Source: Gemmatimonadales bacterium (lineage in GTDB: Bacteria > Gemmatimonadota > Gemmatimonadetes > Gemmatimonadales > GWC2-71-9). Taken from it: a stretch of 64,000 bases of DNA. Each line of letters opens with the position of its first letter. The stretch's first letter is position 1. Below are positions 1 through 64,000 of this stretch, piece by piece. The notes under the pieces were generated by a model that was not told where the DNA came from, did no database searches, and saw only the letters and a program-made list of their open reading frames with translations. The DNA lies in the NCBI GenBank assembly GCA_035280265.1, contig DATEGE010000194.1, positions 486 to 64,485 on the forward strand, in the 5' to 3' direction. The translations under genes and the position numbers were made by a program.

Positions 1-74
1 CGCGGTGCTGCGGCTCGCGCGCGCCGCGCTGGGATTGAAGCCGCGCGTTTAGACCGTTACGTTAGGCGCCTCCC

Positions 75-482
75 ATGGACAGCGTTCGGAGTCTCCGCTT
101 CGTCGCAGCGCTGTGCTTCCTGCTTGGCGGCTGCTTTGTGTTCAACCACCACCAGGACCCCCACCCCAACCCATCGCGCCCGGACCGCGTCCCCTCCGGT
201 GAGATCGCCCTCGACGTGACCAACCACAACTTCCTCGATGTGGTCGTGTACGTCGTGCACGACGGGCAGCAGACACGCGTCGGAACGGTCACCGGCTCGT
301 CATCGGCCACGTTCTACCTCCCGGGGCGCCTGCTCGGCCAGGGGCGGGAGATCCAGCTGCTCGGCCATCCGATCGGAGGCAGCGACCTCGCGCGGACCGA
401 GACGATCGTCGTCCAGCCGGGGCAGTACGTCGCCTGGACGATCGAGACGGACGTACGCCGCTCGAGCGTGGGAGTGTACTAA
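75..482 (+). CDS. hypothetical secreted lipoprotein
   Basis: 135-aa ORF. The N-terminus MDSVRSLRFVAALCFLLGGC reads as a signal peptide with a lipobox-like LLGGC. No family recognised. Confidence 0.5.
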   Translation: MDSVRSLRFVAALCFLLGGCFVFNHHQDPHPNPSRPDRVPSGEIALDVTNHNFLDVVVYVVHDGQQTRVGTVTGSSSATFYLPGRLLGQGREIQLLGHPIGGSDLARTETIVVQPGQYVAWTIETDVRRSSVGVY

Positions 483-494
483 AGACGCGGCCGC

Positions 495-971
495 CTACTG
501 GCTCGTCGGGAGCCCTGGAGGAGTGTAGATGTTGCCGCCACCGCCGGGCTTCAGGCCGAACGCCGCCGCGGCCGCCACGACCCCGACCACGCTCGCACCC
601 GCCAGCAGCGCGCTCCTCCCTTTCGCGAGCTGTCGCATCTCGCACGATGCGACGGAGCCAATGGGAATCCTCACCGTCTCACCGGCCCACGAGTCTTGCA
701 GCCCCTCGCGCGTCTCGACCGAGGTGACGGAGACGAGGAACGCTCCGCCGTCCGTGCTGCGATAGCGGCCGCGCACCAGGAGGACATTCGGGCCAAGGTA
801 GCGCGTGAGCGAGTCCGACCCCGCGTCCGTCAACGTCAGCGCGAGGTACGCCCCGGGTCGCGGGTCCGGCGTCGTGAGGTGCGTGTAGTTGTAGCAGGCG
901 GGCGCCGTAACACACGTCGTCAGCAGGATCGCGCCCAGCACGCGCCCCGATGCGCTAGCGTGAGCCGCCAC
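495..971 (-). CDS. hypothetical lipoprotein (paralog of 955..1425)
   Basis: 158-aa ORF with a signal/lipobox-like N-terminus (GAILLTTCVTAPAC). Shares segments with the upstream ORF (LTRYLGPNVLLVRG / LARYLGPGVNTLRG; SVTSVE in both). The GTG start overlaps the upstream stop by 17 nt. Confidence 0.55.
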   Translation of the reverse strand: MAAHASASGRVLGAILLTTCVTAPACYNYTHLTTPDPRPGAYLALTLTDAGSDSLTRYLGPNVLLVRGRYRSTDGGAFLVSVTSVETREGLQDSWAGETVRIPIGSVASCEMRQLAKGRSALLAGASVVGVVAAAAAFGLKPGGGGNIYTPPGLPTSQ

Positions 972-1425
972 CGCCGCTCCCGGACGAGTGCGAGCCCAGC
1001 GAAAATCCGCCTCTAACGAATTGCCACGTTGCCATCGAGCCTCCCACGAGCGCCGCTCCCAAGATCACGCTGCGTCCGAGCGAGAACCGGCGCTGCTGCA
1101 GCGTGACGATCACCCCCCGCGGCACCAGCACCTGCTCCCTGCTCCACGAGGTGACGCGACCGGCGCGATCTTCAACCGACGTCACGGACAACACAAAGAT
1201 CGAGCTCTCGGCCGTGACGATATCGCCCCGCAATGTGTTGACACCGGGTCCCAGATAGCGTGCGAGCGTATCCGACCCGTACGGGGTCAAGTCCGCCTCG
1301 ACGTGCGATCCAACCGGAGCCTCAACGACGCGCAGGGGCACATACACGTAGCAGCCCGAGAGCACCCCGGAGACCAGCAGCCAGGGCAGCGATCGAGGCC
1401 ACACAGGCCGAGACCAAGCTCCCAT
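955..1425 (-). CDS. hypothetical lipoprotein (paralog of 495..971)
   Basis: 156-aa ORF with signal peptide plus lipobox (LLVSGVLSGC). Same conserved segments as the downstream ORF. Confidence 0.55.
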   Translation of the reverse strand: MGAWSRPVWPRSLPWLLVSGVLSGCYVYVPLRVVEAPVGSHVEADLTPYGSDTLARYLGPGVNTLRGDIVTAESSIFVLSVTSVEDRAGRVTSWSREQVLVPRGVIVTLQQRRFSLGRSVILGAALVGGSMATWQFVRGGFSLGSHSSGSGGGGSR

Positions 1426-1510
1426 TAGACGCGGCCACGCGCGGGGAACGAACGGACCTAACGACGTCCCCCGCGCTGATCAGCCTCTCATTCCGCCCGT
1501 ACTCGCTCTG

Positions 1511-2932
1511 TCAGCACGAGTTCGGGTCATTCGGGTTTCTGAACCCCGGACTGGCCGGCGGCGGCGTCACCACGTTGCCGCCGAACTGGTTCTGGATGTT
1601 CCGGTCCGGAATGTTGGAGTTGACGTTCTGCTCCGTGGTCCCGTAGTACAGCCGACCCGGCACCTTGTTAGCGAACGTGGTGGTCGGGTATGGCGTGATC
1701 GCGGGGTAGCACGTCCGCTTGTAATCGTTCCACACCTCGATGTTCTGGTATAGCGCGATGTACTTCTCCTCCATGATGTCGTTCACCGACGTGATCGTCT
1801 TGGGTCCCAGTCCCGGAACTGAGGCGCGCACGCTGTCGAATTCCGCCTGCGCGTTGGCGGTCTGCCCCAGCCGATAATTCGCTTCGGCCAGAATCAGGGC
1901 GTTCTCGACCCACGTCACTATTGGCTGCGGAAAATCGGCTCGGTTGCGCGCTCCGGTGAGCGACGAGACGCCAGCCGGCGAAGTCGTGTTGGCCGGCGGG
2001 AGACCCTGCCCGCCGTACCCGGGACCCGGGTTCGCGGGACCGAAGTACTGCCGCAGCCGGAACGTATCGTTGCGGGCGACCATGAGGTCCGCGAGGTTCT
2101 GCCCCGCCACCACGTACTGCCCGAATCCCGAGCGAGCATAGAACTGGAACCAGAGGTTGTCCTCGCCCGGCTGCGTCGTGTGCACGGAATTGAAGTCATT
2201 CGCCGGGGACTTGATCCCCTTCGAGGCGGAGGTGACCGCATTGCTCAGGGCGGTGTTGTCGAAGCCCGTTGGCGTCTCGACGGTGTGCATGTAGAGACGC
2301 GCCTTGAGCGTATTCGCGGCAGCGATCCACTTCGCCGTGTTCCCTCGATAGACGAGATCCAGCACCCCCGGTCCGGGGCCCGCACCGCCCAGGTTGGTGA
2401 TGGCCTGGTCGAGCAGCGCCTGCAGATCGCCATACACCTGTGCCTGTGGATCGAGGCGCGGTGTGGCGGCGTTGCCGACCGCCTCGCGGTACGGAACGTC
2501 GCCGTAGATGTCCGCCGCCACGGCCATGTCCAGCACCTCCCAGATCTGTGCAATGCCGAGGTACTGCTTATCCCCCCGCGCCGTTACCGCCGCCTCGACC
2601 TGACGGACGTCCACCAGCCCCCCACCCTCGTAAATGGAGGAGAACGCCGCGCTCGGGGTGTCTTCGCTCGCGATGTTGTACTTCTCGAGCGTCGATAGGA
2701 AGTTGCTGGTGCCGGTGCACTGCTGGAGCCACATACAGCCGACCAGGGCGATGATCCCTTCCTGCTGCGCGAATTGCCCAGCCTGGACCACGATGAACAG
2801 TTGATCGGCCGTCGCCTGGCTGGGGTTGTTGGGATCCAGCCGGACGTTGTCCGACGACAGAAAGTTGTTGCACGCGCCCGTCCCCAGCACCGCCAAGGAC
2901 GCCGCGAGGCTGAACATCATCAGTCTGCGCAT
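1511..2932 (-). CDS. SusD/RagB-family nutrient-binding outer-membrane lipoprotein
   Basis: 473 aa with a lipoprotein signal (LAVLGTGAC). Helical TPR-like SusD-type sequence located immediately downstream of a SusC-type gene. GGAGG lies 9 nt upstream of the ATG. Confidence 0.8.
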   Translation of the reverse strand: MRRLMMFSLAASLAVLGTGACNNFLSSDNVRLDPNNPSQATADQLFIVVQAGQFAQQEGIIALVGCMWLQQCTGTSNFLSTLEKYNIASEDTPSAAFSSIYEGGGLVDVRQVEAAVTARGDKQYLGIAQIWEVLDMAVAADIYGDVPYREAVGNAATPRLDPQAQVYGDLQALLDQAITNLGGAGPGPGVLDLVYRGNTAKWIAAANTLKARLYMHTVETPTGFDNTALSNAVTSASKGIKSPANDFNSVHTTQPGEDNLWFQFYARSGFGQYVVAGQNLADLMVARNDTFRLRQYFGPANPGPGYGGQGLPPANTTSPAGVSSLTGARNRADFPQPIVTWVENALILAEANYRLGQTANAQAEFDSVRASVPGLGPKTITSVNDIMEEKYIALYQNIEVWNDYKRTCYPAITPYPTTTFANKVPGRLYYGTTEQNVNSNIPDRNIQNQFGGNVVTPPPASPGFRNPNDPNSC

Positions 2933-2951
2933 AGAGCCACCCTCCTTGGCG

Positions 2952-5900
2952 CTAGTGGTTTAACGTCAGCGAGAGCACGAACGAGCGCGTCTGCGGCATG
3001 TTGAAATAGTCCCTGCCGCGCGTCGCGATGACCGAGCCACCCAGGTTCGTCTCGGGGTCGTAGCCGGTGTAGTTGGTCCAGGTGTGCAGGTTGCGACCGG
3101 CGATGCGCACATCGATCGAGTTGAACCCGAACGTGCGCTGGACCCACGGCTCGTCGAACGTGTAGGCCACGCTGATCTCGCGCAGCTTCACGAAACCGGC
3201 ATCCTCCATGAACTGCTCCGGCGTGCCGCCGAACAGGCCGCCGATGTCCGTATACCAGTTCTCGCCGATCGGCACCGGCGTGCCGGCGCCGGGACCCACC
3301 ACGGGGCCGACGAGCGGAGAACCCGGTTGACCGATGACGTGCTCGTTGCCAACGCACGTCGCCCCGGAGCAATCGGCGCGTACTTCGGTGTCCTTGTGCG
3401 TCCCATAGGCGTACAACGCGGCCTTCGTCCCGTTGTCCATCTGGCCACCGTGCCGGATATCCAACAGCCCGGACACCTGCAGCTTGCGGTAGCGGAACGA
3501 GGTGCGAATGCTGCCGGTCCACCGCGGATTGGGATTACCGATCACGCGCTGGGTGTTGTCGAGCACGGGGAAGCCGGTCAAGCTGTCGATGTAGTAGGCG
3601 CCAACGGGCGCCCCACCGCACGGATGCGCCGCGTCGCGTGGCGCGTTGATGTCCAGGTCATGGCCGGCGACCACCGCGCCCATCCCCGCCGGGCTGAGAC
3701 CGCAGCGGGCGAGACCGACGTCGTAGAAGACGCCGACCTCCTGACCCGCGATGACCGCGGCCCTGGGTGAGGTGATGTTGGGGTCGAGGTAGACGAACTT
3801 GGGGCCCCCCAAGTCTTCGACGAGGCTGCGGTTACTGGCCCACTGCAACCCGATGTCCCAACCGTACGTGGCGGTCTGAATCGGTCGGATGTTGAGGGAG
3901 GCTTCGAAGCCGCGGTTACGGAACGTCGCCGAGTTCCGAGCCTCACGCTCATAGCCCGTCGACGGCGCCAGCGGCGTCAGCAGAATCACGTCGAACGTCT
4001 TCGCGACGTAGTATGTGAAGGCCAGGTCCGCCTTGTCACGGAGCAGGCCCAGGTCGAATCCCGTCTCCAGCTCCTTGGTCCGCTCGGGCCGCAGGGTGTT
4101 CGCGCCCTTCACGATGCTCGAGGCGAGGCCGCCGAAGCCCGACTGGGTGGGATTGGCCCCCATCCCCTGGGCGTACCCACCGATGGTGGTGATCCCGGAG
4201 TACACGGACGACGTGAGGTAGGGATCGGGCTCCTGACCCGCCTCGCCGTACGATGCCCGCAGCTTGCCGAACGTCAACATGGGACGCTCGCCGATGGCCT
4301 TGGTGAACTCCCACGCCACGCTGGCCTTGGGGAACCAGCTCCGCAGGTGGCTCTGGTCGAATGTCGACGACCCGTCGTTTCGTAACGCGGCGGTCAGGTG
4401 TAGCTGGTCGTGAATGTCGAGCGTCGCCTGACCGAAATACGACGCGTCGTGAATCACCGTCTCCGCGTCGATCGGCACATCGCGCGTCACCGTGTTGCTG
4501 AGCTTGTAGGGGAGCGGCGCGATCAACGTCCGCCCCACGTTGGCCAGCTGGCGAACGTTACGGCTGTTGAGGTTCTGGCCGAGCGTGAGCGTCCCGGCCA
4601 GGTCCGGGCTGAAGCTGTGCTGCAGCGTCGCGGTCAAATTGTGGTCAATCTGGTAGTTGATGAGCTTCCCTTCGGTGACCCGGCCACCCACCGTCGGTGG
4701 CGTGGACGGCTGCGGAGCACCCTCCAAGCGCTCGTCGTTCGAGTAGTCCGCCCCCAGTGTGTAGTTCACCTTGAGCCACGCCGCGGGCAGGAACTCGGCC
4801 GTGACGTTTCCGAAGACACGGCCCACCTGAGACGTGTTCTCGGGCACGTTGAGCGTGAAGAACGGGTTCGACCATCCCCGGCTCAGGTTGTCATCCCCGA
4901 TCTGCGGGTGCTGGAACCGGAAGCTTTGATGCTGCCCGTTGGCGGCGAAGTACGGCAGGTTGTTCCAGTCAGGGGGAGAGCGCAGCAGGTCGAGCAAGAG
5001 ACCGTTCGTGTTATTGCCGCGCTGGAGGTAGCGCCCCCGCACGTCCACGTAGGAGATGTTCGCGCCCAGCTTGAGGTTGTCGGTCATGCGGTGCGATCCG
5101 TTGAACCGCACAGTCGACCGCTCGTTCAGGTTGTTCGGGCCGACAAAGATCCCTCGATCGCGCAGGTACGAGCCGGAGAGGTAGAAGGTCGTCCGGTCGT
5201 TGCCACCCGACACCGTCAGATTATTATCGGCCGTATAACCGGTGGTGAAGGCTTCGTCGGCGTGGTCATACGTCGCCCCGGTGATCCTCGGACCCCAACT
5301 GGTCCGGCAGGCGAAGTTGCTCACGCCCGTCGACCGGTCGCAGCTGCCCGGAGGCGCTCCGCCCAACCCTTGTCCCCACAGGGTCTGTAACGGATAGGTG
5401 TTGTTGATGTTGTCGGCCGAGATCGAAGTACGAAGCGAGTAGTGGGTGGGGCCGGGTTTGCCGTGCTTCGTCGTGATCAGCACGACGCCCTGGCCCGCCC
5501 GTGAGCCATAAATCGCCGCGGCGGCCGCACCCGGCAGGATTTCGACCGATTCGATGTCGGCCGGGTTCAAGTCCGCGGCGCGATTCGTCTGCGTCGTCCC
5601 CTCGATCGCACCGGAGTTCAGGCCATCGGTCGGGTTGAAGTCGGTGGTGGAGAAGCTCGTGTTGTCGATCGGCTGGCCGTCGACCACGAACAGCGGCTGA
5701 GCGCTGCCGGAGTTCGGCAGACCAACGGTGCGCTGGCCGCGGATCTGGATGTACGACCCGGAGCCGGGCTCACCGCTCGAGGCGGTCACGCTGACGTTCG
5801 GCGCCTTGGCCGCCAAGGCTTCCACCGCGTTCCACTCGTTGCTGCGCTCGATCAGGTCTGCGCTTACCGCGTGTCGCACGTTGCCGAGCTTCTGGACCTC

Positions 5901-6278
5901 GGTGGCGGTGCCGGCGCCGGTCACCACGACCTCGCCCAGCTGGAGCGGATTCGCCGCGAGCGCGAAATCGCGCGTGAGGCTGCCTGGCGTGAGCGCCAGG
6001 TCGGCGCTCTGCGCTTTGAACCCCAGACGGCGCGCGACGATCGTGACGGTCTGGCCCGTAACTCGCGCGCCAGGGATCACGATCACGTAGCGGCCGTCGT
6101 CTCGACTGAGAGCCCCGAGACCCAGGGACGGGATGGTGAGCTCCACCTGCCCGAGCGGGAGCCCGGCATCGCTGGTCACGTTGCCGCTGATCGTAGCCGG
6201 CTGCTGCGCGTGCCCGCGCGCCGTCACTAGAGCCAACAGAGCTGCCGTCAGGAGTACACGTCGAACCGAAAAGATCAT
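2952..6278 (-). CDS. SusC/RagA-type TonB-dependent outer-membrane receptor
   Basis: Signal peptide MIFSVRRVLLTAALLALVTARGHAQQ, then a carboxypeptidase-regulatory-like domain (ISGNVTSDAGLPL...GRYVIVIP), a plug and a long beta-barrel. Start moved from the track's 6488 to ATG 6278, which is preceded by GGAGG. Confidence 0.85.
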   Translation of the reverse strand: MIFSVRRVLLTAALLALVTARGHAQQPATISGNVTSDAGLPLGQVELTIPSLGLGALSRDDGRYVIVIPGARVTGQTVTIVARRLGFKAQSADLALTPGSLTRDFALAANPLQLGEVVVTGAGTATEVQKLGNVRHAVSADLIERSNEWNAVEALAAKAPNVSVTASSGEPGSGSYIQIRGQRTVGLPNSGSAQPLFVVDGQPIDNTSFSTTDFNPTDGLNSGAIEGTTQTNRAADLNPADIESVEILPGAAAAAIYGSRAGQGVVLITTKHGKPGPTHYSLRTSISADNINNTYPLQTLWGQGLGGAPPGSCDRSTGVSNFACRTSWGPRITGATYDHADEAFTTGYTADNNLTVSGGNDRTTFYLSGSYLRDRGIFVGPNNLNERSTVRFNGSHRMTDNLKLGANISYVDVRGRYLQRGNNTNGLLLDLLRSPPDWNNLPYFAANGQHQSFRFQHPQIGDDNLSRGWSNPFFTLNVPENTSQVGRVFGNVTAEFLPAAWLKVNYTLGADYSNDERLEGAPQPSTPPTVGGRVTEGKLINYQIDHNLTATLQHSFSPDLAGTLTLGQNLNSRNVRQLANVGRTLIAPLPYKLSNTVTRDVPIDAETVIHDASYFGQATLDIHDQLHLTAALRNDGSSTFDQSHLRSWFPKASVAWEFTKAIGERPMLTFGKLRASYGEAGQEPDPYLTSSVYSGITTIGGYAQGMGANPTQSGFGGLASSIVKGANTLRPERTKELETGFDLGLLRDKADLAFTYYVAKTFDVILLTPLAPSTGYEREARNSATFRNRGFEASLNIRPIQTATYGWDIGLQWASNRSLVEDLGGPKFVYLDPNITSPRAAVIAGQEVGVFYDVGLARCGLSPAGMGAVVAGHDLDINAPRDAAHPCGGAPVGAYYIDSLTGFPVLDNTQRVIGNPNPRWTGSIRTSFRYRKLQVSGLLDIRHGGQMDNGTKAALYAYGTHKDTEVRADCSGATCVGNEHVIGQPGSPLVGPVVGPGAGTPVPIGENWYTDIGGLFGGTPEQFMEDAGFVKLREISVAYTFDEPWVQRTFGFNSIDVRIAGRNLHTWTNYTGYDPETNLGGSVIATRGRDYFNMPQTRSFVLSLTLNH

Positions 6279-6627
6279 GCGGCCTCCTTCTTTGACAGGT
6301 GGGTACGGCTCGCGAATGACCTCGGACGCTACTGGGCGCGGAGCGCAGGTGGCTACGGATTTGCGACGAATGGCGAACGGGCCGCGACCGGTGCGCGCGG
6401 CGGCGCGATGAGCAGGACCAAAAAAGCCAACCCGATGCTCGCGCACCGGGTTGGGTCGGTCGGTGGGAGTGGCCGTCTCACGCCGCACGCGACCGAGGAT
6501 ACGCGCCCCTGATGAATTGAGCGCGCCGACAGTCTACCGGCGCGCCCAGCGGTGGCGAAATGGCTGTGCGATGAGTCGCGAGGGCGGAGCGCCGGAACCC
6601 GCCCGCGCCACGACGAAGCCGGGGTCG

Positions 6628-7425
6628 CTAGATGGCCCGGCCGAGCCGAGCCTCGAGGTGGTCGCGGTAACCGCGCGACAACTTGAGGGTGACCCCGCTC
6701 TGCAGCACGACCACGTACTCGCCACGAAAGAAGGGCTGGAGCTCCCTGATGCGCTCCAGATTCACGATCGTCGAGCGGTGAATGCGCACGAACCGCTCCG
6801 GGTCGAGCCGCGCCTCGAGGGTCTTCATCGTCTCGCGCAACAGGTGCCACGCCTTGCCGACGTGAATCCGCACGTAGTCACCTTCCGCGTCGATCCACTC
6901 GATGTCCGCGACGCGCAATAGCGTGACCTTGCCGGCGGATTTCACGACCAGCCGCTCCAGGTAGCCGTGTCGCGCCGAGGGCTGGGGAGGGGAGTCACGG
7001 CCCGCGACACTGTCGAGCAGCGCGGCCAGATTGCGCGACAGCCCGACCAGCTGGCCCTGCCGGACCTGCTGCTTGGCGCGTTGGAGCGACTCGCGGAACC
7101 GCTCGTCGGTGAAAGGCTTGAGCAGGTAGTCGATCGCATGGACCTCGAACGCGCGCAGGGCATACTGATCGTACGCCGTGACGAACACGAACGCCGGCGG
7201 TCCGTCCACGCCCACCTCGCGCAACACACCGAAGCCGTCGAGCTCGGGCATCTGGACGTCCAGGAAGACGAGATCGGGAATGGACTCGCGGATGGCGGCG
7301 GTCGCCTGCCGTCCGTCGCTGCACTCGCCCGCCACCACGATTTCGGGGTCACCGCTCAGCAGCTGGCGGATCCCCGCGCGCGCGTTGGGCTCGTCGTCGA
7401 CGATGAGCGTGCGGATCGGCTTCAT
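6628..7425 (-). CDS. LytTR-family two-component response regulator
   Basis: Receiver domain (TLIVDDEPNAR...LVFLDVQMPELDG...LKPF) plus a C-terminal LytTR DNA-binding domain. ATG 7425 overlaps the kinase stop (ATGA). Confidence 0.85.
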   Translation of the reverse strand: MKPIRTLIVDDEPNARAGIRQLLSGDPEIVVAGECSDGRQATAAIRESIPDLVFLDVQMPELDGFGVLREVGVDGPPAFVFVTAYDQYALRAFEVHAIDYLLKPFTDERFRESLQRAKQQVRQGQLVGLSRNLAALLDSVAGRDSPPQPSARHGYLERLVVKSAGKVTLLRVADIEWIDAEGDYVRIHVGKAWHLLRETMKTLEARLDPERFVRIHRSTIVNLERIRELQPFFRGEYVVVLQSGVTLKLSRGYRDHLEARLGRAI

Positions 7426-8588
7426 TCCGAGCCCTCGCTCGCGCCCTGCCATTCCACGGCCGCCAGCTGAAACGGCAGCACCACATGCGCCGCGACACCG
7501 CCATCCTCCGCGTTTACCACCTCGAACGAGGCGCCGGAGCCGTACAGCTGGCGGAGGCGCGCGCTGGTGTTCGCGAGCCCGACGCCCGCCCCGCGGGCCT
7601 GATCGGCGGCCGCGCGCGCAGCCAGCCCCGAGCCGTCATCGCGCACGGTGAGGTGGAGATCGCCGTTGATGCGCCGGGCGCAGATGACGAGCGAGCCGCC
7701 GCTCCGACGCGGAGCGATCCCGTGGTGAATCGCGTTCTCGACCAGCGGCTGGAGGATGAGGTGCGGCACCCGCGCGTCGAGCGTGTCCGGATCCGCATCG
7801 ACCACCACCCGCAGGCGGTCGCGGAAGCGGATCTGCTCGATGTCGAGATAGCCGCGGACGAACTCGAGCTCCTGCTTCAACGGCACGTCCTGCGCCGTGC
7901 CGCTGTCGAGCACCCGCCGCAGCAGGTCGCCGAGGCCCGCTACCACTTCCACCGCGGTGGCATGCTGGCCGGTGCGGATCAGCTGACCGACGGTGTGCAG
8001 CGCATTGAAGAGGAAGTGCGGCTGCAGCTGCTTCTTAAGGGCTTGCAGCCGGGCTTCGGAGAGCTGCGCTTCGAGCTGCGAGGCGCGCAGCTCCCGCTCC
8101 CGCAGCTTGTCGTAATGCCGCACGCCGTAGTCGATCGCCAGGATCGCCCAGTAGATGAGCGCGTCCGAGGGGAACCACCAGACGAACGAGCGGAGCGCGG
8201 CGACGAGCGGCGCTGGCGCGTTCGGCATCGGGTCCATCCAGCGCTGATTCACCGTCATCACCAGCACTTCCACAAACACCACGACCATGCTGGCGAGCAC
8301 GTTCACCGCGACGCCGCGCGGCCAACGCCGCCCTTCGAACGGGGGAAAGCGGCGGCCCAGCCAGATGATCGCGCACGTGGAGGCCGCCCACACGAGCGCG
8401 CCCGGCATGTTGAGGCGGAGCGCGGTCAGAAACGGCAGTGCCTTGCCGCCCAGTCGCGAATACACCGCCACCGCCGTGGACAAGAACAAGCCCCACGCCG
8501 TCCAGACGGCGAGGATCACCCACACGGGTGGGTAGCGGGACCGCCTCCGGCGCCCGGTGAGCGCCGGAGCAGCGACTGGGAGCGTCAC
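7422..8588 (-). CDS. LytS/YehU-type sensor histidine kinase
   Basis: N-terminal TM helices, an H-box LQPHFLFNALHTV typical of His_kinase (LytS-type) sensors, and a C-terminal HATPase segment (GVGLANTSARL). Confidence 0.85.
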   Translation of the reverse strand: MTLPVAAPALTGRRRRSRYPPVWVILAVWTAWGLFLSTAVAVYSRLGGKALPFLTALRLNMPGALVWAASTCAIIWLGRRFPPFEGRRWPRGVAVNVLASMVVVFVEVLVMTVNQRWMDPMPNAPAPLVAALRSFVWWFPSDALIYWAILAIDYGVRHYDKLRERELRASQLEAQLSEARLQALKKQLQPHFLFNALHTVGQLIRTGQHATAVEVVAGLGDLLRRVLDSGTAQDVPLKQELEFVRGYLDIEQIRFRDRLRVVVDADPDTLDARVPHLILQPLVENAIHHGIAPRRSGGSLVICARRINGDLHLTVRDDGSGLAARAAADQARGAGVGLANTSARLRQLYGSGASFEVVNAEDGGVAAHVVLPFQLAAVEWQGASEGSE

Positions 8589-8703
8589 AGCTGAATAATA
8601 CGACGGCCCCCAAACGCGCGGCCATCGATTCGCTTCGCTGCGACGAAACGCGACTGTGCTGCGGCGAACTGCGCATGCCGCGCGACGAGTCGCGCCGCGC
8701 GGC

Positions 8704-9102
8704 CTAGGCCATCGGCTGGCGTCGGGCGTCGAGGCTCAAGGGGCCCGAGCCGAAGTAGCTGATCAACAGCGCGGCGCCGAACATCGACACGTTCTTCAGG
8801 AACATCGCCATCTGTATGCCGCGCATCATCGGGTCCGAGACTGCCCAGAAGTTGTGCATCGCCAACGTGACCGGCACCAGGAACAGCACGATCAGCCACG
8901 CGCCGAACTTGGCCTTATAGCCCAGCGCGATGCTGAGGCCTCCGGCTGTCGCGATGATACCGGACAGCGGAACGAGGACGCCCGCCGCCGGCACTCCTTG
9001 CTGAGCGGCGGAACCAATGTACCCCGCGGTGAAATGGCCGTAGATCGTCGTGAGGAAGATCAGGGAGTAGCACACCCGGCCTACGAGGACGACGTAACGC
9101 AT
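8704..9102 (-). CDS. DoxX-family membrane protein
   Basis: Small four-TM protein with DoxX-like sequence (GHFTAG...LAMHNFW). ATG 9102 is preferred over the track's GTG 9111 because AAAGGTGG lies 6 nt upstream. Confidence 0.7.
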   Translation of the reverse strand: MRYVVLVGRVCYSLIFLTTIYGHFTAGYIGSAAQQGVPAAGVLVPLSGIIATAGGLSIALGYKAKFGAWLIVLFLVPVTLAMHNFWAVSDPMMRGIQMAMFLKNVSMFGAALLISYFGSGPLSLDARRQPMA

Positions 9103-9133
9103 GGGACCCACCTTTCGATCGAGTGAGAACCGG

Positions 9134-9589
9134 TCACGCGGTCAGGGCACTAAGCGCACTCCTCAAGCTTGCAGCGTCCTGCGCCTTGAGCGCGCTCACG
9201 ATGGCACGCTGCGCGTCGGCGAGCGCCCGCATCCCCTTGGCGTGGGCCTGCTCGCCCGCGGGCGTGAGCTCCGCCAGCACGCTGCGACGGTCCGCAGGAT
9301 CCGCGCGCCGGCGCACCAGGCCGTCTTTCTCCAGGCGGTCGACCAGCTGCGTGATGTTGGAGCGCACACAATGCTGGATCTTGGCCAGCTCGGAGAGCGG
9401 CAACGGCTCGGTCGCCTCGGCCAGGAGATGCATGACGCCGAGCTTCGCGACCGACAAGCCCAGAGGGCTCACCGCCGCCTCGAGCTTCGCCTCCACCGCC
9501 TCGGCGGTCTCGAGCAGCGAAAATACGAGAGCGCCGGCCATGGCCGGGCGCTCGGCGGCGTGACGGGGAGGGGGAGAGCGTTTCTTCAC
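9134..9589 (-). CDS. MarR-family transcriptional regulator
   Basis: Winged-HTH MarR pattern (LSVAKLGVMHLLAE...SELAK...SNITQLVDRLEKDGLVRRRADPADRRSVLAELTPAG). Probably forms an operon with the DoxX gene. Confidence 0.85.
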   Translation of the reverse strand: MKKRSPPPRHAAERPAMAGALVFSLLETAEAVEAKLEAAVSPLGLSVAKLGVMHLLAEATEPLPLSELAKIQHCVRSNITQLVDRLEKDGLVRRRADPADRRSVLAELTPAGEQAHAKGMRALADAQRAIVSALKAQDAASLRSALSALTA

Positions 9590-9637
9590 GTCTGTACTAA
9601 TACCTCGCAGGGCGACGACCGGCTAGCGTCTGACGAC

Positions 9638-9678
9638 CTCCATTGGCCGGCGCCGATGGCCCGCGCCGGCCAATGGAG
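9638..9678 (-). terminator. hairpin downstream of the OMP gene
   Basis: Perfect 16-bp inverted repeat CTCCATTGGCCGGCGC / GCGCCGGCCAATGGAG with a 9-nt loop, beginning 7 nt after the stop codon at 9685..9687. No U-tract. Confidence 0.5.
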
Positions 9679-9684
9679 TCGGAC

Positions 9685-10308
9685 TCAGAACGACAACGTG
9701 AGACCACCTTGCCAGGCGATGTCGTGTTGGGTCTTATCGAAGCCGTAGCGGTCGAACTTGTAGATAAAGTCGCGACCCTCGGCGCGAATCCCCACGCGGC
9801 CAAAGCGATACTCCAGTCCCGCACCGACGTTCCCCGCGAACTTTGACCAGGTGCTGTCGGCGCCCAGCTGATGGACGCTGATGGCCCCGGCTCCGCCGAG
9901 GATGTACGGACTGAACGTGCCGTTGCCGGTCTCGATCGGGTAGCGCAGCACGAGATCGGCGTCGTAGGTGAACTTGTTGAACTTGCCGCGGCCGGTGAGA
10001 GCGGCGCCACGGATGCTGTCCTGCGCCCAGCTGCCGCTGGCGCGAACGCCGACGTAGTTCTGCAGCCACACAGTCCCGTCGACCGAGCCCACCCAACCCA
10101 ACCGCCAATCAGCGGTGCCGGCGGTGTTCAGGTTGGCCGCGCCAGACAGACCGCCGAACGCGCCGCCGAACGTGACACGCGCGGGGTACGAGGCCATCCG
10201 CGCCCGAGCCGGCTCCGGCGACGGGGTGCCGATCTGAGCGCGCAACGCGCCGGGCGCGAGACCCAGCACCAGCGCGGCGGTGACGAGAGACAACGAACGG
10301 TTCGACAT
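9685..10308 (-). CDS. outer-membrane beta-barrel protein (OMP_b-brl/porin-like)
   Basis: Signal peptide MSNRSLSLVTAALVLGLAPGALRAQ, alternating beta-strand pattern, and a C-terminal ...GGLTLSF ending in Phe. ATG 10308 is preceded by GGAGGATC; the track's longer start was rejected. Confidence 0.7.
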   Translation of the reverse strand: MSNRSLSLVTAALVLGLAPGALRAQIGTPSPEPARARMASYPARVTFGGAFGGLSGAANLNTAGTADWRLGWVGSVDGTVWLQNYVGVRASGSWAQDSIRGAALTGRGKFNKFTYDADLVLRYPIETGNGTFSPYILGGAGAISVHQLGADSTWSKFAGNVGAGLEYRFGRVGIRAEGRDFIYKFDRYGFDKTQHDIAWQGGLTLSF

Positions 10309-10337
10309 GCGATCCTCCACAAGAGACAAAAGGTTCA

Positions 10338-10352
10338 GGGGCCGGAGGCCCC
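10338..10352 (-). terminator. short GC hairpin with T-run downstream of the Cu-monooxygenase-like gene
   Basis: GGGGCC gga GGCCCC. On the minus strand it is followed by tgaaCCTTTTgt. Confidence 0.4.
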
Positions 10353-10393
10353 GGTGAGTACGCGCCAGGCGACGAGCGCCCGTCCTTCGGCGG

Positions 10394-11551
10394 TCACTCG
10401 CCATGCGCGGCGTGCGCCAACATCTCGGTCATGCCGTCGGCCCCGCACCGTAGACTCAGTAGGTAGCGGAGGTCCGCTTGGTACAACGCATCGTTCGGCA
10501 CCACCGCCGGTAGCGGGTCGGTGGGCGCGAAGATCCCGCCCACCTTGGCCATCCCGCCCTCCCGAATCGTGTGGCCGGTGGGATTCATGTAGCTCGCGGT
10601 TATGCGATAGCGGTGCGTCGGATAGACCGTCCAACCGAGCCCGAGCCGCGGGAACGACACCGGCATGCTGACGACGTCGCCGCGCTCGTTCGTGCGGGGT
10701 CGGGCGTGCCACACCACCCGCCCGGCGGTCAGGTCCCGGAGCTCGATCCACTCCCCGTACTTGTGCACATGGCCGGAGAGGCCGAGGATGCGAGCGGGGA
10801 CGGTGGGAGACCCGTCCCACGAGCGTATCGTGCGGCCCGGCGGGAGATCGAACTCCATCGGCCCGGTCGGAAACATCACGTCGAGCCGAAAGCCGGCGAC
10901 TTCGAACAAGGGCCGGGACGCCGCATACTGCAGCACGAGGCGCACGTGCACGCCGGCGTAGCTCGTATCCGTTGGGTTGTGCAGCATCGTGCTCACGAGC
11001 AGCGGCTCACCGCGATGCAGTCGCACGCCCGCGAGCCACGCCGGGAGCATCTCGGACCGTGTCTCCGCGCCGAGCGCGACGAAGCGCTGCGCCACGGGAA
11101 GAAACAGGTCGCGCGCCGCCGGGCGCGTGGTATCGATGTGGTGCAGGACACGACGTGGCACCGCGCGACCGCTCGCATCGCGGAGCTCGAGCCGGAATCC
11201 GTGGACCCAAGCATCTCGCGGCACGTACGCCAACTGGTAGACCAGCTCGCGGGCGTGCGCCGCCATATCGTGCGCGGGCAGGTCGACTGGACCGACGTCG
11301 ATCACGAGCTGGCGCCGCCGCTTGTCATCCACGAGACGGAGGTAGGGGGTGTCCCCCGAGCGTTGCCCGATCGCGCCGACGGCGACCGGCACGATCACCG
11401 GGTCGGACGAGAGCAGCGTGCACAACCCCGTCGCGGGCTCGGGATCCGCCATGTGCATGTGCTGCGACTGTGCAGACAACCCGCTGCCGACTGTCCAGCT
11501 CAGCGCGGCCGCGGCACCAGCCGTCCGCAGTCGTCGGGCCACTCGTCTCAC
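10394..11551 (-). CDS. secreted protein with copper type II (PHM/DBH-like) monooxygenase-type His/Met pattern
   Basis: The ordered motifs VLHHID, MLHNP, DLPPG, GHVHKYG and SYMNPTG parallel the HH / H / PPG / HxH / M copper ligand order of peptidylglycine monooxygenase. A His/Met-rich HMHMADP follows the signal peptide. The GTG 11551 start gives MRRVARRLRTAGAAAALS... and is preceded by GGAGGAGG. Confidence 0.4.
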   Translation of the reverse strand: MRRVARRLRTAGAAAALSWTVGSGLSAQSQHMHMADPEPATGLCTLLSSDPVIVPVAVGAIGQRSGDTPYLRLVDDKRRRQLVIDVGPVDLPAHDMAAHARELVYQLAYVPRDAWVHGFRLELRDASGRAVPRRVLHHIDTTRPAARDLFLPVAQRFVALGAETRSEMLPAWLAGVRLHRGEPLLVSTMLHNPTDTSYAGVHVRLVLQYAASRPLFEVAGFRLDVMFPTGPMEFDLPPGRTIRSWDGSPTVPARILGLSGHVHKYGEWIELRDLTAGRVVWHARPRTNERGDVVSMPVSFPRLGLGWTVYPTHRYRITASYMNPTGHTIREGGMAKVGGIFAPTDPLPAVVPNDALYQADLRYLLSLRCGADGMTEMLAHAAHGE

Positions 11552-11610
11552 CTTGCCTCCTCCCGCGTGCGTCGCGATTACTCCGGTTGAGTCGACCATC
11601 AGTGAATGGT

Positions 11611-11632
11611 TTAGCAATGAACTATCGTGCCG
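11611..11632 (-). promoter_or_regulatory. MarR-operator-like site upstream of the Cu-monooxygenase-like gene
   Basis: TTAGCAATGAACTATCGTGCCG shares about 18 of 22 nt with the site at 12516..12537 and forms an imperfect palindrome around GCAA/TGAACT. Confidence 0.4.
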
Positions 11633-11647
11633 AAAAAGTTCCTGCCT

Positions 11648-12478
11648 CTAGAGCGTGAATCCGACGCCCACGCCGACATACGACACGTCATCCCGATAGA
11701 ACTGGCCGTAGGGCGCGGGGCCCGTATAGGCCTTGAGCAGCAGGCTCCATCGCCAGTCGGACTCTGGAGGGTTGTCGCCGTCGCCGAACTCGAGACCGGT
11801 GACCGCGCTCCACCCTACCTGCCAGCGGCGGTCTTGCACCGACTGCGCGTCGAGGCCAGCCACGAACCGCCCGGAGGCGATGCGGCCGACTCGCAGCAGT
11901 GTGCCGGATTGCCGGTACTCCGCCCCAGCGTGCAGCACCACCGGCTGGAGATCGTGCGGTTGGTGCGTGAACACGTAGTTACCTCCGCCGTACACGCGCC
12001 ATTGAGGCGTCGACCTCGCGACGAGCAGCTCCGCCGCCTCGAAGGACAGGGTGACGCGCTGCGCGTGGGTGTGGACCATGTACTCGTCGCCCAGGTGCGA
12101 GCTCTGGTGGAACACGCGCAGTCGCGTGGTCCAAGCGCCGCGGCGGTACGTCAATGGCAGCCCGATGAGGTAATCGGTGTTCACCAGGTCGGTCGTAGTC
12201 GATTGCATGTCGAACTCGGAAAACACAGCGGCGGCGACTCCGAGCTGCCAGTCCCGTCCGTGGAGCAAGCCGAACGTCTGGCCGAATCCGACGCTGCCGA
12301 GCCTCGGCGCGAGCCGGGGCGAGCGGGCCCAGAGGTACGTGGCGAAGAATCGCGGCTCCTTCGGGTCGGCAAGCAACGGTTGGAACAACGCGCTGGGCGC
12401 GCGTATCTCTTGGGCCGGCGCGCGCTGAGCGCACAATGCCGCCACGAGCAATCCCGCGAGCCTGACTCTGCTATTCAT
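11648..12478 (-). CDS. DUF1207-like outer-membrane protein
   Basis: Signal peptide (LLVAALCAQRAPAQE), a LFQPLLADPKEPRFF motif recalled from DUF1207, and a beta-rich sequence ending VGVGFTL. Confidence 0.5.
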   Translation of the reverse strand: MNSRVRLAGLLVAALCAQRAPAQEIRAPSALFQPLLADPKEPRFFATYLWARSPRLAPRLGSVGFGQTFGLLHGRDWQLGVAAAVFSEFDMQSTTTDLVNTDYLIGLPLTYRRGAWTTRLRVFHQSSHLGDEYMVHTHAQRVTLSFEAAELLVARSTPQWRVYGGGNYVFTHQPHDLQPVVLHAGAEYRQSGTLLRVGRIASGRFVAGLDAQSVQDRRWQVGWSAVTGLEFGDGDNPPESDWRWSLLLKAYTGPAPYGQFYRDDVSYVGVGVGFTL

Positions 12479-12513
12479 TTGCGCACCTTGGTACCAAGCG
12501 CTCAGCTGGTGAC

Positions 12514-12537
12514 AGTTCAGTAATGAACTATTTGCCG
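12514..12537. promoter_or_regulatory. palindromic MarR-operator-like site in the divergent DUF1207/MarR intergenic region
   Basis: AGTTCAGTAATGAACT is a perfect 6-4-6 inverted repeat. It is followed by ATTTGCCG, as in the 11611 copy. Confidence 0.45.
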
Positions 12538-12636
12538 TCCTGGTTCCCGAATCGGCGCGCGGTGGGCTGGCTGGAACTTTCTCACCAGGCCCCGTCGTTA
12601 CGCGGTCATCCCCACATTTGACTGCGGACTGCGCCC

Positions 12637-13086
12637 ATGACCGCCATCGAAACCGACGAGGCTCCGGAAGGGATTTCGCCGGACCTGTACATGCTGCTCC
12701 GGCTGCTGGGAACCGCCCAATCCGTGACGGAGCTACTCGACGCCGCGCTGCGCGACATCGGACTGTCGGCCGCGAGGTTCCGCCTCCTCACCGAGCTTGT
12801 GAACGCCCCCGAGCCGCCGGAGCCGCACGAGCTTCGAGCGGCTGCCATTGGCCCCGGGGACGACGTCGAGCCGCTCCTCAAAACGCTCGAGCGCGATGGA
12901 TTAGTGCGACGGACGGCCGCCGCCACCCGCGACGGTCGGCGCGTTCGCATGGTGATCACGGCGCGCGGTAGGGCCCGCCAGCACTCCGCCGCCGGTCGGA
13001 TCGACACCGTGGGCGTCCAGCTCTCGGAGGCCCTGGCTGGAGTGGACGCCGCGGCAGTGGGACGAGCGCTGTCGGCGCTCCGCTAG
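12637..13086 (+). CDS. MarR-family transcriptional regulator
   Basis: MarR winged-HTH pattern (LSAARFRLLTEL...LLKTLERDGLVRRTAAATRDGRRVRMVITARG). Divergent from the DUF1207-like gene. Confidence 0.8.
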   Translation: MTAIETDEAPEGISPDLYMLLRLLGTAQSVTELLDAALRDIGLSAARFRLLTELVNAPEPPEPHELRAAAIGPGDDVEPLLKTLERDGLVRRTAAATRDGRRVRMVITARGRARQHSAAGRIDTVGVQLSEALAGVDAAAVGRALSALR

Positions 13087-13332
13087 GGCGTCACTTCGTC
13101 GGTCAACTCCGTCCTGCACCACGTCACGAACACGCGCGCCCAGCGATCCACCACCCGCGCGCCCCCGATTGCGTTAGAGCGTTGCCGCGCAACGCGATGG
13201 GCAAGGTCACAAGCCCGAGATGGTGAAGCTGTTTCAGGATCGTTACGCGCTACCGGGAACCTGCAACGCATCGTTTGGTGTCTTAGTCCGATTCGCGTCG
13301 CCACTCCTGAATGGTGCAATTAGGAACGTCTG

Positions 13333-14133
13333 ATGAAGCGATTTCTACTGGCTAGCGATTTCGACCAGACCCTGAGCTTCAACGACTCGGGGATCGTGCT
13401 GAGCGAGCTGCTCGGCATCTCCGGCTTTCACGAAAAGATCGCCGGGCTGTCGCGCATCCACCTGGTGCAGCAAGGCGCAGAGCTGGCTTATCTGCTGCTG
13501 CACGACCCGGAGTATCGCCGGGTGCGGCGGGAGGACTTGCTCGAAGTCGGCAAGCGCATCCGTCTCAAGACGAACCTGCACATGCTGGCCCGCTTGCTGG
13601 GCGAGGTGGACGGGTACGACTTCGCGTTCCATGTGATTTCGGCAGCGCCGCAAGAGGTGATTCAGTCGGCGCTCGAGGGGATCGTCCCGCCGGAGCACGT
13701 GTACGGGACGCGGTTCCGCTACAGCCCCGAGTCGGGGGAAATCCAGTCGATCGAGCGGGTGACGGCCGGCTACGGCAAGGTGGCGCTCCTCGAGGAGCTG
13801 CGGGCGCAGCTCCCCGTGAGCCACGATCGCGTGATCTACGTGGGCGACGGCAGCTCCGACATTCACGTCATGCTTCACGTCAATCGCCTCAACGGACTGA
13901 CGATCGCCGTGTCCGAGAACAAGTACCTCGCGCCGATCGCGAAGCGCAGCGTGCTGAGCGACGACGCGGTGAGCGTCCTCGTGCCGATCCTGGAAGACAT
14001 CGTGGGCCTGGATGCGACGGGGATTCACGCGCTGTTCGAGTCCCACGGACTGTTGCTCCAGGAATGGGAGAAGGTCCAGACCGATCTCGTGACGATCCGC
14101 GAGTCGGACGCGGCATCGCCGCTCGTCGCCTGA
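13333..14133 (+). CDS. HAD-superfamily hydrolase (phosphoserine-phosphatase-like)
   Basis: HAD motif I DFDQT near the N-terminus and motif IV VGDGSSD near the C-terminus. Confidence 0.7.
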
Positions 14134-14305
14134 GCACCCGGCGCGCTCGCCGCGCTCGCATGTCCGGAAGTTGTCACGATTGGTCGCATTCCTCTTGTGG
14201 GGTCGGTGGCGCGCCAGCATGTTGCCGCTTCCTCTAGGGAGAACGCTCCCGACCTCCGGTCGCCTGCCGCCAGCGTTCACCTGCACTCTCCACACGGAGG
14301 CGACG

Positions 14306-15826
14306 ATGCAGTCTGTCAGCCACGCGTTCGTGCGTGTGGCGGTCGCGCTGGCGTTGTGCGGGACCTCCTCGCGCGTCGCGGCGCAGGACGGGCGCGGCGC
14401 GCTCGACCCCGTCACCAGCGCAGTGATCGGACATCCGATCACGACGGCGTCCGCGACCGCGCGAACCCATTTTCTTGCGGGCCAGCGTGAGTTCGATCTG
14501 GCTCGGCTCATCGATGCGAACGAGCACTTCAAAGCGGCCGTCGCGGCCGATTCGACGTTCGCGTTCGCGTATCTGAACGTCGCCTTCACGGCGAACTCGC
14601 TCGACGAATTCAAGCGCAACCTCGCGCTGGCGGAGCGCTACGCCCCAGGCGCCTCCGAGGCCGAGCGGCTCCAGATCCAGATGGCGCGCAGGGGGTTCGA
14701 CAACGATCTGAGCGGGCAGGTCGCGCTCGGCAAGGAGCTGGTCGAGAAGTACGCCGACAGCCCGCGGGCCTGGCTCGCGCTCGCGGGCGCGCAGATCGGC
14801 CTCAATCGGAACGAAGAGGCTCGGGCCTCGCTCGCGAAGGCGTTGGAGCTCGCGCCCCGGCTGTATGTCGCGCACGCGACCCTCGGCCTTTCGTATGTGT
14901 TCGGGGAGCCGCGCGATTTCACCAAAGCGCTGCAGCACATGCAGGCGGCAGCGACGCTGGCGCCCGACGAGCCCGCGACCCACACCAACCTGGGGGACGT
15001 CTACCGGGCGCAACGCAACCTCGAAAAGGCGCGCCAGGAGTATACGCGGGGACTGGAGCTGAGCCCGCACAGCACCATCCTGCACGTCAAGCGCGGCCAC
15101 GCCAACACCTTCCTGGGCGACTACGCCGCGGCACGCGCCGACTACGAGGCGGCGATGGCGGACGGCCGGGCGAACGAGAAGGCGGCGTACGCTCCGTTCC
15201 GGGCGTTCGTCAGCGTCTACGCCGGCGAGCCGGCGGCCGCGATTGACGAGCTGAATCGGCTGGTCGCGTCCGTAGACGGGATGGGGGTTCCGGACCCCAC
15301 GGCGGCGAAGGTCGCGGCGCTCACCAGCGTGGCGACCATCGCGACGCACACCCGGAATCGCGCCGCCGCGGAGCGTGCCCTCAAGGAGCTGGCGCCGCTC
15401 CTCATGCGCCAGGGTGACGAGTCGGGAAACGCGGCGTTCCGGCGCGGGCAGGAAGCCAACATTGCGTACTTCGAGGGCTGGTGGGCCGCGCGCCGGGGTG
15501 CCTACGCAGCGGCGCAGCAACAGGCGGACCAGATCAACCAGCTGCTGGCACCCGACGCCAATCCGCGGAAGCTCGAGCCGATGCACCAGCTCGAGGGGTT
15601 CATCGCCCTGTATCAGGGAAGGTACCGCGAGGCGGTGGGGCACTTCCAATACGGCAACCTGCTCGACCCGTACGTGAAGTACCAGCTCGGCTTGGCCACC
15701 GAAGGCGCGGGGGACGTCGCCAAGGCCAAGCAGCTGTTCCGTGAGGTCGCCGAGTACAACTTCAACACGCTGGGCTTCGCGCTCGTGCGAAACGACGCGC
15801 AACAAAAGGTCGCGGGAACGCCGTAA
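14306..15826 (+). CDS. secreted tetratricopeptide-repeat protein
   Basis: Signal peptide MQSVSHAFVRVAVALALCGTSSRVAAQ followed by many TPR-like repeats (A..Y..A......A). ATG 14306 is preceded by GGAGG; the track start at 14171 was rejected. Confidence 0.75.
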   Translation: MQSVSHAFVRVAVALALCGTSSRVAAQDGRGALDPVTSAVIGHPITTASATARTHFLAGQREFDLARLIDANEHFKAAVAADSTFAFAYLNVAFTANSLDEFKRNLALAERYAPGASEAERLQIQMARRGFDNDLSGQVALGKELVEKYADSPRAWLALAGAQIGLNRNEEARASLAKALELAPRLYVAHATLGLSYVFGEPRDFTKALQHMQAAATLAPDEPATHTNLGDVYRAQRNLEKARQEYTRGLELSPHSTILHVKRGHANTFLGDYAAARADYEAAMADGRANEKAAYAPFRAFVSVYAGEPAAAIDELNRLVASVDGMGVPDPTAAKVAALTSVATIATHTRNRAAAERALKELAPLLMRQGDESGNAAFRRGQEANIAYFEGWWAARRGAYAAAQQQADQINQLLAPDANPRKLEPMHQLEGFIALYQGRYREAVGHFQYGNLLDPYVKYQLGLATEGAGDVAKAKQLFREVAEYNFNTLGFALVRNDAQQKVAGTP

Positions 15827-15850
15827 CCTGCCGCGCCGGCAGCGCCCGTC

Positions 15851-15906
15851 GAAGCAAGCCGGGGTCAAACGTCGTACGGTTGGACCATGGACCCCGGCCT
15901 TGCTTC
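15851..15906 (+). terminator. long hairpin downstream of the TPR gene
   Basis: GAAGCAAGCCGGGGTC ... GACCCCGGCCTTGCTTC forms a 16-bp stem with one bulge and a ~23-nt loop, 25 nt after the TAA at 15826. Confidence 0.45.
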
Positions 15907-15969
15907 GGGCTATCGTCACAGCCGGGACCTCCTCCCGGAACCAACCTTTTCGGCTAATTTTCGGGCTCT

Positions 15970-18900
15970 ATGAAACTCTCCGAAACGTCGATACGCCGGC
16001 CCGTGCTCGCGAGCATGCTCTCGGGCGCCCTGGTGCTGTTCGGTTTCATCGGGTACACGCGGTTGTCGGTGCGCGAGCTGCCCGACATCGATCCTCCGAT
16101 CATCTCGGTCTCCACTACCCTGCCGGGCGCCAACGCGCAGGTCGTGGAAACCGCGGTGACCGACGTGCTCGAAGAGGAGCTGTCCACGATCCAGGGACTA
16201 CGCACCCTCTCCAGCTCCTCTGCGGAAGAGAACAGTCAGATCACGCTGGAGTTCAACCTCGACCGGGCCGTGGACGTCGCCGCGCAGGACGTGCGTGACA
16301 AGGTCTCGCGGGTGCGCGGCCGCCTCCCCATCGACGTGCTCGAGCCCGTGATCGCGAAGCAGTCGGCCGACGCGCAGCCGTTCTTCTGGCTGGCGCTGAG
16401 CAGCGACAACTACGACCTGATGCAGCTCTCCGACGTGGGCGACCGGATCGTGAAGGCGCGGCTCCAGAGTCTGCCCGGCGTCGGCAGCGCCGGCATTTTC
16501 GGTGAGCGGCGCTACTCGATGCGCGTGTGGGTGCAGCCCGATGCGCTCTCGGCGCGCGGGCTCACCGTGCAGGACGTGGAGAACGCGATCGTATCGCGCA
16601 ACGTCGAGATCCCGGCCGGTCGGATTGAATCGACTCGGCGCGAGTTTTCCGTGCGCTCGCTGGGCGAGCTCAAGACGCCGCAGGAGTTCGGCGAGCTGGC
16701 GGTAGCCAGCCAGGGAGCGCAGCTCGTCAAACTGAAGGACGTGGCACGGGTGGAGTTGGGGCCGGAAGACGATCGATCGATTTTCCGCTACAACGGGTCC
16801 CCGGCGGTCGCGATCGGCGTGGTGCGACAGTCGAAGGCGAACCTCATCGATGTCGCGCGCAGCATTCGTGAAGCACTCCCCAGCATCCAGCAGGCGCTGC
16901 CACCTGGCGTGAAGCTGCAGACGGCATGGGACGGGTCTGTGTTCGTCACGCACTCGATCAACGATGCGCGCCTGACGCTCCTGATCGCCGCGATTCTGGT
17001 CGTCCTGATCATTTTCGTATTCCTGCGGAACGTCCGGGCGACCGTGATCCCCGGGCTCGCGATCCCGGCATCGATCGTGGCGACGTTCGCGATCATGTAC
17101 TTCCTCGGTTTCTCGATCAACAACTTCACGTTGCTCGCGCTCACGATTGCAATCGGTATCGTGGTGGACGATGCGATCATCGTGCTCGAGAACGCCTTCC
17201 GCCACCAAGAGGAGCTACACGAGGCGCCCGAGGAAGCGGCGGTGCACGGCACCAACGAGATCGGCTTCGCCGTCATCGCCACGACGATCGCGCTCGTCGC
17301 GGTGTTCACGCCCTTGGGATTCCTGCGGGGGACCGCAGGCCGGTTGTTGAGCGAGTTCGGGATCGCGGTGGCCGGCGCCGTGGTGATCTCGGGATTTGTG
17401 GCGCTCACACTTACGCCGATGCTCTGCGCCAAGATCCTCCGCATGTCGCACTCCCATGGCGAGCTATTCCAGATGTTCGAGCGCGGGTTCAACGCCCTCT
17501 CGGAGCGCTATGCCAGACTGCTCCGACGCGCGGTCAGCCATCGCACAGCGGTGCTCGTCGGGACGGTGGCGGTCGTGGCGTCGTCGGTATTCGTCTTTCT
17601 GATCTTCCGGCCGACCCGCCTGCAACATGAGCTCATTCCGGAAGACGACCGCGGCTTCTTCCTCGTCGTGGTGCGGGGTCCCGAAGGTGCGTCGCTGCAA
17701 TACACCGACGGGTACACACGGCGGGTCGAGGAGATCATCGGCCGGACACCCGGGGTGAACGGGTACTTCACCATCGTCGGCGGATTTGCCGGCGGCGTGA
17801 ACAGCGCGTTTGTCGGCGTGATCCTGAAGGATTGGAGCGAGCGCAACGTCAGCGTACAGCAAATGGTCGGCGGCCTGTTCCCGCAGCTCATGGGGATCTC
17901 CGGGGTCTTGGCGTTTCCGTACGCCCCCGGCGCGATCGGCTTCTCGCAGCCGATCCAGTACGTCGTGCAAAATCCGGACTTCGCGAAGCTCACCGAGACC
18001 ATGGGACCGTTCGTGGGTCGCGCACAGCAAGTCAAAGGCCTCGTGAACGTCCAGACTGATCTGTACGTGAACAAGCCGGAGCTGCGCGTCACGTTTGACC
18101 GCGACCGCGCCGAGGATTTGGGCGTTCCCGTGCGCGACGTGGCGGCCGCTCTGCAGACGTTCCTCGGTGGACGCCGCGTCAGCACGTTCACGCGCAACGA
18201 CAAGCTCTACTATGTCATGGTCCAGCTCGATCCGAGGGATCGCGCGACCCCGAGCGACATGCGCGGGATCTATCTGCGGGGGAAGGGCGGGGAGCTCGTG
18301 CAGCTCGACGCCCTGGCGAACGTGCAGGAAGGCGTCGGCCCGCGGCAGATCAACCACTTCAACCGCGTGCCGGCATTCACCTTGTCGGCGTCGCTCCTGC
18401 CGGGATTGGCGCAGGGCGAGGCACTCGATTCGCTCGATGCCATCTCCCGCCAGGCGCTGCCGGCCGGCAGCACGACGGCGCTCGCCGGTGAATCCCGCGA
18501 GTTCCGCGAGAGCGGCGGCGCGTTGTACTTCGCGTTCGGTGTAGCGCTGCTCGTCGTGTTCATGGTGCTGGCATCGCAGTTCGAGTCCCTGGTGCACCCG
18601 TGGACGGTTCTCCTGGCGGTACCACTCGCCATCACCGGCGCGCTGGCGACGCTCAAGCTCGCGGCGATACTCAATAAGCCGGGCGCCACGATGAACCTGT
18701 ACAGCGAGATCGGGATGATCCTGCTGATCGGGCTCGTGAGCAAGAACTCGATCCTGCTCGTGGAGTACACGAACCAGCTGAAGGCGAGGGGTCTCGATAC
18801 CGTCTCGGCGGTCCTCGAAGCGGGCCGGATCCGGCTGCGGCCGATTCTCATGACGTCGGTCGCGACCATCATGGGCGCGGTCCCCATCGCGTGGGGTGTC

Positions 18901-19071
18901 GGTGCGGGCTCCGCATCGCGCAAGCCGCTCGGCTACGCGATCGTAGGCGGCATCTTTTTCTCAACGGTCCTCACGTTGTTTGTGGTGCCCGTGGCCTATA
19001 CCGTGCTCGACCGGCTGACGGCGCGGGAGACGCGGCAGATACGAGCCACCCGACCGGTGGAGGCCGATTGA
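15970..19071 (+). CDS. RND efflux transporter permease (AcrB/HAE1-like)
   Basis: 1033 aa with 12-TM RND architecture. Typical segments include IAIGIVVDDAIIVLENA and LLIGLVSKNSILLVEY. Confidence 0.9.
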   Translation: MKLSETSIRRPVLASMLSGALVLFGFIGYTRLSVRELPDIDPPIISVSTTLPGANAQVVETAVTDVLEEELSTIQGLRTLSSSSAEENSQITLEFNLDRAVDVAAQDVRDKVSRVRGRLPIDVLEPVIAKQSADAQPFFWLALSSDNYDLMQLSDVGDRIVKARLQSLPGVGSAGIFGERRYSMRVWVQPDALSARGLTVQDVENAIVSRNVEIPAGRIESTRREFSVRSLGELKTPQEFGELAVASQGAQLVKLKDVARVELGPEDDRSIFRYNGSPAVAIGVVRQSKANLIDVARSIREALPSIQQALPPGVKLQTAWDGSVFVTHSINDARLTLLIAAILVVLIIFVFLRNVRATVIPGLAIPASIVATFAIMYFLGFSINNFTLLALTIAIGIVVDDAIIVLENAFRHQEELHEAPEEAAVHGTNEIGFAVIATTIALVAVFTPLGFLRGTAGRLLSEFGIAVAGAVVISGFVALTLTPMLCAKILRMSHSHGELFQMFERGFNALSERYARLLRRAVSHRTAVLVGTVAVVASSVFVFLIFRPTRLQHELIPEDDRGFFLVVVRGPEGASLQYTDGYTRRVEEIIGRTPGVNGYFTIVGGFAGGVNSAFVGVILKDWSERNVSVQQMVGGLFPQLMGISGVLAFPYAPGAIGFSQPIQYVVQNPDFAKLTETMGPFVGRAQQVKGLVNVQTDLYVNKPELRVTFDRDRAEDLGVPVRDVAAALQTFLGGRRVSTFTRNDKLYYVMVQLDPRDRATPSDMRGIYLRGKGGELVQLDALANVQEGVGPRQINHFNRVPAFTLSASLLPGLAQGEALDSLDAISRQALPAGSTTALAGESREFRESGGALYFAFGVALLVVFMVLASQFESLVHPWTVLLAVPLAITGALATLKLAAILNKPGATMNLYSEIGMILLIGLVSKNSILLVEYTNQLKARGLDTVSAVLEAGRIRLRPILMTSVATIMGAVPIAWGVGAGSASRKPLGYAIVGGIFFSTVLTLFVVPVAYTVLDRLTARETRQIRATRPVEAD

Positions 19072-20393
19072 TGCTCGCGCTGCTCGCCATGCTCCAGCTG
19101 CAGGTGGCGGAGACCCCGCCCCCGCTGCGCCCCACGGACTCACTGCCGGTCGTGACGCTGGCGGAGGCTCTGCGCCGGGCCACGGGCCTCGACCCCAACT
19201 ACGTCGCGGCCGCTGGTCAGGTGGACAACGCGGAGTGGGCGCGACGGAGCGCATTCGCCGTCTTCATCCTGCCATCGATTACGCTCGGCACGGACGTCGT
19301 GTGGCAGAATCCCAAGACCATCTTCTTTGCCGCGTGCACCAGCTTCACCAGCTGTCCGCAGGCGCCCCGTCAGGTGACGTCGCAGGTGACCGCCAGCTAC
19401 GATCTCTTCTTGGGAGGGCGCAAATTCTCGGAGCTGTCGCGGTCGGGAGCGGCGCTGGAGTCCGCCCAGGCGAACGAGCTGGCCACCCGGTTCACGGCGG
19501 CGCAGCGCACCGAGTCCACCTACTATGCGGTGCTCGCGGACGCCGAATTGCTGCGGGTGGCGGGCGAGCGGCTGCAGCGCGCCGAGCAACAGCTCGCCGT
19601 GGCGCGGGCCCGTGTCGTCTCGGGGGCGGCGGTGCAAACCGACTCGCTCCAGCTCCGACTGGAGCTGACCAAGGCCCGGGTGGGCCACCTGGTGCAGGAG
19701 GCCGCGTTGCGAATCGCGCGGCTCGAGTTGGGACGTCGCGTGGGCACCTCCGGTCCGGCGGACGCGGCGCCGCTCGATACCGCACCGGCGCCGGAGCTAC
19801 CCCTCGCCCTGACGGACGCGATCACGGAGGCCGCCACGCAGGGGCCGCAGTACCGCTTGGCGAGAGCGAACGAGCGAGCGGCAGGTGCCGCGTTCCGCGC
19901 CAGGCTGGGTGAGTACCTCCCGAAGGCGACGCTCAGCTTCAATGCGCTCGCTGGCGACACGCTGTTCTTTCCCAAATTCGTCACGCGGACATCCGTCACC
20001 CTCAGCGTATCGTTCCCACTGTGGGACAACGGGCAGCGCGAGATTCGGCTCAGTCAGGCACGCGTGGACCGCGACGTCGCGCAGGCCAGGAGCCGGGACA
20101 TGGATCGCGCCGTGCGGCGCGACGTCACCGCCGCCTACGACGGCTACGTCACGGCCCGCGCCACGGCCCAGCAGGCCGCCGAGGGCCTGCGCGTGGCGCA
20201 GGAGAACTTCCGCGTCCAGCAGAGCCGCTACCGCGCCGGCGCGACCGCCATCCTCGACCTGCTCACGGCGCAGGCCAACCTGGACGACGCCGCCGCGACG
20301 CTGGTGCAGGCACGGTTCGCGACGCGTCTCGCGCTCGCGGGGCTCGAAAGCATCCTCGGCCGACGCCTCTTTCCCGAATTGGAGCTGAAGTGA
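19071..20393 (+). CDS. TolC-family outer-membrane efflux protein
   Basis: Two OEP-type repeats with coiled-coil segments. ATG 19071 shares one nt with the RND stop (TGATG); the longer track start was rejected. Confidence 0.8.
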   Translation: MLALLAMLQLQVAETPPPLRPTDSLPVVTLAEALRRATGLDPNYVAAAGQVDNAEWARRSAFAVFILPSITLGTDVVWQNPKTIFFAACTSFTSCPQAPRQVTSQVTASYDLFLGGRKFSELSRSGAALESAQANELATRFTAAQRTESTYYAVLADAELLRVAGERLQRAEQQLAVARARVVSGAAVQTDSLQLRLELTKARVGHLVQEAALRIARLELGRRVGTSGPADAAPLDTAPAPELPLALTDAITEAATQGPQYRLARANERAAGAAFRARLGEYLPKATLSFNALAGDTLFFPKFVTRTSVTLSVSFPLWDNGQREIRLSQARVDRDVAQARSRDMDRAVRRDVTAAYDGYVTARATAQQAAEGLRVAQENFRVQQSRYRAGATAILDLLTAQANLDDAAATLVQARFATRLALAGLESILGRRLFPELELK

Positions 20394-20404
20394 GCGTTAC
20401 CAAC

Positions 20405-21493
20405 ATGGTGCGTGCTACGTGGTGCGTGGCTCTCGCCGCTGCGACGTTCGCAGCCGGCGCATGCAAGAAGGGCAAGGCGGGCGGCGCTGGAGGCTTCGGT
20501 GGGGGTGGCGCCATGGCCATGCCGGTGGAGGTGGCGGTGGCCCGGAAAGACACGGTGCGGGACGAGATCGCCGCCACGGGGCAAATCGAAGCGGTGCAAT
20601 CGATCGACCTGCGCCCCGAGGTGGACGGGCGCATCGTCGAGATCCTGATCCGCGAGGGACAGGAAGTCGAGTCGGGCACGCCGCTCTTCAAAGTAGACGA
20701 TGCGCAGCTCAAGGCGCAGGTCGCCCAGCTCGAGGCGCAGCGCGACCTCGCTCAGCAGGCCCTGGCACGGGCCAAGGAGCTGGCGCAGCAGAACGCCTCG
20801 TCTGCGGCCGACCTCGAGAAGGCGGAGGCGGAGTCTCGCAGCGCGCAGGCGCAGTACGACCTGCAGCGCATCCGACTGGAACGGACCGTCGTGCGGGCGC
20901 CGTTCGGCGGCGTCGTGGGGCAGCGCTACGTGAGTCTCGGGGACTACGTCACCACGAGCACCAGGCTCGTGTCCCTCCATACCGTCAACCCGCAGCGCGC
21001 CTCGTTTCAGGTCCCCGAGCGGTTCGCGCGTCAGCTCCGTCCAGGTCAGTCCGTCACGTTCCGGGTCGCCGCGATCGCCGGCCGCGACTTCCGCGGAGAC
21101 GTGGAATTCGTGGACCCGGTCGTCCAGCTGCCGGGCCGAACCATCCTCGTGAAGGCCCGCGTGCCGAATCCCGATCGCTTGCTGCAACCGGGCATGTTCA
21201 TCGAAGCGCGCCTCGTGACGGCGGTCCGGCCGAACGCGGTCGTCATCCCAGAGGACGCCGTCGTGCCGACGCAGGGAGAAACCGCGGTGTGGGTCGTGAA
21301 CGACGGCAAAGCCGAGCGCCGCAACGTCGTGTTGGGTGTGCGGACGCCCGGCTTCGTCGAGATTACAAGTGGTGTGGACGCCGGGACGCAGGTCGTAGTG
21401 GGGGGCCTCGAACTGCTCGCTCCTGGCGCGCCCGTGCGTCCCACGGTCGTGGAGCGTCACCCCGCACGCGCCACCGCCTCCGAGGGACGCTAA
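20405..21493 (+). CDS. RND efflux periplasmic adaptor (HlyD/AcrA-type membrane fusion protein)
   Basis: Lipoprotein signal MVRATWCVALAAATFAAGAC, an alpha-hairpin (LKAQVAQLEAQRDLAQQALARAKEL), and barrel domains. An alternative GTG at 20390 overlaps the TolC stop (GTGA). Confidence 0.8.
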   Translation: MVRATWCVALAAATFAAGACKKGKAGGAGGFGGGGAMAMPVEVAVARKDTVRDEIAATGQIEAVQSIDLRPEVDGRIVEILIREGQEVESGTPLFKVDDAQLKAQVAQLEAQRDLAQQALARAKELAQQNASSAADLEKAEAESRSAQAQYDLQRIRLERTVVRAPFGGVVGQRYVSLGDYVTTSTRLVSLHTVNPQRASFQVPERFARQLRPGQSVTFRVAAIAGRDFRGDVEFVDPVVQLPGRTILVKARVPNPDRLLQPGMFIEARLVTAVRPNAVVIPEDAVVPTQGETAVWVVNDGKAERRNVVLGVRTPGFVEITSGVDAGTQVVVGGLELLAPGAPVRPTVVERHPARATASEGR

Positions 21494-21497
21494 GCCG

Positions 21498-21743
21498 TCA
21501 CGCCAGGCCGAGGCGCTGGCGCAGGTGCGCCTCCACGGGGGGCGTGATCACTCCTTGCTTCACCGCGTCGGCGAGCGCCGCAGTCGTTGCGGCGCGGTCG
21601 GCGTCCAGCCCCCGCTCACGCAACTCCTGAATGATCCGGGCGAGCCGGGTGTCGTAGTCCTGCGACTTGAGCGCACCCTTCTCCACCTCTTGCTTCAGTT
21701 TGGCGAGCTCACGCACGAATCGCTGCAATGTGACCGGTGCCAT
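21498..21743 (-). CDS. small hypothetical protein
   Basis: 81-aa helical ORF preceded by GGAGAGGGGA. No family recognised. Confidence 0.5.
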   Translation of the reverse strand: MAPVTLQRFVRELAKLKQEVEKGALKSQDYDTRLARIIQELRERGLDADRAATTAALADAVKQGVITPPVEAHLRQRLGLA

Positions 21744-21830
21744 CCGAATCCCCTCTCCGTTGATCGATTTGCCGGGCAGCGGTCACCAATATACCGACCT
21801 CATCGCATCCCCGTTTGAGTGGGGGCGACA

Positions 21831-22373
21831 CTATGACGCCGGGGCCGCCCTGTCGTCTCCCAACGTCTCGAAGGCACACCACCCGGAATCGGTCCATGCG
21901 ATCGCGAACGACCCCTGGCAGTGAGGGCAGCGGGCCCCGGAGGCATGGCGGGCGAGCGGGGCGCGCGCACAACAATTGGGACACACGCCGTAGGTCGGCC
22001 CCCAGCTCACCGGCGGCTCGGCGACGCCCTTGAGGCGGGGGACGACGGACCAGAGGGCAGGTCGGAACGGCAGGATGAGGAGCAGCGCCCGCGGCACCCC
22101 CACCGGCTGGCCATTCACGTCCAGTATCCCCTCGAGGGACGACAGGCTGAGGACGCGATACCACGCGCCGCGGCGAACTTGACGGCCGGTGCGGGCTCGC
22201 GTACGAGCCCACTGTTGATGAGGAACCACGGTCGCCCTCCAGAGCGTAGAGGTGGTCGCCTGGCTGCTCGGTAGGGCGGCGCCCAAGCTTGTGAAGGGAA
22301 GATAGCAGCGGGCTGTCGGCCAGGTCACACACGCCAAGGTCACCTTCCGCGGGGCTCGAGCCCAGCCGCCCAA
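21831..22373 (-). CDS. hypothetical zinc-ribbon protein
   Basis: The C-terminal part has CPNCC...CPHC (four-Cys ribbon) and strongly G/C-biased third codon positions. The N-terminal limit is uncertain because the alternative frame 21709..22467 looks coding in its upstream part. Confidence 0.4.
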   Translation of the reverse strand: MGGWARAPRKVTLACVTWPTARCYLPFTSLGAALPSSQATTSTLWRATVVPHQQWARTRARTGRQVRRGAWYRVLSLSSLEGILDVNGQPVGVPRALLLILPFRPALWSVVPRLKGVAEPPVSWGPTYGVCPNCCARAPLARHASGARCPHCQGSFAIAWTDSGWCAFETLGDDRAAPAS

Positions 22374-22425
22374 GTAGCCGAAGGCGGGCTGCAGGCGCTA
22401 TGTTCACGGGCGGAGGCAACGGGAC

Positions 22426-23694
22426 ATGACCGAGGCGGCGGCTCCGAATGGCCAGGCTTCGTTCCACGCCGCGTTTCTCGAGCGGCTGGCCGGTGCGTCC
22501 TCCCCTTCCTCAAGCGATGCGCGACTCGGCCGGGGCGCGTTCCTGACGCTCCGGCTGGTCGACCTGCTCGAGGCCGAGCGGGAGGGGTTGCCTCTTGGGG
22601 TCTTCCATTACCAGGTCACGGCGACCGAGCTGTCTTGTCGCGATCTCCCTCACGACTCGACTGAGACGGCGCATTTGTGCGGGCTGCTGCGCGCCACGTC
22701 CGACGCGTACCGCGCGCGCGACGTGCAGCTCGTGGTGCCCGCCCTTTTGGCATACGCGCACTACCTCGAGGACGAGCTGCGGCTCACCGAGGCGCTGGAC
22801 GTCGTGGAGACGGTGTTGCGGGTCGGCGGGGGCGCGTTGCGCGCCGCCGATCGTGTCGCGGCGCGGCTGCGGCTGGCGCGCGTGCTCCGCAAGCTGAACG
22901 AGTTCGATACCGCCGACCAGGCGTACGCTGCGGCGGGCGCGCTGGCGGCGGCGAGCGGAGACCACCACTCGGAGCTGCTCAGCCGAATTGGGCGGGTGCG
23001 CGTCGTCACGAGCCGCGGCAACCTGAAGGACGCCGAGCGATCGCTCCGCGATGTCCTAGCCGACGCCGAGCGTCTGGCCGACCGGGACGCGGAAGCTCGG
23101 GCACGCCAGGAGCTTGCGGTCGTGCTGAGTACGCAGGGCCAACCCGTCGAGGCAATCCCGCAGGAATGGCGCGCGTTCCAACTGTACGACGATGAGCTGT
23201 CCCGCATGAGAGTGCTCACAGACGTTGGGATCATGCTGTTGATGGTCGGCGACGTCGATGGGGCGGAACGCGCATTGACGGTGTGTGCCCGACGCGGGGC
23301 AACTCAAGAAGTCGTCGACAGCGCGTCGATAGAACTGATGCACTGTGCTTCCTACCGGCGAGATCGCGTCGGGTTCGAGCGGTGGCGGGAGCGGTGTGAA
23401 GCGCGGCGTGAACAAATGGCGCCTAACGTTCTGGCGGACTTCTACTTCAAGATGGGAGTCGGGCGAGCGCGGTTCGGTCAGTTCGATCGCGCTTCGCGGC
23501 TCCTCGGGACCGCAATTGCCGTCGCGGAAGACGCGGGCCTGCACGAACTCATGTTCCGAATCGAGCGGGTACGGTGCGGGCTCCGCGACTGCGAACAGGG
23601 TTGCGAGATCACACCCGTTGTGGCCACGGAGCCCGCGTTTCAGAGTGACGCTGTCCGCGAGGTGTCAACCGCCCTCGCGGACCTCGAAGCGTAA
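22426..23694 (+). CDS. cytoplasmic TPR-like helical-repeat protein
   Basis: 422 aa, all-helical repeat sequence, with no signal peptide and no recognisable HTH. Confidence 0.6.
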   Translation: MTEAAAPNGQASFHAAFLERLAGASSPSSSDARLGRGAFLTLRLVDLLEAEREGLPLGVFHYQVTATELSCRDLPHDSTETAHLCGLLRATSDAYRARDVQLVVPALLAYAHYLEDELRLTEALDVVETVLRVGGGALRAADRVAARLRLARVLRKLNEFDTADQAYAAAGALAAASGDHHSELLSRIGRVRVVTSRGNLKDAERSLRDVLADAERLADRDAEARARQELAVVLSTQGQPVEAIPQEWRAFQLYDDELSRMRVLTDVGIMLLMVGDVDGAERALTVCARRGATQEVVDSASIELMHCASYRRDRVGFERWRERCEARREQMAPNVLADFYFKMGVGRARFGQFDRASRLLGTAIAVAEDAGLHELMFRIERVRCGLRDCEQGCEITPVVATEPAFQSDAVREVSTALADLEA

Positions 23695-23717
23695 GCAGAG
23701 CAACTGAAGTCCGCGCA

Positions 23718-23846
23718 CTACTTGCACGTATTGCTGCCGACGTAGTCACACGCGTGGCTTGGACCGGTGGCATCAGCGCAGGCCGACGCGCCGAGAGCGA
23801 ACGACACGATGAGGAGCGCGACGAGGGTGCGAAGCGAGCGCGACAT
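23718..23846 (-). CDS. 42-aa secreted/lipidated Cys-containing peptide (not in ORF track)
   Basis: My translation is MSRSLRTLVALLIVSFALGASACADATGPSHACDYVGSNTCK. GGAGG lies 5 nt upstream of the ATG. The signal peptide has a lipobox-like GASAC and the mature part carries two further Cys. A tandem regulatory motif lies about 75 nt upstream. Coordinates may be off by 1 nt. Confidence 0.55.
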   Translation of the reverse strand: MSRSLRTLVALLIVSFALGASACADATGPSHACDYVGSNTCK

Positions 23847-23921
23847 AACGACCTCCGGGAACCGAGTGAAGGAGTAGGACTGCTGACGCGGAGCTAAGCT
23901 GGCGCGCCCGGAAGGGCTTGG

Positions 23922-23961
23922 TTAGGGCGTTTTCGCGACATCGGGGGGCGTTTTTGCGACA
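23922..23961 (-). promoter_or_regulatory. tandem 21-bp-phased motif pair upstream of the 42-aa peptide gene
   Basis: Read on the minus strand: TGTCGCAAAAACGCCCCCC ga TGTCGCGAAAACGCCCTAA. The distal copy abuts or overlaps the AraC start codon. The proximal copy ends about 75 nt before ATG 23846. Confidence 0.5.
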
Positions 23962-24759
23962 ATGCTGGTGCTAGCGGCTGTCCCCGAAGTCCAATACCAC
24001 AAGCTGCGTAGCGCGGCAGCGACGCGGTTTCCCCTGGTGCACGCCCGGGGCTGGACGGACGCCCTCGCGGCGATTCGGGCTCGCCCGGTCGAGCTGGCGG
24101 TGGTCGACCCCCTGCTGATGGGGGTGGCGAGCGCGACCGAGATCGAGCAGTTGCGGAAGATGTTCCCCTCGCTCCCGCTCATCCTCTATACCACGCTCTC
24201 TCCCAAGACGGCGGCAGTACTCCTCGCCCTCGGCTCGACGGGCATCAGCGACATGGTCCTGTTTCGCTACGACGACCACCCCGCCCGGCTGTGCGAGGTG
24301 CTGATGCACGAGGAGGCGCGGTCGGCGTCGCGACAGCTGCTCGATCAGGTCGCTGGCGTGCTCGCGCCGCTGCCGAGTGAGCTGCGCTGGGTGCTGGAGG
24401 AGGTGCTGCGCGCGCCCGCCGAGCTGCAGACCGTGCAGAAGGTGGCCGCGCGCGCCCGTGTCGATCGCCGCACGTTCGAGCGCTGGTTCGCACGGGTGGG
24501 GCTGCCGTCGCCGCGGCACTTCCTTGCCGCGGCGCGGGTCCTGTACGCCCACCGGCTGCTGCAAGACCCGGGCTTCACCATCGAGGACGTCGCCGAGCGC
24601 CTCGGCTACGCGCAGACGAAGACGCTGCAGGCGCACGCCCGCTCCTACCTGGGGCTGACGGCCGGCGAGATGCGCCTTCGGCTCGAGCCCGCCGAAGCCC
24701 TGGAGCGTGTCGCCCAGGGCTTCATGCCGGTCCGCCAGGCGCGCGCCTCCGCGTCGTGA
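23962..24759 (+). CDS. AraC/XylS-family transcriptional regulator with N-terminal receiver-like domain
   Basis: C-terminal double HTH (RTFERWFARVGLPSPRHFLAAARVLYAHRLL...IEDVAERLGYAQTKTLQAHARSYLG). The N-terminal CheY-like fold lacks the usual N-terminal acidic pair (LVLAAVPE). Confidence 0.8.
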   Translation: MLVLAAVPEVQYHKLRSAAATRFPLVHARGWTDALAAIRARPVELAVVDPLLMGVASATEIEQLRKMFPSLPLILYTTLSPKTAAVLLALGSTGISDMVLFRYDDHPARLCEVLMHEEARSASRQLLDQVAGVLAPLPSELRWVLEEVLRAPAELQTVQKVAARARVDRRTFERWFARVGLPSPRHFLAAARVLYAHRLLQDPGFTIEDVAERLGYAQTKTLQAHARSYLGLTAGEMRLRLEPAEALERVAQGFMPVRQARASAS

Positions 24760-25157
24760 GCGCGGCACCCCTCACCGTCCTCATCGTCGAGGACGAGGCT
24801 CCTCTACGGCAGGTGCTGGAGCGCGTCCTCACCAAGTCAGGCTATCGGGTGCTCGGCGCCGGCAGCGCGGAAACCGCGTACGAGCTGCTCGCCTCGCAGG
24901 TCGCCGACGCCGTGTTGCTCGACGTGCGGCTACCAGCCATGTCCGGCCTGGGACTCTATCTCGCCCTCGTGCACCGCACGCCCGAACTGTCGGGGCGCAT
25001 CGCCATCATGACGGGCGACGCCGACGCTGAGCACGTGCGCGCGTGGCTGGAGCGCAATCCGTGTCCCGTGCTCAAGAAGCCCTTCGACCTGCAACAGATC
25101 CTCGACTGGTTGCGGACGGTGCTTCACGTCCCCAGTCGCGAGCGCGGCAACGCCTGA
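24756..25157 (+). CDS. single-domain response regulator (CheY-like)
   Basis: LIVEDEAPLR...VLLDVRLPAMSG...LKKPF. The GTG start overlaps the AraC stop (GTGA). Confidence 0.8.
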   Translation: MSAAPLTVLIVEDEAPLRQVLERVLTKSGYRVLGAGSAETAYELLASQVADAVLLDVRLPAMSGLGLYLALVHRTPELSGRIAIMTGDADAEHVRAWLERNPCPVLKKPFDLQQILDWLRTVLHVPSRERGNA

Positions 25158-25163
25158 GCCGGC

Positions 25164-25646
25164 ATGGCCGACAAGAGCGTCGAAAAGCTGCGCGCTCTAC
25201 TGAAGAGCTACGAGCAGCGCCGGGCGGGGCAAGCGGAGCTCAAGCCCGCGGTGGACGAAGGTGAACGGCGCCGGCGCGCCTGCGGCGACCGTCTGCAAAA
25301 CGTGGTGCGGTCGGTGCTCCTCACCTTCACCGCCGAGCTGCGGGACGCGGGCCATGAAGCGGCCCTCGACGACCACAGCGAACGGGCGGACGCTTATCCG
25401 TCCGTGGCATTGGTATTCACGCCCCACTCCGCCAGCGGCAACGCGCTCGCCTCGATGCTGGTCTTCAAGTGCGACCCCCGGCGCGGCATCGCGGTCGCGC
25501 GCGACGTGCGCCTGCCGACTTCCAAGGGCCGCGTGGTTTCGACCAGCACCGACCGTTTGGGAACGATGCGGGTGGAAGGCGTGACCACGGAATGGGTGGA
25601 GACCAAGACACTGAGCTTCATCGAGGCGGTACTCAAGGCAAACTAA
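25164..25646 (+). CDS. hypothetical protein
   Basis: 160-aa ORF located 6 nt after the response regulator gene. No family recognised. Confidence 0.5.
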   Translation: MADKSVEKLRALLKSYEQRRAGQAELKPAVDEGERRRRACGDRLQNVVRSVLLTFTAELRDAGHEAALDDHSERADAYPSVALVFTPHSASGNALASMLVFKCDPRRGIAVARDVRLPTSKGRVVSTSTDRLGTMRVEGVTTEWVETKTLSFIEAVLKAN

Positions 25647-25659
25647 GGAGGGATCACGA

Positions 25660-26286
25660 ATGAGGGAACGAGCCGCTGTGTTGCTGATCCTCGTGGCCAT
25701 GCTGTCGTGCGGCGGGGCCCGGCGACCGGCGATCCAGGTACCCCCGCGCCTCGATCTGGCGCCCTACGGACGGCTGGGATTGGTCACCTTCACCGTGGAG
25801 AACGCCAAGGGATCGTTGCACCAGATCGCGACCGAGCGGTTCGCCGAGGAGGTGCTGGCGGCGCAGCCCGGTAGCGAAGTCCTCGAGCTCGGCTCCGCCG
25901 ATACGCTGCTGAAACGGGTGGGCGAGCAGGAGCTGGGGATCGCAGCTGCCCAGGAGCTGGGCAAGCAGCGCGATATCGGCGCGGTGTTCGCCGGTCACCT
26001 CAAGGTGACGAATCCACAGGCGGGCGGCGGGATCGCGGCGCTGGTCACACCCCATCTCGAAGCCACCGTCCGGGTGGATATGAGCGTCCGGCTGCTCTCG
26101 ACCCGCTCCGGCGCCACGTTGTGGCGCTCGAGCGCATGGGCCACGGAAAAGGTCGGCCACGTCGCGCTGGTGGACGGCCAGCTCGACTTTGCGGCGAAGG
26201 ACCCGAAGGAGGCGTACGGGCGGATGGTAAACCGGCTGGTTGCGCTGGTGACCGATGATCTGCGGCCGACCTGGCGGCAGCCGTGA
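25660..26286 (+). CDS. hypothetical lipoprotein
   Basis: Signal peptide plus lipobox (LILVAMLSCG). No family recognised. Confidence 0.55.
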   Translation: MRERAAVLLILVAMLSCGGARRPAIQVPPRLDLAPYGRLGLVTFTVENAKGSLHQIATERFAEEVLAAQPGSEVLELGSADTLLKRVGEQELGIAAAQELGKQRDIGAVFAGHLKVTNPQAGGGIAALVTPHLEATVRVDMSVRLLSTRSGATLWRSSAWATEKVGHVALVDGQLDFAAKDPKEAYGRMVNRLVALVTDDLRPTWRQP

Positions 26287-26344
26287 GGTCGGCCAGGAAA
26301 CCGCCGCGCGGGCCCCGTCAAATCGGGAGTCGCGCGAGTGAGGC

Positions 26345-27241
26345 CTATCGAACCCGCGACAACTCCTCGAACTCCGTTTCCGACAGCTCGAGCGACGCAG
26401 CGCCCATGTTCTCCTCGAGATGCGCCACGCTCGAGGTGCCTGGAATGGGCAGCATCGCGGGCGAGCGCTTGAGCAGCCACGCGATCGCCACCTGCGCGGG
26501 CGTGGCACCGAGCCGCTGGGCGACGCGAGTAAGTGGGCTCTTGGGCCCCGCGAGCCTTCCCGCGGCGAGCGGATTCCACGGCAGAAACGCGAGCCCTTCG
26601 CGAGCGCAGTGCGCCAGCACCGCCTCGTGCTGCCGGTCCGTCAGGCCGTACCGGTTTTGGACCGAGACGATCGGCACCAGCGCGCGCGCCCGCTCGATAT
26701 CCGCCACCGACACTTCCGAGAGACCGATAAAGCGGATCTTCCCTTCTTCCTGAAGACGGATCAGCGTACCCAGCTGATCCGCAAGCGGCACGGCGGGGTC
26801 GATGCGGTGCAGCTGGAACAGGTCGATGAACTCGAGCTTGAGGCGACGTAAGCTGCCCTCGGCGGCGGCGCGCAAGTGTTCCGGACGACCGTTCACGGTC
26901 CAGCGGTCGGGGCCGGGGCGCTCGAACCCCGCCTTGGTGGCGATGACCAGCTCGTCCGGATACGGGTACAGCGCCTCGGCGATCAGCTGCTCGCTCACCG
27001 CCGGACCGTAAGAGTCGGCGGTATCGATGAAGTTCACCCCCAGCTCGACCGCGCGTCGCAGCACGGCGATCGCTTGAGCGCGGTCGCGGGGCTCACCCCA
27101 GATGCCCTTGCCGGTGATGCGCATGGCGCCGAAGCCGAGCCGGTACACCGGGAGCTCGCCGGCCAAGAAGATCGTGCCGCTCTTGGCCGCCGGTGAAACG
27201 TCGGGGGCGCCTGAAAGCGGGGTCCGAGAAGATGTGGGCAT
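26345..27241 (-). CDS. aldo/keto reductase
   Basis: AKR segments [10 protein letters not shown] and [14 protein letters not shown] 27241 chosen; the track's Arg/Pro-rich N-terminal extension to 27532 runs into the ligase gene. Confidence 0.85.
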
Positions 27242-27312
27242 GACTCCCGCTAACACCGAGCGACCCGGCCGGGTTCCGGGAGGGGTGTGGCGGCTCCGCG
27301 GCGGCGGCAGGT

Positions 27313-28836
27313 TCAGTGCAGCTGGCGCACCGCGTCGATGGTATCGGCCTGGTCGGGCCCCTTGTCGGGGCGGTAGCGCACCACGCGTGCGAAGCGCAGG
27401 GCCACTCCACCCCCGTACTGCGAGCTCGCCTGGACTCCGTTGAATGCGACCTCCACCACGAGCTCGGGCCGCACGTGTACGACGTACGCGTCGCGGTGAG
27501 TCTCGCGCGCGAGCAGCTCCGCGGTCTGCCACTCGAGCATCTCATCGGTCATGCCCTTGAACGTCTTGCCCAGCATGACGAACCCCCCGGCGCTCGGATC
27601 GCGAGCGCCGAGATGGAGGTTCGAGAGCCAGCCATGACGGCGGCCGTGCCCCCACTCGGCGGCGAGCACGACGAGATCGAGCGTGTTGGCCGGCTTCACC
27701 TTGAGCCATGCCGCGCCGCGCGCGCCGGCATCGTATGAGGCGGTGAGCGACTTCGCCATCAGCCCCTCATGGCCCGCGGCAATAGCCTGGGCGAAAAACG
27801 CTGCCGCCGCAGTCGCGTCCGCGGTCACCAGCCGCGGTACGCGGTGCCGCTCGTGCACCGCGGCGGCCAGTGTCGTGAATCGCTGGGCATACGGCTGATC
27901 TAAGAGCGCCGCACCGTCGGCGTACAGTATGTCGAAGAAGAAAGCCGTGAGCGGCAGCTCGGCTTGCAGCTTGGCGACGTCGAGCTTGCGGCCGAACCGG
28001 CGCATCGTCAGCTGGAAGGGCAGCGGCGCCCCGTCGGGCCGGAGCGCGATCGCTTCGCCGTCCAGGATGACTTCGTCGAGCGGCACACCGCGAACCGCGG
28101 CGACGACCTCGGGAACCGCGGGCGTGACGTCGTTCAGAAGACGCGAGTAGACTCGCACCAGATCTCCCTTTTTGTGGGCCTGGATGCGTGCGCCGTCGAG
28201 CTTGTATTCGAACGCCGCCTCACCGAGTCGGTTGAGCGCGTCCGCCACGTTGGACGCCGCCTGTGCGAGCATGGGTTGCAGCGGGCGAAACAGCTCGATG
28301 CGAAAGGCGGCGAGGCCGGCCGCGCCCCGCGTGAGGGCGGCATGCGCCACGCGACCGAGATCGCCGGCCAGCATCGCGGCGTGGCGCACCGCGTCCGCGT
28401 CGACGGTGGCCGCCCGCGCCACGGCCTCGGCCATGAGGCCCTCGAGCGCTCCCTGTCGCAGCTCACCGACGCCAAGCCGAACGAGGAATTCCTGCTCCTC
28501 GGCGGTCGCCCGGCCGAACAGCTCACTCAAGAGCCTTCGCTTGACGTCGGCAGACCCCTTACCGCCGGTGGCGGCGAGGCGCTCGAGCAGCGCGTCAACT
28601 GCCGCGAGGGTGAGAGTCGGAGCCGACGCCGTTCCTGCCGAGCGGGCGGCGTGCAGGGTGGCGTATCCGATCCCGATCCGCCCTTGGCGGGGCGTACCGG
28701 AAAGGAACGCGATGGCGGTCTCGATCTCCTGGGGATCGGCGCGCCGCAGCAGCACCGCGAGCTGCTCGATTTTGGCGAGCCGGCCGCGCGTGGCCGCCAC
28801 CTCGCGCGAGGTCTGGACCAAATCGCCGAGCAGCAC
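27313..28836 (-). CDS. ATP-dependent DNA ligase (three-domain Lig1/LigB type)
   Basis: Adenylation motif [11 protein letters not shown] (KxDG), with an N-terminal DNA-binding domain and a C-terminal OB domain. Confidence 0.85.
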
Positions 28837-28842
28837 GGCGGA

Positions 28843-29121
28843 TCAGAGAACGACGTCGCCTCCGGGATCGGTGCGGCGCAACCGCTCCAGGCGCTCCCGC
28901 GCTTGCCGCAACCGCCGTGCCCGCTCGGGATCGTCGATCGTGGCGGTCGACCACTCCGGCTCACCGCTCGCCGTCAGCCGCACGCGCAGCACCATGCCCG
29001 CCGCCAGCGCCACCGGAAGCGCGCGGCCCGGGATATCCCGGGCGGCGCCGTCGTCGGCCACGAGAACGGCGATCTCGCCCTCCCGCCGATCGACGGTGTA
29101 AAACACCTCGCGCGCGCGCAT
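28843..29121 (-). CDS. DUF3006-like small protein
   Basis: The pattern VDRREGEIAVLVADDG....IP...LP resembles DUF3006. Located 6 nt upstream of the ligase gene. Confidence 0.5.
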   Translation of the reverse strand: MRAREVFYTVDRREGEIAVLVADDGAARDIPGRALPVALAAGMVLRVRLTASGEPEWSTATIDDPERARRLRQARERLERLRRTDPGGDVVL

Positions 29122-29134
29122 GGCTACCGTGAAG

Positions 29135-29578
29135 TTAGCGCGGCGCGCCCCGCGCTGCTGCGAGCTTCGCTTGTTGCTCGGCCGAAAGGGTGTTCTTGAT
29201 CTGGATCAAGAGAGAAATGTGGAGGCGCTTCACCTCTCGCTCCACGCTCAACACCGTGTCAACCTGCGCGAGCGCCGCAGCCTGATCCACCGCCGGCTTG
29301 TCGAGCAGCGCCGCCAGCCGTTGCGATTGCTCCTGCATCCGCCACTGCAGGTCCACGACTTTCCCCTGGAAGTCCTGAATCGCCTTCGTGATCGCGCTGC
29401 GCTGCTCGGGGCGGAGCGCGATGTCCTGTTGGTGCTGCATCACGAGCTCGGGGGGAAAGAGCACCCGCGCGAAGGGATCGTCGGGCGGTTGCGGGGGAGG
29501 CCCCTGTTGCGCGCTCAGGTGGGCGATGGGGACGAGCAGGATGACGGACATACCCAGGCACCAGCAGAGCTTCTTCAC
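29135..29578 (-). CDS. periplasmic Spy/CpxP-family (LTxxQ) protein
   Basis: Signal peptide, a helical Gln-rich sequence, and an LSAEQQAKL motif. Confidence 0.6.
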   Translation of the reverse strand: MKKLCWCLGMSVILLVPIAHLSAQQGPPPQPPDDPFARVLFPPELVMQHQQDIALRPEQRSAITKAIQDFQGKVVDLQWRMQEQSQRLAALLDKPAVDQAAALAQVDTVLSVEREVKRLHISLLIQIKNTLSAEQQAKLAAARGAPR

Positions 29579-29916
29579 AGGATCCTCCGATCGATGGTCA
29601 GCCGGCCGAACCGCGGCATGCTGCGCAGCAGTTCGTCACCGGGGAGCGAGAGCAGGAAATCCGTAGGGGCATGCCACCGGACCGTGGCGAGATCGATTGC
29701 CACGCCCCCGCCCGGCGGGCCGCGTCGCGCAAGCATCAAGACGAGTACTACGCTCACGCCCACCGCCGCCGCCAGCCGCAGCCGGCGGGGGTGGATCGCG
29801 GGGCGCCGTCGCGCCTCCGCTCCGGCGAGTGTCGCCTGGAACGAGGGCGCGCCGACCGTGGCGTCCCGCCGTAGCGCGCCAAAGCGTCCCTTCAGGTCGG
29901 CGTCGTTCTCCATCAT
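29575..29916 (-). CDS. putative anti-sigma factor (single-pass membrane)
   Basis: 113 aa with a central TM helix (AAAVGVSVVLVLML). Overlaps both neighbouring genes by 4 nt and sits directly downstream of the ECF sigma gene. Confidence 0.55.
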   Translation of the reverse strand: MMENDADLKGRFGALRRDATVGAPSFQATLAGAEARRRPAIHPRRLRLAAAVGVSVVLVLMLARRGPPGGGVAIDLATVRWHAPTDFLLSLPGDELLRSMPRFGRLTIDRRIL

Positions 29917-30425
29917 GCCTCGTCTTCCAGCAGCTCCCTGAGCGCGGCCTTGCCACGCGCGTAGTGGGTGCGGGCGGTGCCGAGCGAAACGCCCATCACA
30001 TCCGCGGCCTGCGCGATCGACAGGTCCTCGTAGAACACGAGGTGCAGCACCTGACGCTGTCGCGGCGGCAGCCGCGCCAGCGCCCGCAACAGTCGCGCCG
30101 CTTCATCGTCGCGGGCGAGCGCCGTCGCTGGATCAGGCCGGCCATCCGTTACTTCCGGACCAAGCAACAGCGCGGCGAGCGGAAGCCACCTCCGTAGCGT
30201 CGCCTGGCGCCGCGCTTCCCGCGCCGTCCGCGCGATCACGCCGAACAGGAACGTTCGGAAGCTCGAGCGTCCGTCGAACCGCGCCCGGCCATCGAGCAGC
30301 TTCAGGTAGCTCGCCTGGAGCACGTCTTCGGCGGCTGTGCGCTCCCAGCCGCAGCAGCTCAGCGCCCAGCCGAACGCGGCGGAGTGCAGCCGCTCGAGCT
30401 CTGGCGCGTGGTCGGCGGGGGACAT
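29913..30425 (-). CDS. ECF-type RNA polymerase sigma factor
   Basis: Sigma-70 region 2 (DVLQASYLKL...FRTFLFGVIART) and region 4 (LPPRQRQVLHLVFYEDLSIAQAADVMGVSLGTARTHYARGK). Confidence 0.85.
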   Translation of the reverse strand: MSPADHAPELERLHSAAFGWALSCCGWERTAAEDVLQASYLKLLDGRARFDGRSSFRTFLFGVIARTAREARRQATLRRWLPLAALLLGPEVTDGRPDPATALARDDEAARLLRALARLPPRQRQVLHLVFYEDLSIAQAADVMGVSLGTARTHYARGKAALRELLEDEA

Positions 30426-30469
30426 GGGACCGGGCTCGCTCTCGACTGATGAGTGTCGCCGGAGAGCCG

Positions 30470-30498
30470 ATTATATGACCGGCTGGGTCAGCGTTCGA
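30470..30498 (-). promoter_or_regulatory. sigma-70-like promoter candidate for the ECF sigma operon
   Basis: Minus strand TCGAAC-N17-TATAAT. The -10 element ends about 45 nt upstream of ATG 30425. Confidence 0.35.
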
Positions 30499-31003
30499 GC
30501 GGCAGCAGCGCTCCCTCGTGCTCGAGCAGCCAGCGCTTGCGGTCGAGACCGCCGCCGAACCCCGTCAGCTCCCCGCGTGCGCCCACCACGCGGTGGCACG
30601 GCACGATGATCGGGATCGGGTTCCTGGCGTTGGCGGCTCCCACGGCACGAGTCGCTCGCTCGTCGCCCAGGCGGCGGGCCAGGTCGCTGTAGCTCAGTGT
30701 GGATCCGTAGGGAATCGAGCGCAGAGCGTCCCACACGTGGCGCTGAAACGCCGTGCCGATGGCATCGAGCGGCAGGTCGAAGGTGGTACGAGTGCCGGCG
30801 AAATACTCGGCCAACTGTCGCCGGGTGCGATCCAGCAACGCTCCGGCGGGCCCACGATCTTGGTCCTCCTCGCAGTCCGACTCCGCTATGGGAGGCGGCC
30901 CATGACGGGAGCTGGGGAAGTACACCGCACGCAGCCGTGAGCCCGCAGCTTCGAGGATCAGGTCCCCGAGCGGGCTCGCGACGCGGGTGACTGTGCGGGG
31001 CAT
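30488..31003 (-). CDS. ogt: methylated-DNA--protein-cysteine methyltransferase
   Basis: Active-site motif IPCHRVV, preceded by the typical YSDLARRLG...AVGAANARNP segment. Confidence 0.85.
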   Translation of the reverse strand: MPRTVTRVASPLGDLILEAAGSRLRAVYFPSSRHGPPPIAESDCEEDQDRGPAGALLDRTRRQLAEYFAGTRTTFDLPLDAIGTAFQRHVWDALRSIPYGSTLSYSDLARRLGDERATRAVGAANARNPIPIIVPCHRVVGARGELTGFGGGLDRKRWLLEHEGALLPLER

Positions 31004-31019
31004 GAGTCGGCACCCAACG

Positions 31020-32096
31020 CTAGGTCAGATCGTGCTTGCGTCGTTTATCGCGGTAGAGCGCACGATCGGCCCGTTCGAGCAGGCCCGCGACGGAGGTCAG
31101 GGTGCTCGCCTTGTGCGCCGCGAAGCCGAGGCTGATGGAGAGTTGGTAGGGTCGGTCGGCGCGGCGGTTGAAGTCGCGCACCTGCCGCTTCAGGCGCTCC
31201 GTGAGAATCGCCGCGCTCTCGGGCCCTGCGTTGCGCACCAGGACGGCGTACTCGTCGCCGCCGATCCTGGCGACGAGGTCGGAATCGCGAAACGTGTGAC
31301 GCAACACGGTGGCCGTGTCGCGCAGCGCGCGATCGCCCACCGAGTGTCCCGAGGTGTCGTTCACGCGCTTCAGGTCGTCCAGGTCGGCGAATGCCACGAG
31401 GAGCGTCTCGTCGCCGCGGCCCGCGAGCCGGAGGTCGCGCGTTGCCAGGGTCAAGAAACCGCGCCGATTGTACAGGCCGGTCAGCTCGTCCACGAGCGCC
31501 ATGTCCAACAGCGCGGCATGCAGTCGATTGCGCTCGATTGCGTGGCGCAGGGCGCGCGCGAGCGAGGCACCGTCGAGACGGCTGGTCACGAGCACGTCCT
31601 GGGCGCCCGCGCGCACGGCTTCCAGGCCATGACGCTCGTCGTCCGCATCGGAAAGGAACAGGAACGGCACGCCGGGCGCGAGGGCCCGGAGCTCGTTGAA
31701 CGTGTCGAAGCCGCGGCGGGCCGAGAGCGCGACGGCGAGGAGCACGACGTCCACGCCGCCCCGCGCTACCCGGTCGAGTGACGCTTGGGGCGCGGCCGTG
31801 GTCACGACGAAGCCCTCCAGGGCGGCGCCACCCAGCAACTCCCGCACGCGACCCGCCACGGCCTCCTGCTCGGCTACCACCAGCACCACCACCTTGCTGC
31901 CGTGCGTGGTGTCGGCGTGGCGTCGCGCCGCCAGCTGGCGACGATCGGGCGGCAACCGGCGGTCCGCCCGCTCGCGGCGATCTTCGTCGAGCGAGATCAG
32001 CTCCAGCCGGCGCTCGCCCGCTCGCCGCTCCAAACCCGTGCGGCGCCGCGGCGCTAACCGCCGCTCGGCCGAATGGTGCTGCTCGCGTGCGACCAC
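31020..32096 (-). CDS. GGDEF diguanylate cyclase with degenerate receiver domain
   Basis: C-terminal GGDEF domain (RIGGDEYAVL, preceded by the I-site RDSD). The receiver-like domain has Ala at the expected phospho-acceptor position (VVLLAVAL) and AE in place of the N-terminal DD. The N-terminal ~65 aa is rich in (D/E)RR repeats. Confidence 0.8.
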   Translation of the reverse strand: MVAREQHHSAERRLAPRRRTGLERRAGERRLELISLDEDRRERADRRLPPDRRQLAARRHADTTHGSKVVVLVVAEQEAVAGRVRELLGGAALEGFVVTTAAPQASLDRVARGGVDVVLLAVALSARRGFDTFNELRALAPGVPFLFLSDADDERHGLEAVRAGAQDVLVTSRLDGASLARALRHAIERNRLHAALLDMALVDELTGLYNRRGFLTLATRDLRLAGRGDETLLVAFADLDDLKRVNDTSGHSVGDRALRDTATVLRHTFRDSDLVARIGGDEYAVLVRNAGPESAAILTERLKRQVRDFNRRADRPYQLSISLGFAAHKASTLTSVAGLLERADRALYRDKRRKHDLT

Positions 32097-32154
32097 GCTC
32101 GACGCTCCTCTCGCCCGGCACTTGGAAGATGCGAGGGCGCTGACCGCTACACAA

Positions 32155-34080
32155 TCACGGGGACACCGTCACCCGGGCCTGCGCCGCGCCGATAGGCCAG
32201 CGCGGAGTGTAGGAGCGCCCCTGCACCGTTTCGTCGAACCCGCGCTCCGAGCGGGACATCGTGGCGAACGGGAAGGACCACACATCAGTGGGTCGCGGTT
32301 CCAGATCGAGCACCAGGTCGCGCGCGACGGAGATCTCAGGGCAGAACAAGGCGTCCGCCGGGAACGCCGCCGGGTCCCAGCGGTATTGCACCGTGAGCTG
32401 ACCGGACGGCGCGAACCGGATGCGCTTTTCGAGGCCGGCGGCGCGCAGCACCAACTCCACAGACTCCCTTCCGGCGTTGACAGTTACGTCGAAGCGATCG
32501 CACCACGATGCCAGCACCGGAAATGTGCCGCTCTGGTAGGCCTCGACAGTCACGGCGCCCGCGAGCACACGATCCACGAACAGCGCGCGATTCCCTTGAT
32601 CGATCGGCGGCAGCCGGTCCAGGCGGCTCAGCTGCTCGAGGTCGTGAATGCTGGGCGTCCTCTCGCTAGCGTGCCCGGAAGACGCCGCAGGGGGCGGGGA
32701 GGGCAGAGGGGGCGGTTCATGATACACTTCGCGCCGGCGCGTGAGCACGTCACCGAAGTTCACGCCCGACTCGAACACCGTCCACTCTTCGATCACGCCG
32801 CCGCGCCGCGGGCTCACGAGCGCGGAGAAACGCGCGGAGTGAATCCAGATCTCGGGCGCTCCGTCGCAATCGAGATCCAGCTGCTCCACGACGAGTGGCT
32901 CACCGCGGCGGAGCTCCCGCTCCGCCAAGGCCAGATTGGACCAAATCGCGGCCCGCAGGTGCGGTAGATACAAGCCGCCGAAGACCCCATGCCAGTAGGC
33001 GTCGTTGCACTGGGCTCGTCCGATGGCCGTCCGCGCGGCCGGCGGATCGCCCCGCTCCCGACACAGCGTCGAGAGCGCCACCATCTTTTTGTGCATCCGA
33101 TTCGCCTCGGGGTACTTCACGAGGAAGTTTCGCCAGTGCCCACCGCGCACCAGGGCCCCGTCCGGTCCCGCGAGCCGCGTCTCTCCCAGGTCTCGCTCCA
33201 GGGTCCGCAATCGCCCCGCGGCAAGTGGCGGTAGCGCCCACGCCTCCATCTCGCGATACGACGCGGTGGGGAGGTACGCGAGGCCGCCGCTCGGCACGTC
33301 GTTGAGCGCCGCGCCCGGAGTGGTGATGACGACTTCGCCGCCCTTCACCAGTGCCGCCATGACGTCGAAGAACTGCTCCAGCCACCCGCTCCCGTACACC
33401 CATTCCTTCGTCCCGGGCCAGCCGCCGAATTTCTCGCCGTCGTCGATGAGCACCGCGAGACGGTGACCCGCCGCCCGCAGCTCGCGCAGGTACGTGGCGA
33501 TCGAGTCCGGCGGCATGAACGGCACGAGGTAGCGCAGCCGCTCGTCGATCGAGAACAGCGCCACACGCTTGCCGCCGCTCTCCGTCCAGAATGGCGCGTC
33601 CAGCTGCTCCCGCTCGAAGCCGCTCACGAGAAAGTGGCGGTCGTCGACCAGCGCATAGCGGACGCCGGCGTCGGCCAGATCCGCGGCCAGGTCCGGCTCC
33701 CACACCCGCTCGGTGAGCCATAATCCCGTCGCCTCCACCCCGAAGCGGCGCCGGATCGCCTCGCGCATCCGGTCGATTTGGTAGAGCCGATCGGCCCGCG
33801 GTAACGAGGCGAGCACCGGCTCGTAGAACCCCGCCAGCAACAGCTCGACCTGACCGTCGGTCGCCAGCTCGCCGATCCAGTCGAGGTATGCGCCGTCGTG
33901 CCCCTCCAGCCATTCGAGCAACGGTCCCGAGATGTGCACCGTCACGGGCAGGAAGTGACGCGCCGTCAGCCGCTCCAGCAGGGGGCGATAGACGTCGCGC
34001 AGGTGCTCCTCGAACACGTGGTCGAAGTTGCCCACCGGTTGGTGGAAATGCGCGCCGAACACGAAGCGCAGCGGCTCCAT
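32155..34080 (-). CDS. GH57-family alpha-amylase/4-alpha-glucanotransferase-like protein
   Basis: The N-terminus FVFGAHFHQPVGNF is typical of GH57, with a long C-terminal extension. Confidence 0.75.
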   Translation of the reverse strand: MEPLRFVFGAHFHQPVGNFDHVFEEHLRDVYRPLLERLTARHFLPVTVHISGPLLEWLEGHDGAYLDWIGELATDGQVELLLAGFYEPVLASLPRADRLYQIDRMREAIRRRFGVEATGLWLTERVWEPDLAADLADAGVRYALVDDRHFLVSGFEREQLDAPFWTESGGKRVALFSIDERLRYLVPFMPPDSIATYLRELRAAGHRLAVLIDDGEKFGGWPGTKEWVYGSGWLEQFFDVMAALVKGGEVVITTPGAALNDVPSGGLAYLPTASYREMEAWALPPLAAGRLRTLERDLGETRLAGPDGALVRGGHWRNFLVKYPEANRMHKKMVALSTLCRERGDPPAARTAIGRAQCNDAYWHGVFGGLYLPHLRAAIWSNLALAERELRRGEPLVVEQLDLDCDGAPEIWIHSARFSALVSPRRGGVIEEWTVFESGVNFGDVLTRRREVYHEPPPLPSPPPAASSGHASERTPSIHDLEQLSRLDRLPPIDQGNRALFVDRVLAGAVTVEAYQSGTFPVLASWCDRFDVTVNAGRESVELVLRAAGLEKRIRFAPSGQLTVQYRWDPAAFPADALFCPEISVARDLVLDLEPRPTDVWSFPFATMSRSERGFDETVQGRSYTPRWPIGAAQARVTVSP

Positions 34081-35375
34081 CAGTCGTGAACCTTGACCTG
34101 CTCGAGGTAGAGCTCGCGCCCCGAAGGCACCGTGGGATCGTTGCTGGGGGCCAAGGCGAGGCGCTCGAGCAGGCCCGCTTCGAGGCGCGTCGATTCAGGC
34201 GGGCCGGCGAGCTCGATCGCTCGCGCCGCGGAGCGCAGCACGATCACCGACTCCAGCCCGGCGATGTCGTCGAAGAACCAGCCGCACGACGTGAACATTC
34301 GCAGCGCGTGTCGCTCCATCTCGAGCAGCCGATCCCCTTCCTCCGGCGTGCCGAGGACCGCGCCGTACGCGTCGCGCGCGGCCCAGGGATCGCCGAACCG
34401 CGGCCGGCCCTCCCGCTCGAACACGGCATGCAGCTCGCCGGCCAGCCACTCGAGCGCGGCGCGGAGCGGCGCACGCCACCGCTGGTGCATGCCCCGCTCC
34501 GGCGCGACGCGACAGCCGCACTCCGCCCGCCAACGCTCCACGCCGTGAGGGCAGCTCCAGGCGCTGGGCGTCACGAGCCGGATCTGGTCTTCCGGTTGGT
34601 TCCGCTCGAGGAAAGCGGCGAAGTTCTCAACCCGCACGTCGTCATGCCTGGCGAGCGTCTCCAGCACACGGGTCAGGGTCACCACCCCTTCCTTATGATG
34701 GTGGCCGAACGTCTCGCCGTCCGTCGCCATCGCGACCAGGTCCTGCGGAGCGGCAACCAGTCGCGCGACCCACGCGGCGGGGTCGCGAACCAGCGGCCCG
34801 AACGCTACGTCGTGAGAGAGCGGGCCGTCGTACAGGAACACTGCGATGCGGCGGCCATCGGCGGCGCGGTAGCAGCCGGGTCGACCGCCCGCGGGCACGC
34901 GCTCCACCTGGTGGGGCGCGAGGATCGTGAAGCGGATGCCTTCGGCGGCGAGCACTTCCAGTGTCTCGCGGTCGACCGCGGTTTCGGGCAGCCACATGCC
35001 TTCCGGCTCGCGCCCGAAGCGACGCCGGAAGTCGGCCACCCCCCAACGCACTTCGGTGACTTTGTCGCGGCGGGGGCTGAGGGGCAGGATCACGTGATGG
35101 TACGGCATGGCGATCGCCCCGCGCTGTCGATCGGCGGCGATCACCGCCCGGTATGTGTCGGGCGCCGCGCGCTCCATCCAACCGAGCAGCGTGGGACCGA
35201 AGTCGAAGCTCAACGAAGCGAGCGAGCCCGATATGGGACCGTAGCACTCCCGCTCGATGCGCTCGTTCCAGTCGTGAAACGGGGCCGCGTTCGGCTCGAC
35301 GGGAATGGCGCCGGTCCAGGGGTCGTCGCGGGGCGGCTGGTAGAAGTGACCGTGGATCACGACGGATCGCATCAA
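34080..35375 (-). CDS. GH57-family protein (DUF3536-type)
   Basis: N-terminus VVIHGHFYQPPRDDPW...HDWNERI. The stop shares one nt with the downstream start. Confidence 0.7.
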   Translation of the reverse strand: MMRSVVIHGHFYQPPRDDPWTGAIPVEPNAAPFHDWNERIERECYGPISGSLASLSFDFGPTLLGWMERAAPDTYRAVIAADRQRGAIAMPYHHVILPLSPRRDKVTEVRWGVADFRRRFGREPEGMWLPETAVDRETLEVLAAEGIRFTILAPHQVERVPAGGRPGCYRAADGRRIAVFLYDGPLSHDVAFGPLVRDPAAWVARLVAAPQDLVAMATDGETFGHHHKEGVVTLTRVLETLARHDDVRVENFAAFLERNQPEDQIRLVTPSAWSCPHGVERWRAECGCRVAPERGMHQRWRAPLRAALEWLAGELHAVFEREGRPRFGDPWAARDAYGAVLGTPEEGDRLLEMERHALRMFTSCGWFFDDIAGLESVIVLRSAARAIELAGPPESTRLEAGLLERLALAPSNDPTVPSGRELYLEQVKVHD

Positions 35376-37057
35376 CCGCCGAGAGCCTCCGCCACTTGGG
35401 CGAGCACGTTGGGAAACAAGTCGTCCCGGCGCGCCAGCTCGTCGGCGACCCGCCGCGCGTCGTCCAGCCGCGCCTGGTCCCCCGCGACGCCGCGCTTGAG
35501 CGCGACGATCAGCCGCTCCGCGTCGTCACCATGCAGCGTGAAGCGGCGCTCCGCGTAGTCGACCACCGCGCCGGTCGAGATGATGAATTGCCAATCGGAG
35601 GCCTGGGCCAACAGCAGCTCGCGCGCCGCCTGCGCCAGCACCGGTCGCGCCGCCTCGGCCTTGAGCGCGGCGGGCGCGACATCCCAAAACCCCTCCTCCA
35701 GGCTCCGCAGGCGCGTCCACGTCCAGGCGGTCCGATCGTTCAGCCACATGCTGTGGTCGCCGTTTGCGCCCCAGGAACCTTCCGCCAGCTGCAACGCCGT
35801 GCGGGGCGCATGCGCTTTGAGATGCTCGCCCGCGGTCACCGCCCGGACGGTCGAGCCGCCTCTGAGCGTCCGGTACATCGCGGCCAGGAAGTCCGCGCCC
35901 TCGAACCACCAGTGCCCGAACAGCTCGGTATCGAACGGGGCCACGATGACGCCGGCGCCGTCGGCGCGCTGCTCCTGAGCGATGTTCCCGAGGAGATGCG
36001 CGAAGTGGGAGGCGTGATTCCCGGCCCGGGCGAACGCGGCGGCCGGCTCGTACGGGCGCTTCGCTCCAAGGTCGACGTTGGGACCGCTCACGCGCCACAG
36101 CTTCAGACCACCGGGCCAGCGAATCTTGTGGAACTCGAGGTACGACTCGTCGCCCGGATAGCCCTGATGACGGCTCCAGATCTGCATGGAGGAGCGCGGG
36201 TCGCGTACCAAGGCGGCGACAACCGGCGTTCCCCGCAGGCTCCGAGAGACGCGGTACGCGCGGTACGGCGAGCGCGCCCTGGCCCGACCGCCCGGCGTCG
36301 TTGGGTGAGGCTCGTCGTGCCGCTCCGCGTCGAACCGCTCGGTACCGAGGGGAATGTCCCCGTAGGCGCCGAGGGGGCTGCCCGCCCGAGCGAGATGCGC
36401 GTCGGTGAAGAAGTAGCGGAACCCCGCGTCCGCGAGGTACTCCTCGATGCCACGCCGCTTCCCGCGGCGCGGCCGATAGGCGCATTCCGGGAGCCAGCAC
36501 CCTACGGGGGCGACGCCGAACAGGCGGCGGTGCTCCTCCCGTCCCACCGCCAGCTGCAGCCGGATGCTCTCGTCGCGGGTGAGCAGCGGCAGGTAACCGT
36601 GCGTGGCCGCGGATCCGATGATCTCCAGCCGACCGCGCTGCTGCAGCCGGCGAAACGCGGCAATCAAATCTCCGTCGATCTTGCGGAACAGGGCCTGGAG
36701 TCGAGTGAACCGCGCCCTCCAGAAGTCGACGAGCGGCAGCAACCCTTGATCCCCGGTGGTGGCGAGCGAGACCGGAGCTTCGTCGCAAGCGGTGAGGCGC
36801 TGGGCGAAGAACGCCTCCATCTCTCGTGTGAAGGTCGGGCTCGCCAGCTGATTGGCGAGCACCGGCGTGAAGCCGATCGTCACCGGGGCCGGCGTTCCCT
36901 CGGTGGACAACGCCTCGAGCTGCTCGAGCAGCGGGAGGTACGTGTCCAAGGCGGCCTCGCATAGCCAGTCGCTGCCGTGCGGCCAGCGGCCGTGGTTCAG
37001 GACGTACGGAAGGTGACTATGGAGCGCGAGGACGAACTCCATTGCCTGGCCGGTCAA
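35372..37057 (-). CDS. GH57-type 1,4-alpha-glucan branching enzyme
   Basis: N-terminus FVLALHSHLPYVLNHGRWPHG...WL, followed by a DUF1957-like C-terminal part. 4-nt overlaps on both sides. Confidence 0.7.
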   Translation of the reverse strand: MTGQAMEFVLALHSHLPYVLNHGRWPHGSDWLCEAALDTYLPLLEQLEALSTEGTPAPVTIGFTPVLANQLASPTFTREMEAFFAQRLTACDEAPVSLATTGDQGLLPLVDFWRARFTRLQALFRKIDGDLIAAFRRLQQRGRLEIIGSAATHGYLPLLTRDESIRLQLAVGREEHRRLFGVAPVGCWLPECAYRPRRGKRRGIEEYLADAGFRYFFTDAHLARAGSPLGAYGDIPLGTERFDAERHDEPHPTTPGGRARARSPYRAYRVSRSLRGTPVVAALVRDPRSSMQIWSRHQGYPGDESYLEFHKIRWPGGLKLWRVSGPNVDLGAKRPYEPAAAFARAGNHASHFAHLLGNIAQEQRADGAGVIVAPFDTELFGHWWFEGADFLAAMYRTLRGGSTVRAVTAGEHLKAHAPRTALQLAEGSWGANGDHSMWLNDRTAWTWTRLRSLEEGFWDVAPAALKAEAARPVLAQAARELLLAQASDWQFIISTGAVVDYAERRFTLHGDDAERLIVALKRGVAGDQARLDDARRVADELARRDDLFPNVLAQVAEALGG

Positions 37058-38619
37058 CCGGCGGTCGATCGCACGGCCAGCGCCTGACGATACAGCGCGA
37101 GGTACTGCGTGGCGGAGCGATCCCAGCCGAACTGCTGCGCCATGGCGGCCCGAACCATTTTCTTCCAGCCAGTCCGATCGGCGTACTCATCCACGGCGCG
37201 ACGCACGGCCTGCTGCAGCGCCGCCGGCGTGTACTCGTCGAACAAGAACCCGGTCACACCGTCGATGATGCTATCGGAGAGGCCGCCCACGCGGCGGGCG
37301 ACGGGAACCGCACCGTAGCGCTGGGCGCGCATCTGCGTGAGCCCGCACGGCTCGTACAGGGAGGGCATCAGCAGGGCATCGGCGCCGGCCAACAGGCGAT
37401 GCTCGACGTGATCGGTGAACATGAACTCGACCGCCATGCGATCGGGAGCGCTGGCGGCGAGCTCGCCGAGTGCCTCGTGATAGCGATGCTCACCCGCGCC
37501 GAGGAAGACGAACTGCGCGTTGGTGCTCGACAGCAGATCGGCCCCGAGCACGAGGTCCAGCCCTTTCTGCGTCACCATGCGCGCGCTCATGCCGAACAGC
37601 GGTGTGTTCGGCTCCTCGGCCAGCCCGTAGGCATGCTGTAGCGCCGCCTTGCAACGCCGCTTCCCCGCCAGGTCGTCGCTCGAGAAGTGCTCCGGGAGCT
37701 CCAGGTCAGTCGCCGGATTCCAGAGCACCGGATCGATGCCGTTCAGGATTCCGACGAGGCGGTCTCCCATCGCGGTGAACGTGTCGTGCAGGCCGAACCC
37801 GCCTTCCGGAGTGCACAGCTCACGGGCGTGCGTGGGGCTCACCGTCACGGCGACGTCCGAGCAAGCCAGCGCGCCCTTCAACATGTTCATCCGGCCGTAC
37901 CATTCGAACACGCGCGGATTGTAGAGTTCCGGAGCGAAGCCCAAGCCCGCGACGGTCTCGGGGGAAAAGTGTCCTTGGAATCCGGCGTTGTGCACCGACG
38001 TCACGACCGCGAGACGGCTGTAGAACGGCTGGTCCGCGAAGGTGGTGCGCAGGTAAACCGGGGCCAGCGCAGTGTGCCAGTCGTGGGCGTGCAGCAGTTG
38101 CACGTCGGGCGCGAGCTCGGGGAGCGCGGTAAGCGCGGCGAGACAGAAGAACGCGAACCGCTGCGCGTTGTCCGGATAGTCGGCGCCGTTGTCGCCGTAG
38201 ATCCCCGCGCGATCGAAGAAATCGGGATGCTCGATGAAAAAGACTCGGGGCCCGGGACCCGGCGTTGGAACCTGGTACAGCCAGGCTCGCTCCGTGTGCC
38301 CCCCCAGCGTCAAAGTGAGCGTGTGTCCAGTGCGTTCGAGCGACGGCGTGGTCTCCCGCACCAGCTGGTACAGGGGCATGATCACCGTGGTGCGGTGACC
38401 GGCGGCGGCCTGGAACGTCGCCAACCCGGCGACCGCCTCACCCAGCCCACCGGTGCGGGCGAACGGCCAGTACTCGGCGGTCAAGTGGACGACGCCGAGC
38501 CGCTCCGTCTCGGAGGGCTGTCGCGGCGCCGTGGAGGCCGCGCCCCGGCGCGGACGCGTGGTCCGCTCGCGACGGGGTTTCGGTGCCGGTGGTGTGGTCG
38601 CGCCCATCTGGTCCTCCAC
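37054..38619 (-). CDS. glgA: glycogen synthase (GT5) with ~45-aa basic N-terminal extension
   Basis: VVHLTAEYWPFARTGGLGEAVAGL and the remaining GT5 architecture. Confidence 0.85.
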   Translation of the reverse strand: MEDQMGATTPPAPKPRRERTTRPRRGAASTAPRQPSETERLGVVHLTAEYWPFARTGGLGEAVAGLATFQAAAGHRTTVIMPLYQLVRETTPSLERTGHTLTLTLGGHTERAWLYQVPTPGPGPRVFFIEHPDFFDRAGIYGDNGADYPDNAQRFAFFCLAALTALPELAPDVQLLHAHDWHTALAPVYLRTTFADQPFYSRLAVVTSVHNAGFQGHFSPETVAGLGFAPELYNPRVFEWYGRMNMLKGALACSDVAVTVSPTHARELCTPEGGFGLHDTFTAMGDRLVGILNGIDPVLWNPATDLELPEHFSSDDLAGKRRCKAALQHAYGLAEEPNTPLFGMSARMVTQKGLDLVLGADLLSSTNAQFVFLGAGEHRYHEALGELAASAPDRMAVEFMFTDHVEHRLLAGADALLMPSLYEPCGLTQMRAQRYGAVPVARRVGGLSDSIIDGVTGFLFDEYTPAALQQAVRRAVDEYADRTGWKKMVRAAMAQQFGWDRSATQYLALYRQALAVRSTAG

Positions 38620-40755
38620 TCAGGCCGTCGGGGGATCGTCCGCCGGCCGCTCGCCCCGCATTGCGGGAAGGTAGTACTCGTTGACGTACTGCCGCACCAT
38701 GCGCTGCGCGGTGAAGCGCGCTCCCGCCGCGCGCAGCGCGCGCTTCATCGGTTCCAGCCAGTCGCGCGGGATGCCGTACGCGTCGCGGTCGTAGAACCGC
38801 GGAACGACCTCAGTTTCCAGCAGCCGATACAACTGCTCCGCTTGGGCCGCGTCGTCCCCGTCCGGGATCGCCCAGCCGTTCGTGCCATCGTAACCCTCGG
38901 CCCACCAGCCGTCCAGCGTGCTGAGCTGGGGCACGCCGTTCAAGGCAGCTTTCATGCCGCTCGTGCCGCAAGCCTCGAGCGGGGGGCGGGGCACGTTCAG
39001 CCACAGGTCCACGCCCTGCGCCAGTTGGTGAGCCACGTGCATTTCGTAGTCTTCGATGAAGGCGATCCGCCCCTCGAAGCGAGCCTCCCGAGTGTGACTG
39101 TACACGCGCTGCAGGACTTGCTTGCCGGGCTCGTCGCCGGGATGCGCCTTCCCAGCGAAGATGATCTGCACCGGGCGCCAGGGGTTCACGAGGAGGCGTT
39201 GCAGCCGATCCGGATCGCGGAAGATCAGGTCCGCCCGCTTGTATGTCGCGAAGCGACGGCCGAACCCGATGGTCAGGGCGTCCAGGTCGAGCAGCGTCCC
39301 CGCCCCCACCAGGTGCAGGGCCTCCTTCCACTGGTCCGCCCAGCGACGCCGGGCCTGCTCCCGGATGCTTCGCATCAACGATGCCTTGAGCTCGTTGTGC
39401 ACTCTCCAGAGGGCAACGCCGTCCAGCTCGAGCACTCGGTCCCAGAACGCGGGGTCGTCGACCCGTCCCAGCCAGTCGGGCCCGAAGTGCGAGTCGAATA
39501 GCATCATGACGGGAGCGGCCATCCATGTGGCGACGTGGACACCGTTGGTGACGTAGCCGATCGGCACCCGGTCGACCGGACGATCGGGCCAAAGCGGCGC
39601 CCAGATGCGGCGCGACTCCTCGCCATGACGCCGTGCCACGCCGTTGACTCTCGCCGACAGTCGGATCGCGAGGACCGGCATGTGAAAGCGACCGTGATCC
39701 TGGGTGGGATGATGCCCCAACTGCACCACGGCGTCCCGGCTGACGCGCAGCTCTTGCCAGATCGGCCCGGTACAGTGCTCGAGCTGTTCGAGCGAGAAGG
39801 TGTCGTGTCCCGCTGGCACAGGGGTGTGGGTGGTAAACAGACTCGCGGCGCGGACCAAGCGCACCGCCTCCTCGAGCGGCGTGCCGTGCGTGACCAGCTC
39901 GCGCACGCGCTCCAGCAACATGAAGGCGGCGTGTCCCTCGTTCGCGTGCCAGGCCGCTGGGTCGACCCCGAGCGCGCGCAGCACGCGCACACCGCCAACG
40001 CCGAGGACCCATTCCTGACGCAGTCGTAGCTCCGGCCCGCCGGCGTAGAGCCGGTTCGACAACCCGCGGTCATCCGGATCGTTCTGATCGAGATCGGTGT
40101 CGAGGAGGTACACGGGGACACGGCCGACCATGACCCTCCAGGCCCCGACGCTCACCTGACGGCCGGACATCCGCACGGTGGCGAGACAGGGATCGCCCTT
40201 CGGCCCGCGCACCGGCTCGATCGGCGTCGCCGTGACGTCGAAGCGTTCCTCCGCGTCCTCTTGCCAGCCATCGAGCCGGAGCCGCTGGTCCGAGTAGCCT
40301 TTCGTGTAGAATAGCCCGACGCCGACCAACGGCACACCCAGGTCCGAAGCCGTCTTGCACTGGTCGCCGGCGAGCACGCCGAGGCCGCCGGAATAGATGG
40401 GCACTGAGGCGTGGAGCCCGAATTCGGCGCAGAAGTAGGCGACGGGGCGCTGGAGGAGATCCGGATGGGCCGTCGCGAACCAGGTGCCGTCGGCGGTTGC
40501 GTCGCGCGCGGCGGCGTCCGCGACGGTGTCGTACAGCCGCAGGAACTCCGCGTCCGCCGCGCAGGCCGCGAGCCGCGCGGCATCGACACGTCGCAACAGC
40601 TCGATGGGATTATGGCGGATGAGATGCCACAACGCCGGATCGATGGAGCGAAACAGCGCCCGGGCGTTGCGGTTCCAGCTCCACGACAGATTGGCCGCGA
40701 CCGCGGCCAGTCCGGCGATGCGTTCTGGGAGCCGTGGTGACGTCACGGCGGTCAT
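38620..40755 (-). CDS. glgP: alpha-glucan phosphorylase (GT35)
   Basis: 711 aa with the PLP-lysine segment EACGTSGMKAALNG and typical GT35 blocks. Confidence 0.85.
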   Translation of the reverse strand: MTAVTSPRLPERIAGLAAVAANLSWSWNRNARALFRSIDPALWHLIRHNPIELLRRVDAARLAACAADAEFLRLYDTVADAAARDATADGTWFATAHPDLLQRPVAYFCAEFGLHASVPIYSGGLGVLAGDQCKTASDLGVPLVGVGLFYTKGYSDQRLRLDGWQEDAEERFDVTATPIEPVRGPKGDPCLATVRMSGRQVSVGAWRVMVGRVPVYLLDTDLDQNDPDDRGLSNRLYAGGPELRLRQEWVLGVGGVRVLRALGVDPAAWHANEGHAAFMLLERVRELVTHGTPLEEAVRLVRAASLFTTHTPVPAGHDTFSLEQLEHCTGPIWQELRVSRDAVVQLGHHPTQDHGRFHMPVLAIRLSARVNGVARRHGEESRRIWAPLWPDRPVDRVPIGYVTNGVHVATWMAAPVMMLFDSHFGPDWLGRVDDPAFWDRVLELDGVALWRVHNELKASLMRSIREQARRRWADQWKEALHLVGAGTLLDLDALTIGFGRRFATYKRADLIFRDPDRLQRLLVNPWRPVQIIFAGKAHPGDEPGKQVLQRVYSHTREARFEGRIAFIEDYEMHVAHQLAQGVDLWLNVPRPPLEACGTSGMKAALNGVPQLSTLDGWWAEGYDGTNGWAIPDGDDAAQAEQLYRLLETEVVPRFYDRDAYGIPRDWLEPMKRALRAAGARFTAQRMVRQYVNEYYLPAMRGERPADDPPTA

Positions 40756-41459
40756 CGACTGCTCGCGGTCCGGAGGCCGAGCGCCCCGTTCAGCCAGCGA
40801 ACCAGGGGGAGCAACTGCCCGAAGTCCTGCTCGAGTTGCGCCCCCAGCCTGGCGCTCGTCACCTGAGAGTCGCGGAGCGCCCGCCCGGCGGTGAACGACT
40901 GGTAGCGAAGCCAGCGGGCGGCGGGGTGAGTCTCGGGAAAGCCTCGCGGCATGCGCGTCAGCATCGCCTCGTCATCCAGTCCGCCGTAGTGGCGCAGGAA
41001 GCCCGGCTCCCGCACCACACGCTCGAACGCCGCGGTGCGCTCGGCGATGGCATCGCGCACGCGGTTGAGGATCGCACGTGGCGGCATCCAGATGCCGGCT
41101 CCGACGAACGAGGCGCCGGGCGCCAAGTGAAAGTAGAAGCCCGCGCCGCCCCCCTCCGCCTCGCCGCCCACGCGGGCCGTCGCATCACGGTGCCGAAACC
41201 AGCACGCGGCGTGGGTCTTGTAGGGCGATTTGTCCTTGGAAAATCGGATATCCCGGTAGATCCGAAACATCGAGCGTTTCGGGTCCCCAACGATCTCCGG
41301 CGCGAGCCGCGCCAGACGCACGTCGATCTCCTCGATCAACGCCTGCATCGGGGCGCGCACGTGTTGCTCGTACTCCCCGCGATGGGCCTCGAACCAGGGC
41401 TTGGTGTTGTGACGTTTCAGCCCGCGGAAGAACTGGAGCGTGGCGATTGTGAAGGGCAT
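40752..41459 (-). CDS. DUF2461 (TIGR02453) family protein
   Basis: The N-terminus LQFFRGLKRHNTKPWFEAHRGEYE is characteristic of this family. Its stop overlaps the glgP start by 4 nt. Confidence 0.7.
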   Translation of the reverse strand: MPFTIATLQFFRGLKRHNTKPWFEAHRGEYEQHVRAPMQALIEEIDVRLARLAPEIVGDPKRSMFRIYRDIRFSKDKSPYKTHAACWFRHRDATARVGGEAEGGGAGFYFHLAPGASFVGAGIWMPPRAILNRVRDAIAERTAAFERVVREPGFLRHYGGLDDEAMLTRMPRGFPETHPAARWLRYQSFTAGRALRDSQVTSARLGAQLEQDFGQLLPLVRWLNGALGLRTASSR

Positions 41460-41567
41460 AGGGTGTATGTTTCATGGGCGGCGCGTACGTTAACCCACGA
41501 GAGGCAATGAATCCACCGCGCCCGCGGCGGACGTATCTTGAGAACGGCGTTTCCGGAGGATAGACCC

Positions 41568-42218
41568 GTGTTGCTGAAGCGACTGGCGGTCGTGTGGGCG
41601 GGCGGCATGCTTTTGACTGGCGTGGCGGCGGCGCAAGTGCCGGCGTTCGCGGCCGAATCGCGCGGGCCGGCGGCCCCCGGGACGCGGATCGCCGTCCTGG
41701 CGGGAGGCTGCTTCTGGGGCGTGGATGCCGTGTTCAAGCACGTGAAAGGCGTGTCGCGCGTGGTGTCCGGCTACGCCGGCGGAAACGGCACCACGGCCAC
41801 GTACGACGTCGTGAGCAGCGGCGCCACGGGACACGCGGAATCGGTCCAGATCACGTACGATCCGAGTCAGATCTCCTACAGTCGACTGCTCCAAGTTTTC
41901 TTTTCGGTCGCGCACGATCCCACCGAGCTGAACCGTCAGGGCCCTGACGTCGGCACCCAGTACCGCTCGGCGATCTTTTACGGGGACGACGATCAGAAGC
42001 AGACCGCGCTGCGCTATATCGATCAGCTCAGTAAGGCGAAGGTATTTCCGCGTCCGATCGTGACGGAGGTAGCGGCGCTCCAAGGCTTTTATCCGGCCGA
42101 GGAGTATCACCAGGACTTCCTGGCCAAGCACCCCTACTATCCGTACATCGTCTTCAACGATCTGCCCAAGCTGAAGGCACTCGAGAAGCAGTTCCCCTCG
42201 CTCTATAAGAAGCAGTAG
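41568..42218 (+). CDS. msrA: peptide-methionine (S)-S-oxide reductase, exported form
   Basis: Active-site GCFWG, and a signal peptide if GTG 41568 is used (GGAGG 8 nt upstream). The track start is 41538 (TTG). Confidence 0.85.
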   Translation: MLLKRLAVVWAGGMLLTGVAAAQVPAFAAESRGPAAPGTRIAVLAGGCFWGVDAVFKHVKGVSRVVSGYAGGNGTTATYDVVSSGATGHAESVQITYDPSQISYSRLLQVFFSVAHDPTELNRQGPDVGTQYRSAIFYGDDDQKQTALRYIDQLSKAKVFPRPIVTEVAALQGFYPAEEYHQDFLAKHPYYPYIVFNDLPKLKALEKQFPSLYKKQ

Positions 42219-42228
42219 CGCGAGCGGA

Positions 42229-45200
42229 TTACTTCGCCGGCTGCTGCAGCAACGGCGCCCCCTGCCGCCGCAGCTGCCCGTTGAGCGCCGGCAACCCCTT
42301 CGCGACCAGATCCTGCCAGCGGCGTGCTGCCCGGCTCGCCCGCTCTCGCAGCTCCGAGAAGGCGTCGCGTGCCGCCCCGGTCGGCTCGCGATCGGCGCTC
42401 TGGACTACGGTCTCGAGGCCGCCCAGCTCTCCGCCCACCGCGTCGGCCGACCGCGCGAGGCTGTCCGCCGCCCGCTCCACCGCCGCCAGCGCCTCGCGAG
42501 TCGCGCTATCGAGCGAGCGGTTCGCCAAGCCGCGAGTCTGATCGCGCATGCCGCGCACGCTGACGCCGAGCGCGTGCTCTTGGCCCAGCGCGGCGCGGAT
42601 CTCGAGCGCCAGCGAGAGCTGCACGGCGAGCGCGGTGTCCGCGACGTGCACTCGGGGATCGAGCTCGACCCGCAGCGGACGAGCGTAGGTCTGGCCAGCG
42701 ACCGTCAGGCGGACCTCATAGTCCCCTGGCAGTACTAGTGGTCCCTGCGGCTCGGCGACCGTGCCCTCGCCGGCGATGGCCGCGATGCTGTAGCTCACGC
42801 GTGCGGTTGGCGGCGGGGCGTAGCGCAAATCCCACACGAAGCGATTCAGGCCGCCGCCGGCCGGCGGCGGCTGCGAGCGCGGCAGCCACTCGGCGGCGAA
42901 TTGCGGCGGCTCCGCGGGTGGAGCTGTCCGCTCGTCACTTGTGAACCGGCGCACCATGTCGCCCGCGCGGTCGCGAATCTCGAGCGTCACGCCGCCGGAC
43001 GGCGCCGCTCGCAGCCAATAGTCGACCACCGCTCCGGCGGGGGGATTGGCGCCGTGCGGCTCCTCGGGAGGGAGCGGCGTGTCGTTGCTCACGCTCCGGC
43101 GCAGGCGAAGGGCGGGAGCGGGCTCGAACAGATACGCTCCAGCCCGCACTACCGAGTCGCTCAGCTGACGCAGCGGGGTGAGGTCGTCGAGGATCCAGAA
43201 CGAGCGCCCGTGCGTGGCGGCGATCAAGTCGCGGCCCTGCACCGCCAGGTCCCGCACGGACGCCGCGGGCAGGTTGAGCTGCAGGGACTGCCAGTGGTCG
43301 CCGTCGTCGAAGGAGACGTACACGCCGGTCTCGGTGCCCGCGTACAACAAACCCGGACGCACCGGATCGGCCCGGACCGCCTGGACGTATGCTCCCGGCG
43401 CGATGCCTGAGTCGGCACGCGTCCAATGCAGGCCGCCGTCCCGCGTGCGATACACGTACGGCGCGAAGTCGTCGAGCCGGTGGCGATCCACCGCAGCATA
43501 CGCTACCGCCGTATCGAACGGTGACGCCTCGAGCAGACTGATGGTGCTCCACGGGAGGAGTCCCTCAGGCGTCACGTTCCGCCAGTGCCCGCCTGCGTCG
43601 GTGGTGCGGTGGATCAGCCCGTCATCCGAGCCGGCCCAGAGCAGCCCGGCGGCGAGCGGCGACGAGGCGATCGTGTACACCACGCCGTACCGCCGCGCCG
43701 CAGCATTCGCGACCGTGGTAGGCCCGGTGTCGGTCGCCGGCCGCACACCCGCACCGGTCAGATCCGGGCTTATCGCCTGCCAGTGCAGTCCACCGTCGGT
43801 GGTGCGCAGCACCATCTGCGCGCCGAAATAGAGTGCGTGCCGGTCGACGCGATCGAACACCAGCGGGGACGTCCAGGTGAAGCGGTATTTGCGCCGCGGC
43901 ATCGGCAGCGCGAAGGCAGAGATGGGCCAGGGCGAGATGTCCTGCGACTGGCCGGTGCGGCGGTCGAAGCGATGCACGCCGCCGTACGTGTCGCCGCCGT
44001 AGACGATTTCGGGGTCGAGCGGGTCAGGCGCGATGTAGCCGCTCTCCCCCGCCCCGACGGGTGTCCAGTCGCGGACGGTGATTTCCCCGTAGTCGCTGCG
44101 ACTCACGACGCCCGCAGTTCCCGCATCCTGCTGGGCGCCGTACACGCGATACGGAAAGGCATCGTCGGTCACGACGTGATAGAACTGCGCGGTGGGCTGG
44201 TTGTACCAGCTACTCCAGGTGCGCCCGCCGTCGAGCGACACCACCGCCCCCTGATCGCTCCCCACGATCATCCGCTGGGGGCTCTGCGGATCCACCCACA
44301 GCTCGTGATAGTCGTCCCCGCCCGGCTGGCCCTTCAAGACCGTGAAGCTCTTGCCCCCATCGGTGGACTTGAGGAGCGCCACGTTCGGCACGTACACGAC
44401 GTCGGGGTTCGTGGGATCGACGGTGACGCGGCAGAAGTACCAGTTGCGGTTGGTGAGGCGCGGATCGTTCCCGGCGAGCTGCCAGGAGGCGCCGCCGTCA
44501 TTCGAGCGATAGAGCCCACCTCCCGTCGCCGCACCGATCAAGGCGTAGACACGCGTCCCGCCGCCCCGGCCGGCGCGCCCGACCGCGAGGCCGATGCGGC
44601 CGACGGGGCCCGCGGGAAGGCCGCGGCCCGTGACGAGCGACCAGGTCGCGCCCCCGTCGGTCGACTGGTACAGCCCGCTCCCGGGGCCCTCGTCCGGCGG
44701 ATATTGCTCCCAGGGGGTGCGCCGCGCCTGGTACAGCGCCGCGTACACGACCCGCGGATCTTCGGGGTCGGCGGCCAGGTCGATCGCCCCCGTGTCGGGG
44801 TTCTTGGACAGCACCTTCGTCCAGCTGCGTCCGCCGTCCGTGGTGCGGAACACGCCCCGCTCGGTGTTGGGCCCGTAGGCGTGGCCGAGGGCGGCGACCA
44901 GGACGATGTCGGGATTGCGCGGGTCGACGAGGATTTTTCCGATGTGCCGTGTGTCGGCGAGGCCGACCATGCGCCAATGCACCCCGCCGTCGGTGGATTT
45001 GTAGACCCCGGCGCCATACGTGATGTCCGAGCGGATCGAGGCCTCACCCGTCCCCACGTAAATGATCGCCGGATCCGAAGGCGCTATGGCGATGGCGCCG
45101 ACAGACGCCACCGGTTGCGTGTCGAACAGCGACTGCCACGTGACGCCGGCATTTTGCGAGCGCCACACCCCGCCCCCCACGGCCCCGAAATAGAACGTCG

Positions 45201-45378
45201 CCGGGTCGCCGGGAATGCCCGCCACCGCCAACACCCGGCCGCCGCGATGGGGCCCGATGAGCCGCCAGCGCAGCGCGCCGTACGCCGCGGGCGGGATGGC
45301 CTGAGCGGCCGCGAGCGGCACGGATCCGGGGGCCATGGTGAGCAGCGCGAGTAGAGCGGCGGAGCGAACATGGCTCAT
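42229..45378 (-). CDS. secreted BNR/Asp-box repeat protein (sortilin/VPS10-like double propeller)
   Basis: 1049 aa with a signal peptide and at least 9 Asp-box motifs (STDGGVHW, TTDGGRSW, STDGGATW, SNDGGASW, STDGGKSF, SLDGGRTW, TTDGGLHW, TRDGGLHW, FDDGDHW). Confidence 0.8.
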   Translation of the reverse strand: MSHVRSAALLALLTMAPGSVPLAAAQAIPPAAYGALRWRLIGPHRGGRVLAVAGIPGDPATFYFGAVGGGVWRSQNAGVTWQSLFDTQPVASVGAIAIAPSDPAIIYVGTGEASIRSDITYGAGVYKSTDGGVHWRMVGLADTRHIGKILVDPRNPDIVLVAALGHAYGPNTERGVFRTTDGGRSWTKVLSKNPDTGAIDLAADPEDPRVVYAALYQARRTPWEQYPPDEGPGSGLYQSTDGGATWSLVTGRGLPAGPVGRIGLAVGRAGRGGGTRVYALIGAATGGGLYRSNDGGASWQLAGNDPRLTNRNWYFCRVTVDPTNPDVVYVPNVALLKSTDGGKSFTVLKGQPGGDDYHELWVDPQSPQRMIVGSDQGAVVSLDGGRTWSSWYNQPTAQFYHVVTDDAFPYRVYGAQQDAGTAGVVSRSDYGEITVRDWTPVGAGESGYIAPDPLDPEIVYGGDTYGGVHRFDRRTGQSQDISPWPISAFALPMPRRKYRFTWTSPLVFDRVDRHALYFGAQMVLRTTDGGLHWQAISPDLTGAGVRPATDTGPTTVANAAARRYGVVYTIASSPLAAGLLWAGSDDGLIHRTTDAGGHWRNVTPEGLLPWSTISLLEASPFDTAVAYAAVDRHRLDDFAPYVYRTRDGGLHWTRADSGIAPGAYVQAVRADPVRPGLLYAGTETGVYVSFDDGDHWQSLQLNLPAASVRDLAVQGRDLIAATHGRSFWILDDLTPLRQLSDSVVRAGAYLFEPAPALRLRRSVSNDTPLPPEEPHGANPPAGAVVDYWLRAAPSGGVTLEIRDRAGDMVRRFTSDERTAPPAEPPQFAAEWLPRSQPPPAGGGLNRFVWDLRYAPPPTARVSYSIAAIAGEGTVAEPQGPLVLPGDYEVRLTVAGQTYARPLRVELDPRVHVADTALAVQLSLALEIRAALGQEHALGVSVRGMRDQTRGLANRSLDSATREALAAVERAADSLARSADAVGGELGGLETVVQSADREPTGAARDAFSELRERASRAARRWQDLVAKGLPALNGQLRRQGAPLLQQPAK

Positions 45379-45429
45379 GGAGTGGAAGATGCCCTACGCG
45401 GACGAGCGCCGCGAGTCGCACATCTCCCA

Positions 45430-45469
45430 TGTCGCATTCCCGCCCTGCCGTGCCGCAAAATCACCCTAG
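45430..45469 (+). promoter_or_regulatory. tandem 21-bp-phased motif pair upstream of the coiled-coil gene
   Basis: TGTCGCATTCCCGCCCTGC cg TGCCGCAAAATCACCCTAG. The proximal copy ends 79 nt before ATG 45549. Confidence 0.5.
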
Positions 45470-45548
45470 AGCCGCGTCGTGGGGCGGCTCAGATTACCAC
45501 GGGGATCGCTGCACCAGTCTCCCACACCTACTCGGGGAGCGAAGCATC

Positions 45549-45896
45549 ATGTCATCGGGAAGCGTCCAGATCATCGTCGCCGTGATCGGCGTCGCCGGCT
45601 CGATCGCCGTCGCCTACATCACTACCGGCGCCACGTTCGAGGCCAAGCTGAGAGCGAACGCAGCGAGCATCCACCAGCTGCGTGATTCAGTTCGGGGCGT
45701 CGCGACCCAGCTCGGCGGGCAGGTGCGCCATGCGGAAGAACAGATCACCCACCTCATCGCGAGACTCGATTCGGCGCGGACGGGCGTGGACACGCTCACC
45801 AAACAGGTCAAGACGGTGGGCGCGCAGGTCCAGCGGCTACACCTGAATCCCGCTGTGTTCGAGCACCTCCAGCCGCCGAGAAAACCCGATGATTGA
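45549..45896 (+). CDS. membrane-anchored coiled-coil protein
   Basis: 115 aa starting at ATG 45549 (GGGGAG upstream). N-terminal TM helix IIVAVIGVAGSIAVAYITTG followed by a heptad-like helical region. The tandem regulatory motif lies 79 nt upstream. Confidence 0.55.
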   Translation: MSSGSVQIIVAVIGVAGSIAVAYITTGATFEAKLRANAASIHQLRDSVRGVATQLGGQVRHAEEQITHLIARLDSARTGVDTLTKQVKTVGAQVQRLHLNPAVFEHLQPPRKPDD

Positions 45897-45905
45897 GGCG
45901 GTGCC

Positions 45906-46478
45906 TCACCGCGCCAACGAGTTCCAAAAGTCGAGCGTGCGCGGATCGATCGGTCGGCCGGAGCGCAGTTGCGCCCGGATCTGCAGTGCCACGACCTCGC
46001 GCAGCACGCGGTCGCGCTCGCGGGGCACCCGCCCGGCCAGTTCGGCGCGCTGCTTCGCGCGCCGCTTGCGGCCGGGTTCGAGGTAGTCCGCCAGGTAGAG
46101 CATCTTCCCCACGTCGTCCCACCCCGCGTACCCGACGCTGTGATGCCGCACGGCGTCGAGCACGCCGCAGTCCGATTCGCCCTCCAGCTCGGCGCGGTGG
46201 GCCGCAGCCGCGCCGTGCGGTACGCCGCGCGTCAGCCGGGCATCCCGCAAGGCGTCGTGGAGCCAGGCGGCGCTGAGCCAGCGGTCGCGCTCCCGGCCCG
46301 ACACTCCCATCTCCTCCGCCCAGTGCTCCAGCAGCTCGGCGACGCGCCGAATGTGAGCGCGTCGCTTGCCGCCCACGCGCGCCCACGCCGGCAACTCCAG
46401 CGTCGGCTCTTTCGGGCGGCGGAGCACGCCCAGGAGACGGCTGATGGCGCGGGAGGCGCGGCGGGCGATCTCGAGCAT
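45906..46478 (-). CDS. HD-domain phosphohydrolase
   Basis: The H...HD pattern (AAWLHDALRD) and YLADYLEP resemble YqeK-type HD proteins. ATG 46478 chosen; the track extension overlaps the DinB gene. Confidence 0.6.
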   Translation of the reverse strand: MLEIARRASRAISRLLGVLRRPKEPTLELPAWARVGGKRRAHIRRVAELLEHWAEEMGVSGRERDRWLSAAWLHDALRDARLTRGVPHGAAAAHRAELEGESDCGVLDAVRHHSVGYAGWDDVGKMLYLADYLEPGRKRRAKQRAELAGRVPRERDRVLREVVALQIRAQLRSGRPIDPRTLDFWNSLAR

Positions 46479-46495
46479 GGACGCCCGAAACTCCG

Positions 46496-47020
46496 CTAGC
46501 GGGTCAGCACCGGGAGGTACGCGATCCACGGTCCGACCGCCCCCCGATACTGCTTGGCCATGACGCGAGAGATCTGGGCCACGTGTCCCAGATCGTGGAC
46601 CACCCAAGTGGCGAGGAGCTGGGATAGCGTGACGGGACCCAGCTCGGGATGTCGACCACGCAGCGCGAGCTGCTGCGGCGTGAGGTGCCATCCCCGCAGC
46701 GTCGCCAGGTTCGCCGCGCGCAGCTCCCCGAACCGGTCGAGCAGTCGGTCGAGCGACCAGTCCGCGAAGCGGCGGGCCTGCGCGAAACGGTCGTATGGCT
46801 CGAACACCCGCGACTCCCCCGCCGTGAGGATGATTTTGGCACGGGGAACCCAGTCGGTCTCCTCGCCGTGAATCAGGTGACCGACCACCTCCTGTGGGCT
46901 CCACGTGTCGGGCCCTTCGTTCCTACCGCTCCATGAGGGTGACACTCCGTGGAGCAGGGCACGGAGGGTTGCCGGGGTTCGGGTCAACACCTCGAGCGCT
47001 GCATCGAGAGAGAAATCCAT
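46496..47020 (-). CDS. DinB-family protein
   Basis: Four-helix DinB pattern with conserved His residues (VVGHLIHGEE ... VVHDLGHVAQI). Confidence 0.7.
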   Translation of the reverse strand: MDFSLDAALEVLTRTPATLRALLHGVSPSWSGRNEGPDTWSPQEVVGHLIHGEETDWVPRAKIILTAGESRVFEPYDRFAQARRFADWSLDRLLDRFGELRAANLATLRGWHLTPQQLALRGRHPELGPVTLSQLLATWVVHDLGHVAQISRVMAKQYRGAVGPWIAYLPVLTR

Positions 47021-47103
47021 TAGATGAAAGCTATCGCCCGCTCAGTCTGGCGGTCAGCGCCCGGTGGAGTAGCTTCGGCGCAACCCGCTCGCGGAACCGC
47101 TCG

Positions 47104-47910
47104 ATGAAGCTCGCCGACAAGCTGATGGTCCCCCTGGGGAAACCGTTCGACCTGTCCGAATGGGATCCCGATGACACGCTGGGGTTCGATAAGGACGGGG
47201 CGAAGGCAAAGATGGAGCAGAGCATCGCGCGCCTCGACGAGCTGCAGTACTCGATGTACGCCGAGCACCGCCGCGCGCTGCTCGTCGTGCTGCAGGGGAT
47301 GGACGGAGCCGGCAAAGACGGCACGATTCGCCACGTCATGAGCGGCCTCAATCCGCAGGGGTGCCGGGTGACGTCGTTCAAGGCGCCCACCCCACAGGAA
47401 CTGGACCACGACTTTCTATGGCGGGTCCATTCCGCCGTGCCACCGCGCGGGGAAATCGCGATCTTCAACCGCTCGCATTATGAGGACGTACTGGCCGCGC
47501 GCGTACGGAAGCTCGTGCCGAAGGAGACGTGGTCCCGCCGTTACGACCACATCAATCGGTTCGAGGAGCTCCTGACCGACAGCGGCGTGGTCGTGGTGAA
47601 ATTCTTCCTGCACATCAGCCGCGACGAGCAGCGACAACGCTTTGAGGAGCGGTTACGCGACGCCACGAAGCAGTGGAAGTTGTCACCAAGCGACTTCGAG
47701 GACCGCAAGTACTGGGACGACTACGCCCGGGCCTACGAGGACGCGCTCAGTCGCTGCAGCACGCGCGAGGCGCCCTGGTTGGTCGTGCCGGCCAACAAGA
47801 AGTGGCTCCGCAATCTCGCGGTGTCGCGTATTCTCGTGGAGACGCTCGAAGCCCTCGACATTCGATTCCCCAAACCGTCCTTCGATCTCTCGCGCGTCAA
47901 GCTCGACTAG
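47104..47910 (+). CDS. polyphosphate kinase 2 family protein
   Basis: Walker A VLQGMDGAGKDG, plus FLWRVH and FNRSHYEDVL. ATG 47104 chosen. Confidence 0.85.
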   Translation: MKLADKLMVPLGKPFDLSEWDPDDTLGFDKDGAKAKMEQSIARLDELQYSMYAEHRRALLVVLQGMDGAGKDGTIRHVMSGLNPQGCRVTSFKAPTPQELDHDFLWRVHSAVPPRGEIAIFNRSHYEDVLAARVRKLVPKETWSRRYDHINRFEELLTDSGVVVVKFFLHISRDEQRQRFEERLRDATKQWKLSPSDFEDRKYWDDYARAYEDALSRCSTREAPWLVVPANKKWLRNLAVSRILVETLEALDIRFPKPSFDLSRVKLD

Positions 47911-48470
47911 CCGGGCTCCTCGTTGACTGGTCGCGGCCGCACCGGCAGGCCGATCTCTCCCGCCCACGCGTCGGTCAGCTCGAAAGTCTCGCCCATGTCG
48001 AATTGCAGAACGCGGAGCCGCCGCGCGAGATCTTTCAGCGCCCACAGCACGGTGCGCTGTACCTCCGTGGTGGACCATTGCCCGAACTCATTGTGACTCA
48101 AGTCCGTCTCGAGCGCCGCGCTAATCCGCCGCGCGAACTGACCGTGGGGACCGCTCGTTGCAGCGACTGGCTGCTCGCGCGCGGTCACCGGTGCCAGGGT
48201 TTCGGCCGGCCGCCGCTGGTCAGGCCCCGGACCCTCCCCCCACAGCACCCACTCGAGCGTGACACCGGCCAGGTTGCGCTCCCGCGCTCTGCTCACGATC
48301 AAGCGGGCGACATCGGCGGGAAACTTCTTGCGCTGCGGCCACTTCTTGATCGCCGCTTCGGTCAGCGGGGGACCGATCTCGGCGGCGAACTGCCGGTAGG
48401 TCAGGGAGATGCCACCCCAGGGCGAGAAGGCGTCTAGCAACCGACCCAACCGCTCCGATACGGGGCCCAT
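47907..48470 (-). CDS. hypothetical DNA-binding protein (Cro/YdaS-like N-terminus)
   Basis: The N-terminal segment LTYRQFAAEIGPPLTEAAIKKWPQRKKFPADVARLIV resembles a Cro/YdaS-type HTH. The C-terminal half is unknown. Sits next to an AT-rich divergent promoter region. Confidence 0.45.
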   Translation of the reverse strand: MGPVSERLGRLLDAFSPWGGISLTYRQFAAEIGPPLTEAAIKKWPQRKKFPADVARLIVSRARERNLAGVTLEWVLWGEGPGPDQRRPAETLAPVTAREQPVAATSGPHGQFARRISAALETDLSHNEFGQWSTTEVQRTVLWALKDLARRLRVLQFDMGETFELTDAWAGEIGLPVRPRPVNEEPG

Positions 48471-48489
48471 TTTCGGTCCTTTGCTGATC

Positions 48490-48517
48490 TTGACAGCTGA
48501 TAATATGGGACTAGTTT
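48490..48517 (+). promoter_or_regulatory. sigma-70-like promoter candidate (rightward)
   Basis: TTGACA-N16-TAGTTT in the AT-rich intergenic region. It would give a long (~190 nt) leader for the 48714 gene. Confidence 0.35.
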
Positions 48518-48527
48518 AGTGACTCAA
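48500..48527 (-). promoter_or_regulatory. sigma-70-like promoter candidate (leftward) for the Cro/YdaS-like gene
   Basis: Minus strand TTGAGT-N16-TATTAT, about 30 nt upstream of ATG 48470. Overlaps the rightward candidate back-to-back. Confidence 0.4.
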
Positions 48528-48713
48528 TCTGCTCAACACTAGCGTCAGCAGTGGTGGCTTACAGGGACAAGCTGTCACGCTTCGTAACTGACGTCAAGGG
48601 GCGTTCTTCAACGAGGAGGCGGAGGACCGGTGCACGGACTCGGGATGGTCATCGGACTACGCAGTACCCTGTACTCGACAGGGCACCGTTCAAAGGCAGG
48701 TCAGGAGGACGAC

Positions 48714-49031
48714 ATGGCACGCAGTAGGATCGACCTGGTGGCTGCGAACGCAGCAGCGGCGGAGAGTTTGGCGGCGGGGCTGGAGCCGCCGCTGAGGGAG
48801 CAGGTGATCTTCACCGGCTCCACGGACTGGACGCCGGACCAAGCTGAGCATTACATCGATTGGAGGATCCAGCAAATCGACACGGAGATCGCCAGGCTGC
48901 GCCAACAGCTCGACGACCTGACGTCCACCCGCAAGCGCTGGCTGGCGGTCACAGGTGGCCGATCCAAAATGTTCGCAACGGGCAACGGCAACGGGAACGG
49001 CAACGGTCACACGACGGGGAGCCCTTCGTAA
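48714..49031 (+). CDS. small hypothetical protein with (Gly-Asn)4 tract
   Basis: 105 aa starting at ATG 48714 (AGGAGG 6 nt upstream). Coiled-coil-like middle region and a GNGNGNGNG tract near the C-terminus. Followed by a strong hairpin terminator. Confidence 0.55.
   Translation: MARSRIDLVAANAAAAESLAAGLEPPLREQVIFTGSTDWTPDQAEHYIDWRIQQIDTEIARLRQQLDDLTSTRKRWLAVTGGRSKMFATGNGNGNGNGHTTGSPS
48981..49004 (+). repeat. hexanucleotide repeat (GGNAAC)x4 inside the CDS
   Basis: ggcaac ggcaac gggaac ggcaac encodes the GNGNGNGN tract. Confidence 0.7.
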
Positions 49032-49072
49032 ACACTCGGCCTGCTCATCCCCCGACAGCGACTGAGTGACAC

Positions 49073-49104
49073 AAAGCCCCGCAGCGATTGAGCTGCGGGG
49101 CTTT
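49073..49104 (+). terminator. rho-independent terminator hairpin
   Basis: AAAGCCCCGCAGC gattga GCTGCGGGGCTTT forms a perfect 13-bp stem with a 6-nt loop, 42 nt after the TAA at 49031. It is flanked by A/T runs, so it could act bidirectionally. Confidence 0.75.
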
Positions 49105-49130
49105 GTCGATTCCGAAGGCCTCCGAACGAC
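49104..49130 (+). promoter_or_regulatory. ECF41/42-type promoter candidate upstream of the DGPF-sigma operon
   Basis: TGTCGA-N17-CGAC located 46 nt upstream of ATG 49176. It resembles the TGTC..-N16/17-CG(T/A)C pattern I recall for ECF41/42 groups. Confidence 0.35.
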
Positions 49131-49175
49131 TACCTGGCAGACGCGCCATATTTCACTCCCGACTCGGAGGACGCC

Positions 49176-49532
49176 ATGAAATACCTGTGCCTGATTTACG
49201 AGGATGAAAAGGCGGGCCGGACCCTGCCCAAGGGCGAGATGGACAAGGTGATGGCCGAATACTGGGCCTTCACCGACGACGTCAAGACGCGCGGTTATCA
49301 CGTCGCGAGCAACGCGCTCCAGCCCACGAACAGCGCGACGACGCTGCGGATCCGAAACGGCAAGCTCTCGACGACCGACGGGCCCTTCGCGGAGACCAAG
49401 GAGCAGCTCGGGGGCTTCTATCTGATCGAGGCCAAGGACTTGAACGACGCCATCCAGGTCGCGGCCCGGATTCCGTCGGTGCGCTGGGGCTCGGTGGAGG
49501 TTCGGCCGGTTTGGGACCCGCCACGCCCGTAG
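49176..49532 (+). CDS. YciI/DGPF-family protein
   Basis: DGPFAETKEQLGGFYLIE signature. Confidence 0.85.
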   Translation: MKYLCLIYEDEKAGRTLPKGEMDKVMAEYWAFTDDVKTRGYHVASNALQPTNSATTLRIRNGKLSTTDGPFAETKEQLGGFYLIEAKDLNDAIQVAARIPSVRWGSVEVRPVWDPPRP

Positions 49533-50752
49533 CCGAGGCGATCGATGCCGTCTATCGCGCCGAATCCCGGCGCGTCCTTGCGACGCTGATCCGCCTCCTC
49601 GGCGACTTCGATCTCGCCGAGGAGGCGTTGCAAGAGGCCTTCACGGCAGCGGTCGAGCGATGGCCCGTCGATGGCATGCCCGAGAACCCACGGGCGTGGC
49701 TCGTTTCAACGGGCCGCTTCAAGGCGATCGATCATTTGCGCCGCCGTGCCCGCTTCGATGCTTCGCTGACCTCGCTGGCCGATCGGCTCGGCGCCGGCGT
49801 GACGGATCCGCCCGAGCTCGCTGACGACGGTGTCGAGGACGATCGGCTGCGGCTGATCTTCACCTGCTGCCATCCGGCGCTGCCACCCGACGCTCAGGTG
49901 GCGCTCACGCTGCGCGAGGTGTGCGGCCTCACCACTGAAGAGATCGCGCACGCGTTTCTCACCACCGCGCCCACCGTGGCGCAGCGCATCGTGCGCGCCA
50001 AGGGGAAGATCCGGGACGCCGGGATTCCGTATCAAGTGCCGATTCGCGCAGACCTGCCCGAGCGGCTCGACATTGTACTCCACGTGATCTACCTCGTGTT
50101 CAACGAAGGCTACTCGGCGTCGGCCGGAGCGACCGTCACCCGCGCTGACCTCTCCGCCGAGGCGATCCGGTTGGGCCGCCTGCTTGTCGAGCTGCTGCCT
50201 GATACAGAGGTGCAGGGCCTGCTCGCGCTGATGCTGCTCCACGACTCGCGTCGCGCGGCGCGCACGTCCGATACGGGCGAGATCGTGCTGCTCGACGACC
50301 AGGACCGCTCGCGGTGGGACCGTGCGCAAATCGCCGAGGGACTCGCACTGGTGGGGCGGGCGCTCGCGGCGCGGCGCGCAGGGCCGTACACGCTACAGGC
50401 GGCGATCGCCGCGGTGCACGCGAGGGCCGCCACCCCCGCCGCCACCGCTTGGGGGGAGATCGTGGAATGGTACGACGTGCTGCTGCGCCTGGACCCCTCG
50501 CCCGTGGTGGAGCTCAACCGCGCCGCCGCGGTGGCGATGCGCGATGGCCCGGAGGCCGGGCTCGTCCTGATCGACGCGATCCTCGCGCGCGGCACGCTGA
50601 GCGAGTATCATCTCGCGCACTCGGCCCGAGCAGAGCTGCTGCGCCGGCTGGGGCGACGCGACGAGGCCGTCACGTCATACCGGCGCGCGCTGCAGTACAC
50701 GACGCAAGAGCCCGAACGGCGGCTGCTGGAGAAACGACTGCATGGCCTGTGA
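49511..50752 (+). CDS. ECF sigma factor with C-terminal TPR-like extension (ECF42-type)
   Basis: Sigma regions 2 and 4 (DFDLAEEALQEAF...PRAWLVSTGRFKAIDHLRRR; LTLREVCGLTTEEIAHAFLTTAPTVAQRIVRAKGKI) plus a ~200-aa helical C-terminal extension. Lies immediately downstream of a DGPF gene. TTG start. Confidence 0.8.
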   Translation: MGPATPVAEAIDAVYRAESRRVLATLIRLLGDFDLAEEALQEAFTAAVERWPVDGMPENPRAWLVSTGRFKAIDHLRRRARFDASLTSLADRLGAGVTDPPELADDGVEDDRLRLIFTCCHPALPPDAQVALTLREVCGLTTEEIAHAFLTTAPTVAQRIVRAKGKIRDAGIPYQVPIRADLPERLDIVLHVIYLVFNEGYSASAGATVTRADLSAEAIRLGRLLVELLPDTEVQGLLALMLLHDSRRAARTSDTGEIVLLDDQDRSRWDRAQIAEGLALVGRALAARRAGPYTLQAAIAAVHARAATPAATAWGEIVEWYDVLLRLDPSPVVELNRAAAVAMRDGPEAGLVLIDAILARGTLSEYHLAHSARAELLRRLGRRDEAVTSYRRALQYTTQEPERRLLEKRLHGL

Positions 50753-50786
50753 CACCTCACCCCCACCCCCTGTCCCCCTCTCCACC

Positions 50787-52475
50787 ATGCAGAGAGGGAG
50801 GATGCGTCTCGCGGCAGGAGCCATCGCCGCGCTGGCGTTCGCGCCGCTCGCGATCGCCGGCGCACAAGACACAACCCGCTACACCCACGCCGACACATTG
50901 CGCGGCTCCAATGGGCCGGCACGCGCCTGGTGGGACGTGGCGTTCTACGACCTCCACGTGCGGGTGAACCTCACCGACTCGAGTATCGTCGGCTGGAACG
51001 GGATCACGTACCGGGTGCTGCGGCCGGCTCAGGAGATGCAAATCGACCTCCAAGTGCCGCTGGAGGTGGACAGCATCGTGCAGGATCACAAGAAGCTCGC
51101 CTATCGTCGCGACGGCAACGCCTGCTTCGTCACCCTCAAGGCGCGGCAGCAAGCGAATGCGCTACGCACCGTCACCGTCTGGTACCATGGCAAGCCGCGC
51201 ATCGGGCGGCGCCTCCCGTGGGACGGGGGATTCACCTTCCCGGTCGACAGCCTCGGGAATTCCTGGATTGCGACGGCCAACGAGGGTCTCGGTGCGAGCG
51301 CGTGGTGGCCCAACAAGGACTACCTCGGCGATGAGCCCGACAGCCAGCGGATCGCGATCACGGTGCCCGACCCCCTGATCGACGTGTCGAACGGCCGGTT
51401 GCGCAGTGCGACGCGCAACGGGGATGGCACGACCACGTACGAGTGGTTCGTCACCAGCCCGATCAACAACTACGACGTTGCGATCAACGCGGGCCGCTAC
51501 GCCCACTACAGCGATACCCTCGACGGGGAGGCGGGGCGTCTGACGCTCGACTTCTGGCCGCTCGCGTACCACCTCGAGGCTGCCCGACGACAGTTTCAGC
51601 AGGTGCTGCCGATGCTGAAGTGCTTCGAGCACTGGTTCGGACCTTATCCCTGGTACGCCGACGGGTACAAGCTCGTGGAGACGCCACACCTCGGCATGGA
51701 GCACCAAAGCGGCATCGCCTACGGCAACCATTTTCTCAACGGCTATCTGGGTCACGATCTATCGCGCACGGGACTTGGGTTACAGTGGGACTTCATCATC
51801 GTCCACGAGAGCGCGCACGAGTGGTTCGGGAACAGCATTTCGGCGGAGGATCACGCCGACATGTGGGTGCACGAGAGCTTCGCTAACTACGCCGAAGGAC
51901 TTTACACCGAGTGTCTACTCGGCAAGACGGCTGGCGCCGCCTACATGATCGGTGCCCGTCAGGGTGTTCGGAACGACCGCCCGGTGATCCCTCCCGCCTA
52001 CGGCGTCAATGCACAGGGGTCCGGGGACATGTACCCGAAGGGCGGGAACATGCTGCACACGATTCGCGCGATCATCGATGACGACGCCCGTTGGCGTGGC
52101 ATTTTGCGCGGGCTCAACCAGCGGTTCCGCCACCAGACCGTCACCGGGCAACAGATCCGCGATTACATCAGCCACGAGGCGGGGCTCGACCTGAATACAG
52201 TATTCGTACAGTATCTGAACACCACGCATGTCCCTACGCTCGAATACCGCGTCCATGAAGGGCTGCTGTCATACCGCTGGGCCGACGTCGTCCCCGGATT
52301 CAACATGCCCGTGCGGGTCAACGTGCCGGGGCTCGGGACTCGTGTGCTGCACCCCACCGACGCGTGGCAGACGCTCGAGGCACCGTCGCCGCAGGCCGCC
52401 GAATTGAGCGTGGACGAGAATTTTTACGTGACGGCCCGGAACGTCACCCCCACCACCGCAAGCGGATCCCGGTAG
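50787..52475 (+). CDS. secreted M1-family zinc metallopeptidase
   Basis: HESAHEWFGN...WVHESFANY (HExxH-18-E). Signal peptide present. The start is ambiguous between 50787 and 50802. Confidence 0.8.
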   Translation: MQRGRMRLAAGAIAALAFAPLAIAGAQDTTRYTHADTLRGSNGPARAWWDVAFYDLHVRVNLTDSSIVGWNGITYRVLRPAQEMQIDLQVPLEVDSIVQDHKKLAYRRDGNACFVTLKARQQANALRTVTVWYHGKPRIGRRLPWDGGFTFPVDSLGNSWIATANEGLGASAWWPNKDYLGDEPDSQRIAITVPDPLIDVSNGRLRSATRNGDGTTTYEWFVTSPINNYDVAINAGRYAHYSDTLDGEAGRLTLDFWPLAYHLEAARRQFQQVLPMLKCFEHWFGPYPWYADGYKLVETPHLGMEHQSGIAYGNHFLNGYLGHDLSRTGLGLQWDFIIVHESAHEWFGNSISAEDHADMWVHESFANYAEGLYTECLLGKTAGAAYMIGARQGVRNDRPVIPPAYGVNAQGSGDMYPKGGNMLHTIRAIIDDDARWRGILRGLNQRFRHQTVTGQQIRDYISHEAGLDLNTVFVQYLNTTHVPTLEYRVHEGLLSYRWADVVPGFNMPVRVNVPGLGTRVLHPTDAWQTLEAPSPQAAELSVDENFYVTARNVTPTTASGSR

Positions 52476-52486
52476 GGCAGTTCCCG

Positions 52487-53263
52487 ATGCCCGAGCCCCC
52501 AGCCCCTAGGCCCTACCTACTGAACGAGCTGACGTGGAGCGGCGTGCGCGACGCGCGCTATGAAGTGGCGGTGCTGCCCTGGGGCGCCACCGAGGCGCAC
52601 AACCTCCATCTCCCCTACTCCACCGACAACGTCGAGACCGAGCGGATCGCCGCCTTGGCGGCGCAACGCGCGTGGGAACGCGGCGCGCGCGTCGTGGTGC
52701 TTCCGGTGGTGCCATTCGGGGTCAACACCCTGCAGCTCGATATCCCGCTATGCCTCAACCTCAACCCGAGCTCGCAGGCGCTGGTGCTGCGAGACATCGC
52801 GACGTCGCTGGCGGGTCAGGGCATCCCTAAGCTCGTTATTCTCAACGGGCACGGCGGGAACGATTTCCGCCACATGATTCGCGAGCTGCAGCCCGGGGTG
52901 TCGGTGTTTCTGTGCACGGTCAACTGGTATCAGGTGGTCGACGCCAAGGCGTACTTCACCGATCTGGGGGACCACGCGGGGGAACTCGAGACGAGCGTGA
53001 TGCTGCACATCGCGCCGGAGCTGGTGCGGCCGCTGTCGAGCGCGGGGCCTGGCCGGGCGCGCCGCTTCACGGTCGCGGGGCTGCGTGAAGGGTGGGCGTG
53101 GGCGCCGCGCCGCTGGCGTCAGGTGACGGACGACACCGGCGTCGGCAATCCCGCGCGTGCGACGGCCGAGAAGGGACGGACGTACGTGGAGGCCGTGACC
53201 GAGAAGATCGGCGACTTCCTGGTGGATCTGGCGAAGGCGGATATCGCGAGGATGTACGAGTGA
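52487..53263 (+). CDS. creatininase-family amidohydrolase
   Basis: LPWGATEAHNLHLPYSTD, ILNGHGGN and GDHAGELETS motifs. ATG 52487 chosen. Confidence 0.8.
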   Translation: MPEPPAPRPYLLNELTWSGVRDARYEVAVLPWGATEAHNLHLPYSTDNVETERIAALAAQRAWERGARVVVLPVVPFGVNTLQLDIPLCLNLNPSSQALVLRDIATSLAGQGIPKLVILNGHGGNDFRHMIRELQPGVSVFLCTVNWYQVVDAKAYFTDLGDHAGELETSVMLHIAPELVRPLSSAGPGRARRFTVAGLREGWAWAPRRWRQVTDDTGVGNPARATAEKGRTYVEAVTEKIGDFLVDLAKADIARMYE

Positions 53264-53276
53264 GGAGGACACGATC

Positions 53277-54260
53277 ATGATAAATACGGTCAGGTGGACG
53301 CTGTGCGTCGGGGCGGGGCTGGTCCTCGCGATGCAGACGCCGAGCGTCGTCGAATACCCGCTGCCCCGCGCCAAGGCGTTCCCGCACGACCCCGCGGTGG
53401 GCCGCGACGGCATCGTTTGGTATACCGACCAGGCGAACAGCTACATCGGCCGGCTCGACCCCGCGACGGGGAAGGTGACCGATTATGCCACTCCGACCCC
53501 GGCCTCGGGGCCACACGGCATCGTCGTCGCACCCGATGGTGGCGTATGGTACACGGCGAACTTTCAGGGCCGACTGGGCCGCCTCGATCCCACGACCGGA
53601 GCGATCAAAGAGTACGTGCTCCCCTCCGAAGCGCGCGATCCTCACACGCCGCTATTTCATCAGGGCAAGGTGTGGTTCACAGTCCAAGGCGCGAACCTGT
53701 ACGGCCGGCTCGACCCTGCGACGGGCGAAGCGAAGATCTTCCCGGTCCCCACGCCCCGGGCGCGCCCGTACGGCCTCGTCGCCGGTCCCGACGGCGCGAT
53801 TTGGATGGCGCTGTTCGGCGCCAACAAAATCGGCCGCATCAATCCGGCGGATGGTGCGCTGCGCGAGTTCTCGCTCCCCGACGACGGCGCCCGGCCCCGC
53901 CGCTTGGCAGTGGACGGAAAGGGAATCGTGTGGTACACCGACTACGCCCGCGGCAAGCTCGGCCGGCTCGATCCGACGACGGGACAGGTGCGCGACTTCG
54001 CGAGCCCCGGGGGTCGTGGCAGCGCGCCGTACGGGATCGCCGTCGGCACCGATGGGCGCATCTGGTATGATGAGTCGAGCAAGGACGCGATCGTGGCGTT
54101 CGATCCCGCGACCGAGCGCATACAGACCGTGGCGATCCCCACCCGCGGGTCTGTGGTGCGCAACATGAGCGTGGATTCGACCCGCAAACGGTTATGGCTC
54201 GCCGAGAGTGGCATTCAGCGACTGGGGAAGATCGACCTGACCCAGGCACCGACGCCCTAG
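53277..54260 (+). CDS. Vgb-like (streptogramin-lyase fold) beta-propeller protein
   Basis: Signal peptide followed by about 7 repeats of the type G.(V/I)WYT....(G)RLDP.TG....(F/Y). Confidence 0.7.
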   Translation: MINTVRWTLCVGAGLVLAMQTPSVVEYPLPRAKAFPHDPAVGRDGIVWYTDQANSYIGRLDPATGKVTDYATPTPASGPHGIVVAPDGGVWYTANFQGRLGRLDPTTGAIKEYVLPSEARDPHTPLFHQGKVWFTVQGANLYGRLDPATGEAKIFPVPTPRARPYGLVAGPDGAIWMALFGANKIGRINPADGALREFSLPDDGARPRRLAVDGKGIVWYTDYARGKLGRLDPTTGQVRDFASPGGRGSAPYGIAVGTDGRIWYDESSKDAIVAFDPATERIQTVAIPTRGSVVRNMSVDSTRKRLWLAESGIQRLGKIDLTQAPTP

Positions 54261-54295
54261 CGGGCGCCTACCGACCGGGTTCGGCCTTTCCAGCC

Positions 54296-54335
54296 TGTCG
54301 CGTTTCCGCCCCTCGGTGCCGCGAAATCGCCCTAG
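54296..54335 (+). promoter_or_regulatory. tandem 21-bp-phased motif pair upstream of the dihaem cytochrome genes
   Basis: TGTCGCGTTTCCGCCCCTC gg TGCCGCGAAATCGCCCTAG. The proximal copy ends 61 nt before ATG 54397. Confidence 0.5.
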
Positions 54336-54396
54336 TATCTCGTCGCGCACCTCCGAGATTTGTTGTCGGACGCTGATCCGCGCAACGAGGTGATCT

Positions 54397-56538
54397 ATGG
54401 CCACCGATTCGCCGGTCCAGTTCGATCCCCGATCGGTCACCCGCATGTCCCGCGTCGCGCTGGACAATTTCTTCCGCCGAAGTCCCCCCGGACCGATTCC
54501 CGCCGGGCGCGCTCGGGGGACGGCGATCGTTTTCCCCGGGTCGGCGTTCACGGGTATCCTGGCGTCGCTGGCGCGCGCGCTGTTCTGGCAGGGGAAGGTC
54601 TTCACCCCGGAATCCGGCGACCTGCGCAATCTGATCACGCCGTTCGGAGTCCGGGCAATCCGCGCGAAGGTGTACCAAGACGAGAGCTGGTTTGCCAGCG
54701 GGCCGGCAATCATCCTCGACTACTCTCAGACGTCCTTCGTGGCACGGAAGATCCGCGATGAGATCCGCCTCGTGAGCCAGGGTGTCTATCTGGGTCAGGT
54801 TTACTGGGGCAAGCGCCGTATCGCACTGTTCATGCTGCAGTTCCCCACTGACACGCCCGCGCCGAGCCCTCTCGCTGGGGGACGATCGACGGCGACGCTG
54901 TCCGGTGTCGGTGTACTGCTGCAAGGCGTGTGGACGAGGTTTCTGCAGGCAAGCCGCTGGATCGGCGTCACCGTGCTCGCCTCATTGCTGATCGGCGGTG
55001 CCTATGTCTGGGCGCGACTCCGTGACGATCGGCCCGTCACCTACGTCGAGACCCGCGAGCACTTCAAGTATGGCTCGACCGGCGGAGAACGGGGTTGGGG
55101 GACCCATCTCGGGTTTGGGATCCCCTACTGGGTCTGGATCGCGCTGCCCGAACTGTTTCCGGAGTACCTGCCCGACCGCCAGCGCGGGAACGGCTACACG
55201 TCGTTCGGCATGATCTACGAGGATGGGAAGGATCCGCGCTTCGACCTACCGATCGGCATGTCGAGGCGGCGTGTCCAGGGCATCGATCGCGTGTACTTCA
55301 ACTGCGCGGTGTGTCACACGGGCTCGGTACGCCCGGCGCGCGGTGCGCCCCGCGAGGTCGTACTCGGCATGCCGGCCAACACGTTCAACCTGGGCGCGCT
55401 CGCGCAGTTCCTCAATAAGGCCGCGGGGGACTGGAAATTTCGGGCGACGCGCATCATGCCTCGGATCGAAGACCTGGAGGCCCAGCGCGCCGAACAGCCT
55501 CGCTCCCAAAACATTCCCCGACCCAGGCCGTTCAGTCCGGTGGACCGCTTCGTGTTCCGCTACCTCGGCGTCATGTTGCTGCGCGAGCAGCTCCTCACCC
55601 TTACGTCCCGGCTCTCGTTTCTCCGGCTCGACACGTGGGGCCCGGGGCGCGTCGACACGTTCAATCCCCCCAAGGCGCTGCTCGGGTTCCCGATGGAGCG
55701 GGCGCCGGAGCAGGAGAAAGTGGGCGTTGCGGCGTTTCCGGCCGTGTGGAATCAGCAGTGGAAGGAAGGTATGCAGCTCCATTGGGACGGGAACAACACG
55801 AGGGTGGATGAGCGCAACTTGAGCGCGGCGTTCGGGACCGGGGCTACGCCCACGACGCTGGACAAGGCGAGCGTGCTGCGTACCGCCGGCTTCTTGTGGG
55901 ACAAGGCGCGTCCTCCCGCCTTTCCAGCGGGCTACATCCGAGCCGACCTCGCGGCGCGGGGCGAGCCGTTGTATCGCCGGCTGTGCTGGTCCTGCCACGG
56001 CAATGGGCAGCCCCCGTTCCACACGCCTGGCGACGGCAGCCTCGTGGGCATGGTGACGCCGCTCGCCACCCTCGGCACGGACCCGGCCCGACTCGACTCA
56101 TACACGCGCGTCCTTGCGGCCGCGCAGAACTCCTTATACGCGGGGTTCCCGGCCGACGAGGAATGGTGTCGGGAGCGCCCGCGAGATGTGGCGCGCTGCT
56201 ACCCCGCGCGATTCAGCCATTTCCGCAAAACCAACGGTTACGCGAATGTGCCGCTCGACGGCCTATGGCTGCGAGCGCCCTACCTCCATAACGGCTCCGT
56301 GCCCGACCTGCAGGCGTTGCTCGAGCCGGCGCACGCGCGGCCCGCCGTCTTCTATACCGGCTACGACGTGTACGATTACCGGCGCGTCGGCTTCATCACG
56401 CAGGGACCAGACGCCGAGCGGTATGGGTGGCGATTCGACACGAACGTGCGCGGCAATGGCAACAGCGGTCACGAGTTCGGGACGAGCCTCTCGGGTGCCG
56501 ACAAGGCGGCGCTGATCGAGTACCTGAAGACGTTCTAA
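54397..56538 (+). CDS. membrane-anchored dihaem c-type cytochrome, CCP/MauG-like, with extra cytoplasmic N-terminal domain
   Basis: Two CxxCH motifs (CAVCHTG, CWSCHGNG) and a LRAPYLHNGSVPDLQALLEP segment like the conserved APY(F/L)H(D/N)GS..TL of cytochrome c peroxidases. One TM helix (WIGVTVLASLLIGGAYVWARL) follows a ~165-aa N-terminal domain. Paralog of 56579..58177. Confidence 0.6.
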   Translation: MATDSPVQFDPRSVTRMSRVALDNFFRRSPPGPIPAGRARGTAIVFPGSAFTGILASLARALFWQGKVFTPESGDLRNLITPFGVRAIRAKVYQDESWFASGPAIILDYSQTSFVARKIRDEIRLVSQGVYLGQVYWGKRRIALFMLQFPTDTPAPSPLAGGRSTATLSGVGVLLQGVWTRFLQASRWIGVTVLASLLIGGAYVWARLRDDRPVTYVETREHFKYGSTGGERGWGTHLGFGIPYWVWIALPELFPEYLPDRQRGNGYTSFGMIYEDGKDPRFDLPIGMSRRRVQGIDRVYFNCAVCHTGSVRPARGAPREVVLGMPANTFNLGALAQFLNKAAGDWKFRATRIMPRIEDLEAQRAEQPRSQNIPRPRPFSPVDRFVFRYLGVMLLREQLLTLTSRLSFLRLDTWGPGRVDTFNPPKALLGFPMERAPEQEKVGVAAFPAVWNQQWKEGMQLHWDGNNTRVDERNLSAAFGTGATPTTLDKASVLRTAGFLWDKARPPAFPAGYIRADLAARGEPLYRRLCWSCHGNGQPPFHTPGDGSLVGMVTPLATLGTDPARLDSYTRVLAAAQNSLYAGFPADEEWCRERPRDVARCYPARFSHFRKTNGYANVPLDGLWLRAPYLHNGSVPDLQALLEPAHARPAVFYTGYDVYDYRRVGFITQGPDAERYGWRFDTNVRGNGNSGHEFGTSLSGADKAALIEYLKTF

Positions 56539-56578
56539 TGGCACGCGCAGGCGCGATACGCGTGGGGAGGTTCGGGCC

Positions 56579-58177
56579 GTGATGCATGACGAGAGCCGGA
56601 CGAACGGCTGGAAGCGCCGCGTGGGCCGTATCCTGATCGTGCTCCTCTTGATTGCCGCGCCACTCGCGGGCTTGGCATGGTACAAGTTCTTCCGGGAATT
56701 GCCTCAGCCAAAGGCGATCACCGAGGATCCCGAGACGAACTTTCTCTACGGGTCAATCGGCTCCGAAAACCAAGCGGGTATCCCATACTGGATCGTGGTG
56801 GTGTTGCCCCGGATCTTCGACGACATGTTGCCCGGTCCCGGCGGCTACGCCTCGCTCGGCCTCCCGTGGAAAGAGGGGGTCGAGCTGCCAGCCGGCTTCT
56901 CCAAGAAGACCGTCGGCTTTCCGCGGGTCGGCTTCAATTGCGCCCTGTGCCACGCCACGCAGTACCGCACGGCGCCTGACGCGACCCCGACGATCGTCGC
57001 CGCCGGCGGCAGCAACACGGCGGACATCCAGGGACTGCTCGAGTTCCTCAGTCGGGCTGCAAACGATTCCCGCTTTGGATCCGAGACGATCATCGCCCAG
57101 ATCGACGTGGCGTATCGGCTGAGCTGGCTGGATCGGCTGCTCTACAAATTCGTGTTCATCCCGATCACCAAGAAGCGCCTGCAACAACAGGGGCGGTCCT
57201 TCGCCTGGGCCGCCCACCGGCCGCGTTGGGGCCCGGGCCGTGACGCGCCGATGAATCTGACCAAATTCAACTTCCTCGGGCTGCCCGTGGACTCGAGTGT
57301 CGACCACACCGACTTCCCGGCGATCTGGAACCTGCAGACGCGGGTGCAGGCCGGCCGAACGTGGCCCGGTGACGACGACGCGCTCACCGGGGATTGGTCG
57401 AAGGTCTCCGGCTACCGGCCCCGCCTGATGCTGATGAACCTCGATGGCGCAACGACATCGTTCCGCTCCGTGATACTCGATTCGGGTCTCGGACTCACTT
57501 CGCGCAGCTCTCCGTTCTTCCTTCGGCGCATGACGGAGCTCGAGACGTGGCTTCTAAAGCTGCCTCCGCCGAAGTATCCGCTGCCGGTGGATTCGGCCAC
57601 CGCGACGCGGGGCAAGGTGGTGTTCGAGCAACAATGCGCCATCTGCCACGCCAGCGGACGTGACAACCGCCTGGGCACCGTTATCCCGCTGCCAGAGATC
57701 GGGACCGACCCGGAGCGGGCGAACGCCTGGACGCAGCAGGCGGCCGACAGCGCTAACCGAGCCGTCCGCGACCAATTCGGGATTCATCGAACGCCGATGG
57801 TGAAGCCCGAGGCGGGCTACGTCGCCCTCCAACTGGACGGGATCTGGCTGCGCGGGCCCTATCTACACAACGGCTCCGTGCCCACGGTGCGTGCCCTGCT
57901 CGAGCCCGAGGAGCGGCGGCCCAAGGCGTTCTATCGCGGGTACGACGTCCTGGATCAGCGGAACCTCGGATTCGTATCCCGGCGCTGCACCGAACACTTC
58001 GCGGAGGCGCCCACCGGCGGCCGGTCGGGCGAGTCCCAATGGGGATGCATGCCCGACACCGACGGCTGGCGATACGACACGGCGGAGCGTGGGAACAGCA
58101 ATCGAGGTCACCGCTACGGGATCCGCCTGAGCGACGCTCAGAAGGCCGAGCTGGTGGAGTACCTCAAGACGTTCTGA
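56579..58177 (+). CDS. membrane-anchored dihaem c-type cytochrome, CCP/MauG-like (paralog)
   Basis: N-terminal TM anchor (ILIVLLLIAAPLAGLAWY), two CxxCH motifs (CALCHAT, CAICHAS) and LRGPYLHNGSVPTVRALLEP. Collinear similarity to 54397..56538 (GIPYW..V.LP.IF, FNCA.CH, KAELVEYLKTF / KAALIEYLKTF). Confidence 0.6.
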   Translation: MMHDESRTNGWKRRVGRILIVLLLIAAPLAGLAWYKFFRELPQPKAITEDPETNFLYGSIGSENQAGIPYWIVVVLPRIFDDMLPGPGGYASLGLPWKEGVELPAGFSKKTVGFPRVGFNCALCHATQYRTAPDATPTIVAAGGSNTADIQGLLEFLSRAANDSRFGSETIIAQIDVAYRLSWLDRLLYKFVFIPITKKRLQQQGRSFAWAAHRPRWGPGRDAPMNLTKFNFLGLPVDSSVDHTDFPAIWNLQTRVQAGRTWPGDDDALTGDWSKVSGYRPRLMLMNLDGATTSFRSVILDSGLGLTSRSSPFFLRRMTELETWLLKLPPPKYPLPVDSATATRGKVVFEQQCAICHASGRDNRLGTVIPLPEIGTDPERANAWTQQAADSANRAVRDQFGIHRTPMVKPEAGYVALQLDGIWLRGPYLHNGSVPTVRALLEPEERRPKAFYRGYDVLDQRNLGFVSRRCTEHFAEAPTGGRSGESQWGCMPDTDGWRYDTAERGNSNRGHRYGIRLSDAQKAELVEYLKTF

Positions 58178-59480
58178 AGCGGACCAGCTTCTCGGGGAAC
58201 GTGAAGGGCACGGGATCGCGAGCCAACACGTCGCAGTGGACGCTGAGACCAGACTCCGCGACTAGCATCGCGGCGGCTCCCTTACAGACGAACAGAATGA
58301 GCTCCCGCCCCGGACAATGGCGCGCGCCGCTCAGGAATACGTTCGGGTAGGCGGCTGCGGCCTTCGCCGGCGTATCCAGCCACCGCTCCGGATGAAAGGC
58401 ATTCGCTGTCTCATCGGCGGCCCGGTCGCGCTGCGTCAGCGAGAAGACGTGGAGGATTTCACTGCCCGGAGGAATGCGGGTGCCCATCATGACGTCCCCC
58501 GCGGGGGCCCGGTGAAACGTGCGGGTGACCGGTGGAAAGAGCCTTCCCGCCTCCAGGAGGCAGGCCTCGAGATAGCGCAATCGATCGATCGACGCGGGTG
58601 CGTCGAGTGGGCCCGCGCCGGCGATCTCGCGGCGCACCCCCGCGAGGACTTCCGGCCTCGACCCGATCAGCGCGAGGCCCCGGGCGAGGAGGTCGGCGCC
58701 GGAGCCTGAAAAGGTGAACATCCAATGCGGCATCTGCTGTAGCAGCGCCTCGGGGTTTCCATCCGCACCGGCCGCTCGCGCGATCCCGAGCAAGCTGGTG
58801 CGCGCCGCGCCGTCGGACCGTTGTCCCCCCTGTCCCGCCAGTCCCCCCCACGCTTGTCGCAGGCTGCCGTACAGCACGCGGAGCCGGCGCCGCTCGATGG
58901 CTCCCCACAGCAGGCGCTTGAGCGGACTCTGCACCAGGCCGAACAACACGCGAATGTCCGCGCTGAGGCGTTCGGGCGCAACGCGCTCACCGAAGACGAT
59001 GTTCAGCATCGCCTGTCCCATGCGGTCGCGAACATCCGCGACCGTCGCGACGGGCCCGGAGAACGCCCGGCGCGCGTGGCCGAGGAACTCACGCTGGAAG
59101 TCGTGCGGCCTCCCCGCGCACAGCACCCGCTCGTTGAAGGGACGCAGTCGCTGCCACGCCGCGTCGTCCGTGATGGTGAGCGCCTGGGGTGCCAGGTAGC
59201 TCATCGCCTTGCGTTTGAGCGTGCCAGCAACGTACGCCGTGGTGCGTGGCTGCCCGGCGAGAATGTGACGAGAGAGATTTTGGTCCGTCACAAGCAACAG
59301 TCGCAATGCGAGGAGATTCAGGACCACATTGGCGCTGTGGTAGCGCACCGTCAGGTCTTTCATCCAGTCGTGCAACACCAGGCTCGGGTCGAACGAACGC
59401 GGTGCGCGCACGGCCGCCTTCAGTAGCCGTGACCCCAGCCTGCAGAGATCGAGGAAGCTGGTCGTGGGATAAGTATTCAC
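58164..59480 (-). CDS. cytochrome P450 (atypical I-helix)
   Basis: Cys-ligand loop FLSGARHCPGRELILF, an ExxR-like EAGR and a PERF-like FHPERW. The I-helix region FSGSGADLL lacks the (D/E)-T pair. Start placed at GTG 59480, which shares one nt with the upstream stop (TAGTG). The track start at 59534 is an alternative. Confidence 0.75.
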   Translation of the reverse strand: MNTYPTTSFLDLCRLGSRLLKAAVRAPRSFDPSLVLHDWMKDLTVRYHSANVVLNLLALRLLLVTDQNLSRHILAGQPRTTAYVAGTLKRKAMSYLAPQALTITDDAAWQRLRPFNERVLCAGRPHDFQREFLGHARRAFSGPVATVADVRDRMGQAMLNIVFGERVAPERLSADIRVLFGLVQSPLKRLLWGAIERRRLRVLYGSLRQAWGGLAGQGGQRSDGAARTSLLGIARAAGADGNPEALLQQMPHWMFTFSGSGADLLARGLALIGSRPEVLAGVRREIAGAGPLDAPASIDRLRYLEACLLEAGRLFPPVTRTFHRAPAGDVMMGTRIPPGSEILHVFSLTQRDRAADETANAFHPERWLDTPAKAAAAYPNVFLSGARHCPGRELILFVCKGAAAMLVAESGLSVHCDVLARDPVPFTFPEKLVRFRTS

Positions 59481-62263
59481 TACTGCCGCGGCCCGAACGC
59501 CTCGTCCGATTCCGCGCCCTTCCTCGGCTTCCACTCGAGCGAGTAGTACTCCCCACGGTCACGGGCCCAGGGATCGAACGCGTTCACCACCTGGGTCAGC
59601 TCGGGCGTGAGCTCCGGGAGAGTACGGAGCAGTATCCGCTTCAGCGGAGACACTGGCTGGTGCTCGTGACCATTCACGGCTTGTTCCTCGTACGCAGGTG
59701 CCGGGCCGTTGTCATTGACCCAGTCGACGCCGAGGCTCGTGTAGAACTCCGGGCGAAAGCTGGACGTGAAGAAGCGGTCGCTGTAGAGGCGCCGCGAGGC
59801 GTTCAGGATGAAGACCACGAACTGCGTCTCCGAAATGGCGAAACCGTGCGGCCGGGTCGATTCGGCGAGCCAGCCGACCACCGTGTCGATGTCCTCGACG
59901 TTGTCGACCAGCGACCCGTCCGGGTGGCCGAGACAATCGTTGATCGCCCGGCCGCCGGTGTCCAGCTGAGCCAGGGTGATCACCTTGCTACTGTCACACC
60001 GATGTTGTCCATACACCTCGCGCAAGGTGGCTACCAGCTTGGCCTGCGCCTTCCGGTCCTCGGCACTCTCCGAGAATCGCTGGTCGATGAAGTCGTCGAA
60101 GCTCGTGAGTTGGCGCAGCCCGTATTGTCTTCGGAACTCGTTGAAGCGAGGGACGCCTCGCTCGCGATCGCGAATCAAGTCCAGGGCGGCCACGTCGAGC
60201 CTCTGCGTAGGGCTCGTGAGCCGGCGCATGTAGAGGTTCTGCAGGAAGCGCGGGTGGTTCTGGAGCGCGAGCAAGCCGAGGCGTTGCCGACCCATGCTCA
60301 GCGCCCAGTTGGCCAGCCCGCGTTCATGCATGAGATCGGTCGCCTTACCTCGAAACGTCGCGACGACGGGGATCTTCTGCGTGATGTCGTTGGGGTTCGC
60401 GACCTCTCGATATTCGATCAGGTCCGGCACCAAGGGATGGAGCCGGTAGACGGTCACGAACTCTTCCGGGAAGTTGAACGGCGAGCCGAAGTGATTGGCG
60501 CCACCGTTGACATCGTCCGGATTGGAGAGACTCCAATCCGGCTTGTGGCTGCCCAGTCCGAAGATCCCGGGGCCGGACGCAAGGATCGAATACCACGTGT
60601 TGGCGTCGCTGGCGGACGCTGATCGGCCCAGGTGCGACACCGCGGCGGCGAGTGCCTCCGAGACCCCGCTTTCCTTCCCCAGGAGCCCGTTCCAATTGCT
60701 GTTCATCCCGCGGTACAGAGGCTCGTCGTACAGCAGCTGCGTCGTCCACTCGATCGTGTGGATCTTCGCGATCTCCGCGGCAACGACGAGGCGCGCGGCC
60801 TCGAACAGCTCGTCGGGCGTGACATCGCGATACCGGATCACGTGCTGCGGGTTCGCAGGGTCGCGCAGTCCCGAATCCCCGTCGGGGTTCTGGGCCGTGC
60901 GGCGACGGAACTCGTCCACGAACTGATTGTGCTCGCGAGCGAAGACGTTGTGAAAGAAACTCAGCCCGATCGTCCAGTTGTCGGGGAACCCGGTGGCCTC
61001 TTGACCCGCCCAGTCCGGGTTCATCGGATCGAAGGGCGCCAGCACCGGGAGATACCCCTGCCGATCACCGGCGGCAGTCGCCGTCGGGACCGCGATCATC
61101 AGCAGCCGGGCAGGATCGCGCGGATCGCGCTTCACACGCAATCGGGAGCGTTGATCGTAGCCGTACAGTTGCGACGCGTCCCACCACGCCGTGTTCGTGT
61201 TCCGGAAGGTCTTCGGTGCCCGCGCCAGGTACTCGCGGCCGTCGCGCACGAACCGGCCGGGTGCGCTCGTGTCGCCCACGTAAGCCCGCTCCATCGCGTC
61301 GCCGGGCCGGCACCCGAGGCGTCCGGCCTCCGCCGCCGAGAGCGCGCAGCCCACGTTCATGTACTCCGAGCTGTTGTGCCCCTCTTCGAGGTGCGAGAAC
61401 CAGTCATGGGTCATGAACTGGATCCAGAACGCCGCCAGCACATTGAAGAACGGGGCCTTCTTGTAATCGCAATTGGCGTCCTTGGCGAACCTCGGCTTGC
61501 CGTAGCCATCCGCACAGGCTGCGCTGTCGGATTGGGCTCGCGTAAACAGCTTGCGACTGATCACCTGCGGATCCGGCCTCATCAGGCTCAACCGGTTGCC
61601 GTGACGGTTGCGGGTGATCTCGTTCAGGCCGGCATCTGGAAACGTGGTCTCGAACTCCACGTTTCGGGCGAACGGTGTTCCCGTGGACCCCATGAGGGGG
61701 TTGCGGATGTCGTTACAGATCCCGGTGAGCGTACGGGATCGGATGAGCGCGGCCCGGCAGAGCTGCGGTCCGCTGCCGCCTACCTCACGGTAGTTGGGAT
61801 GAGAGGGGGGCAGACGCATCTCGGGCCACGTCTTGAGCGCCGGCCCCTCGGTGCTGTCGCGACCCATCCGATACTGCGGGAAGGTGCCGTTGTTGTCGAA
61901 CAGGTTGAACTTGATGAGCTCGACGCGCTCGTACTCCAGGTCCACCAGCGCGCCGTTAACGCCTCGCATGTTTCGCGTCGACCAGAACGACTTCGTCGCA
62001 GCGTCCCCAGCACCGTAGTAGTTCGCCCAATCGACCCACGGCACGCCGCGCCGCTGCACCGCGGTTTCGCCGCCGCGGCACCGGGCGGTGCTCGATTGCA
62101 CTTTGGCTTGGAATCGATGGTCGCGACTCGCCGCGATGGGCCGCGCGCCGCTGCTGATATCATCGACGCAGCCCATGAGACTCGAGGCCACGCCCTTGGT
62201 CCTGTCGCAGGATGCCAGCGCGAGCGCCAGGCCGCCGGCCAGGAGACACGGAGTTCCGCGCAT
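59480..62263 (-). CDS. haem fatty-acid dioxygenase-like lipoprotein (animal haem peroxidase / cyclooxygenase superfamily, alpha-dioxygenase-like)
   Basis: FFNVLAAFWIQFMTHDWFSHLEEG (distal His region, very close to the plant alpha-DOX WIQFMIHDW signature), NTAWWDASQLYG, FPEEFVTVYRLHPLVPD (candidate catalytic Tyr), LIRDRERGVPRFNEFRRQYGL and VEDIDTVVGWLAE. Lipoprotein signal MRGTPCLLAGGLALALASC. ATG 62263 is preceded by GGAGG at 5 nt. Confidence 0.75.
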   Translation of the reverse strand: MRGTPCLLAGGLALALASCDRTKGVASSLMGCVDDISSGARPIAASRDHRFQAKVQSSTARCRGGETAVQRRGVPWVDWANYYGAGDAATKSFWSTRNMRGVNGALVDLEYERVELIKFNLFDNNGTFPQYRMGRDSTEGPALKTWPEMRLPPSHPNYREVGGSGPQLCRAALIRSRTLTGICNDIRNPLMGSTGTPFARNVEFETTFPDAGLNEITRNRHGNRLSLMRPDPQVISRKLFTRAQSDSAACADGYGKPRFAKDANCDYKKAPFFNVLAAFWIQFMTHDWFSHLEEGHNSSEYMNVGCALSAAEAGRLGCRPGDAMERAYVGDTSAPGRFVRDGREYLARAPKTFRNTNTAWWDASQLYGYDQRSRLRVKRDPRDPARLLMIAVPTATAAGDRQGYLPVLAPFDPMNPDWAGQEATGFPDNWTIGLSFFHNVFAREHNQFVDEFRRRTAQNPDGDSGLRDPANPQHVIRYRDVTPDELFEAARLVVAAEIAKIHTIEWTTQLLYDEPLYRGMNSNWNGLLGKESGVSEALAAAVSHLGRSASASDANTWYSILASGPGIFGLGSHKPDWSLSNPDDVNGGANHFGSPFNFPEEFVTVYRLHPLVPDLIEYREVANPNDITQKIPVVATFRGKATDLMHERGLANWALSMGRQRLGLLALQNHPRFLQNLYMRRLTSPTQRLDVAALDLIRDRERGVPRFNEFRRQYGLRQLTSFDDFIDQRFSESAEDRKAQAKLVATLREVYGQHRCDSSKVITLAQLDTGGRAINDCLGHPDGSLVDNVEDIDTVVGWLAESTRPHGFAISETQFVVFILNASRRLYSDRFFTSSFRPEFYTSLGVDWVNDNGPAPAYEEQAVNGHEHQPVSPLKRILLRTLPELTPELTQVVNAFDPWARDRGEYYSLEWKPRKGAESDEAFGPRQ

Positions 62264-62319
62264 GTCAACCTCCGCCATCACCGTCCAGCCCGGAGGTTAG
62301 GGCGTTGGGGGAGCGCGAA

Positions 62320-62359
62320 CAAGGGCGTTTTTGCGGCATCAAGGGGTGGTTTTGCGGCA
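62320..62359 (-). promoter_or_regulatory. tandem 21-bp-phased motif pair upstream of the dioxygenase-P450 genes
   Basis: Read on the minus strand: TGCCGCAAAACCACCCCTT ga TGCCGCAAAAACGCCCTTG. The proximal copy ends 56 nt before ATG 62263. Confidence 0.5.
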
Positions 62360-62371
62360 TGGCGCGACGGC

Positions 62372-62411
62372 TGTCGCACAAACGCCCTACCGTGCCGCAA
62401 AAAAGCCCTAG
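62372..62411 (+). promoter_or_regulatory. tandem 21-bp-phased motif pair upstream of the patatin-like gene
   Basis: TGTCGCACAAACGCCCTAC cg TGCCGCAAAAAAGCCCTAG. The proximal copy ends 52 nt before ATG 62464. Confidence 0.5.
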
Positions 62412-62463
62412 TCCGCGGGACTGCGGCTGCCAACTTGGAGTCGTCTCCGCTCTTGGAGTCGCC

Positions 62464-64000
62464 ATGCAGACGCCCCGGTTACTCCGCAGCTCCCTCGAAC
62501 GGATCGGACTCACCATCCCGCCGCGCTCCGCCGAGGAGGCGCCGCTGCCGTTGTGTCTCATCCTCGAAGAGGAATACCGGCGGCTCCACCCCGAGCACCC
62601 GCTGGAGCTCACGTGGCTGCTCGAGCCCGATCACGTGCTCGACCTGCCCCGATTGGCCTCCAAGCTCACCACCGCCGACGATCCGGCGGCGGCTTGGCTG
62701 GCGGGCCAACTCTCCACGGAGACGACTCCTCTCCTCAGGCGCTCCGTGCGGGGCGAGGCGGTGCCCCGGCAGCAGGTGTTGTCGGCATTACTGAAGGACC
62801 TCAACTGGCTACTCGAGAAGGATTCGCTCGGCGCGCATCGCGCGTTCGCGAGTCTCCGCCTTCCCCGCATCACCGCCGACTTGCTCGCGCGGCAGCCCGA
62901 TGGGGACGCACGTGTGCACCTGAACCGCCTCCTCCTGGAGGCCGCGTTCCCGGACGCCCTGGCGCGCATTCACGCGGTGCGCCTCACCGCGTTCTACGTC
63001 GCGACCCAGCAGCACTCCACGACCGCCCTGTGTCTATCGGGAGGCGGAATTCGCAGCGCGACTTTCGCGCTCGGCCTGCTGCAAGCGCTGGCACGGCACG
63101 GGGTGTTGCAAGAGTTCGATTACCTCTCGACGGTCTCCGGCGGCGGCTACATCGGAAGCTGGCTCACCGGATGGATTCATCGGGTCGGCCGCGAGGCGGC
63201 GATCGACGCACTACGCCGTAGCGTGGCGGGGGACGCGCCCGACCTGCCGGGCAAGCCGAGGGATCCTGTGGAGCCCGAGCCCGTGCCTATCCGACAGCTG
63301 CGAGCCTACAGTAACTACCTCGCGCCACGCTTAGGCCTGCTCTCAGCCGACACGTGGACGCTCTTGGCGATCTACCTGCGCAACCTATTCCTGAATTGGC
63401 TCGTCATTCTGCCCCTCCTCGCTGCGGTGTTGCTGCTCCCGATCTTGGCGGTGACGGTTGTCCGCGCGCACGTCGTGGTGTCGCTCGCCCCGTGGCGCTC
63501 CGTCGTCCCTTGGGCCATGGCGGTCGGATTGGCGCTCGCCGTGCTCGCCATCCGTTACGTCCACGCGCAGTGGCCGAGTAAGCAGGCGTCGCGTCCGCCC
63601 AGCGCGCGAAGCCCCCACCCCAGCGACCAGCGGCAATTCTTGCGGCGGTGCCTCCTGCCGCTGTTGGGGGCGACCGCCTTGCTTACGACGGTGTGGGCGT
63701 GGCTCACGACAGCGGGAACCTCGCTGGTGCCGCCGCTCGCCTGGAACATGGCGGGCGTGACACTGCACTCGAGCGCACCACTCGGATTCGCCGCCATCGG
63801 TGGCTTGTTGCACCTGAGCGGGTGGCTGCTCACGCCACGTCGGCTCGTCCCGCTCACGCTGCTGCAGGGCGTGGTGGTCCTGATGACCGGCGCCATCGGT
63901 GGGCTGGTCGCGTACGCCGCGGCAGCGGAGCTGTTCGGCGAGCAGTGGAGCGAGGACGCTCCGGCCGCCGAGTGGTACGTGTGCTTTGCGGCCCCGCTGT
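62464..64000 (+). CDS. patatin-like phospholipase with multi-TM region (3' end outside window; absent from ORF track)
   Basis: I translated this frame by eye from ATG 62464 to the window end and found no stop. It has an oxyanion motif CLSGGGIRSATFALGLLQAL and a nucleophile elbow DYLSTVSGGGYIGSW, followed by several hydrophobic helices (LVILPLLAAVLLLPILAV, AMAVGLALAVLAI, ...). GGAG lies 5 nt upstream of the ATG. Confidence 0.7.
   Translation, partial: MQTPRLLRSSLERIGLTIPPRSAEEAPLPLCLILEEEYRRLHPEHPLELTWLLEPDHVLDLPRLASKLTTADDPAAAWLAGQLSTETTPLLRRSVRGEAVPRQQVLSALLKDLNWLLEKDSLGAHRAFASLRLPRITADLLARQPDGDARVHLNRLLLEAAFPDALARIHAVRLTAFYVATQQHSTTALCLSGGGIRSATFALGLLQALARHGVLQEFDYLSTVSGGGYIGSWLTGWIHRVGREAAIDALRRSVAGDAPDLPGKPRDPVEPEPVPIRQLRAYSNYLAPRLGLLSADTWTLLAIYLRNLFLNWLVILPLLAAVLLLPILAVTVVRAHVVVSLAPWRSVVPWAMAVGLALAVLAIRYVHAQWPSKQASRPPSARSPHPSDQRQFLRRCLLPLLGATALLTTVWAWLTTAGTSLVPPLAWNMAGVTLHSSAPLGFAAIGGLLHLSGWLLTPRRLVPLTLLQGVVVLMTGAIGGLVAYAAAAELFGEQWSEDAPAAEWYVCFAAPL

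Follow-up and report, generated by a model that had tools for sequence, protein, structure and literature searches.

Five promoters in one stretch of Gemmatimonadales DNA carry a 19-bp motif as two direct copies, and one of these pairs touches the start codon of an AraC-type gene, which raises the question of what reads the element and to what effect. We analysed the whole stretch (64,000 nucleotides, hereafter the window) together with sites collected from other genomes and from metagenomes. Our starting point was an earlier note that had read the pairs as the signature of a regulon under a single AraC-type regulator.

Five tandem sites and the genes behind them

All five pairs listed in the earlier note were found at exactly its coordinates, each with a -10-like hexamer downstream.

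23922–23961, minus strand: tandem site 1 (distal copy 23961..23943, proximal copy 23940..23922), repeats TGTCGCAAAAACGCCCCCCGA / TGTCGCGAAAACGCCCTAA, 58.3 bits
23896–23901, minus strand: -10-like hexamer CAGCTT of the site 1 promoter, 20 nt past the proximal copy
45430–45469, plus strand: tandem site 2, repeats TGTCGCATTCCCGCCCTGCCG / TGCCGCAAAATCACCCTAG, 48.6 bits
45490–45495, plus strand: -10-like hexamer CAGATT of the site 2 promoter
54296–54335, plus strand: tandem site 3, repeats TGTCGCGTTTCCGCCCCTCGG / TGCCGCGAAATCGCCCTAG, 47.2 bits
54355–54360, plus strand: -10-like hexamer GAGATT of the site 3 promoter, 19 nt past the proximal copy
62320–62359, minus strand: tandem site 4, repeats TGCCGCAAAACCACCCCTTGA / TGCCGCAAAAACGCCCTTG, 57.7 bits
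62294–62299, minus strand: -10-like hexamer TAACCT of the site 4 promoter
62372–62411, plus strand: tandem site 5, repeats TGTCGCACAAACGCCCTACCG / TGCCGCAAAAAAGCCCTAG, 50.8 bits
62431–62436, plus strand: -10-like hexamer CAACTT of the site 5 promoter, 19 nt past the proximal copy

As had been claimed, each pair aims at a gene, with 75, 79, 61, 56 and 52 nt between the end of the proximal copy and the start codon (23846, 45549, 54397, 62263 and 62464 for sites 1 to 5), and a PWM scan of the window confirmed that the proximal copy is the better conserved one at 5/5 sites. Site 1 lies upstream of a 42-aa peptide gene and touches the ATG of the divergent AraC-type gene; sites 4 and 5 stand back-to-back, with copy centres 21, 31 and 21 bp apart. 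The hexamers are present at all five promoters, although at a distance of 19–20 nt and not the 19–24 nt given previously, and the phased hexamer of site 1 is CAGCTT (23901..23896) instead of the proposed TTAGCT.

In the PWM scan the ten copies scored 16.7–27.3 bits, the next-best match in the window scored 16.1 bits (2303–2321), and all others in this single-copy scan stayed at or below 12.1 bits. The match at 2303–2321, on the minus strand, lies within an ORF and has neither a partner nor CCCTA, and we attribute it to chance. A 40-nt model trained on sites from other genomes only, with the window sites left out, gave the five sites 47–58 bits and no other position in the window more than 15 bits; its maximum in 20 simulated windows was 1.2 bits. 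The five tandem sites are not a product of chance.

The genes behind sites 2 to 5 are the following.

45549–45896, plus strand: target of site 2, 115-aa coiled-coil protein with a transmembrane helix at its N terminus
54397–56538 and 56579–58177, plus strand: behind site 3, two RoxA-like di-haem cytochrome c / peroxidase-type genes
59480–62263, minus strand: target of site 4, 927-aa animal-peroxidase / fatty-acid alpha-dioxygenase-type haem protein
62464–64000, plus strand: target of site 5, patatin-like phospholipase gene, continuing past the window end

The two RoxA-like genes (54397..58177) probably form one operon. The closest PDB relatives of the 927-aa haem protein are plant fatty-acid alpha-dioxygenases. 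Its earlier label as a dioxygenase–P450 had to be corrected, as Pfam finds no P450 domain even at E = 1, and the C-terminal 406 aa are still peroxidase/dioxygenase. Elsewhere, none of the listed sites has a homologue of the dioxygenase, the patatin, the RoxA-like proteins or the coiled-coil protein downstream, suggesting that the four non-peptide target sets of the window are lineage-specific.

Recurrence of the element and of its cassette

More than 240 further tandem pairs were collected, from at least 117 stretches of genomes and at least 120 of metagenomes; nearly all come from soil metagenomes or from MAGs of Gemmatimonadales. The repeat unit is TGYCGC-N7-CCCTA, 19 bp long with an A-rich 7-bp spacer. 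The 21-bp phasing, described before as exact, holds at 5/5 window sites; lineage-wide, with gaps of 3–7 allowed, it was seen in 118/127 listed sites (93%), the rest being spaced by 20 bp (8/127) or 22 bp (1/127), so that it is a rule and not an absolute. In 864 kb of fetched loci, 125/125 pairs were spaced 21 bp, and no other same-strand spacing up to 120 bp occurred. These loci contained no good single copy either, every apparent single having a degenerate partner 21 bp upstream. The pairing of copies is obligatory.

The earlier note had named equal frequency inside genes as an outcome that would speak against a regulon. Only 2 of the 124 listed sites lie deep in confident ORFs, compared with 43.7% of random 40-mers (p = 6e-28). 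The recurrence of a directional, strongly intergenic pair at more than 240 promoters bears out the reading as a regulon signature and supports, at the level of sequence, the view that the tandem site marks an undescribed regulon common to the order Gemmatimonadales, with, as a rough guess, some tens of sites per genome. Literature searches found no paper for the motif string, nor any on Gemmatimonadetes promoters, AraC or peptide signalling.

Since the search patterns preset several columns of the sites, conservation figures carry meaning for the free columns only; among these, TA at positions 17–18 is present in 91–99% of proximal copies versus 7–61% of distal copies (lineage-wide listed sites). 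The distal copy matches the consensus at 16.3/19 positions at peptide promoters and at 13.0/19 elsewhere (p = 1e-23, listed sites), and this graded match fits the XylS model of proximal-first, cooperative filling (PMC5481539).

The commonest target is the pre-peptide gene, with 68 orthologues or paralogues downstream of tandem sites among those listed, and it would be the core, highest-affinity target of the regulon. Two-component signalling proteins follow (53/200 called targets among those listed), and then TonB-dependent receptors. A soluble histidine kinase is the second most frequent single target among those listed; no member of this family (HK374) was found in the window. A stand-alone canonical receiver and histidine kinases are both found in this regulon.

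At site 1 the element is part of a cassette whose order is TPR protein, pre-peptide, tandem site, AraC-type gene and stand-alone receiver.

22426–23694, plus strand: 422-aa TPR superhelix protein, convergent with the peptide gene, conserved cassette member
23718–23846, minus strand: 42-aa secreted/lipoprotein-like pre-peptide, MSRSLRTLVALLIVSFALGASAC|ADATGPSHACDYVGSNTCK
23962–24759, plus strand: 265-aa candidate regulator, degenerate receiver fold (1–120) and AraC-type two-HTH domain (~140–240)
24756–25157, plus strand: 133-aa stand-alone canonical receiver (EDE, D56, T, K-P), its start overlapping the AraC-gene stop

This cassette was found in about 49–52 loci, with AraC-type protein identity of 48–89% among the listed matches, and the TPR gene adjoins a 41–60-aa pre-peptide gene in 49 loci among those matches; the ~51 cassettes go back to a single ancestral arrangement or to a few, and count as few independent observations. 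Several MAGs hold two paralogous cassettes, with peptides that differ within one genome. The pre-peptide has a predicted signal sequence ending A-x-A|C, and its conserved part is the C-terminal 7–9 residues, a unit that some precursors carry twice. No signal peptide was evident in the TPR protein by inspection. A profile search of the PDB with this protein returned generic TPR proteins only, such as LGN and KLC. In the Foldseek ranking NprR (5dbk) came 11th (TMq 0.50), Rap-pLS20 (6t46) 27th (TMq 0.53) and RapJ (4gyo) 47th; LGN and Pins matched at least as well as any of these. As the TPR protein has no RRNPP sequence match, its likeness to Rap is an analogy only. No Opp-type importer gene was seen in the cassette.

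Promoter geometry and the reader of the element

At the listed sites, the -10-like hexamer cAnnTT occupies positions 61–66, 20±1 bp past the proximal copy. Its conservation is similar in three partly independent sets, namely 119 listed sites (A62 84%, T66 83%), the 69 non-peptide promoters listed (74% and 72%) and the listed metagenome set (80% and 84%). Positions 41–60 show no conservation in the 119 listed sites, indicating that no -35 is present. Presuming that the hexamer is the -10, its phasing places the proximal copy at about -51 to -33 and the distal copy at about -72 to -54. The element thus consists of units within the 15–20 bp range, each with two boxes about one turn apart, repeated every 21 bp, and its proximal unit sits, with the hexamer taken as the -10, at the -35 position of a promoter without a -35. 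The phased hexamer, the absent -35 and the 21-bp direct repeats match XylS at Pm, in agreement with the AraC/XylS-type layout recognized earlier, and support the assignment of the sequence geometry to a class II AraC/XylS-type activator site.

The protein encoded at 23962 has the corresponding DNA-binding domain. Pfam HTH_18 matches residues 162–238 with 53.1 bits (cut-off 33.6), the AdpA DNA-binding domain (3w6v) matches residues 122–237 (E = 2.5e-11), and the AlphaFold2 model (pLDDT 87) shows a (beta-alpha)5 fold followed by seven helices (residues 139–240, pLDDT ~90), that is, the ~100-aa C-terminal domain with two helix-turn-helix motifs of the AraC/XylS family. In the N-terminal half, predicted strands 2–6, 25–27, 43–48, 73–77 and 95–100 alternate with helices, and Foldseek matches it to the PhoB, PhoP and VicR receivers (TM 0.67–0.78, rmsd 2.5–3.7 Å), identifying a receiver fold. 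D49 and T77 are invariant in this domain, whereas a conserved acidic pair after beta-1 was not found (residues 7–10 vary) and H106-P107 stands where receivers have Lys-Pro after beta-5. Since the acidic pair and the lysine are absent, the domain is probably not phosphorylated in the ordinary way; the neighbouring 133-aa receiver, in contrast, has all four features of the phosphorylation pocket. In every comparison of family members, conservation is higher in the DNA-binding domain than in the receiver-like part, as expected if all of them read one box.

The true two-HTH domain and the site kept upstream in ~51 loci strengthen the case for this gene as the candidate, as first suggested from its position. 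Every part of the earlier reading that was open to computation held up. Because several MAGs carry two paralogous cassettes, the "one regulator" may be a small protein family sharing one box. At the four non-cassette promoters of the window, the acting protein would be the candidate regulator, close paralogues or both. From distal copy to regulator ATG there are 0–4 nt in the clade of the window and ~20–30 nt in other clades. With the distal copy so near the ATG, any promoter of the regulator gene would overlap the sites, making autorepression of this gene likely. The distance itself varies between clades. As a -10 for a leaderless mRNA on the reverse complement of the distal copy, GATTTT would fit in some clades; the GTTTTT of the window does not.

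Taken together, we consider it fairly likely that the 40-bp element consists of head-to-tail AraC/XylS-type activator sites read by the 23962–24759 protein, by close paralogues or by both; the identity of the binder, activation by binding and the transcription starts are what we infer. In the proposed mechanism, one monomer would read one 19-bp repeat through its two helix-turn-helix motifs, with TGYCGC and (R)CCCTA as its boxes, about one helical turn apart and separated by an A-tract. Two monomers 21 bp (two turns) apart would sit on the same face of the DNA, the weaker distal repeat being filled cooperatively. The bound protein would occupy the place where sigma region 4 contacts a -35 and would recruit RNA polymerase (class II activation). 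Beyond the peptide gene, the regulon would extend to histidine kinases, receivers and TonB-dependent receptors and, specifically in this lineage, to the fatty-acid dioxygenase, the patatin lipase, the two RoxA-like di-haem oxygenases and the membrane coiled-coil protein.

The strongest challenge to activation by the AraC-type protein is that another DNA-binding protein reads the repeats, for example a response regulator fed by the target histidine kinases, the AraC gene being a mere member or bystander. The linkage evidence does come from one inherited cassette, in which the site may be that of the peptide promoter. Two-component proteins abound among the targets, and OmpR/PhoB-type regulators also use direct repeats. 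However, the winged-helix repeat of such regulators is 10–11 bp, and a 19-bp two-box unit every 21 bp is the AraC/XylS pattern. Moreover, the AraC-type protein is the only DNA-binding protein of the cassette, and the arrangement has outlasted divergence to less than 50% identity. We therefore regard a different reader as unlikely.

Less probable by a clear step is that the same protein binds and the sites are repression operators, or, in a weaker form, that it activates the targets and represses its own gene. In favour of repression, any promoter of the regulator gene would overlap the sites. In front of the target genes, each site ends upstream of the -10, no -35 is present and the distance to the -10 is fixed within ±1 bp, whereas repressors usually cover the -10 or the start site and need no such strict phasing. 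We give slightly less weight still, and very little, to the idea that the element is a promoter part, recognized by an alternative sigma factor or acting as UP-like or curved DNA through phased A-tracts with no dedicated factor. The very strict distance to the hexamer, the A-tracts phased at two helical turns and an ECF sigma gene on the contig would suit it, yet the 20 bp between CCCTA and the -10 are too many for a -35 with its usual 16–18-bp spacer, sigma factors do not require a direct-repeat duplication, and G+C-rich boxes at 99% conservation are not a feature of UP elements. Finally, the many highly similar copies per genome recall a mobile element or another dispersed repeat, or else a structured RNA, but this is hardly credible, because paralogous sites share 40 bp only and have unrelated flanks, always face a gene at a fixed offset to the -10, lie upstream of the inferred transcription start and, as direct and not inverted repeats, can form no hairpin, with 0 matches in an Rfam scan of the whole window.

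Comparison with known systems and implications

The closest parallel to the proposed activator site is XylS at Pm of the TOL plasmid pWW0, which has the same 21-bp repeat phasing and a small -35 overlap. At Pm, each of two homologous direct repeats holds a 5' and a 3' box, which a single XylS monomer reads with its two HTHs; filling starts at the proximal site and there assists occupancy of the distal one, and XylS contacts the RNA polymerase at this promoter, which lacks a good -35 (PMC5481539). The motif of the window is likewise 21-bp phased, with a better proximal copy ending 20 bp before the -10. The XylS box pattern (TGCA, 6 bp, GGNTA) was not found; the logic is the same in another sequence, with TGYCGC and (R)CCCTA in a 19-bp unit versus TGCA-N6-GGNTA in a 15-bp unit. 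The candidate regulator also differs from XylS in having a degenerate receiver fold in place of the benzoate-binding domain, and in apparently serving an order-wide regulon of tens of promoters instead of a single plasmid operon.

At AraC araI1-I2 (pBAD), RhaS, MelR and ExsA-type promoters, activation requires exact helical phasing. The element resembles them in its direct half-sites two turns apart, the proximal one overlapping the -35 region. Unlike araI1-I2, it shows no sign of DNA looping, a distant operator or a CRP site; the regulator has no sugar-binding cupin, and the boxes are unrelated in sequence and, to our knowledge, unlike those of any AraC-family protein. In joining a receiver fold to an AraC-type output in one polypeptide, the regulator recalls YesN/COG4753-type response regulators, although it keeps only D49 and T77, lacks the acidic pair and has His-Pro versus Lys-Pro. 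An AraC-type activator with a TPR co-activator is found in MxiE-IpgC and InvF-SicA, where the box lies just upstream of and overlaps the -35. Here too an AraC-family activator gene lies near a TPR protein gene, but there is no type III secretion context, and the TPR protein has 422 aa versus the 150 aa of a class II chaperone.

Gemmatimonadota are among the most abundant soil phyla; we know of no study of their transcription regulation, and our literature searches found none. The element offers a promoter model for the order, with the -10 consensus cAnnTT(G), an activator-dependent architecture and base-pair-exact geometry, and would make a regulon predictable by sequence alone across hundreds of uncultured genomes. 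Its core would comprise a secreted mini-peptide, two-component proteins and TonB-dependent receptors, and its outputs are variable and ecologically interesting. It also supplies a candidate master regulator with an unusual receiver, whose partners, a TPR protein, a stand-alone receiver and a soluble kinase, would be encoded beside it or under its control. The motif appears specific enough to flag mis-binned Gemmatimonadales contigs, and the 40-bp module with its regulator could act as a genetic switch for hard-to-manipulate bacteria.

The cassette also invites comparison with the RRNPP(A) systems Rap-Phr, Rgg-SHP and PlcR-PapR, in which a soluble TPR protein stands beside a gene for a Sec-type pre-peptide of ~40 aa. 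The same combination was found here, a TPR protein without an evident signal peptide beside the gene for a small, predicted exported pre-peptide. As in peptide cassettes of Bacillota, some precursors have a doubled C-terminal unit (compare PMC11343458), the regulator and peptide genes diverge and the regulator's site lies at the promoter of the peptide, an autoinduction topology, and several paralogous cassettes with different peptides occur per genome. Rap proteins act on receiver proteins (PMC3601957). The differences are that the host phylum is diderm, that the TPR protein has no HTH and the DNA binder is a separate AraC-type protein, that LGN and kinesin light chain resemble the TPR fold at least as closely as Rap and NprR do, and that no Opp-type importer was seen.

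On this analogy it is possible, though we hold it only tentatively, that the cassette is a peptide-based, quorum-sensing-like circuit for cell–cell signalling in a Gram-negative-type soil phylum. Through the tandem sites, the peptide gene, which has the best of them in the regulon, would then be under positive feedback. The sensor of the processed C-terminal peptide would be the TPR protein or the soluble histidine kinase, and the AraC-type protein would turn on lineage-variable secreted and envelope functions; the lipase, fatty-acid dioxygenase and di-haem oxygenases of the window would suggest oxylipin-type chemistry. Such a circuit gives a testable lead for peptide signalling in a diderm phylum. 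If true, paralogous cassettes with different peptides in one genome would represent pherotypes, and a logic analogous to Rap-Phr or Rgg-SHP would have been built from unrelated parts outside Bacillota.

The tandem element and its distribution

A 19-nt unit, TGYCGC-RAAAnn-RCCCTAG, occurs at five places in the window as two direct copies, a distal one and a proximal one nearer the start codon, whose starts lie 21 nt apart in 5 of 5 pairs. Their coordinates, read directly in four regions that cover all five, are exactly those at which the earlier note had placed them. The window belongs to a soil-type metagenome contig of 68 kb (ENA ERZ27257080). A GGAG-type ribosome-binding site stands ahead of every one of the five start codons.

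Tandem sites of the window: site and strand; phased hexamer; start codon and its distance from the end of the proximal copy; gene behind the site
Site 1, 23922-23961 (-); CAGCTT, 23901..23896 (-); 23846 (-), 75 nt; 42-aa pre-peptide
Site 2, 45430-45469 (+); CAGATT, 45490-45495 (+); 45549 (+), 79 nt; coiled-coil protein of 115 aa with a transmembrane helix
Site 3, 54296-54335 (+); GAGATT, 54355-54360 (+); 54397 (+), 61 nt; two consecutive RoxA-like di-haem cytochrome c genes, 54397-58177
Site 4, 62320-62359 (-); TAACCT, 62299..62294 (-); 62263 (-), 56 nt; 927-aa haem protein
Site 5, 62372-62411 (+); CAACTT, 62431-62436 (+); 62464 (+), 52 nt; patatin-like phospholipase

A position matrix made from the ten window copies scored them at 16.7-27.3 bits; its best match outside the sites reached 16.1 bits at 2303-2321 (-), and all remaining positions of the 64 kb stayed at or below 12.1. 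This 19-mer, TGCCGCGAATACGCTCAAG, was rejected as a further site and judged a chance match: it falls within a 473-aa ORF, nothing pairs with it at a distance of 21 nt, and the CCCTA box is absent. To avoid circularity, a 40-nt model was trained solely on sites from other genomes with heavy pseudocounts. Under this external model the five window sites scored 47-58 bits and all other window positions 15 or less, while the maximum over 20 simulated windows (second-order Markov) was 1.2 bits.

In the fetched genome loci (864 kb) and the window together, the shared core TGYCGC-N6-RCCC occurred 274 times, and the only same-strand spacing up to 120 nt was 21 nt, seen in 125 pairs. Five of the 24 unpaired cores are of full unit quality, and 21 nt upstream of each there is a partner that is slightly degenerate; the remainder have neither A-tract nor TA and seem to be G+C-rich sequence matching by chance. 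Metagenome contigs were scanned as well, with the inter-copy gap left free at 3-7 nt, and at least 120 stretches had the pair. Among the matches listed, phasing was 21 bp in 118 of 127 sites, 20 bp in 8 and 22 bp in 1, with no case of 19 or 23 bp. The spacing data of both sets indicate that pairing is obligatory and that phasing is two helical turns ±1 bp.

When 185,579 species-representative genomes were scanned with a pattern fitting all five window pairs, at least 117 stretches were found, about one being expected by chance by our own estimate. All but two of the matches listed are real tandem sites, those in Luminiphilus and Amycolatopsis looking like chance, and nearly all of the real ones belong to MAGs of Gemmatimonadales or Gemmatimonadota. 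A few listed sites stand amid typical Gemmatimonadales genes in bins labelled Acidobacteria, Chloroflexi, Rokubacteria, Stellaceae or Eisenbacteria (loci L059, L071, L076, L098, L109 and L111, some also carrying the gene cassette of site 1), and over ~110 nt around the site L059 does not differ from L021, a Gemmatimonadales locus. These are probably mis-binned contigs, which gives the motif a potential use in flagging contamination.

Promoter placement and geometry

The earlier note had considered that the motif might be as frequent inside genes as upstream of them, which is not what we found: 2 of 124 sites lay deep inside a confident (high-GC3) frame, as against 43.7% of 40-mers drawn at random from the same loci (binomial p = 6e-28), and one of the two is a sequence-edge artefact. 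By heuristic gene calling, 200 of 252 sites among the matches listed had an ORF whose plausible start lay 24-260 nt downstream in the pair's direction.

We aligned 119 sites gap-free, anchored at the first base of the distal copy. Positions 41-60 carried no information content, and a hexamer c-A-n-n-T-T, on which no pattern had been imposed, appeared at positions 61-66 (A62 84%, T65 68%, T66 83%), often directly followed by GG. The same phasing was seen at the 69 non-peptide promoters, which are not orthologues of each other (A62 74%, T66 72%; for example TACTGT, TAACCT, CAGATT and CATGTT), and in the independent metagenome set (A62 80%, T66 84% among the matches listed). In the sigma-70 -10 hexamer conservation is highest at A2 and T6. 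If the phased hexamer is taken as the -10 element of these promoters, the distal repeat would cover approximately -72 to -54 and the proximal repeat approximately -51 to -33, its three final bases falling at the upstream edge of the would-be -35; a -35 element is absent from the aligned sites. The hexamer, often with its GG, would be the first -10 consensus for Gemmatimonadales promoters. It somewhat resembles the -7 element TAnnTTTG of Bacteroidota, which some phylogenies put near Gemmatimonadota.

The two copies differ in quality. Several motif columns were preset by the search patterns, and with conservation figures read accordingly, the proximal copy was strong at all promoters (17.7-18.3 of 19 consensus matches), while the distal copy matched at 16.3/19 at peptide promoters and 13.0/19 at other promoters (p = 1e-23). 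The earlier observation that the proximal copy is the better conserved one also held at columns 17-18, left free by every search pattern, where TA is present in 91-99% of proximal and 7-61% of distal copies. Box variants also occur, the peptide promoters of the window's clade having G at position 28. We are highly confident that the element is a tandem activator site.

The linked cassette and its candidate AraC-type regulator

Site 1 lies in a cassette that tblastn with the window proteins located in 49-52 fetched loci, with 48-89% identity of the AraC-type protein, and that was also found in independent assemblies. Its order is as follows.

22426-23694 (+), TPR protein (422 aa)
23718-23846 (-), pre-peptide
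23922-23961 (-), tandem site 1
23962-24759 (+), AraC-type protein (265 aa)
24756-25157 (+), stand-alone receiver (133 aa)

The ATG of 23962-24759 abuts site 1, and the AraC-type domain scored 53.1 bits against Pfam HTH_18 (cut-off 33.6). The C-terminal part of the protein matched the AdpA DNA-binding domain (3w6v) across both HTH motifs (E = 2.5e-11). An AlphaFold2 model (pLDDT 87) has an N-terminal (beta-alpha)5 fold, and this half superposes on the PhoB, PhoP and VicR receivers with TM 0.67-0.78. D49 and T77 are invariant in it, but it has no acidic pair after beta-1, and after beta-5 His-Pro stands in place of Lys-Pro; this half is an atypical receiver and probably does not become phosphorylated. 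Its 133-aa neighbour, by contrast, is a fully canonical receiver. Conservation was higher in the DNA-binding domain than in the receiver-like domain for all pairs compared, for example 0.79 versus 0.53 at 63% overall identity. The family holds more than 850 clusters at 90% identity, all under generic names only (for example 'AraC-like DNA-binding protein' or 'helix-turn-helix domain-containing protein [Gemmatimonadales bacterium]').

Between the regulator ATG and the distal copy there are 0-4 nt in the window's clade and ~20-30 nt in others, so that the regulator's own promoter must overlap the sites, making autoregulation likely. No Shine-Dalgarno sequence precedes this ATG; a leaderless mRNA or autorepression of the gene is possible. 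The ATG directly abuts the distal repeat in the window (23943-23964) and at ~18 loci, and in some clades the distal copy, taken as its reverse complement, gives GATTTT six nt ahead of the ATG. Separately, two different regulator/peptide cassettes, unlike in their peptides but with the same DNA box, occur together in single MAGs (L028+L108 in DASZCN01, L073+L106 in QHUC01, L049+L116 in QHTT01, L003+L040 in DASWCE01); either these are paralogous systems that converge on one regulon, or the bins mix strains.

The binder of the element is likely the AraC family of 23962-24759; the main weakness of this assignment is that the linkage evidence all comes from one inherited cassette. Two receiver-like AraC monomers would bind head-to-tail, one on each 19-bp unit, with the two HTH motifs of each reading TGYCGC and CCCTA and the A-tract in between. 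The 21-bp phasing would set both monomers on the same DNA face, and the proximal monomer would contact RNA polymerase at the missing -35, as in class II activation. For control of the regulator, its cassette partners and the kinases of its own regulon would be the obvious candidates.

Predicted target genes and comparison with known systems

Proteins downstream of the 252 listed sites were clustered and annotated with Pfam. The groups were small pre-peptides of the window's type (68), two-component proteins (53; soluble histidine kinases, hybrid kinases and receivers), TonB-dependent receptors (10), outer-membrane beta-barrels, small zinc-ribbon-like proteins, and M1, M16 and S41 peptidases, with 47 singletons. 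The zinc-ribbon-like targets (L018, L093, L121 and two further metagenome loci) have 58-136 aa and two CxxC pairs (CPSCRH...CPRC). Second in frequency as a direct target among the matches listed was a soluble histidine kinase of ~374 aa with a Cys-containing N-terminal domain (REVLRQASVALQGR...WVGCRL...WCVAPV), found at 15 loci (L015, L026, L027, L032, L038, L047, L054, L061, L064, L069, L084, L089, L100, L104 and L112); in L015, L084 and L112 it adjoins the cassette, divergent from the TPR gene and with its own tandem site. No homologues of the window's dioxygenase, patatin, RoxA-like and coiled-coil genes stood behind other listed sites, these being singletons. The clustering thus points to a regulon of a conserved signalling core and lineage-specific outputs.

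In the window genome these outputs are functionally coherent, comprising lipid hydrolysis and oxidation. The haem protein of site 4 had been labelled a dioxygenase-P450; no P450 domain was detected in it even at E = 1, and its closest solved relatives are the plant fatty-acid alpha-dioxygenases 4kvj and 4hhr (E ~1e-56 to 1e-53). The patatin, the alpha-dioxygenase-like protein and two RoxA-like di-haem oxygenases (54397-58177 and 59480-64000) suggest co-regulated lipid release and oxidation, possibly yielding oxylipin-like products or an attack on foreign lipids or polyisoprenoids. The patatin gene is divergent from the haem protein gene, their back-to-back sites lying 12 bp apart. Sites 4 and 5 (62320-62411) together make an array of four copies, the distances between copy centres being 21, 31 and 21 bp. 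The units would all share one helix side, and the two divergent promoters may be occupied cooperatively or in mutual exclusion.

The pre-peptides (~42 aa; window 23718-23846 (-), L002, L016, L075, L112 and ~60 other loci) gave no Pfam or NCBIfam match. They have a signal sequence ending A-x-A|C, then ADATGP, and then a conserved C-terminal unit, their most constrained part. It takes the form C-D-x-x-N-x-N-T-C-(H/R/K) or, in a second family beside AraC homologues at ~50% identity, E-T-Q-G-S-N-N, and is doubled in four precursors. One of the C-terminal peptides reads CDYVGSNTCK. By analogy with Rap-Phr and Rgg-SHP (PMC3601957, PMC11343458), a peptide-signalling role of the cassette is conceivable, though we hold it doubtful. 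The likeness lies in an adjacent TPR protein with no evident signal peptide, a divergent regulator whose best sites are on the peptide promoter, and a regulon that includes peptidases and TonB-dependent receptors. However, the TPR protein lacks an HTH, and its model (pLDDT 88.8) matched NprR and Rap no better than LGN or kinesin light chain.

Literature searches found nothing, and there appears to be no earlier description of the sequence of the boxes, of a regulator subfamily joining an atypical receiver to an AraC domain, of an element conserved throughout the order, or of the cassette centred on the peptide. The site architecture is shared with AraC/XylS class II activators (XylS at Pm, AraC I1-I2). 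In the XylS model the proximal site is filled first and then helps the distal one (PMC5481539), which agrees with the strong proximal and graded distal copies here, and the circuit may be a peptide-based variant of AraC/XylS-type systems.

Follow-up and report, generated by a model that had tools for sequence, protein, structure and literature searches.

The plant and cyanobacterial alpha-dioxygenases (rice, 4KVJ; Arabidopsis, 4HHR) are haem enzymes of about 620-640 aa, and we know of none that has a coupled P450; 2-hydroperoxides decay spontaneously, and to our knowledge no P450 partner for a 2-hydroperoxide is known in plants. In the fungal DOX-CYP fusions (Ppo or linoleate diol synthases, DOX-AOS and DOX-EAS), a haem dioxygenase of the same superfamily is joined to a P450 that would need no reductase (PMC13049297). 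The Nostoc 10S-DOX, a prokaryotic haem dioxygenase, is partnered by a catalase-related hydroperoxide lyase, a second haem enzyme that lies next to it and acts on its hydroperoxide (PMC13049297). Finally, the fatty-acid dioxygenase and diol synthase of P. aeruginosa (PA2077/PA2078) form a tandem of RoxA-like paralogues whose haem motifs are spaced by 235-245 residues and which contain PYFHNGSVP (PMC4496055). In Pseudomonas, the two act with neither a haem-b dioxygenase nor a P450 as partner.

We analysed a 64,000-nt stretch of DNA (the window) from a soil Gemmatimonadaceae bacterium that carries a gene cluster recurring in other genomes (Table 1). The five adjacent genes of the original prediction were all present at the coordinates given when the ORFs were checked, and its family calls proved right, with Pfam matches to An_peroxidase, p450 and Patatin and, for the dihaem pair, RoxA-like_Cyt-c. 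A sixth component had been overlooked, a barrel protein of ~150 aa. We lean towards reading the cluster as a conserved, envelope-spanning fatty-acid oxygenation module. Its core is the alpha-dioxygenase-like haem enzyme together with a dedicated, translationally coupled P450, of which the small barrel protein and the RoxA-type dihaem pair are frequent companions; here, a polytopic patatin is transcribed divergently, and an upstream motif is common to the patatin and the other two units.

Table 1. Features of the window, with supporting evidence.
Feature	Position	Strand	Evidence or remark
Tandem motif pair	23924..23961	-	between a 42-codon signal-peptide ORF (23718-23846, -) and the AraC-type gene
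AraC/XylS-type HTH protein	23962..24759	+	PF12833 HTH_18 3.9e-14
Tandem motif pair	about 45431..45467	+	~80 bp upstream of a small membrane-protein ORF
Motif pair upstream of dihaem operon	54296..54335	+	TGTCGCG..GCCCCT / TGCCGCGAAATCGCCCT, coding strand
Small beta-barrel domain, ~150 aa, fused in frame to dihaem 1	54397..54846	+	without Pfam family
RoxA-like dihaem cytochrome c number 1, 713 aa	54397..56538	+	PF21419 4e-14
RoxA-like dihaem cytochrome c number 2, 532/531 aa, N-terminal membrane anchor	56579/56582..58177	+	PF21419 2.5e-15
Atypical cytochrome P450, 438 aa from GTG, without signal peptide	58164..59480	-	PF00067 3e-13
Alpha-dioxygenase-like haem fatty-acid dioxygenase, predicted lipoprotein, 927 aa	59480..62263	-	PF03098 3e-68
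Imperfect 46-nt palindrome, four 17-nt motif copies, divergent promoter region	62314..62417	.	motif scan
Patatin/cPLA2-like phospholipase, cut at window end	62464..64000	+	PF01734 2.5e-9 and 6.4e-9

Among PDB structures, alpha-dioxygenase was by far the best match of the haem dioxygenase (rice, 1e-56; Arabidopsis, 1.5e-53), and all functional residues aligned, namely the distal His, the proximal His, the catalytic Tyr and the carboxylate-binding His/Arg-Arg, with identity restricted to conserved blocks. The segment FFNVLAAFWIQFMTHDWFSHLEE, which had been likened to the plant alpha-dioxygenase signature, indeed aligns with the distal-His segment of the rice enzyme. H286, H502, Y606, H609, R824 and R825 were invariant in 12 orthologues, as were Cys19 of the LASC lipobox and ten further Cys. 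The protein differs from alpha-dioxygenase in size, in its coupled P450, and in its lipoprotein signal, ten extra Cys and Cys-rich N-terminal extension of ~170 aa, the last three features being the reason why it is predicted to be extracytoplasmic. Since the carboxylate-binding His/Arg-Arg set is kept, its sequence speaks for oxygenation at C2 with shortening of the chain, not for endoperoxide or mediator products. Of the proposed complete oxylipin-type mediator pathway, a conserved lipid-oxidation module stands; the mediator part is not supported, and none of our results bears on signalling.

Some bacterial animal-haem peroxidases act on substrates such as Mn(II), halide or phenolics, and the extracytoplasmic location, the Cys-rich extension and the excess of about 300 residues over alpha-dioxygenase, along with orthologues in the Mn-oxidising Ca. 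Manganitrophus, would suit a periplasmic peroxidase of this kind within a cluster for extracellular oxidative chemistry. We regard this as very improbable, given that true peroxidases (6e-5) were a match 50 orders of magnitude poorer than alpha-dioxygenase, that there is no variation in the Tyr-x-x-His radical motif or the carboxylate-binding Arg-Arg, and that lipase genes are the commonest neighbours of the dioxygenase orthologues.

The proposed translational coupling of the P450 to the dioxygenase was borne out by a one-base overlap between the dioxygenase stop (TAG) and the P450 start (GTG); in relatives, the two genes overlap by 4 nt or lie 1 nt apart. At its 3' end, the P450 gene shares 14 bp with the convergent dihaem gene, and its ORF could be extended to 59534 if the longer frame were taken. 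In contrast to the fungal fusions, which are one polypeptide with an 8/9/10-DOX, the window has two genes and a dioxygenase of the alpha-DOX type, and the inner membrane is predicted to separate the two products. Compared with the Nostoc system, the separate haem enzyme is here a P450. The PF00067 match covers only the C-terminal half of the protein, and in the I-helix an invariant Q-x-P-H-W-M-F-T-F-(T/S)-G-S-G replaces AGxxT; the acid-alcohol pair is absent. The P450 had been compared with CYP74, CYP8 and CYP5, but none of these was among its PDB matches, the closest being CYP170A1 (2.7e-8), and its Cys loop (FLSGARHCPG) is of canonical length. By sequence, the P450 is none of these three but a subfamily of its own, and its apparent lack of affinity to known hydroperoxide-converting P450s counts against the module. 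No ferredoxin or reductase gene was called in any P450-bearing locus examined.

The original prediction had also proposed to look for conserved gene neighbourhoods. Counting L083/84/85, L087/88 and L091/92 once each and leaving the window aside, all 14 distinct arrangements that contain the P450 subfamily place it next to an An_peroxidase gene. They come from Gemmatimonadota, Gammaproteobacteria, Desulfobacterota, Thermoanaerobaculia and Dehalococcoidia and show several gene orders; the linkage holds even where the dioxygenase is only 30% identical to that of the window. RoxA-like genes, mostly as a conserved pair, recur together with these two at L022, L036, L081, L086, L087, L089 and L090. 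The pair is kept as two orthologous groups in five of these loci (L022, L036, L081, L089 and L090), and in L022 and L090 the dihaem genes lie in same-strand operons. These observations support linkage of the genes beyond chance. At the same time, P450, dihaem and patatin genes were absent from ~70 of the best 80 dioxygenase orthologue loci, many of which adjoin other lipase families instead, and in L003, the closest GTDB relative, the dioxygenase adjoins a dihaem gene without a P450. Old-yellow-enzyme, DyP-like, GMC and FAD-oxidase genes were also recurrent nearby in relatives. At L036, the place of the P450 is taken by a gene that is weakly catalase-like; this assignment is sub-threshold in relatives (22.4 bits vs 25) and found no PDB support.

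The two dihaem proteins are, as described originally, tandem membrane-anchored paralogues (30% identity), each with two CxxCH motifs and a PYLHNGSVP segment (CAVCH303, CWSCH530, PYLHNGSVP628 and GNGNSGH686 in the first; CALCH121, CAICH353, PYLHNGSVP427 and GNSNRGH505 in the second). The suggested CCP_MauG family (PF03150) did not match and neither protein matched a CCP/MauG structure in the PDB; the pair is instead of the RoxA type (PF21419). Rubber oxygenase RoxA (4B2N) was the sole solved structure matched (2.2e-9 and 1.3e-9), with the RoxA-like domain and axial ligands kept. The comparison with PA2077/PA2078, made on motif layout, was apt: both are adjacent RoxA-like paralogues with two CxxCH and a C-terminal axial His, and the haem spacings in the window (227 and 232 residues) are similar. 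The Pseudomonas proteins are, however, soluble with cleaved signal peptides, and their distance from haem 2 to PYxHNGSVP is 178 residues, against 73-97 here.

Residues 1-150 of the first dihaem protein are a distinct domain that has its own gene in relatives. Nearly all of its 675 homologues stand alone (147-177 aa), and in L089 a separate 157-aa barrel gene overlaps the dihaem gene, stop on start, in the sequence ATGA; no in-frame stop separates the two parts in the window. Pfam gave no match to this domain even at E 10. Its AF2 model (pLDDT 77) had 4mve as top fold match (E 4e-6, TM 0.64), followed by weak matches to FABP/lipocalin folds. In the predicted order, a cytoplasmic barrel domain precedes a TM helix (residues 188-206) and a periplasmic dihaem domain. 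The small barrel protein was found with the P450 in L019, L021, L022, L053, L089, L090, L091/92 and L094.

A protective role against the product of PA2077 has been suggested for PA2078. PA2077 without its partner is reported to be toxic (PMC4496055), which would fit a cluster for fatty-acid alpha-oxidation and peroxide detoxification without a product of its own, in which the dioxygenase serves to shorten or hydroxylate fatty acids and the P450, as scavenger, and the dihaem proteins, as ordinary periplasmic peroxidases, limit lipid-hydroperoxide damage. The full set of alpha-dioxygenase residues, the recurring DyP-like and weakly catalase-like neighbours, and the NCBIfam label of the pair as di-haem cytochrome c peroxidase (NF040606; 169 and 168 bits, cut-off 150) agree with this. 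We nevertheless consider it unlikely: the pair matches neither canonical CCP_MauG nor any CCP/MauG structure, a dedicated, tightly coupled P450 subfamily and a conserved barrel partner exceed a scavenger's needs, and the P450 and dihaem partners are missing from most dioxygenase-bearing genomes.

The complete patatin gene, on the parent contig (L001 2024-5275), encodes 1083 aa, with ~8 TM helices (segments 300-695) between a Ser half (GGGIRS193, VSGGG around Ser225) and an Asp half (DGG905). Homologues also occur at L019, L020 and L021, and in other genomes the lipase-type neighbours of the dioxygenase come from unrelated families: ABHD18 (11 loci), Tle1-like (10) and patatin (5). TIR, CHAT and TPR-S conflict-type genes adjoin the dioxygenase in some related loci.

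Two or three unrelated functions might also lie side by side, the real unit being the dioxygenase-P450 pair only, with a RoxA-like pair that cleaves exogenous polyisoprenoid or other alkenes and a patatin that serves as a membrane-maintenance or conflict-system lipase. RoxA, RoxB and RoxC are indeed the only named equivalogs that match the dihaem pair, the patatin is linked to the dioxygenase in only 4-5 of the best 80 loci, conflict-type genes do occur nearby in relatives, and the upstream motif is found outside the cluster as well. Yet the RoxA/B/C scores of 54-80 bits are so far under the NCBI equivalog cut-offs (900-1000) that the pair was rejected as rubber oxygenases, PADLOC matched none of the proteins, at least seven loci from several phyla combine dihaem genes with the dioxygenase and the P450, in varied orders, and the barrel, elsewhere tied to the P450, is fused here to a dihaem protein. 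We judge this arrangement distinctly improbable.

That all three units share a motif phased by 21 bp was confirmed, with 8 matches in the window where shuffles led us to expect 0.1. In the divergent region, one pair (62322-62338 and 62343-62359) lies on one strand and another (62372-62388 and 62393-62409) on the other, each with this phasing. At the dihaem operon, where the pair ends 62 bp upstream of the ATG, one copy was scored (54317-54333, 2 mismatches to consensus) and a weaker one, 21 bp upstream, was read by eye. Two more pairs occur in the window. One directly adjoins the gene for an AraC/XylS-type protein, which is for that reason a candidate regulator of the motif, and the other precedes a small membrane-protein ORF with a likely ATG at 45549. 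Because it marks these two further, apparently unrelated units, the motif may belong to a broader regulon.

In the fatty-acid oxygenation module that we favour, a lipase would release a fatty acid from membrane lipid, and the periplasmic lipoprotein dioxygenase would bind its carboxylate via His502 and Arg824/Arg825 and form, through a Tyr606 radical, a hydroperoxide, with C2 as the most likely position by analogy with alpha-dioxygenase. This hydroperoxide, or the aldehyde from its decay, might then be converted by the P450, by the dihaem pair, or by both. The P450 would act as a hydroperoxide-transforming enzyme independent of oxygen and reductase, and the pair either in the manner of the Pseudomonas 10S-dioxygenase/diol synthase or as peroxidases of lipid hydroperoxides. 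The barrel protein may serve to carry the lipid, or to present it, on the cytoplasmic side. The original prediction had cautioned that its topology was mixed, and this holds more strongly than stated, as the catalytic halves of the patatin, like the P450 and barrel, are predicted to be cytoplasmic, and the dioxygenase and dihaem domains periplasmic. A simple linear pathway does not agree with this predicted layout. Since the dioxygenase clearly works without them in most genomes, these partners are an accessory extension of it, and together they make up a conserved bacterial lipid-oxidation module that has apparently not been described before.

All five genes of the cluster named in the original prediction are present in the ORF list of the window. 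The patatin gene, which runs off the window, is seen in full on the parent contig (ENA ERZ27257080 k141_1393439, 68 kb), where two 53-codon genes and then an RND efflux pair lie 3' of it. When the family calls were compared with Pfam, those of p450, An_peroxidase and Patatin stood, and both dihaem proteins matched RoxA-like_Cyt-c instead of PF03150 CCP_MauG. GC content is uniform across the window (0.65-0.71) and therefore gives no sign of a genomic island. A defence-system reading was set aside, as none of the five cluster proteins had a PADLOC match. Directly upstream of the cluster (53277-54260) we observed a beta-propeller protein of the Vgb-lyase family (PF24684, 2.4e-62) whose N-terminus resembles a signal; it is not kept beside the dioxygenase in the other loci compared (one weak match, in L016). 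At 49176-50752, a YCII-family gene overlaps an ECF-type sigma factor gene with a DUF6596 domain.

Coordinates of the cluster genes and of the motif pairs outside the cluster (window positions)
Feature	Position	Strand	Remarks
Dihaem gene 1	54397-56538	+	713 aa; ORF list
Dihaem gene 2	56579-58177	+	532 aa; ORF list
P450 gene	58164-59480/59534	-	ORF list; convergent with dihaem genes
Dioxygenase gene	59480-62263	-	ORF list
Patatin gene	62464 to beyond window end	+	open frame; 1083 aa in full on parent contig
Extra motif pair	23924-23961		faces 42-codon ORF, abuts AraC-type HTH gene
Extra motif pair	about 45431-45467		precedes small membrane-protein ORF
AraC-type HTH gene	23962-24759		PF12833, 3.9e-14
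42-codon ORF	23718-23846	-	read by eye: MSRSLRTLVALLIVSFALGASACADATGPSHACDYVGSNTCK; 78 bp downstream of motif copy

The dioxygenase matches An_peroxidase in Pfam (PF03098, 3e-68), and its sole strong matches in the PDB are alpha-dioxygenases from rice (4kvj, 1.2e-56) and Arabidopsis (4hhr, 1.5e-53), with true peroxidases at 6e-5 (peroxinectin) or worse. Once the 4KVJ chain is corrected for its three-residue offset, rice His157 (distal His), His311 (carboxylate binding), Tyr379 (catalytic radical), His382 (proximal His) and Arg558/Arg559 (carboxylate binding) align with H286, H502, Y606, H609 and R824/R825 of the window protein, respectively; the roles of the rice residues are established from the 4KVK structure. 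None of these window residues varies among 12 aligned orthologues from several phyla, and the same holds for Cys19 of the lipobox (LASC) and for ten further cysteines. Given this conservation, the dioxygenase is best read as a predicted lipoprotein that is exported, rich in disulphides and equipped with the active site of an alpha-dioxygenase. Alpha-dioxygenases form 2(R)-hydroperoxy fatty acids. The window protein differs from the plant enzymes, which are soluble or monotopic, lack a secretion signal and measure ~620-640 aa, in its lipoprotein signal and in its length of 927 aa (~300 residues longer).

The dioxygenase family, itself uncharacterised and with no NCBIfam model, is found in at least 563 GTDB species genomes at 63-79% identity, including Gemmatimonadota, Acidobacteriota, Nitrospirota (among them Ca. 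Manganitrophus), Gammaproteobacteria, Desulfobacterota, Methylomirabilota and Binatia; the best named homologues come from Gemmatimonadaceae MAGs. Among the loci that we compared, the ~930-aa orthologues (L004-L082) are likewise 63-79% identical over at least seven phyla, which points to either very strong constraint or recent horizontal spread. At one further locus (L090, 5149-7722) the dioxygenase is broken into several short called genes while tblastn spans its whole length, indicating either a pseudogene or long-read frameshift errors.

The P450 carries the Cys loop FLSGARHCPG together with ExxR and PERW motifs, and judged from its sequence the protein is a true P450 in a subfamily of its own (317 database matches). 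It is only weakly related to characterised families, with CYP170A1 (2.7e-8) as its top PDB match. Membership by sequence in the CYP74, CYP8A or CYP5A families did not hold up, as no allene oxide, prostacyclin or thromboxane synthase appeared among the 43 PDB matches listed (E up to 1e-3). CYP74 enzymes carry a nine-residue insertion in the Cys-ligand loop; this insertion is absent from the window protein, whose loop is of canonical length. Normal P450s activate oxygen through an AG-x-[ED]-T motif in the I-helix. Across 27 members of the subfamily, the I-helix instead reads Q-x-P-H-W-M-F-T-F-(T/S)-G-S-G, with T-F-(T/S)-G-S-G replacing that motif, the acid-alcohol pair gone, and Q249, H252 and W253 invariant. 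This loss is a feature shared with P450s that rearrange hydroperoxides or endoperoxides. No reductase or ferredoxin gene was called in any locus examined. Together, these features would fit an enzyme driven by a peroxide substrate instead of by O2 and electrons.

Both dihaem proteins matched PF21419 above the gathering score, and each has two CxxCH motifs (spaced by 227 and 232 residues), a PYLHNGSVP segment and a GNxNxGH segment that aligns to GNDNGGH of RoxA, which holds the axial His641. They exceed the cut-off of NF040606, "di-heme-cytochrome C peroxidase" (169 and 168 bits; cut-off 150), and score 54-80 bits against the RoxA, RoxB and RoxC equivalogs, whose cut-offs of 900-1000 place them outside these groups. 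The CCP/MauG identity first assigned to them could not be upheld: no PF03150 match was found at E 0.01, no CCP or MauG chain was among the PDB matches of either protein at E 1, and the proteins are RoxA-type. The two are 30% identical to one another, and relatives keep them as two distinct orthologous groups. In P. aeruginosa, PA2077 and PA2078 are tandem paralogues of RoxA-like type, in which 235-245 residues separate the haem motifs and a PYFHNGSVP segment is present (PMC4496055). Since this architecture agrees with that of the window pair, the analogy drawn in the original prediction is reasonable at the level of published motif positions, which is where the comparison was made, as distinct from sequence-level orthology. 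The two pairs differ in that PA2077/PA2078 are soluble and those of the window are anchored to the membrane.

Residues 1-150 of the 713-aa dihaem 1 form a small domain that has no Pfam family and 675 database homologues, nearly all of them stand-alone proteins of ~150 aa. In a locus with the same gene order as the window (L089) the small protein is a separate 157-aa gene whose stop overlaps the dihaem start as ATGA, and separate, overlapping genes are also found in L090 and L022. In the window, the small domain and dihaem 1 share one unbroken frame (54830-54960), which reflects either a true gene fusion or an assembly indel of one base. An AlphaFold model built from database homologues is a helix-capped beta-barrel (pLDDT 77), with one confident fold match, to a structural-genomics protein of unknown function (4mve, Tcur_1030; E 4e-6, TM 0.64). 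Fatty-acid- and retinoid-binding proteins and lipocalins follow with weak matches (FABP/lipocalin: E about 0.02, TM 0.35-0.45), so that binding of lipid by the barrel is only a suggestion from this model. Allene oxide cyclase was absent from the fold matches.

We examined the linkage of these genes by tblastn of the partners against the 80 best dioxygenase orthologue loci, and found no partner gene in about 70 of them. Where partners occur, the arrangements vary: patatin-dioxygenase-P450 in three loci (L019, L020, L021), P450-small protein-dihaem-dihaem-dioxygenase on a single strand in L022, the dioxygenase followed by the dihaem pair in L036 and L081, and dioxygenase-P450 in L053 and L073. 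In the closest GTDB relative (L003) the dioxygenase is directly convergent with a dihaem gene, without a P450. Partner-bearing loci are scattered over two parts of a neighbour-joining tree, and none falls in its large Acidobacteriota and Nitrospirota clades.

Starting from the P450, every homologue with a contig examined adjoins an An_peroxidase gene. This adjacency persists at 46-52% P450 identity, where the dioxygenases are 541-791 aa long, about 30% identical to that of the window and without an evident lipoprotein signal. The same core was recovered in loci found via the small protein. With each near-identical set (L083/84/85, L087/88, L091/92) taken as one, the total comes to 14 distinct arrangements in addition to that of the window. 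We regard the dioxygenase-P450 linkage as established; the small protein and the dihaem genes are frequent companions, and patatin is an occasional one.

Upon clustering the ORFs of the 80 loci, lipase-type proteins of unrelated folds emerged as the commonest real neighbours of the dioxygenase: ABHD18 in 11 loci (4e-41), usually within about 55 bp and at 167 and 413 bp in two, a Tle1-like phospholipase in 10 (4e-77), and patatin in 5. An FAD_binding_4 oxidase lies immediately 3' of the dioxygenase in 8 loci, and P450-bearing loci also carry Old-yellow-enzyme, GMC oxidoreductase, DyP-like and LCAT-like genes. These predicted neighbours support free fatty acids as the likely dioxygenase substrate, and suggest downstream handling of aldehydes, alcohols or enones.

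A set of Acidobacteriota loci (L024, L026, L028, L030, L038-L042, L044, L046, L057, L060, L061, L071, L072, L077) has the dioxygenase without P450 or dihaem genes; there it usually abuts ABHD18 or the Tle1-like phospholipase, often with an FAD_binding_4 oxidase. P450-type loci (L019, L020, L021, L036, L053, L083) recurrently carry a ~400-aa protein with sub-threshold similarity to catalase and a ~480-565-aa protein weakly similar to DyP_N, and in L036 the catalase-like protein occupies the usual position of the P450. As a partner, the catalase-related protein was a weak lead (Pfam Catalase at 7.5e-5 in one member, below threshold, no match in another, and no PDB sequence match), and the DyP-like protein was set aside given its weak DyP_N matches. 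Genes of conflict-system type flank some dioxygenase-P450 loci (L091, 1-400 and 13723-18453; L094, 8459-12049), encoding CHAT, TIR_2 and TPR-S proteins, an LCAT-like lipase and a metallo-beta-lactamase fold with a lamin-tail domain.

The patatin protein scores 36.7-38 bits against PF01734 (threshold 27.7) and had no PDB match by sequence. Its motifs are GGGIRS at 193 for the GGGxR oxyanion motif, TVSGG around the nucleophilic Ser225, with Thr in place of the first Gly of GxSxG, and SDGG at 905 with the catalytic Asp. The Gly-rich and Ser motifs are followed by about eight TM segments and then by DGG905; given this placement and the lack of a signal peptide, both catalytic halves are probably cytoplasmic. 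The P450 and the barrel have no signals either, and in fused dihaem 1 a single TM helix is predicted to link the barrel, on the cytoplasmic side, to a dihaem domain in the periplasm. The dioxygenase and the c-type haem domains must also lie in the periplasm. A strictly linear route from lipase to dioxygenase to P450 would then cross the inner membrane twice, which counts against the simple scheme. Fatty acids can flip across membranes, however, so the double crossing would not be fatal to a linear route. The mismatch of compartments also leaves room for two parallel branches.

Consistent with the original prediction, a tandem motif lies upstream of all three transcription units of the cluster, and the same motif occurs in two more pairs outside it. 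The divergent region between the dioxygenase and patatin genes holds four copies of a 17-nt element (coding-strand consensus TGYCGCRAAAnnGCCCT), two per strand in 21-bp phase, which jointly make up an imperfect palindrome of 46 nt; upstream of the dihaem operon lies a similar pair. The window contains 8 matches to the motif, compared with 0.1 expected, and in each case the pair ends 53-79 bp upstream of the start codon of the gene that it faces. The motif supports co-regulation of the three units, perhaps as part of a regulon that is somewhat larger. A pair of 17-nt direct repeats with a 4-nt spacer is the classic AraC half-site geometry, and with an AraC-type gene adjoining one of the extra pairs, the product of that gene is a reasonable candidate regulator. 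Among 94 loci, the window's own copy excepted, no tandem motif pair was found within 4 mismatches.

Several further features were observed near these sites. The AraC-type gene overlaps by 4 bp the stand-alone receiver-domain gene that comes after it (PF00072; 23962-25157 together), and a TPR protein (22426-23694) lies beyond the short ORF and the motif pair. The 42-codon ORF has a GGAGG ribosome-binding site, a signal-peptide-like start and a putative mature peptide of ~20 residues with three Cys. Immediately 5' of the patatin ATG (62434-62461) an exact 10-nt direct repeat, CTTGGAGTCG, occurs as two copies 18 bp apart, the second of which provides the GGAG ribosome-binding site of the patatin gene. 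Past the window end (parent contig locus L001, 1-2000), the two 53-codon genes overlap and are followed by an RND membrane-fusion protein and an RND pump; TTGTTGCGGCA / CGTCGCACAA, found before the pump, are similar to the cluster motif.

Haem fatty-acid dioxygenases with P450 companions occur in animals (COX with CYP5/CYP8) and in fungi (DOX-CYP fusions). The module resembles the fungal fusions in that a dioxygenase is physically tied to a P450, the Nostoc 10S-DOX and its catalase-related lyase in that a prokaryotic dioxygenase has a separate haem partner, and PA2077/PA2078 in its dihaem pair. Its alpha-DOX-type dioxygenase, its separate P450 subfamily and its combination of genes set it apart, and as predicted from these genes it belongs to none of the three systems. 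We found no account of a bacterial dioxygenase-P450-dihaem cluster in the literature searched, nor of its combination with a barrel protein and dihaem proteins anchored to the membrane; as coverage was incomplete, the negative counts only as absence of evidence. The accessible part of a Chem Rev octadecanoid review has no matching mention. A 2026 review lists cyanobacterial 10S-DOX and alpha-DOX as its only prokaryotic entries, neither with a P450 partner (PMC13049297).

Tentatively, and with more doubt than confidence, we propose that soil bacteria of many phyla may possess a prokaryotic counterpart of the eukaryotic phospholipase-haem dioxygenase-P450 oxylipin cascade. At its centre would be an extracytoplasmic alpha-dioxygenase-like lipoprotein, joined by a new fatty-acid-hydroperoxide P450 subfamily (HW I-helix motif, no acid-alcohol pair), a new calycin-like partner and a RoxA-type dihaem pair. 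Acting jointly across the inner membrane, these components could produce defined oxidised lipids, which might serve as signals of envelope stress or between bacteria and be controlled by an AraC-type regulator.

This predicted module should matter to both the oxylipin and the P450 fields. Alpha-dioxygenases, hydroperoxide-acting P450s and RoxA-type oxygenases all attract interest in biocatalysis (aldehydes, diols, alkene cleavage). The linkage would lend a testable function to an uncharacterised P450 subfamily and to a small protein outside Pfam. Since neither of the prokaryotic enzymes in the 2026 review has a P450 partner, a conserved bacterial dioxygenase-P450 pair would inform how dioxygenase-P450 cascades arose.

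Follow-up and report, generated by a model that had tools for sequence, protein, structure and literature searches.

Our analysis of the window, by which we mean the whole stretch of DNA of 64,000 nucleotides, revealed the gene for an alpha-dioxygenase-like haem dioxygenase (DOX) in tight coupling with the gene for a cytochrome P450 of a compact, divergent family. The same pairing spans about eight phyla, and its recurrence across so many lineages points to an undescribed bacterial pathway of oxidized lipids. We considered that the two genes belong to a conserved lipid-oxygenation cluster, in which an alpha-DOX-type enzyme would be served by a dedicated, coupled P450 that uses the DOX product in a peroxide-driven reaction, a proposal over which we are evenly divided. 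The surrounding genes encode a FABP-like beta-barrel, two RoxA-like di-haem cytochromes c and a patatin-like phospholipase (Table 1).

Table 1. Positions in the window of the genes, junctions and motifs discussed in the text
Feature	Position	Strand	Basis and remarks
FABP/lipocalin-like beta-barrel, ~150 aa, N-terminus of the first di-haem protein	54397..54855	+	Homologues and fold match
Single predicted TM helix, WIGVTVLASLLIGGAYVWA, between barrel and di-haem domain	54958..55014	+	Hydropathy scan
RoxA-like di-haem cytochrome c domain of a 713-aa protein	55015..56538	+	CAVCH at 303, CWSCH at 530
Second RoxA-like di-haem cytochrome c, 532 aa, N-terminal membrane anchor	56579..58177	+	CALCH at 121, CAICH at 353
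14-nt overlap, at their 3'-ends, between the P450 gene and the convergent gene for the second di-haem protein	58164..58177	.	ORF coordinates and sequence
Cytochrome P450, compact divergent family	58164..59480	-	438 aa from GTG 59480; ExxR, PERW, FLSGARHCPG
P450 long ORF	58164..59534	-	456 codons; Pfam p450 3e-13
P450 I-helix, QMPHWMFTFSGSGADLLARGL	58674..58736	-	Gly277-Ser278 (456-codon numbering) at the position of the acid-Thr pair
TAGTG junction	59478..59482	-	DOX stop TAG and P450 start GTG, one G in common
Alpha-dioxygenase-like haem dioxygenase (DOX)	59480..62263	-	927 aa from ATG 62263; Pfam An_peroxidase 3e-68
DOX ORF	59480..62281	-	933 codons, mechanical ORF
ASRRL, Arg830/Arg831, equivalents of alpha-DOX Arg558/Arg559, carboxylate-binding	59786..59800	-	Alignment and conservation
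VYRLH, Tyr612 (equivalent of catalytic Tyr379) and His615 (of proximal His382)	60437..60451	-	4kvj and 4kvl alignments
AKIHTIEW, His508 (equivalent of alpha-DOX His311), Ile507 at the COX Tyr348 position	60746..60769	-	4kvj alignment and conservation
FMTHDW, distal haem His292 (933-codon ORF)	61400..61417	-	Aligns with FMVHDW of rice alpha-DOX; kept in P450-linked DOX
Lipoprotein-type signal peptide of DOX, MRGTPCLLAGGLALALASC, lipobox Cys at residue 19	62207..62263	-	Read from the sequence
Patatin-like phospholipase with membrane segments, divergent from DOX, runs off the window	62464..64000	+	Pfam Patatin 2.5e-9

Conservation of the DOX/P450 pairing

The preliminary description had named adjacency unique to this genome as an observation that would speak against a functional pair. 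A DOX homologue is present in 59 of the 63 loci of the P450 family found in other genomes, and the other four are contigs that end beside the P450 gene, which removes this objection. The paired loci come from Cyanobacteria, Chloroflexota, Gemmatimonadota, Alpha- and Gammaproteobacteria, Acidobacteriota, Actinomycetota, Bacteroidota and Verrucomicrobiota. The P450 family is almost never found without DOX, whereas related DOX genes often stand without a P450, as did all seven of the homologues checked on long contigs; this argues that the P450 needs a DOX partner, whereas the DOX does without a P450. Such an asymmetry is what would be expected of an accessory enzyme acting on the DOX product. 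The incongruent identities of P450 and DOX across the loci, on the other hand, count against the proposed pathway. No DOX–P450 fusion was found among the 150 best representatives of the family, and the long matches were tandem eukaryotic P450 gene models. What the search brought to light instead was a fusion of the P450 with the beta-barrel (see below).

Putative alpha-DOX proteins have already been noted in Proteobacteria, Actinobacteria, Acidobacteria and Bacteroidetes (PMC8720084), and the accounts of alpha-DOX (PMC9305512, PMC8720084) do not describe a P450 partner. Our search of the full-text literature, with most subscription journals outside its coverage, did not bring up any account of a DOX/P450 pair in bacteria.

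The gene order shows a mixed picture. The DOX-then-CYP order of the fungal fusion enzymes, to which attention had been drawn beforehand, holds in the window, but the order is reversed in Dehalococcoidia, Moorena and other loci, where the P450 gene precedes that of DOX. Most Dehalococcoidia-type loci with this reversed order have a spacing of -8 to +53 nt.

On the minus strand of the window, the junction reads ...CAG TAG TGA AT..., with the DOX stop TAG at 59482..59480 and a GTG at 59480..59478, which is codon 19 of the long P450 ORF and in frame with it. The shared G was therefore correctly described, and so was the 55-nt overlap of the two ORFs that a P450 start at 59534 would entail. In an alignment of 23 P450 homologues, most N-termini fall at Val19 and residues 22–41 are conserved, and because of these two features GTG 59480 is favoured as the true start of the P450. 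On the same grounds, the start of the long ORF at 59534 was rejected, and the public gene call (P0001), which begins the P450 at Val42, is excluded. No Shine-Dalgarno motif precedes 59480, in agreement with termination-reinitiation. By itself, an overlap of 1 nt is nothing unusual in bacterial operons. Here, however, the junction has been conserved: in about 16 of the 21 long-DOX loci, a start codon and the DOX stop overlap or are at most 13 nt apart. A scan of the region between the two genes returned no promoter-like or terminator-like site. These results uphold the view of the preliminary description that DOX and P450 form one tightly coupled unit.

An alpha-dioxygenase-type enzyme with a lipoprotein signal

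The DOX gene probably starts at ATG 62263, which is preceded by GGAGG at a distance of 5 nt. The closest solved structures are the rice and Arabidopsis alpha-DOX enzymes (4kvj, 4kvl and 4hhr, 1e-56 to 1.5e-53). No COX chain occurs among the PDB sequence matches at E ≤ 1e-3, and peroxidase structures match weakly (peroxinectin 6e-5, over 39 residues; lactoperoxidase 2e-4). DOX has more than 2400 homologues, which are named only 'peroxidase family protein' or 'hypothetical'.

The equivalents of alpha-DOX His311, Tyr379, His382 and Arg558/559, together with that of the distal His, are conserved in the long and short P450-linked forms of DOX. The alignment register of Tyr612 is fixed by 4kvl, which has Phe at the aligned position, and the VYRLH motif that contains this residue is likewise conserved in both forms. 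In one locus (L006), Arg takes the place of the distal His, and in three others (L039, L046 and L049) the DOX-like proteins are divergent, with an insertion that separates the Tyr of the motif from its His. His311 and Arg559 are the carboxylate-binding residues of alpha-DOX, according to Koszelak-Rosenblum 2008, cited in PMC8720084. Judged by its sequence and residues, DOX is thus of the plant and cyanobacterial alpha-dioxygenase type.

This assignment departs from the preliminary description, which had presented DOX as a counterpart of the fungal Ppo/LDS enzymes. LDS and 10S-DOX keep the equivalent of Tyr348 (PMC13049297), whereas the protein encoded here has Ile507 at that position, followed by His508 of the alpha-DOX type. 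Since DOX resembles alpha-DOX and not LDS or Ppo, its expected product would be a 2-hydroperoxide.

The N-terminal 180 residues of DOX form a Cys-containing extension that has no counterpart in known alpha-DOX. They begin with a signal carrying a lipobox, MRGTPCLLAGGLALALAS-C, and in 101 of 120 DOX homologues a lipobox-like motif lies within the first 60 residues, as judged by a motif search and not by a dedicated predictor. DOX is predicted to be exported as a lipoprotein.

The conservation of all known carboxylate-binding and tyrosyl-radical residues of alpha-DOX argues for a fatty-acid substrate, as do the weakness of the peroxidase matches, the low scores of the neighbouring di-haem proteins against the rubber oxygenase models (see below) and the recurrence of phospholipases and of the FABP-like barrel in the clusters. 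We therefore consider it very improbable that the substrate is a polyisoprenoid, a carotenoid, an aromatic compound or a peptide, with DOX perhaps acting as a peroxidase. Such a reading could draw on the true peroxidases within the An_peroxidase family, on the unmatched N-terminal extension, on the cleavage of polyisoprene by RoxA itself, and on the DyP-like proteins found in type III clusters.

A divergent P450 next to the dioxygenase

The Pfam p450 match is confined to the C-terminal part of the protein, which has 392 close homologues. An AF2 model built on a database homologue (pLDDT 90) resembles CYP97, CYP3A, BM3 and CYP120 in fold (TM 0.65–0.73), and the best PDB matches are CYP170A1, CYP184A1, CYP51, CYP3A4, CYP120, CYP97 and BM3. 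No CYP74 or CYP8A entry occurs among the 60 best sequence matches or the 50 best fold matches. By these comparisons, the P450 lies outside all known families of hydroperoxide-rearranging P450s, and it is not a near relative of the fungal CYP domains either. One of its relatives, CYP3A4, belongs to the same clan as CYP5A1.

A peculiarity of the P450 is in the I-helix, where Gly277-Ser278 replaces the acid-Thr pair of O2-activating P450s. Gly277 is near-invariant in the family, while a sister family has [DE]-T at the corresponding positions, and the alignment register is the one found with CYP184A1 and with the CYP4F8 motif given in PMC13049297. Without the I-helix acid, a P450 acting downstream of DOX is favoured, but this is only suggestive because self-sufficient P450s have no universal sequence signature; the residue at this site can be Asn, Thr or nonpolar (PMC13049297).

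A regex scan of the 64 loci for ferredoxin-like ORFs returned none that is conserved, only scattered and mostly spurious matches, and the absence of a conserved nearby ferredoxin favours a P450 that acts downstream of DOX. Ferredoxins of bacterial P450s, however, are often unlinked. The cluster might then serve the same pathway with the P450 as an ordinary O2/NAD(P)H monooxygenase, supplied by an unlinked ferredoxin and reductase, which would work in the cytoplasm on a fatty acid, the Cn-1 aldehyde or another lipid by hydroxylation, epoxidation or deformylation, the DOX hydroperoxide not being the oxygen donor. The nearest relatives by sequence and fold (CYP51, CYP3A4, CYP120, CYP97, BM3 and CYP184A1) suit this alternative, since the solved ones are all redox-partner-dependent monooxygenases or BM3, which would argue against a peroxide-driven enzyme. 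So would the canonical ExxR, PERW and Cys pocket with its Arg, and the Ser at the Thr position; Ser278 could replace the I-helix Thr. The separate predicted compartments of DOX and P450 fit a monooxygenase as well, and the OYE-like flavoprotein of type II clusters, with its CxxCxxC-x11-C motif, might pass electrons. Nevertheless, we judge an ordinary monooxygenase unlikely: the I-helix acid is Gly family-wide in the P450 and Asp or Glu in the sister family, neither ferredoxin nor reductase is conserved across the 64 loci, and a general fatty-acid hydroxylase would not need so strict a DOX neighbour.

The P450 has no signal peptide or other export signal. In a PADLOC search, four proteins of the cluster gave no matches, and a role in anti-phage defence was dropped on this ground.

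The beta-barrel and the di-haem cytochromes c

None of the 675 homologues of the barrel has a Pfam domain or a name other than 'hypothetical'. Its AF2 model, also built on a database homologue (pLDDT 82.5), has its best Foldseek match in 4mve, a structure of unknown function (TM 0.58, E 6e-6), and resembles FABP, CRABP and lipocalin structures less closely (TM about 0.4, E about 0.03). A possible identity as allene oxide cyclase was rejected, as no AOC structure occurs among the 50 best fold matches. Of the 31 related loci with a barrel, most have it as a gene of its own. In most genomes this gene adjoins that of the P450, and in P0369 and L024 barrel and P450 are fused. The barrel carries no export signal. 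The P450–barrel fusions and the barrel–TM–di-haem fusion tie the P450, the barrel and the di-haem protein together.

Both di-haem proteins match the Pfam RoxA-like_Cyt-c family PF21419 (4e-14 and 2.5e-15). The first di-haem domain also scores 169 bits against the NCBIfam model NF040606 for di-haem cytochrome c peroxidase (cut-off 150), and the only PDB sequence match of the second protein is RoxA (4b2n, 1.3e-9). An activity as rubber oxygenase was rejected, the RoxA/B/C equivalog models giving 55–80 bits against cut-offs of 900–1000. Only two fatty-acid-active relatives of RoxA have been described, the fatty-acid 10S-dioxygenase PA2077 and the hydroperoxide isomerase and 7,10-diol synthase PA2078 (PMC4496055). 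The haem motifs of the two tandem paralogues are spaced 227 and 232 aa apart, compared with 245 aa in PA2077, 235 aa in PA2078 and 199 aa in RoxA (PMC4496055).

These resemblances, in addition to the fusions and to the predicted periplasmic location that the di-haem proteins share with DOX, open another reading, according to which the di-haem proteins could be the true partners that handle the hydroperoxide. A RoxA-like protein would then take up the DOX hydroperoxide in the periplasm, as PA2078 does for PA2077, and the P450 would mainly partner the barrel and the di-haem cytochromes in a cluster that remodels or detoxifies oxidized membrane lipids. The comparison with PA2077/PA2078, however, covers haem-motif spacing and tandem layout. 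Moreover, 16 type III loci have DOX, P450 and barrel (the last absent from the short contig L027) and no di-haem protein, showing that the di-haem proteins are dispensable and DOX is not. We regard this role of the di-haem proteins as quite unlikely.

A possible route of lipid oxygenation

In the pathway that we propose around the DOX/P450 pair, a phospholipase, here the patatin-like protein, would release fatty acids. Outside the cytoplasmic membrane, the tyrosyl radical of the lipoprotein DOX would abstract the C2 hydrogen, a step suggested by the conserved catalytic residues, and addition of O2 would yield a 2-hydroperoxy fatty acid. On the cytoplasmic side, the P450 and the FABP-like barrel would convert this hydroperoxide, or a derived aldehyde or 2-hydroxy acid. 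No dedicated redox chain would be needed; the O–O bond of the peroxide would serve as the oxidant, as in CYP74, CYP5A, CYP8A and the fungal DOX-fused CYPs. The two di-haem cytochromes c may work on the same lipid pool in the periplasm.

That the P450 acts on the DOX hydroperoxide, as the preliminary description had supposed, is an inference. Given the lipoprotein signal of DOX and the lack of a signal peptide on the P450, it is unlikely here that the product passes directly from one enzyme to the other in the manner of the fused fungal enzymes. With DOX exported, and the P450 and the barrel not, the labile 2-hydroperoxide would need to cross the membrane, a point against the pathway. Two more points count against it. 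To our knowledge, no P450 acts on 2-hydroperoxides. The products of alpha-DOX decay spontaneously to aldehydes (PMC9305512).

A bolder version of the pathway, which we think doubtful, would make the cluster a trans-membrane oxylipin pathway of a kind not known before. In it, a P450 of a new family would catalyse a new reaction of 2-hydroperoxy acids, for example of the lyase, diol-synthase or dehydratase type, and the barrel would be a carrier or cyclase. The cluster would then represent the unfused prokaryotic state behind the partnerships of haem DOX and P450, such as the fungal DOX-CYP fusions and COX with CYP5 or CYP8.

Relation to known systems

Animals and fungi both have partnerships of a haem fatty-acid DOX with a peroxide-rearranging P450: in animals COX works with thromboxane or prostacyclin synthase, and in fungi the two are fused as DOX-CYP enzymes. 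Like the fungal Ppo proteins, linoleate diol synthases, 8/9-AOS and 10R-EAS, the pair described here joins genetically a DOX of the peroxidase-cyclooxygenase superfamily and a P450, and the order of the two in the window is that of the fungal enzymes, although other phyla reverse it. The fungal enzymes, however, are single polypeptides, whereas here an intervening stop codon separates two ORFs, the products of which are predicted to reside in different compartments. COX with CYP5A1 or CYP8A1, and LOX with CYP74, follow the same proposed logic of a P450 that rearranges a lipid peroxide free of a redox chain. In the acid-alcohol pair of the I-helix, the P450 here has Gly277 for the acid but Ser278 at the alcohol position. 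It has no affinity in sequence or fold to CYP74 or CYP8A among its best matches. Its Cys loop is canonical, unlike that of CYP74. In the pocket FLSGARHCPG, the residue two positions ahead of the Cys is an invariant Arg (RxC), in contrast to the HxC of the CYPs that partner LDS (PMC13049297).

The plant and cyanobacterial alpha-DOX enzymes (rice 4KVJ, Arabidopsis 4HHR, and CsDOX, CalDOX and LepDOX) have the haem fold and the catalytic residues in common with DOX. They differ in lacking its length of about 930 aa, the 180-residue extension, the lipoprotein signal and the coupling to a P450; the activity of DOX is putative. In the literature consulted, the only prokaryotic tandem described is that of the Nostoc punctiforme 10S-DOX with a catalase-related hydroperoxide lyase (PMC13049297, citing Brash 2014). 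There too a prokaryotic, COX-like DOX has a separately encoded haem partner, which transforms its hydroperoxide, but the partner is catalase-related where ours is a P450, and the DOX is of the 10S type, not the alpha-DOX type. The oleate diol synthase of P. aeruginosa, PA2077/PA2078 (FadCcp), and RoxA share with the di-haem proteins the RoxA-like di-haem architecture, the tandem arrangement, a membrane-associated or periplasmic location and a similar spacing (PMC4496055). The di-haem pair in the window differs by accompanying a DOX and a P450, and by the fusion of one member to a cytoplasmic beta-barrel.

A phylum-spanning DOX/P450 pair would offer oxylipin biochemistry a prokaryotic system that is tractable, with cultured carriers in Thioalkalivibrio denitrificans ALJD, Thioalkalicoccus limnaeus Um2 and Moorena producens 3L. 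It could also provide a new P450 reaction on alpha-DOX products, a new family of FABP-like proteins with a function tied to a P450, and a physiological context for the abundant, unstudied bacterial 'peroxidase family' lipoproteins. Were the P450 an ordinary monooxygenase, the cluster would still represent an unstudied bacterial pathway of lipid oxidation, of lower evolutionary interest.

Phospholipases and other neighbouring genes

The related clusters contain patatin and Tle1-like phospholipases, an OYE-type flavoprotein and a weak lipoxygenase-like match. With the FABP-like barrel and the RoxA-like di-haem pair, these accessory genes share a lipid theme that speaks for the proposed pathway. 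A protein of the type III clusters, p424, had been guessed from motifs to be a catalase-related haemoprotein, and this was dropped as neither Pfam nor PDB sequence matches support it. Homologues of the patatin-like protein adjoin DOX in six loci (L027, L032, L052, L053, L059 and L068). In the window, the patatin-like frame has the GC3 of a coding sequence, GGGIRS and VSGGG in its translation, and an alternative start at ATG 62359.

Organization of the gene pair

The alpha-dioxygenase-like (DOX) and P450 genes of the window, whose G+C content is 67.8%, meet on the minus strand in the sequence CAG TAG TGA AT. The preliminary description held that the DOX stop codon shares its G with an in-frame GTG of the P450 ORF and that, with a start at 59534, the two genes overlap by 55 nt; on reading the sequence, both statements are exact. 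Because most P450 N-termini in an alignment with 23 homologues begin at Val19, and because residues 22–41 are conserved, the GTG at 59480 is the likely P450 start. By the same conserved residues and homologue N-termini, the public gene call for this P450 (P0001), which starts at Val42, is too short. No Shine-Dalgarno motif precedes the start at 59480, which fits reinitiation by terminating ribosomes, and a sequence scan found no promoter-like or terminator-like site between the two genes. The DOX gene most likely starts at the ATG at 62263, with GGAGG located 5 nt before it.

On its other side, the P450 gene overlaps the 3' end of the second di-haem cytochrome c gene, and therefore no space is left for a terminator between them. 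In most relatives of the window's cluster type, the di-haem genes come after the P450 and share its strand, and the window thus carries an inversion. Two other loci (L008 and L009) encode a 34%-identical relative of the Vgb-lyase-like protein some 5 kb away from the P450, a link that may be coincidental.

Features of the gene cluster in the window and DOX residues aligned with alpha-dioxygenase structures
Feature	Position	Strand	Details
Vgb-lyase-like beta-propeller gene	53277-54260	plus	Pfam 2.4e-62; just upstream of first di-haem gene
First RoxA-like di-haem cytochrome c	54397..56538	opposite to P450	713 aa including barrel
Second RoxA-like di-haem cytochrome c	56579..58177	opposite to P450	convergent
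3' overlap of P450 and second di-haem genes	58164-58177	convergent	14 nt
P450 ORF, long form	58164..59534	minus	456 codons; weak Pfam match (3e-13), C-terminal third only
P450 GTG	59480..59478	minus	in-frame, codon 19 of the 456-codon ORF
DOX stop TAG	59482..59480	minus	
DOX ORF	59480..62281	minus	933 codons; animal-haem-peroxidase family, Pfam 3e-68
Patatin-like phospholipase with membrane segments	62359/62464-64000	plus	divergent from DOX
Distal haem His	DOX His292		in FMTHDW
His311 equivalent	DOX His508		in AKIHTIEW
Catalytic Tyr379 and proximal His382 equivalents	DOX Tyr612, His615		in VYRLH
Arg558/Arg559 equivalents	DOX Arg830, Arg831		in ASRRL

Conservation of the pairing

Scanning the P450 alignment against one genome per species yielded 63 loci, distributed over Cyanobacteria (Moorena, Aulosira), Chloroflexota, Gemmatimonadota, Alpha- and Gammaproteobacteria, Acidobacteriota, Actinomycetota, Bacteroidota and Verrucomicrobiota; the proteobacterial ones include isolates such as Thioalkalivibrio denitrificans and Thioalkalicoccus limnaeus. 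The possibility had been raised that the adjacency is unique to one genome. A DOX relative is present in 59 of the 63 loci, and the other four are contigs ending beside the P450. In loci with the long DOX form, the P450 start overlaps the DOX stop or lies no more than 13 nt away in about 16 of 21. The Dehalococcoidia-type loci have the reversed order, P450 then DOX, with junctions that range in most from an 8-nt overlap to a 53-nt gap, and a spacer of ~310 nt separates the two genes in Moorena. Since close junctions occur in both gene orders, tight co-expression, as predicted from gene arrangement, is conserved across the loci. Of the DOX-then-CYP unit proposed earlier, the tight coupling is thus retained, but the order is not.

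The dependence is one-sided: the P450 is tied to DOX, while DOX often occurs without the P450. None of the seven close DOX homologues (67–75% identical) examined on long contigs has a P450 nearby. Such homologues, as in L064–L069, often stand alone, without P450, barrel or di-haem genes, and the solo DOX of L065 has genes for a CHAT protease and a bacterial gasdermin beside it.

The similarities of the two proteins are incongruent across the loci. The window P450 shares 50–53% identity with its counterparts in Moorena and Pyrinomonadaceae, where the DOX is only 30% identical, and 42–46% with P450s adjoining a DOX that is 60–70% identical. In L015, the DOX is 81% identical to that of the window, but the P450 only 51%.

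The dioxygenase is of the alpha-dioxygenase type

In a PDB sequence search, the best solved relatives of DOX were the rice (1e-56) and Arabidopsis (1.5e-53) alpha-dioxygenases, and no cyclooxygenase chain was retrieved at an E value of 1e-3. The key alpha-dioxygenase residues align with DOX residues, the register of VYRLH being fixed by chain 4kvl, in which Phe aligns with the Tyr. The long and short P450-linked DOX forms both conserve these residues; a third, divergent form is found in L039, L046 and L049. His311 and Arg559 are key to fatty-acid oxygenation in alpha-dioxygenases, according to a reference in PMC8720084. Given this conservation, DOX is expected to oxygenate a fatty acid at C2.

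Known alpha-dioxygenases lack two features of DOX, namely an N-terminal extension of 180 residues with conserved cysteines and a lipoprotein signal (MRGTPCLLAGGLALALAS-C); a lipobox occurs in 101 of 120 DOX homologues. The Dehalococcoidia-type DOX (in loci such as L011, L012 and L016) carries hydrophobic segments and a TPR-like N-terminal region in place of the lipoprotein signal, and the Moorena DOX has neither. As the N-termini vary by lineage, the predicted localization of DOX also differs between lineages. The family comprises >2400 matches, labelled only "peroxidase family protein" or "hypothetical". Putative alpha-dioxygenase sequences have been recorded in several bacterial phyla (PMC8720084), and only three cyanobacterial enzymes have been characterized (PMC9305512).

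An atypical P450 family

The P450 family is compact, with about 35–40 clusters (50% identity) above 200 bits, followed by a gap and a sister family at ~190 bits. The AF2 model (pLDDT 90) gave moderate fold matches (TM 0.65–0.73, 14–20% identity), the best being CYP97, CYP3A, BM3, CYP120 and CYP184A1, while sequence and profile searches retrieved CYP170A1, CYP184A1, CYP51 and CYP3A4. CYP74 and CYP8A entries were absent from the best sequence and fold matches. The canonical motifs are present (ExxR, PERW and the Cys pocket FLSGARHCPG). In the I-helix, QxPHWMFTF(T/S)GSG(T/A)D, the acid-alcohol pair is replaced by Gly277 (acid) and Ser278 (Thr), in a register set by alignment with the sister family, CYP184A1 and the CYP4F8 motif quoted in PMC13049297. 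Judged from these alignments, only the DOX-linked family has lost the acid. Ferredoxin-like ORFs were scanned for in 64 loci, and none was conserved. The I-helix and the lack of a conserved ferredoxin-like ORF argue, short of proof, for a P450 in which the usual proton relay is not used to activate O2; no one sequence signature is shared by all self-sufficient P450s (PMC13049297). The sister family (P0396, P0398, P0399 and others) shares the PHWMF motif and retains [DE]-T, as HWMFA-x-x-[DE]-T.

Comparison with known DOX/CYP systems

The system would work like the fungal and animal DOX/CYP partnerships without belonging to those families. Unlike the fungal enzymes, the bacterial pair is unfused; its DOX, in contrast to the fungal and animal ones, is of the alpha-dioxygenase type, and its P450 is neither a CYP74, a CYP8 nor a Ppo-like CYP. 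The equivalent of COX Tyr348 is kept by fungal LDS and the Nostoc 10S-DOX (PMC13049297); in DOX, this position is Ile, followed by the alpha-dioxygenase His, both conserved in the long and short P450-linked forms. The initial view of the pair as a bacterial counterpart of the fungal Ppo/LDS architecture is supported only in part, as the DOX is not of the Ppo/LDS type. A 2026 review of dioxygenases and their CYP companions names a single prokaryotic case, the Nostoc 10S-DOX, whose partner is a catalase-related lyase (PMC13049297), and we found no description of a bacterial DOX/P450 pair in the full-text literature, the coverage of which leaves out most subscription journals.

Barrel domain, di-haem proteins and phospholipases

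The N-terminal 150 residues of the 713-aa di-haem protein form a domain that most genomes encode in a gene of its own, immediately following the P450. Its 675 homologues are all hypothetical and have no Pfam domain. Modelling (pLDDT 82.5) gives a beta-barrel whose closest match is the uncharacterized 4mve, with FABP, CRABP and lipocalin structures following as weak matches. In the database homologue P0369 and in L024 (10007-11764), the barrel is joined to the P450 C-terminus; in the window and in L033, L045 and L050, it precedes the di-haem domain, to which one transmembrane helix connects it. Since c-type haem domains are necessarily periplasmic, the barrel on the other side of this helix should be cytoplasmic, and the P450 likewise by association.

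Both di-haem proteins score above the cut-off of NCBIfam NF040606 and match Pfam RoxA-like_Cyt-c, and RoxA is their sole PDB sequence match. Their only described fatty-acid-active relatives are the 10S-dioxygenase and 7,10-diol synthase of P. aeruginosa (PMC4496055). A patatin-like gene also lies beside or near DOX in six other loci (L027, L032, L052, L053, L059 and L068), directly upstream of the solo DOX in L068 (3846-6851), and Tle1-like phospholipases occur in seven loci.

A possible lipid-oxygenation pathway

The anatomy of the cluster, its conservation, residues, fusions and signals are direct observations. Their best-supported reading is a lipid-oxygenation pathway, for which we infer what the substrate and products are, and that no redox partners are required. 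A phospholipase would free a fatty acid, and the alpha-dioxygenase-type lipoprotein would turn it into a 2-hydroperoxy acid at the outer face of the cytoplasmic membrane. At the inner face, the P450 and the barrel would convert this product or a derivative of it (aldehyde or hydroxy acid), and on the periplasmic side the di-haem proteins may act on these lipids too. The main difficulties are that the predicted compartments of DOX and P450 are mismatched, that the remaining P450 features are ordinary and that the P450 and DOX identities are incongruent. We also know of no P450 reaction on 2-hydroperoxides, which counts against the pathway.

Variation in cluster layout

Three layouts were distinguished. 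Type I, with di-haem proteins, comprises 14 loci including the window. Type II (21 loci) combines an OYE-type flavoprotein, a di-haem protein, the P450 and a TPR/membrane-anchored DOX, and in type III (16 loci) a DyP-like protein and two further proteins replace the di-haem proteins. One member of the type III trio (L039, 11827-15919; L052, 11742-13037; L024, 13087-15828) is weakly DyP-like, and the others, of ~431–443 and ~424 aa, gave no match in Pfam or in PDB sequence searches; in L024, a single ORF encodes both the DyP-like and the 424-aa parts. The type II flavoprotein (L011, 7066-8373, and 20 other loci; Pfam Oxidored_FMN, 3e-63) has a CxxCxxC-x11-C motif at its C-terminal end, and the neighbouring gene codes for a membrane protein of 140 aa that matches no Pfam family. 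A weak lipoxygenase-like match occurs in four loci. In the Propylenella-type loci (L020, 5333-7087; also L014, L022 and L061), the gene between DOX and OYE codes for a protein of 584 aa that reaches 23.5 bits for lipoxygenase, a borderline score against the cut-off of 23.6.
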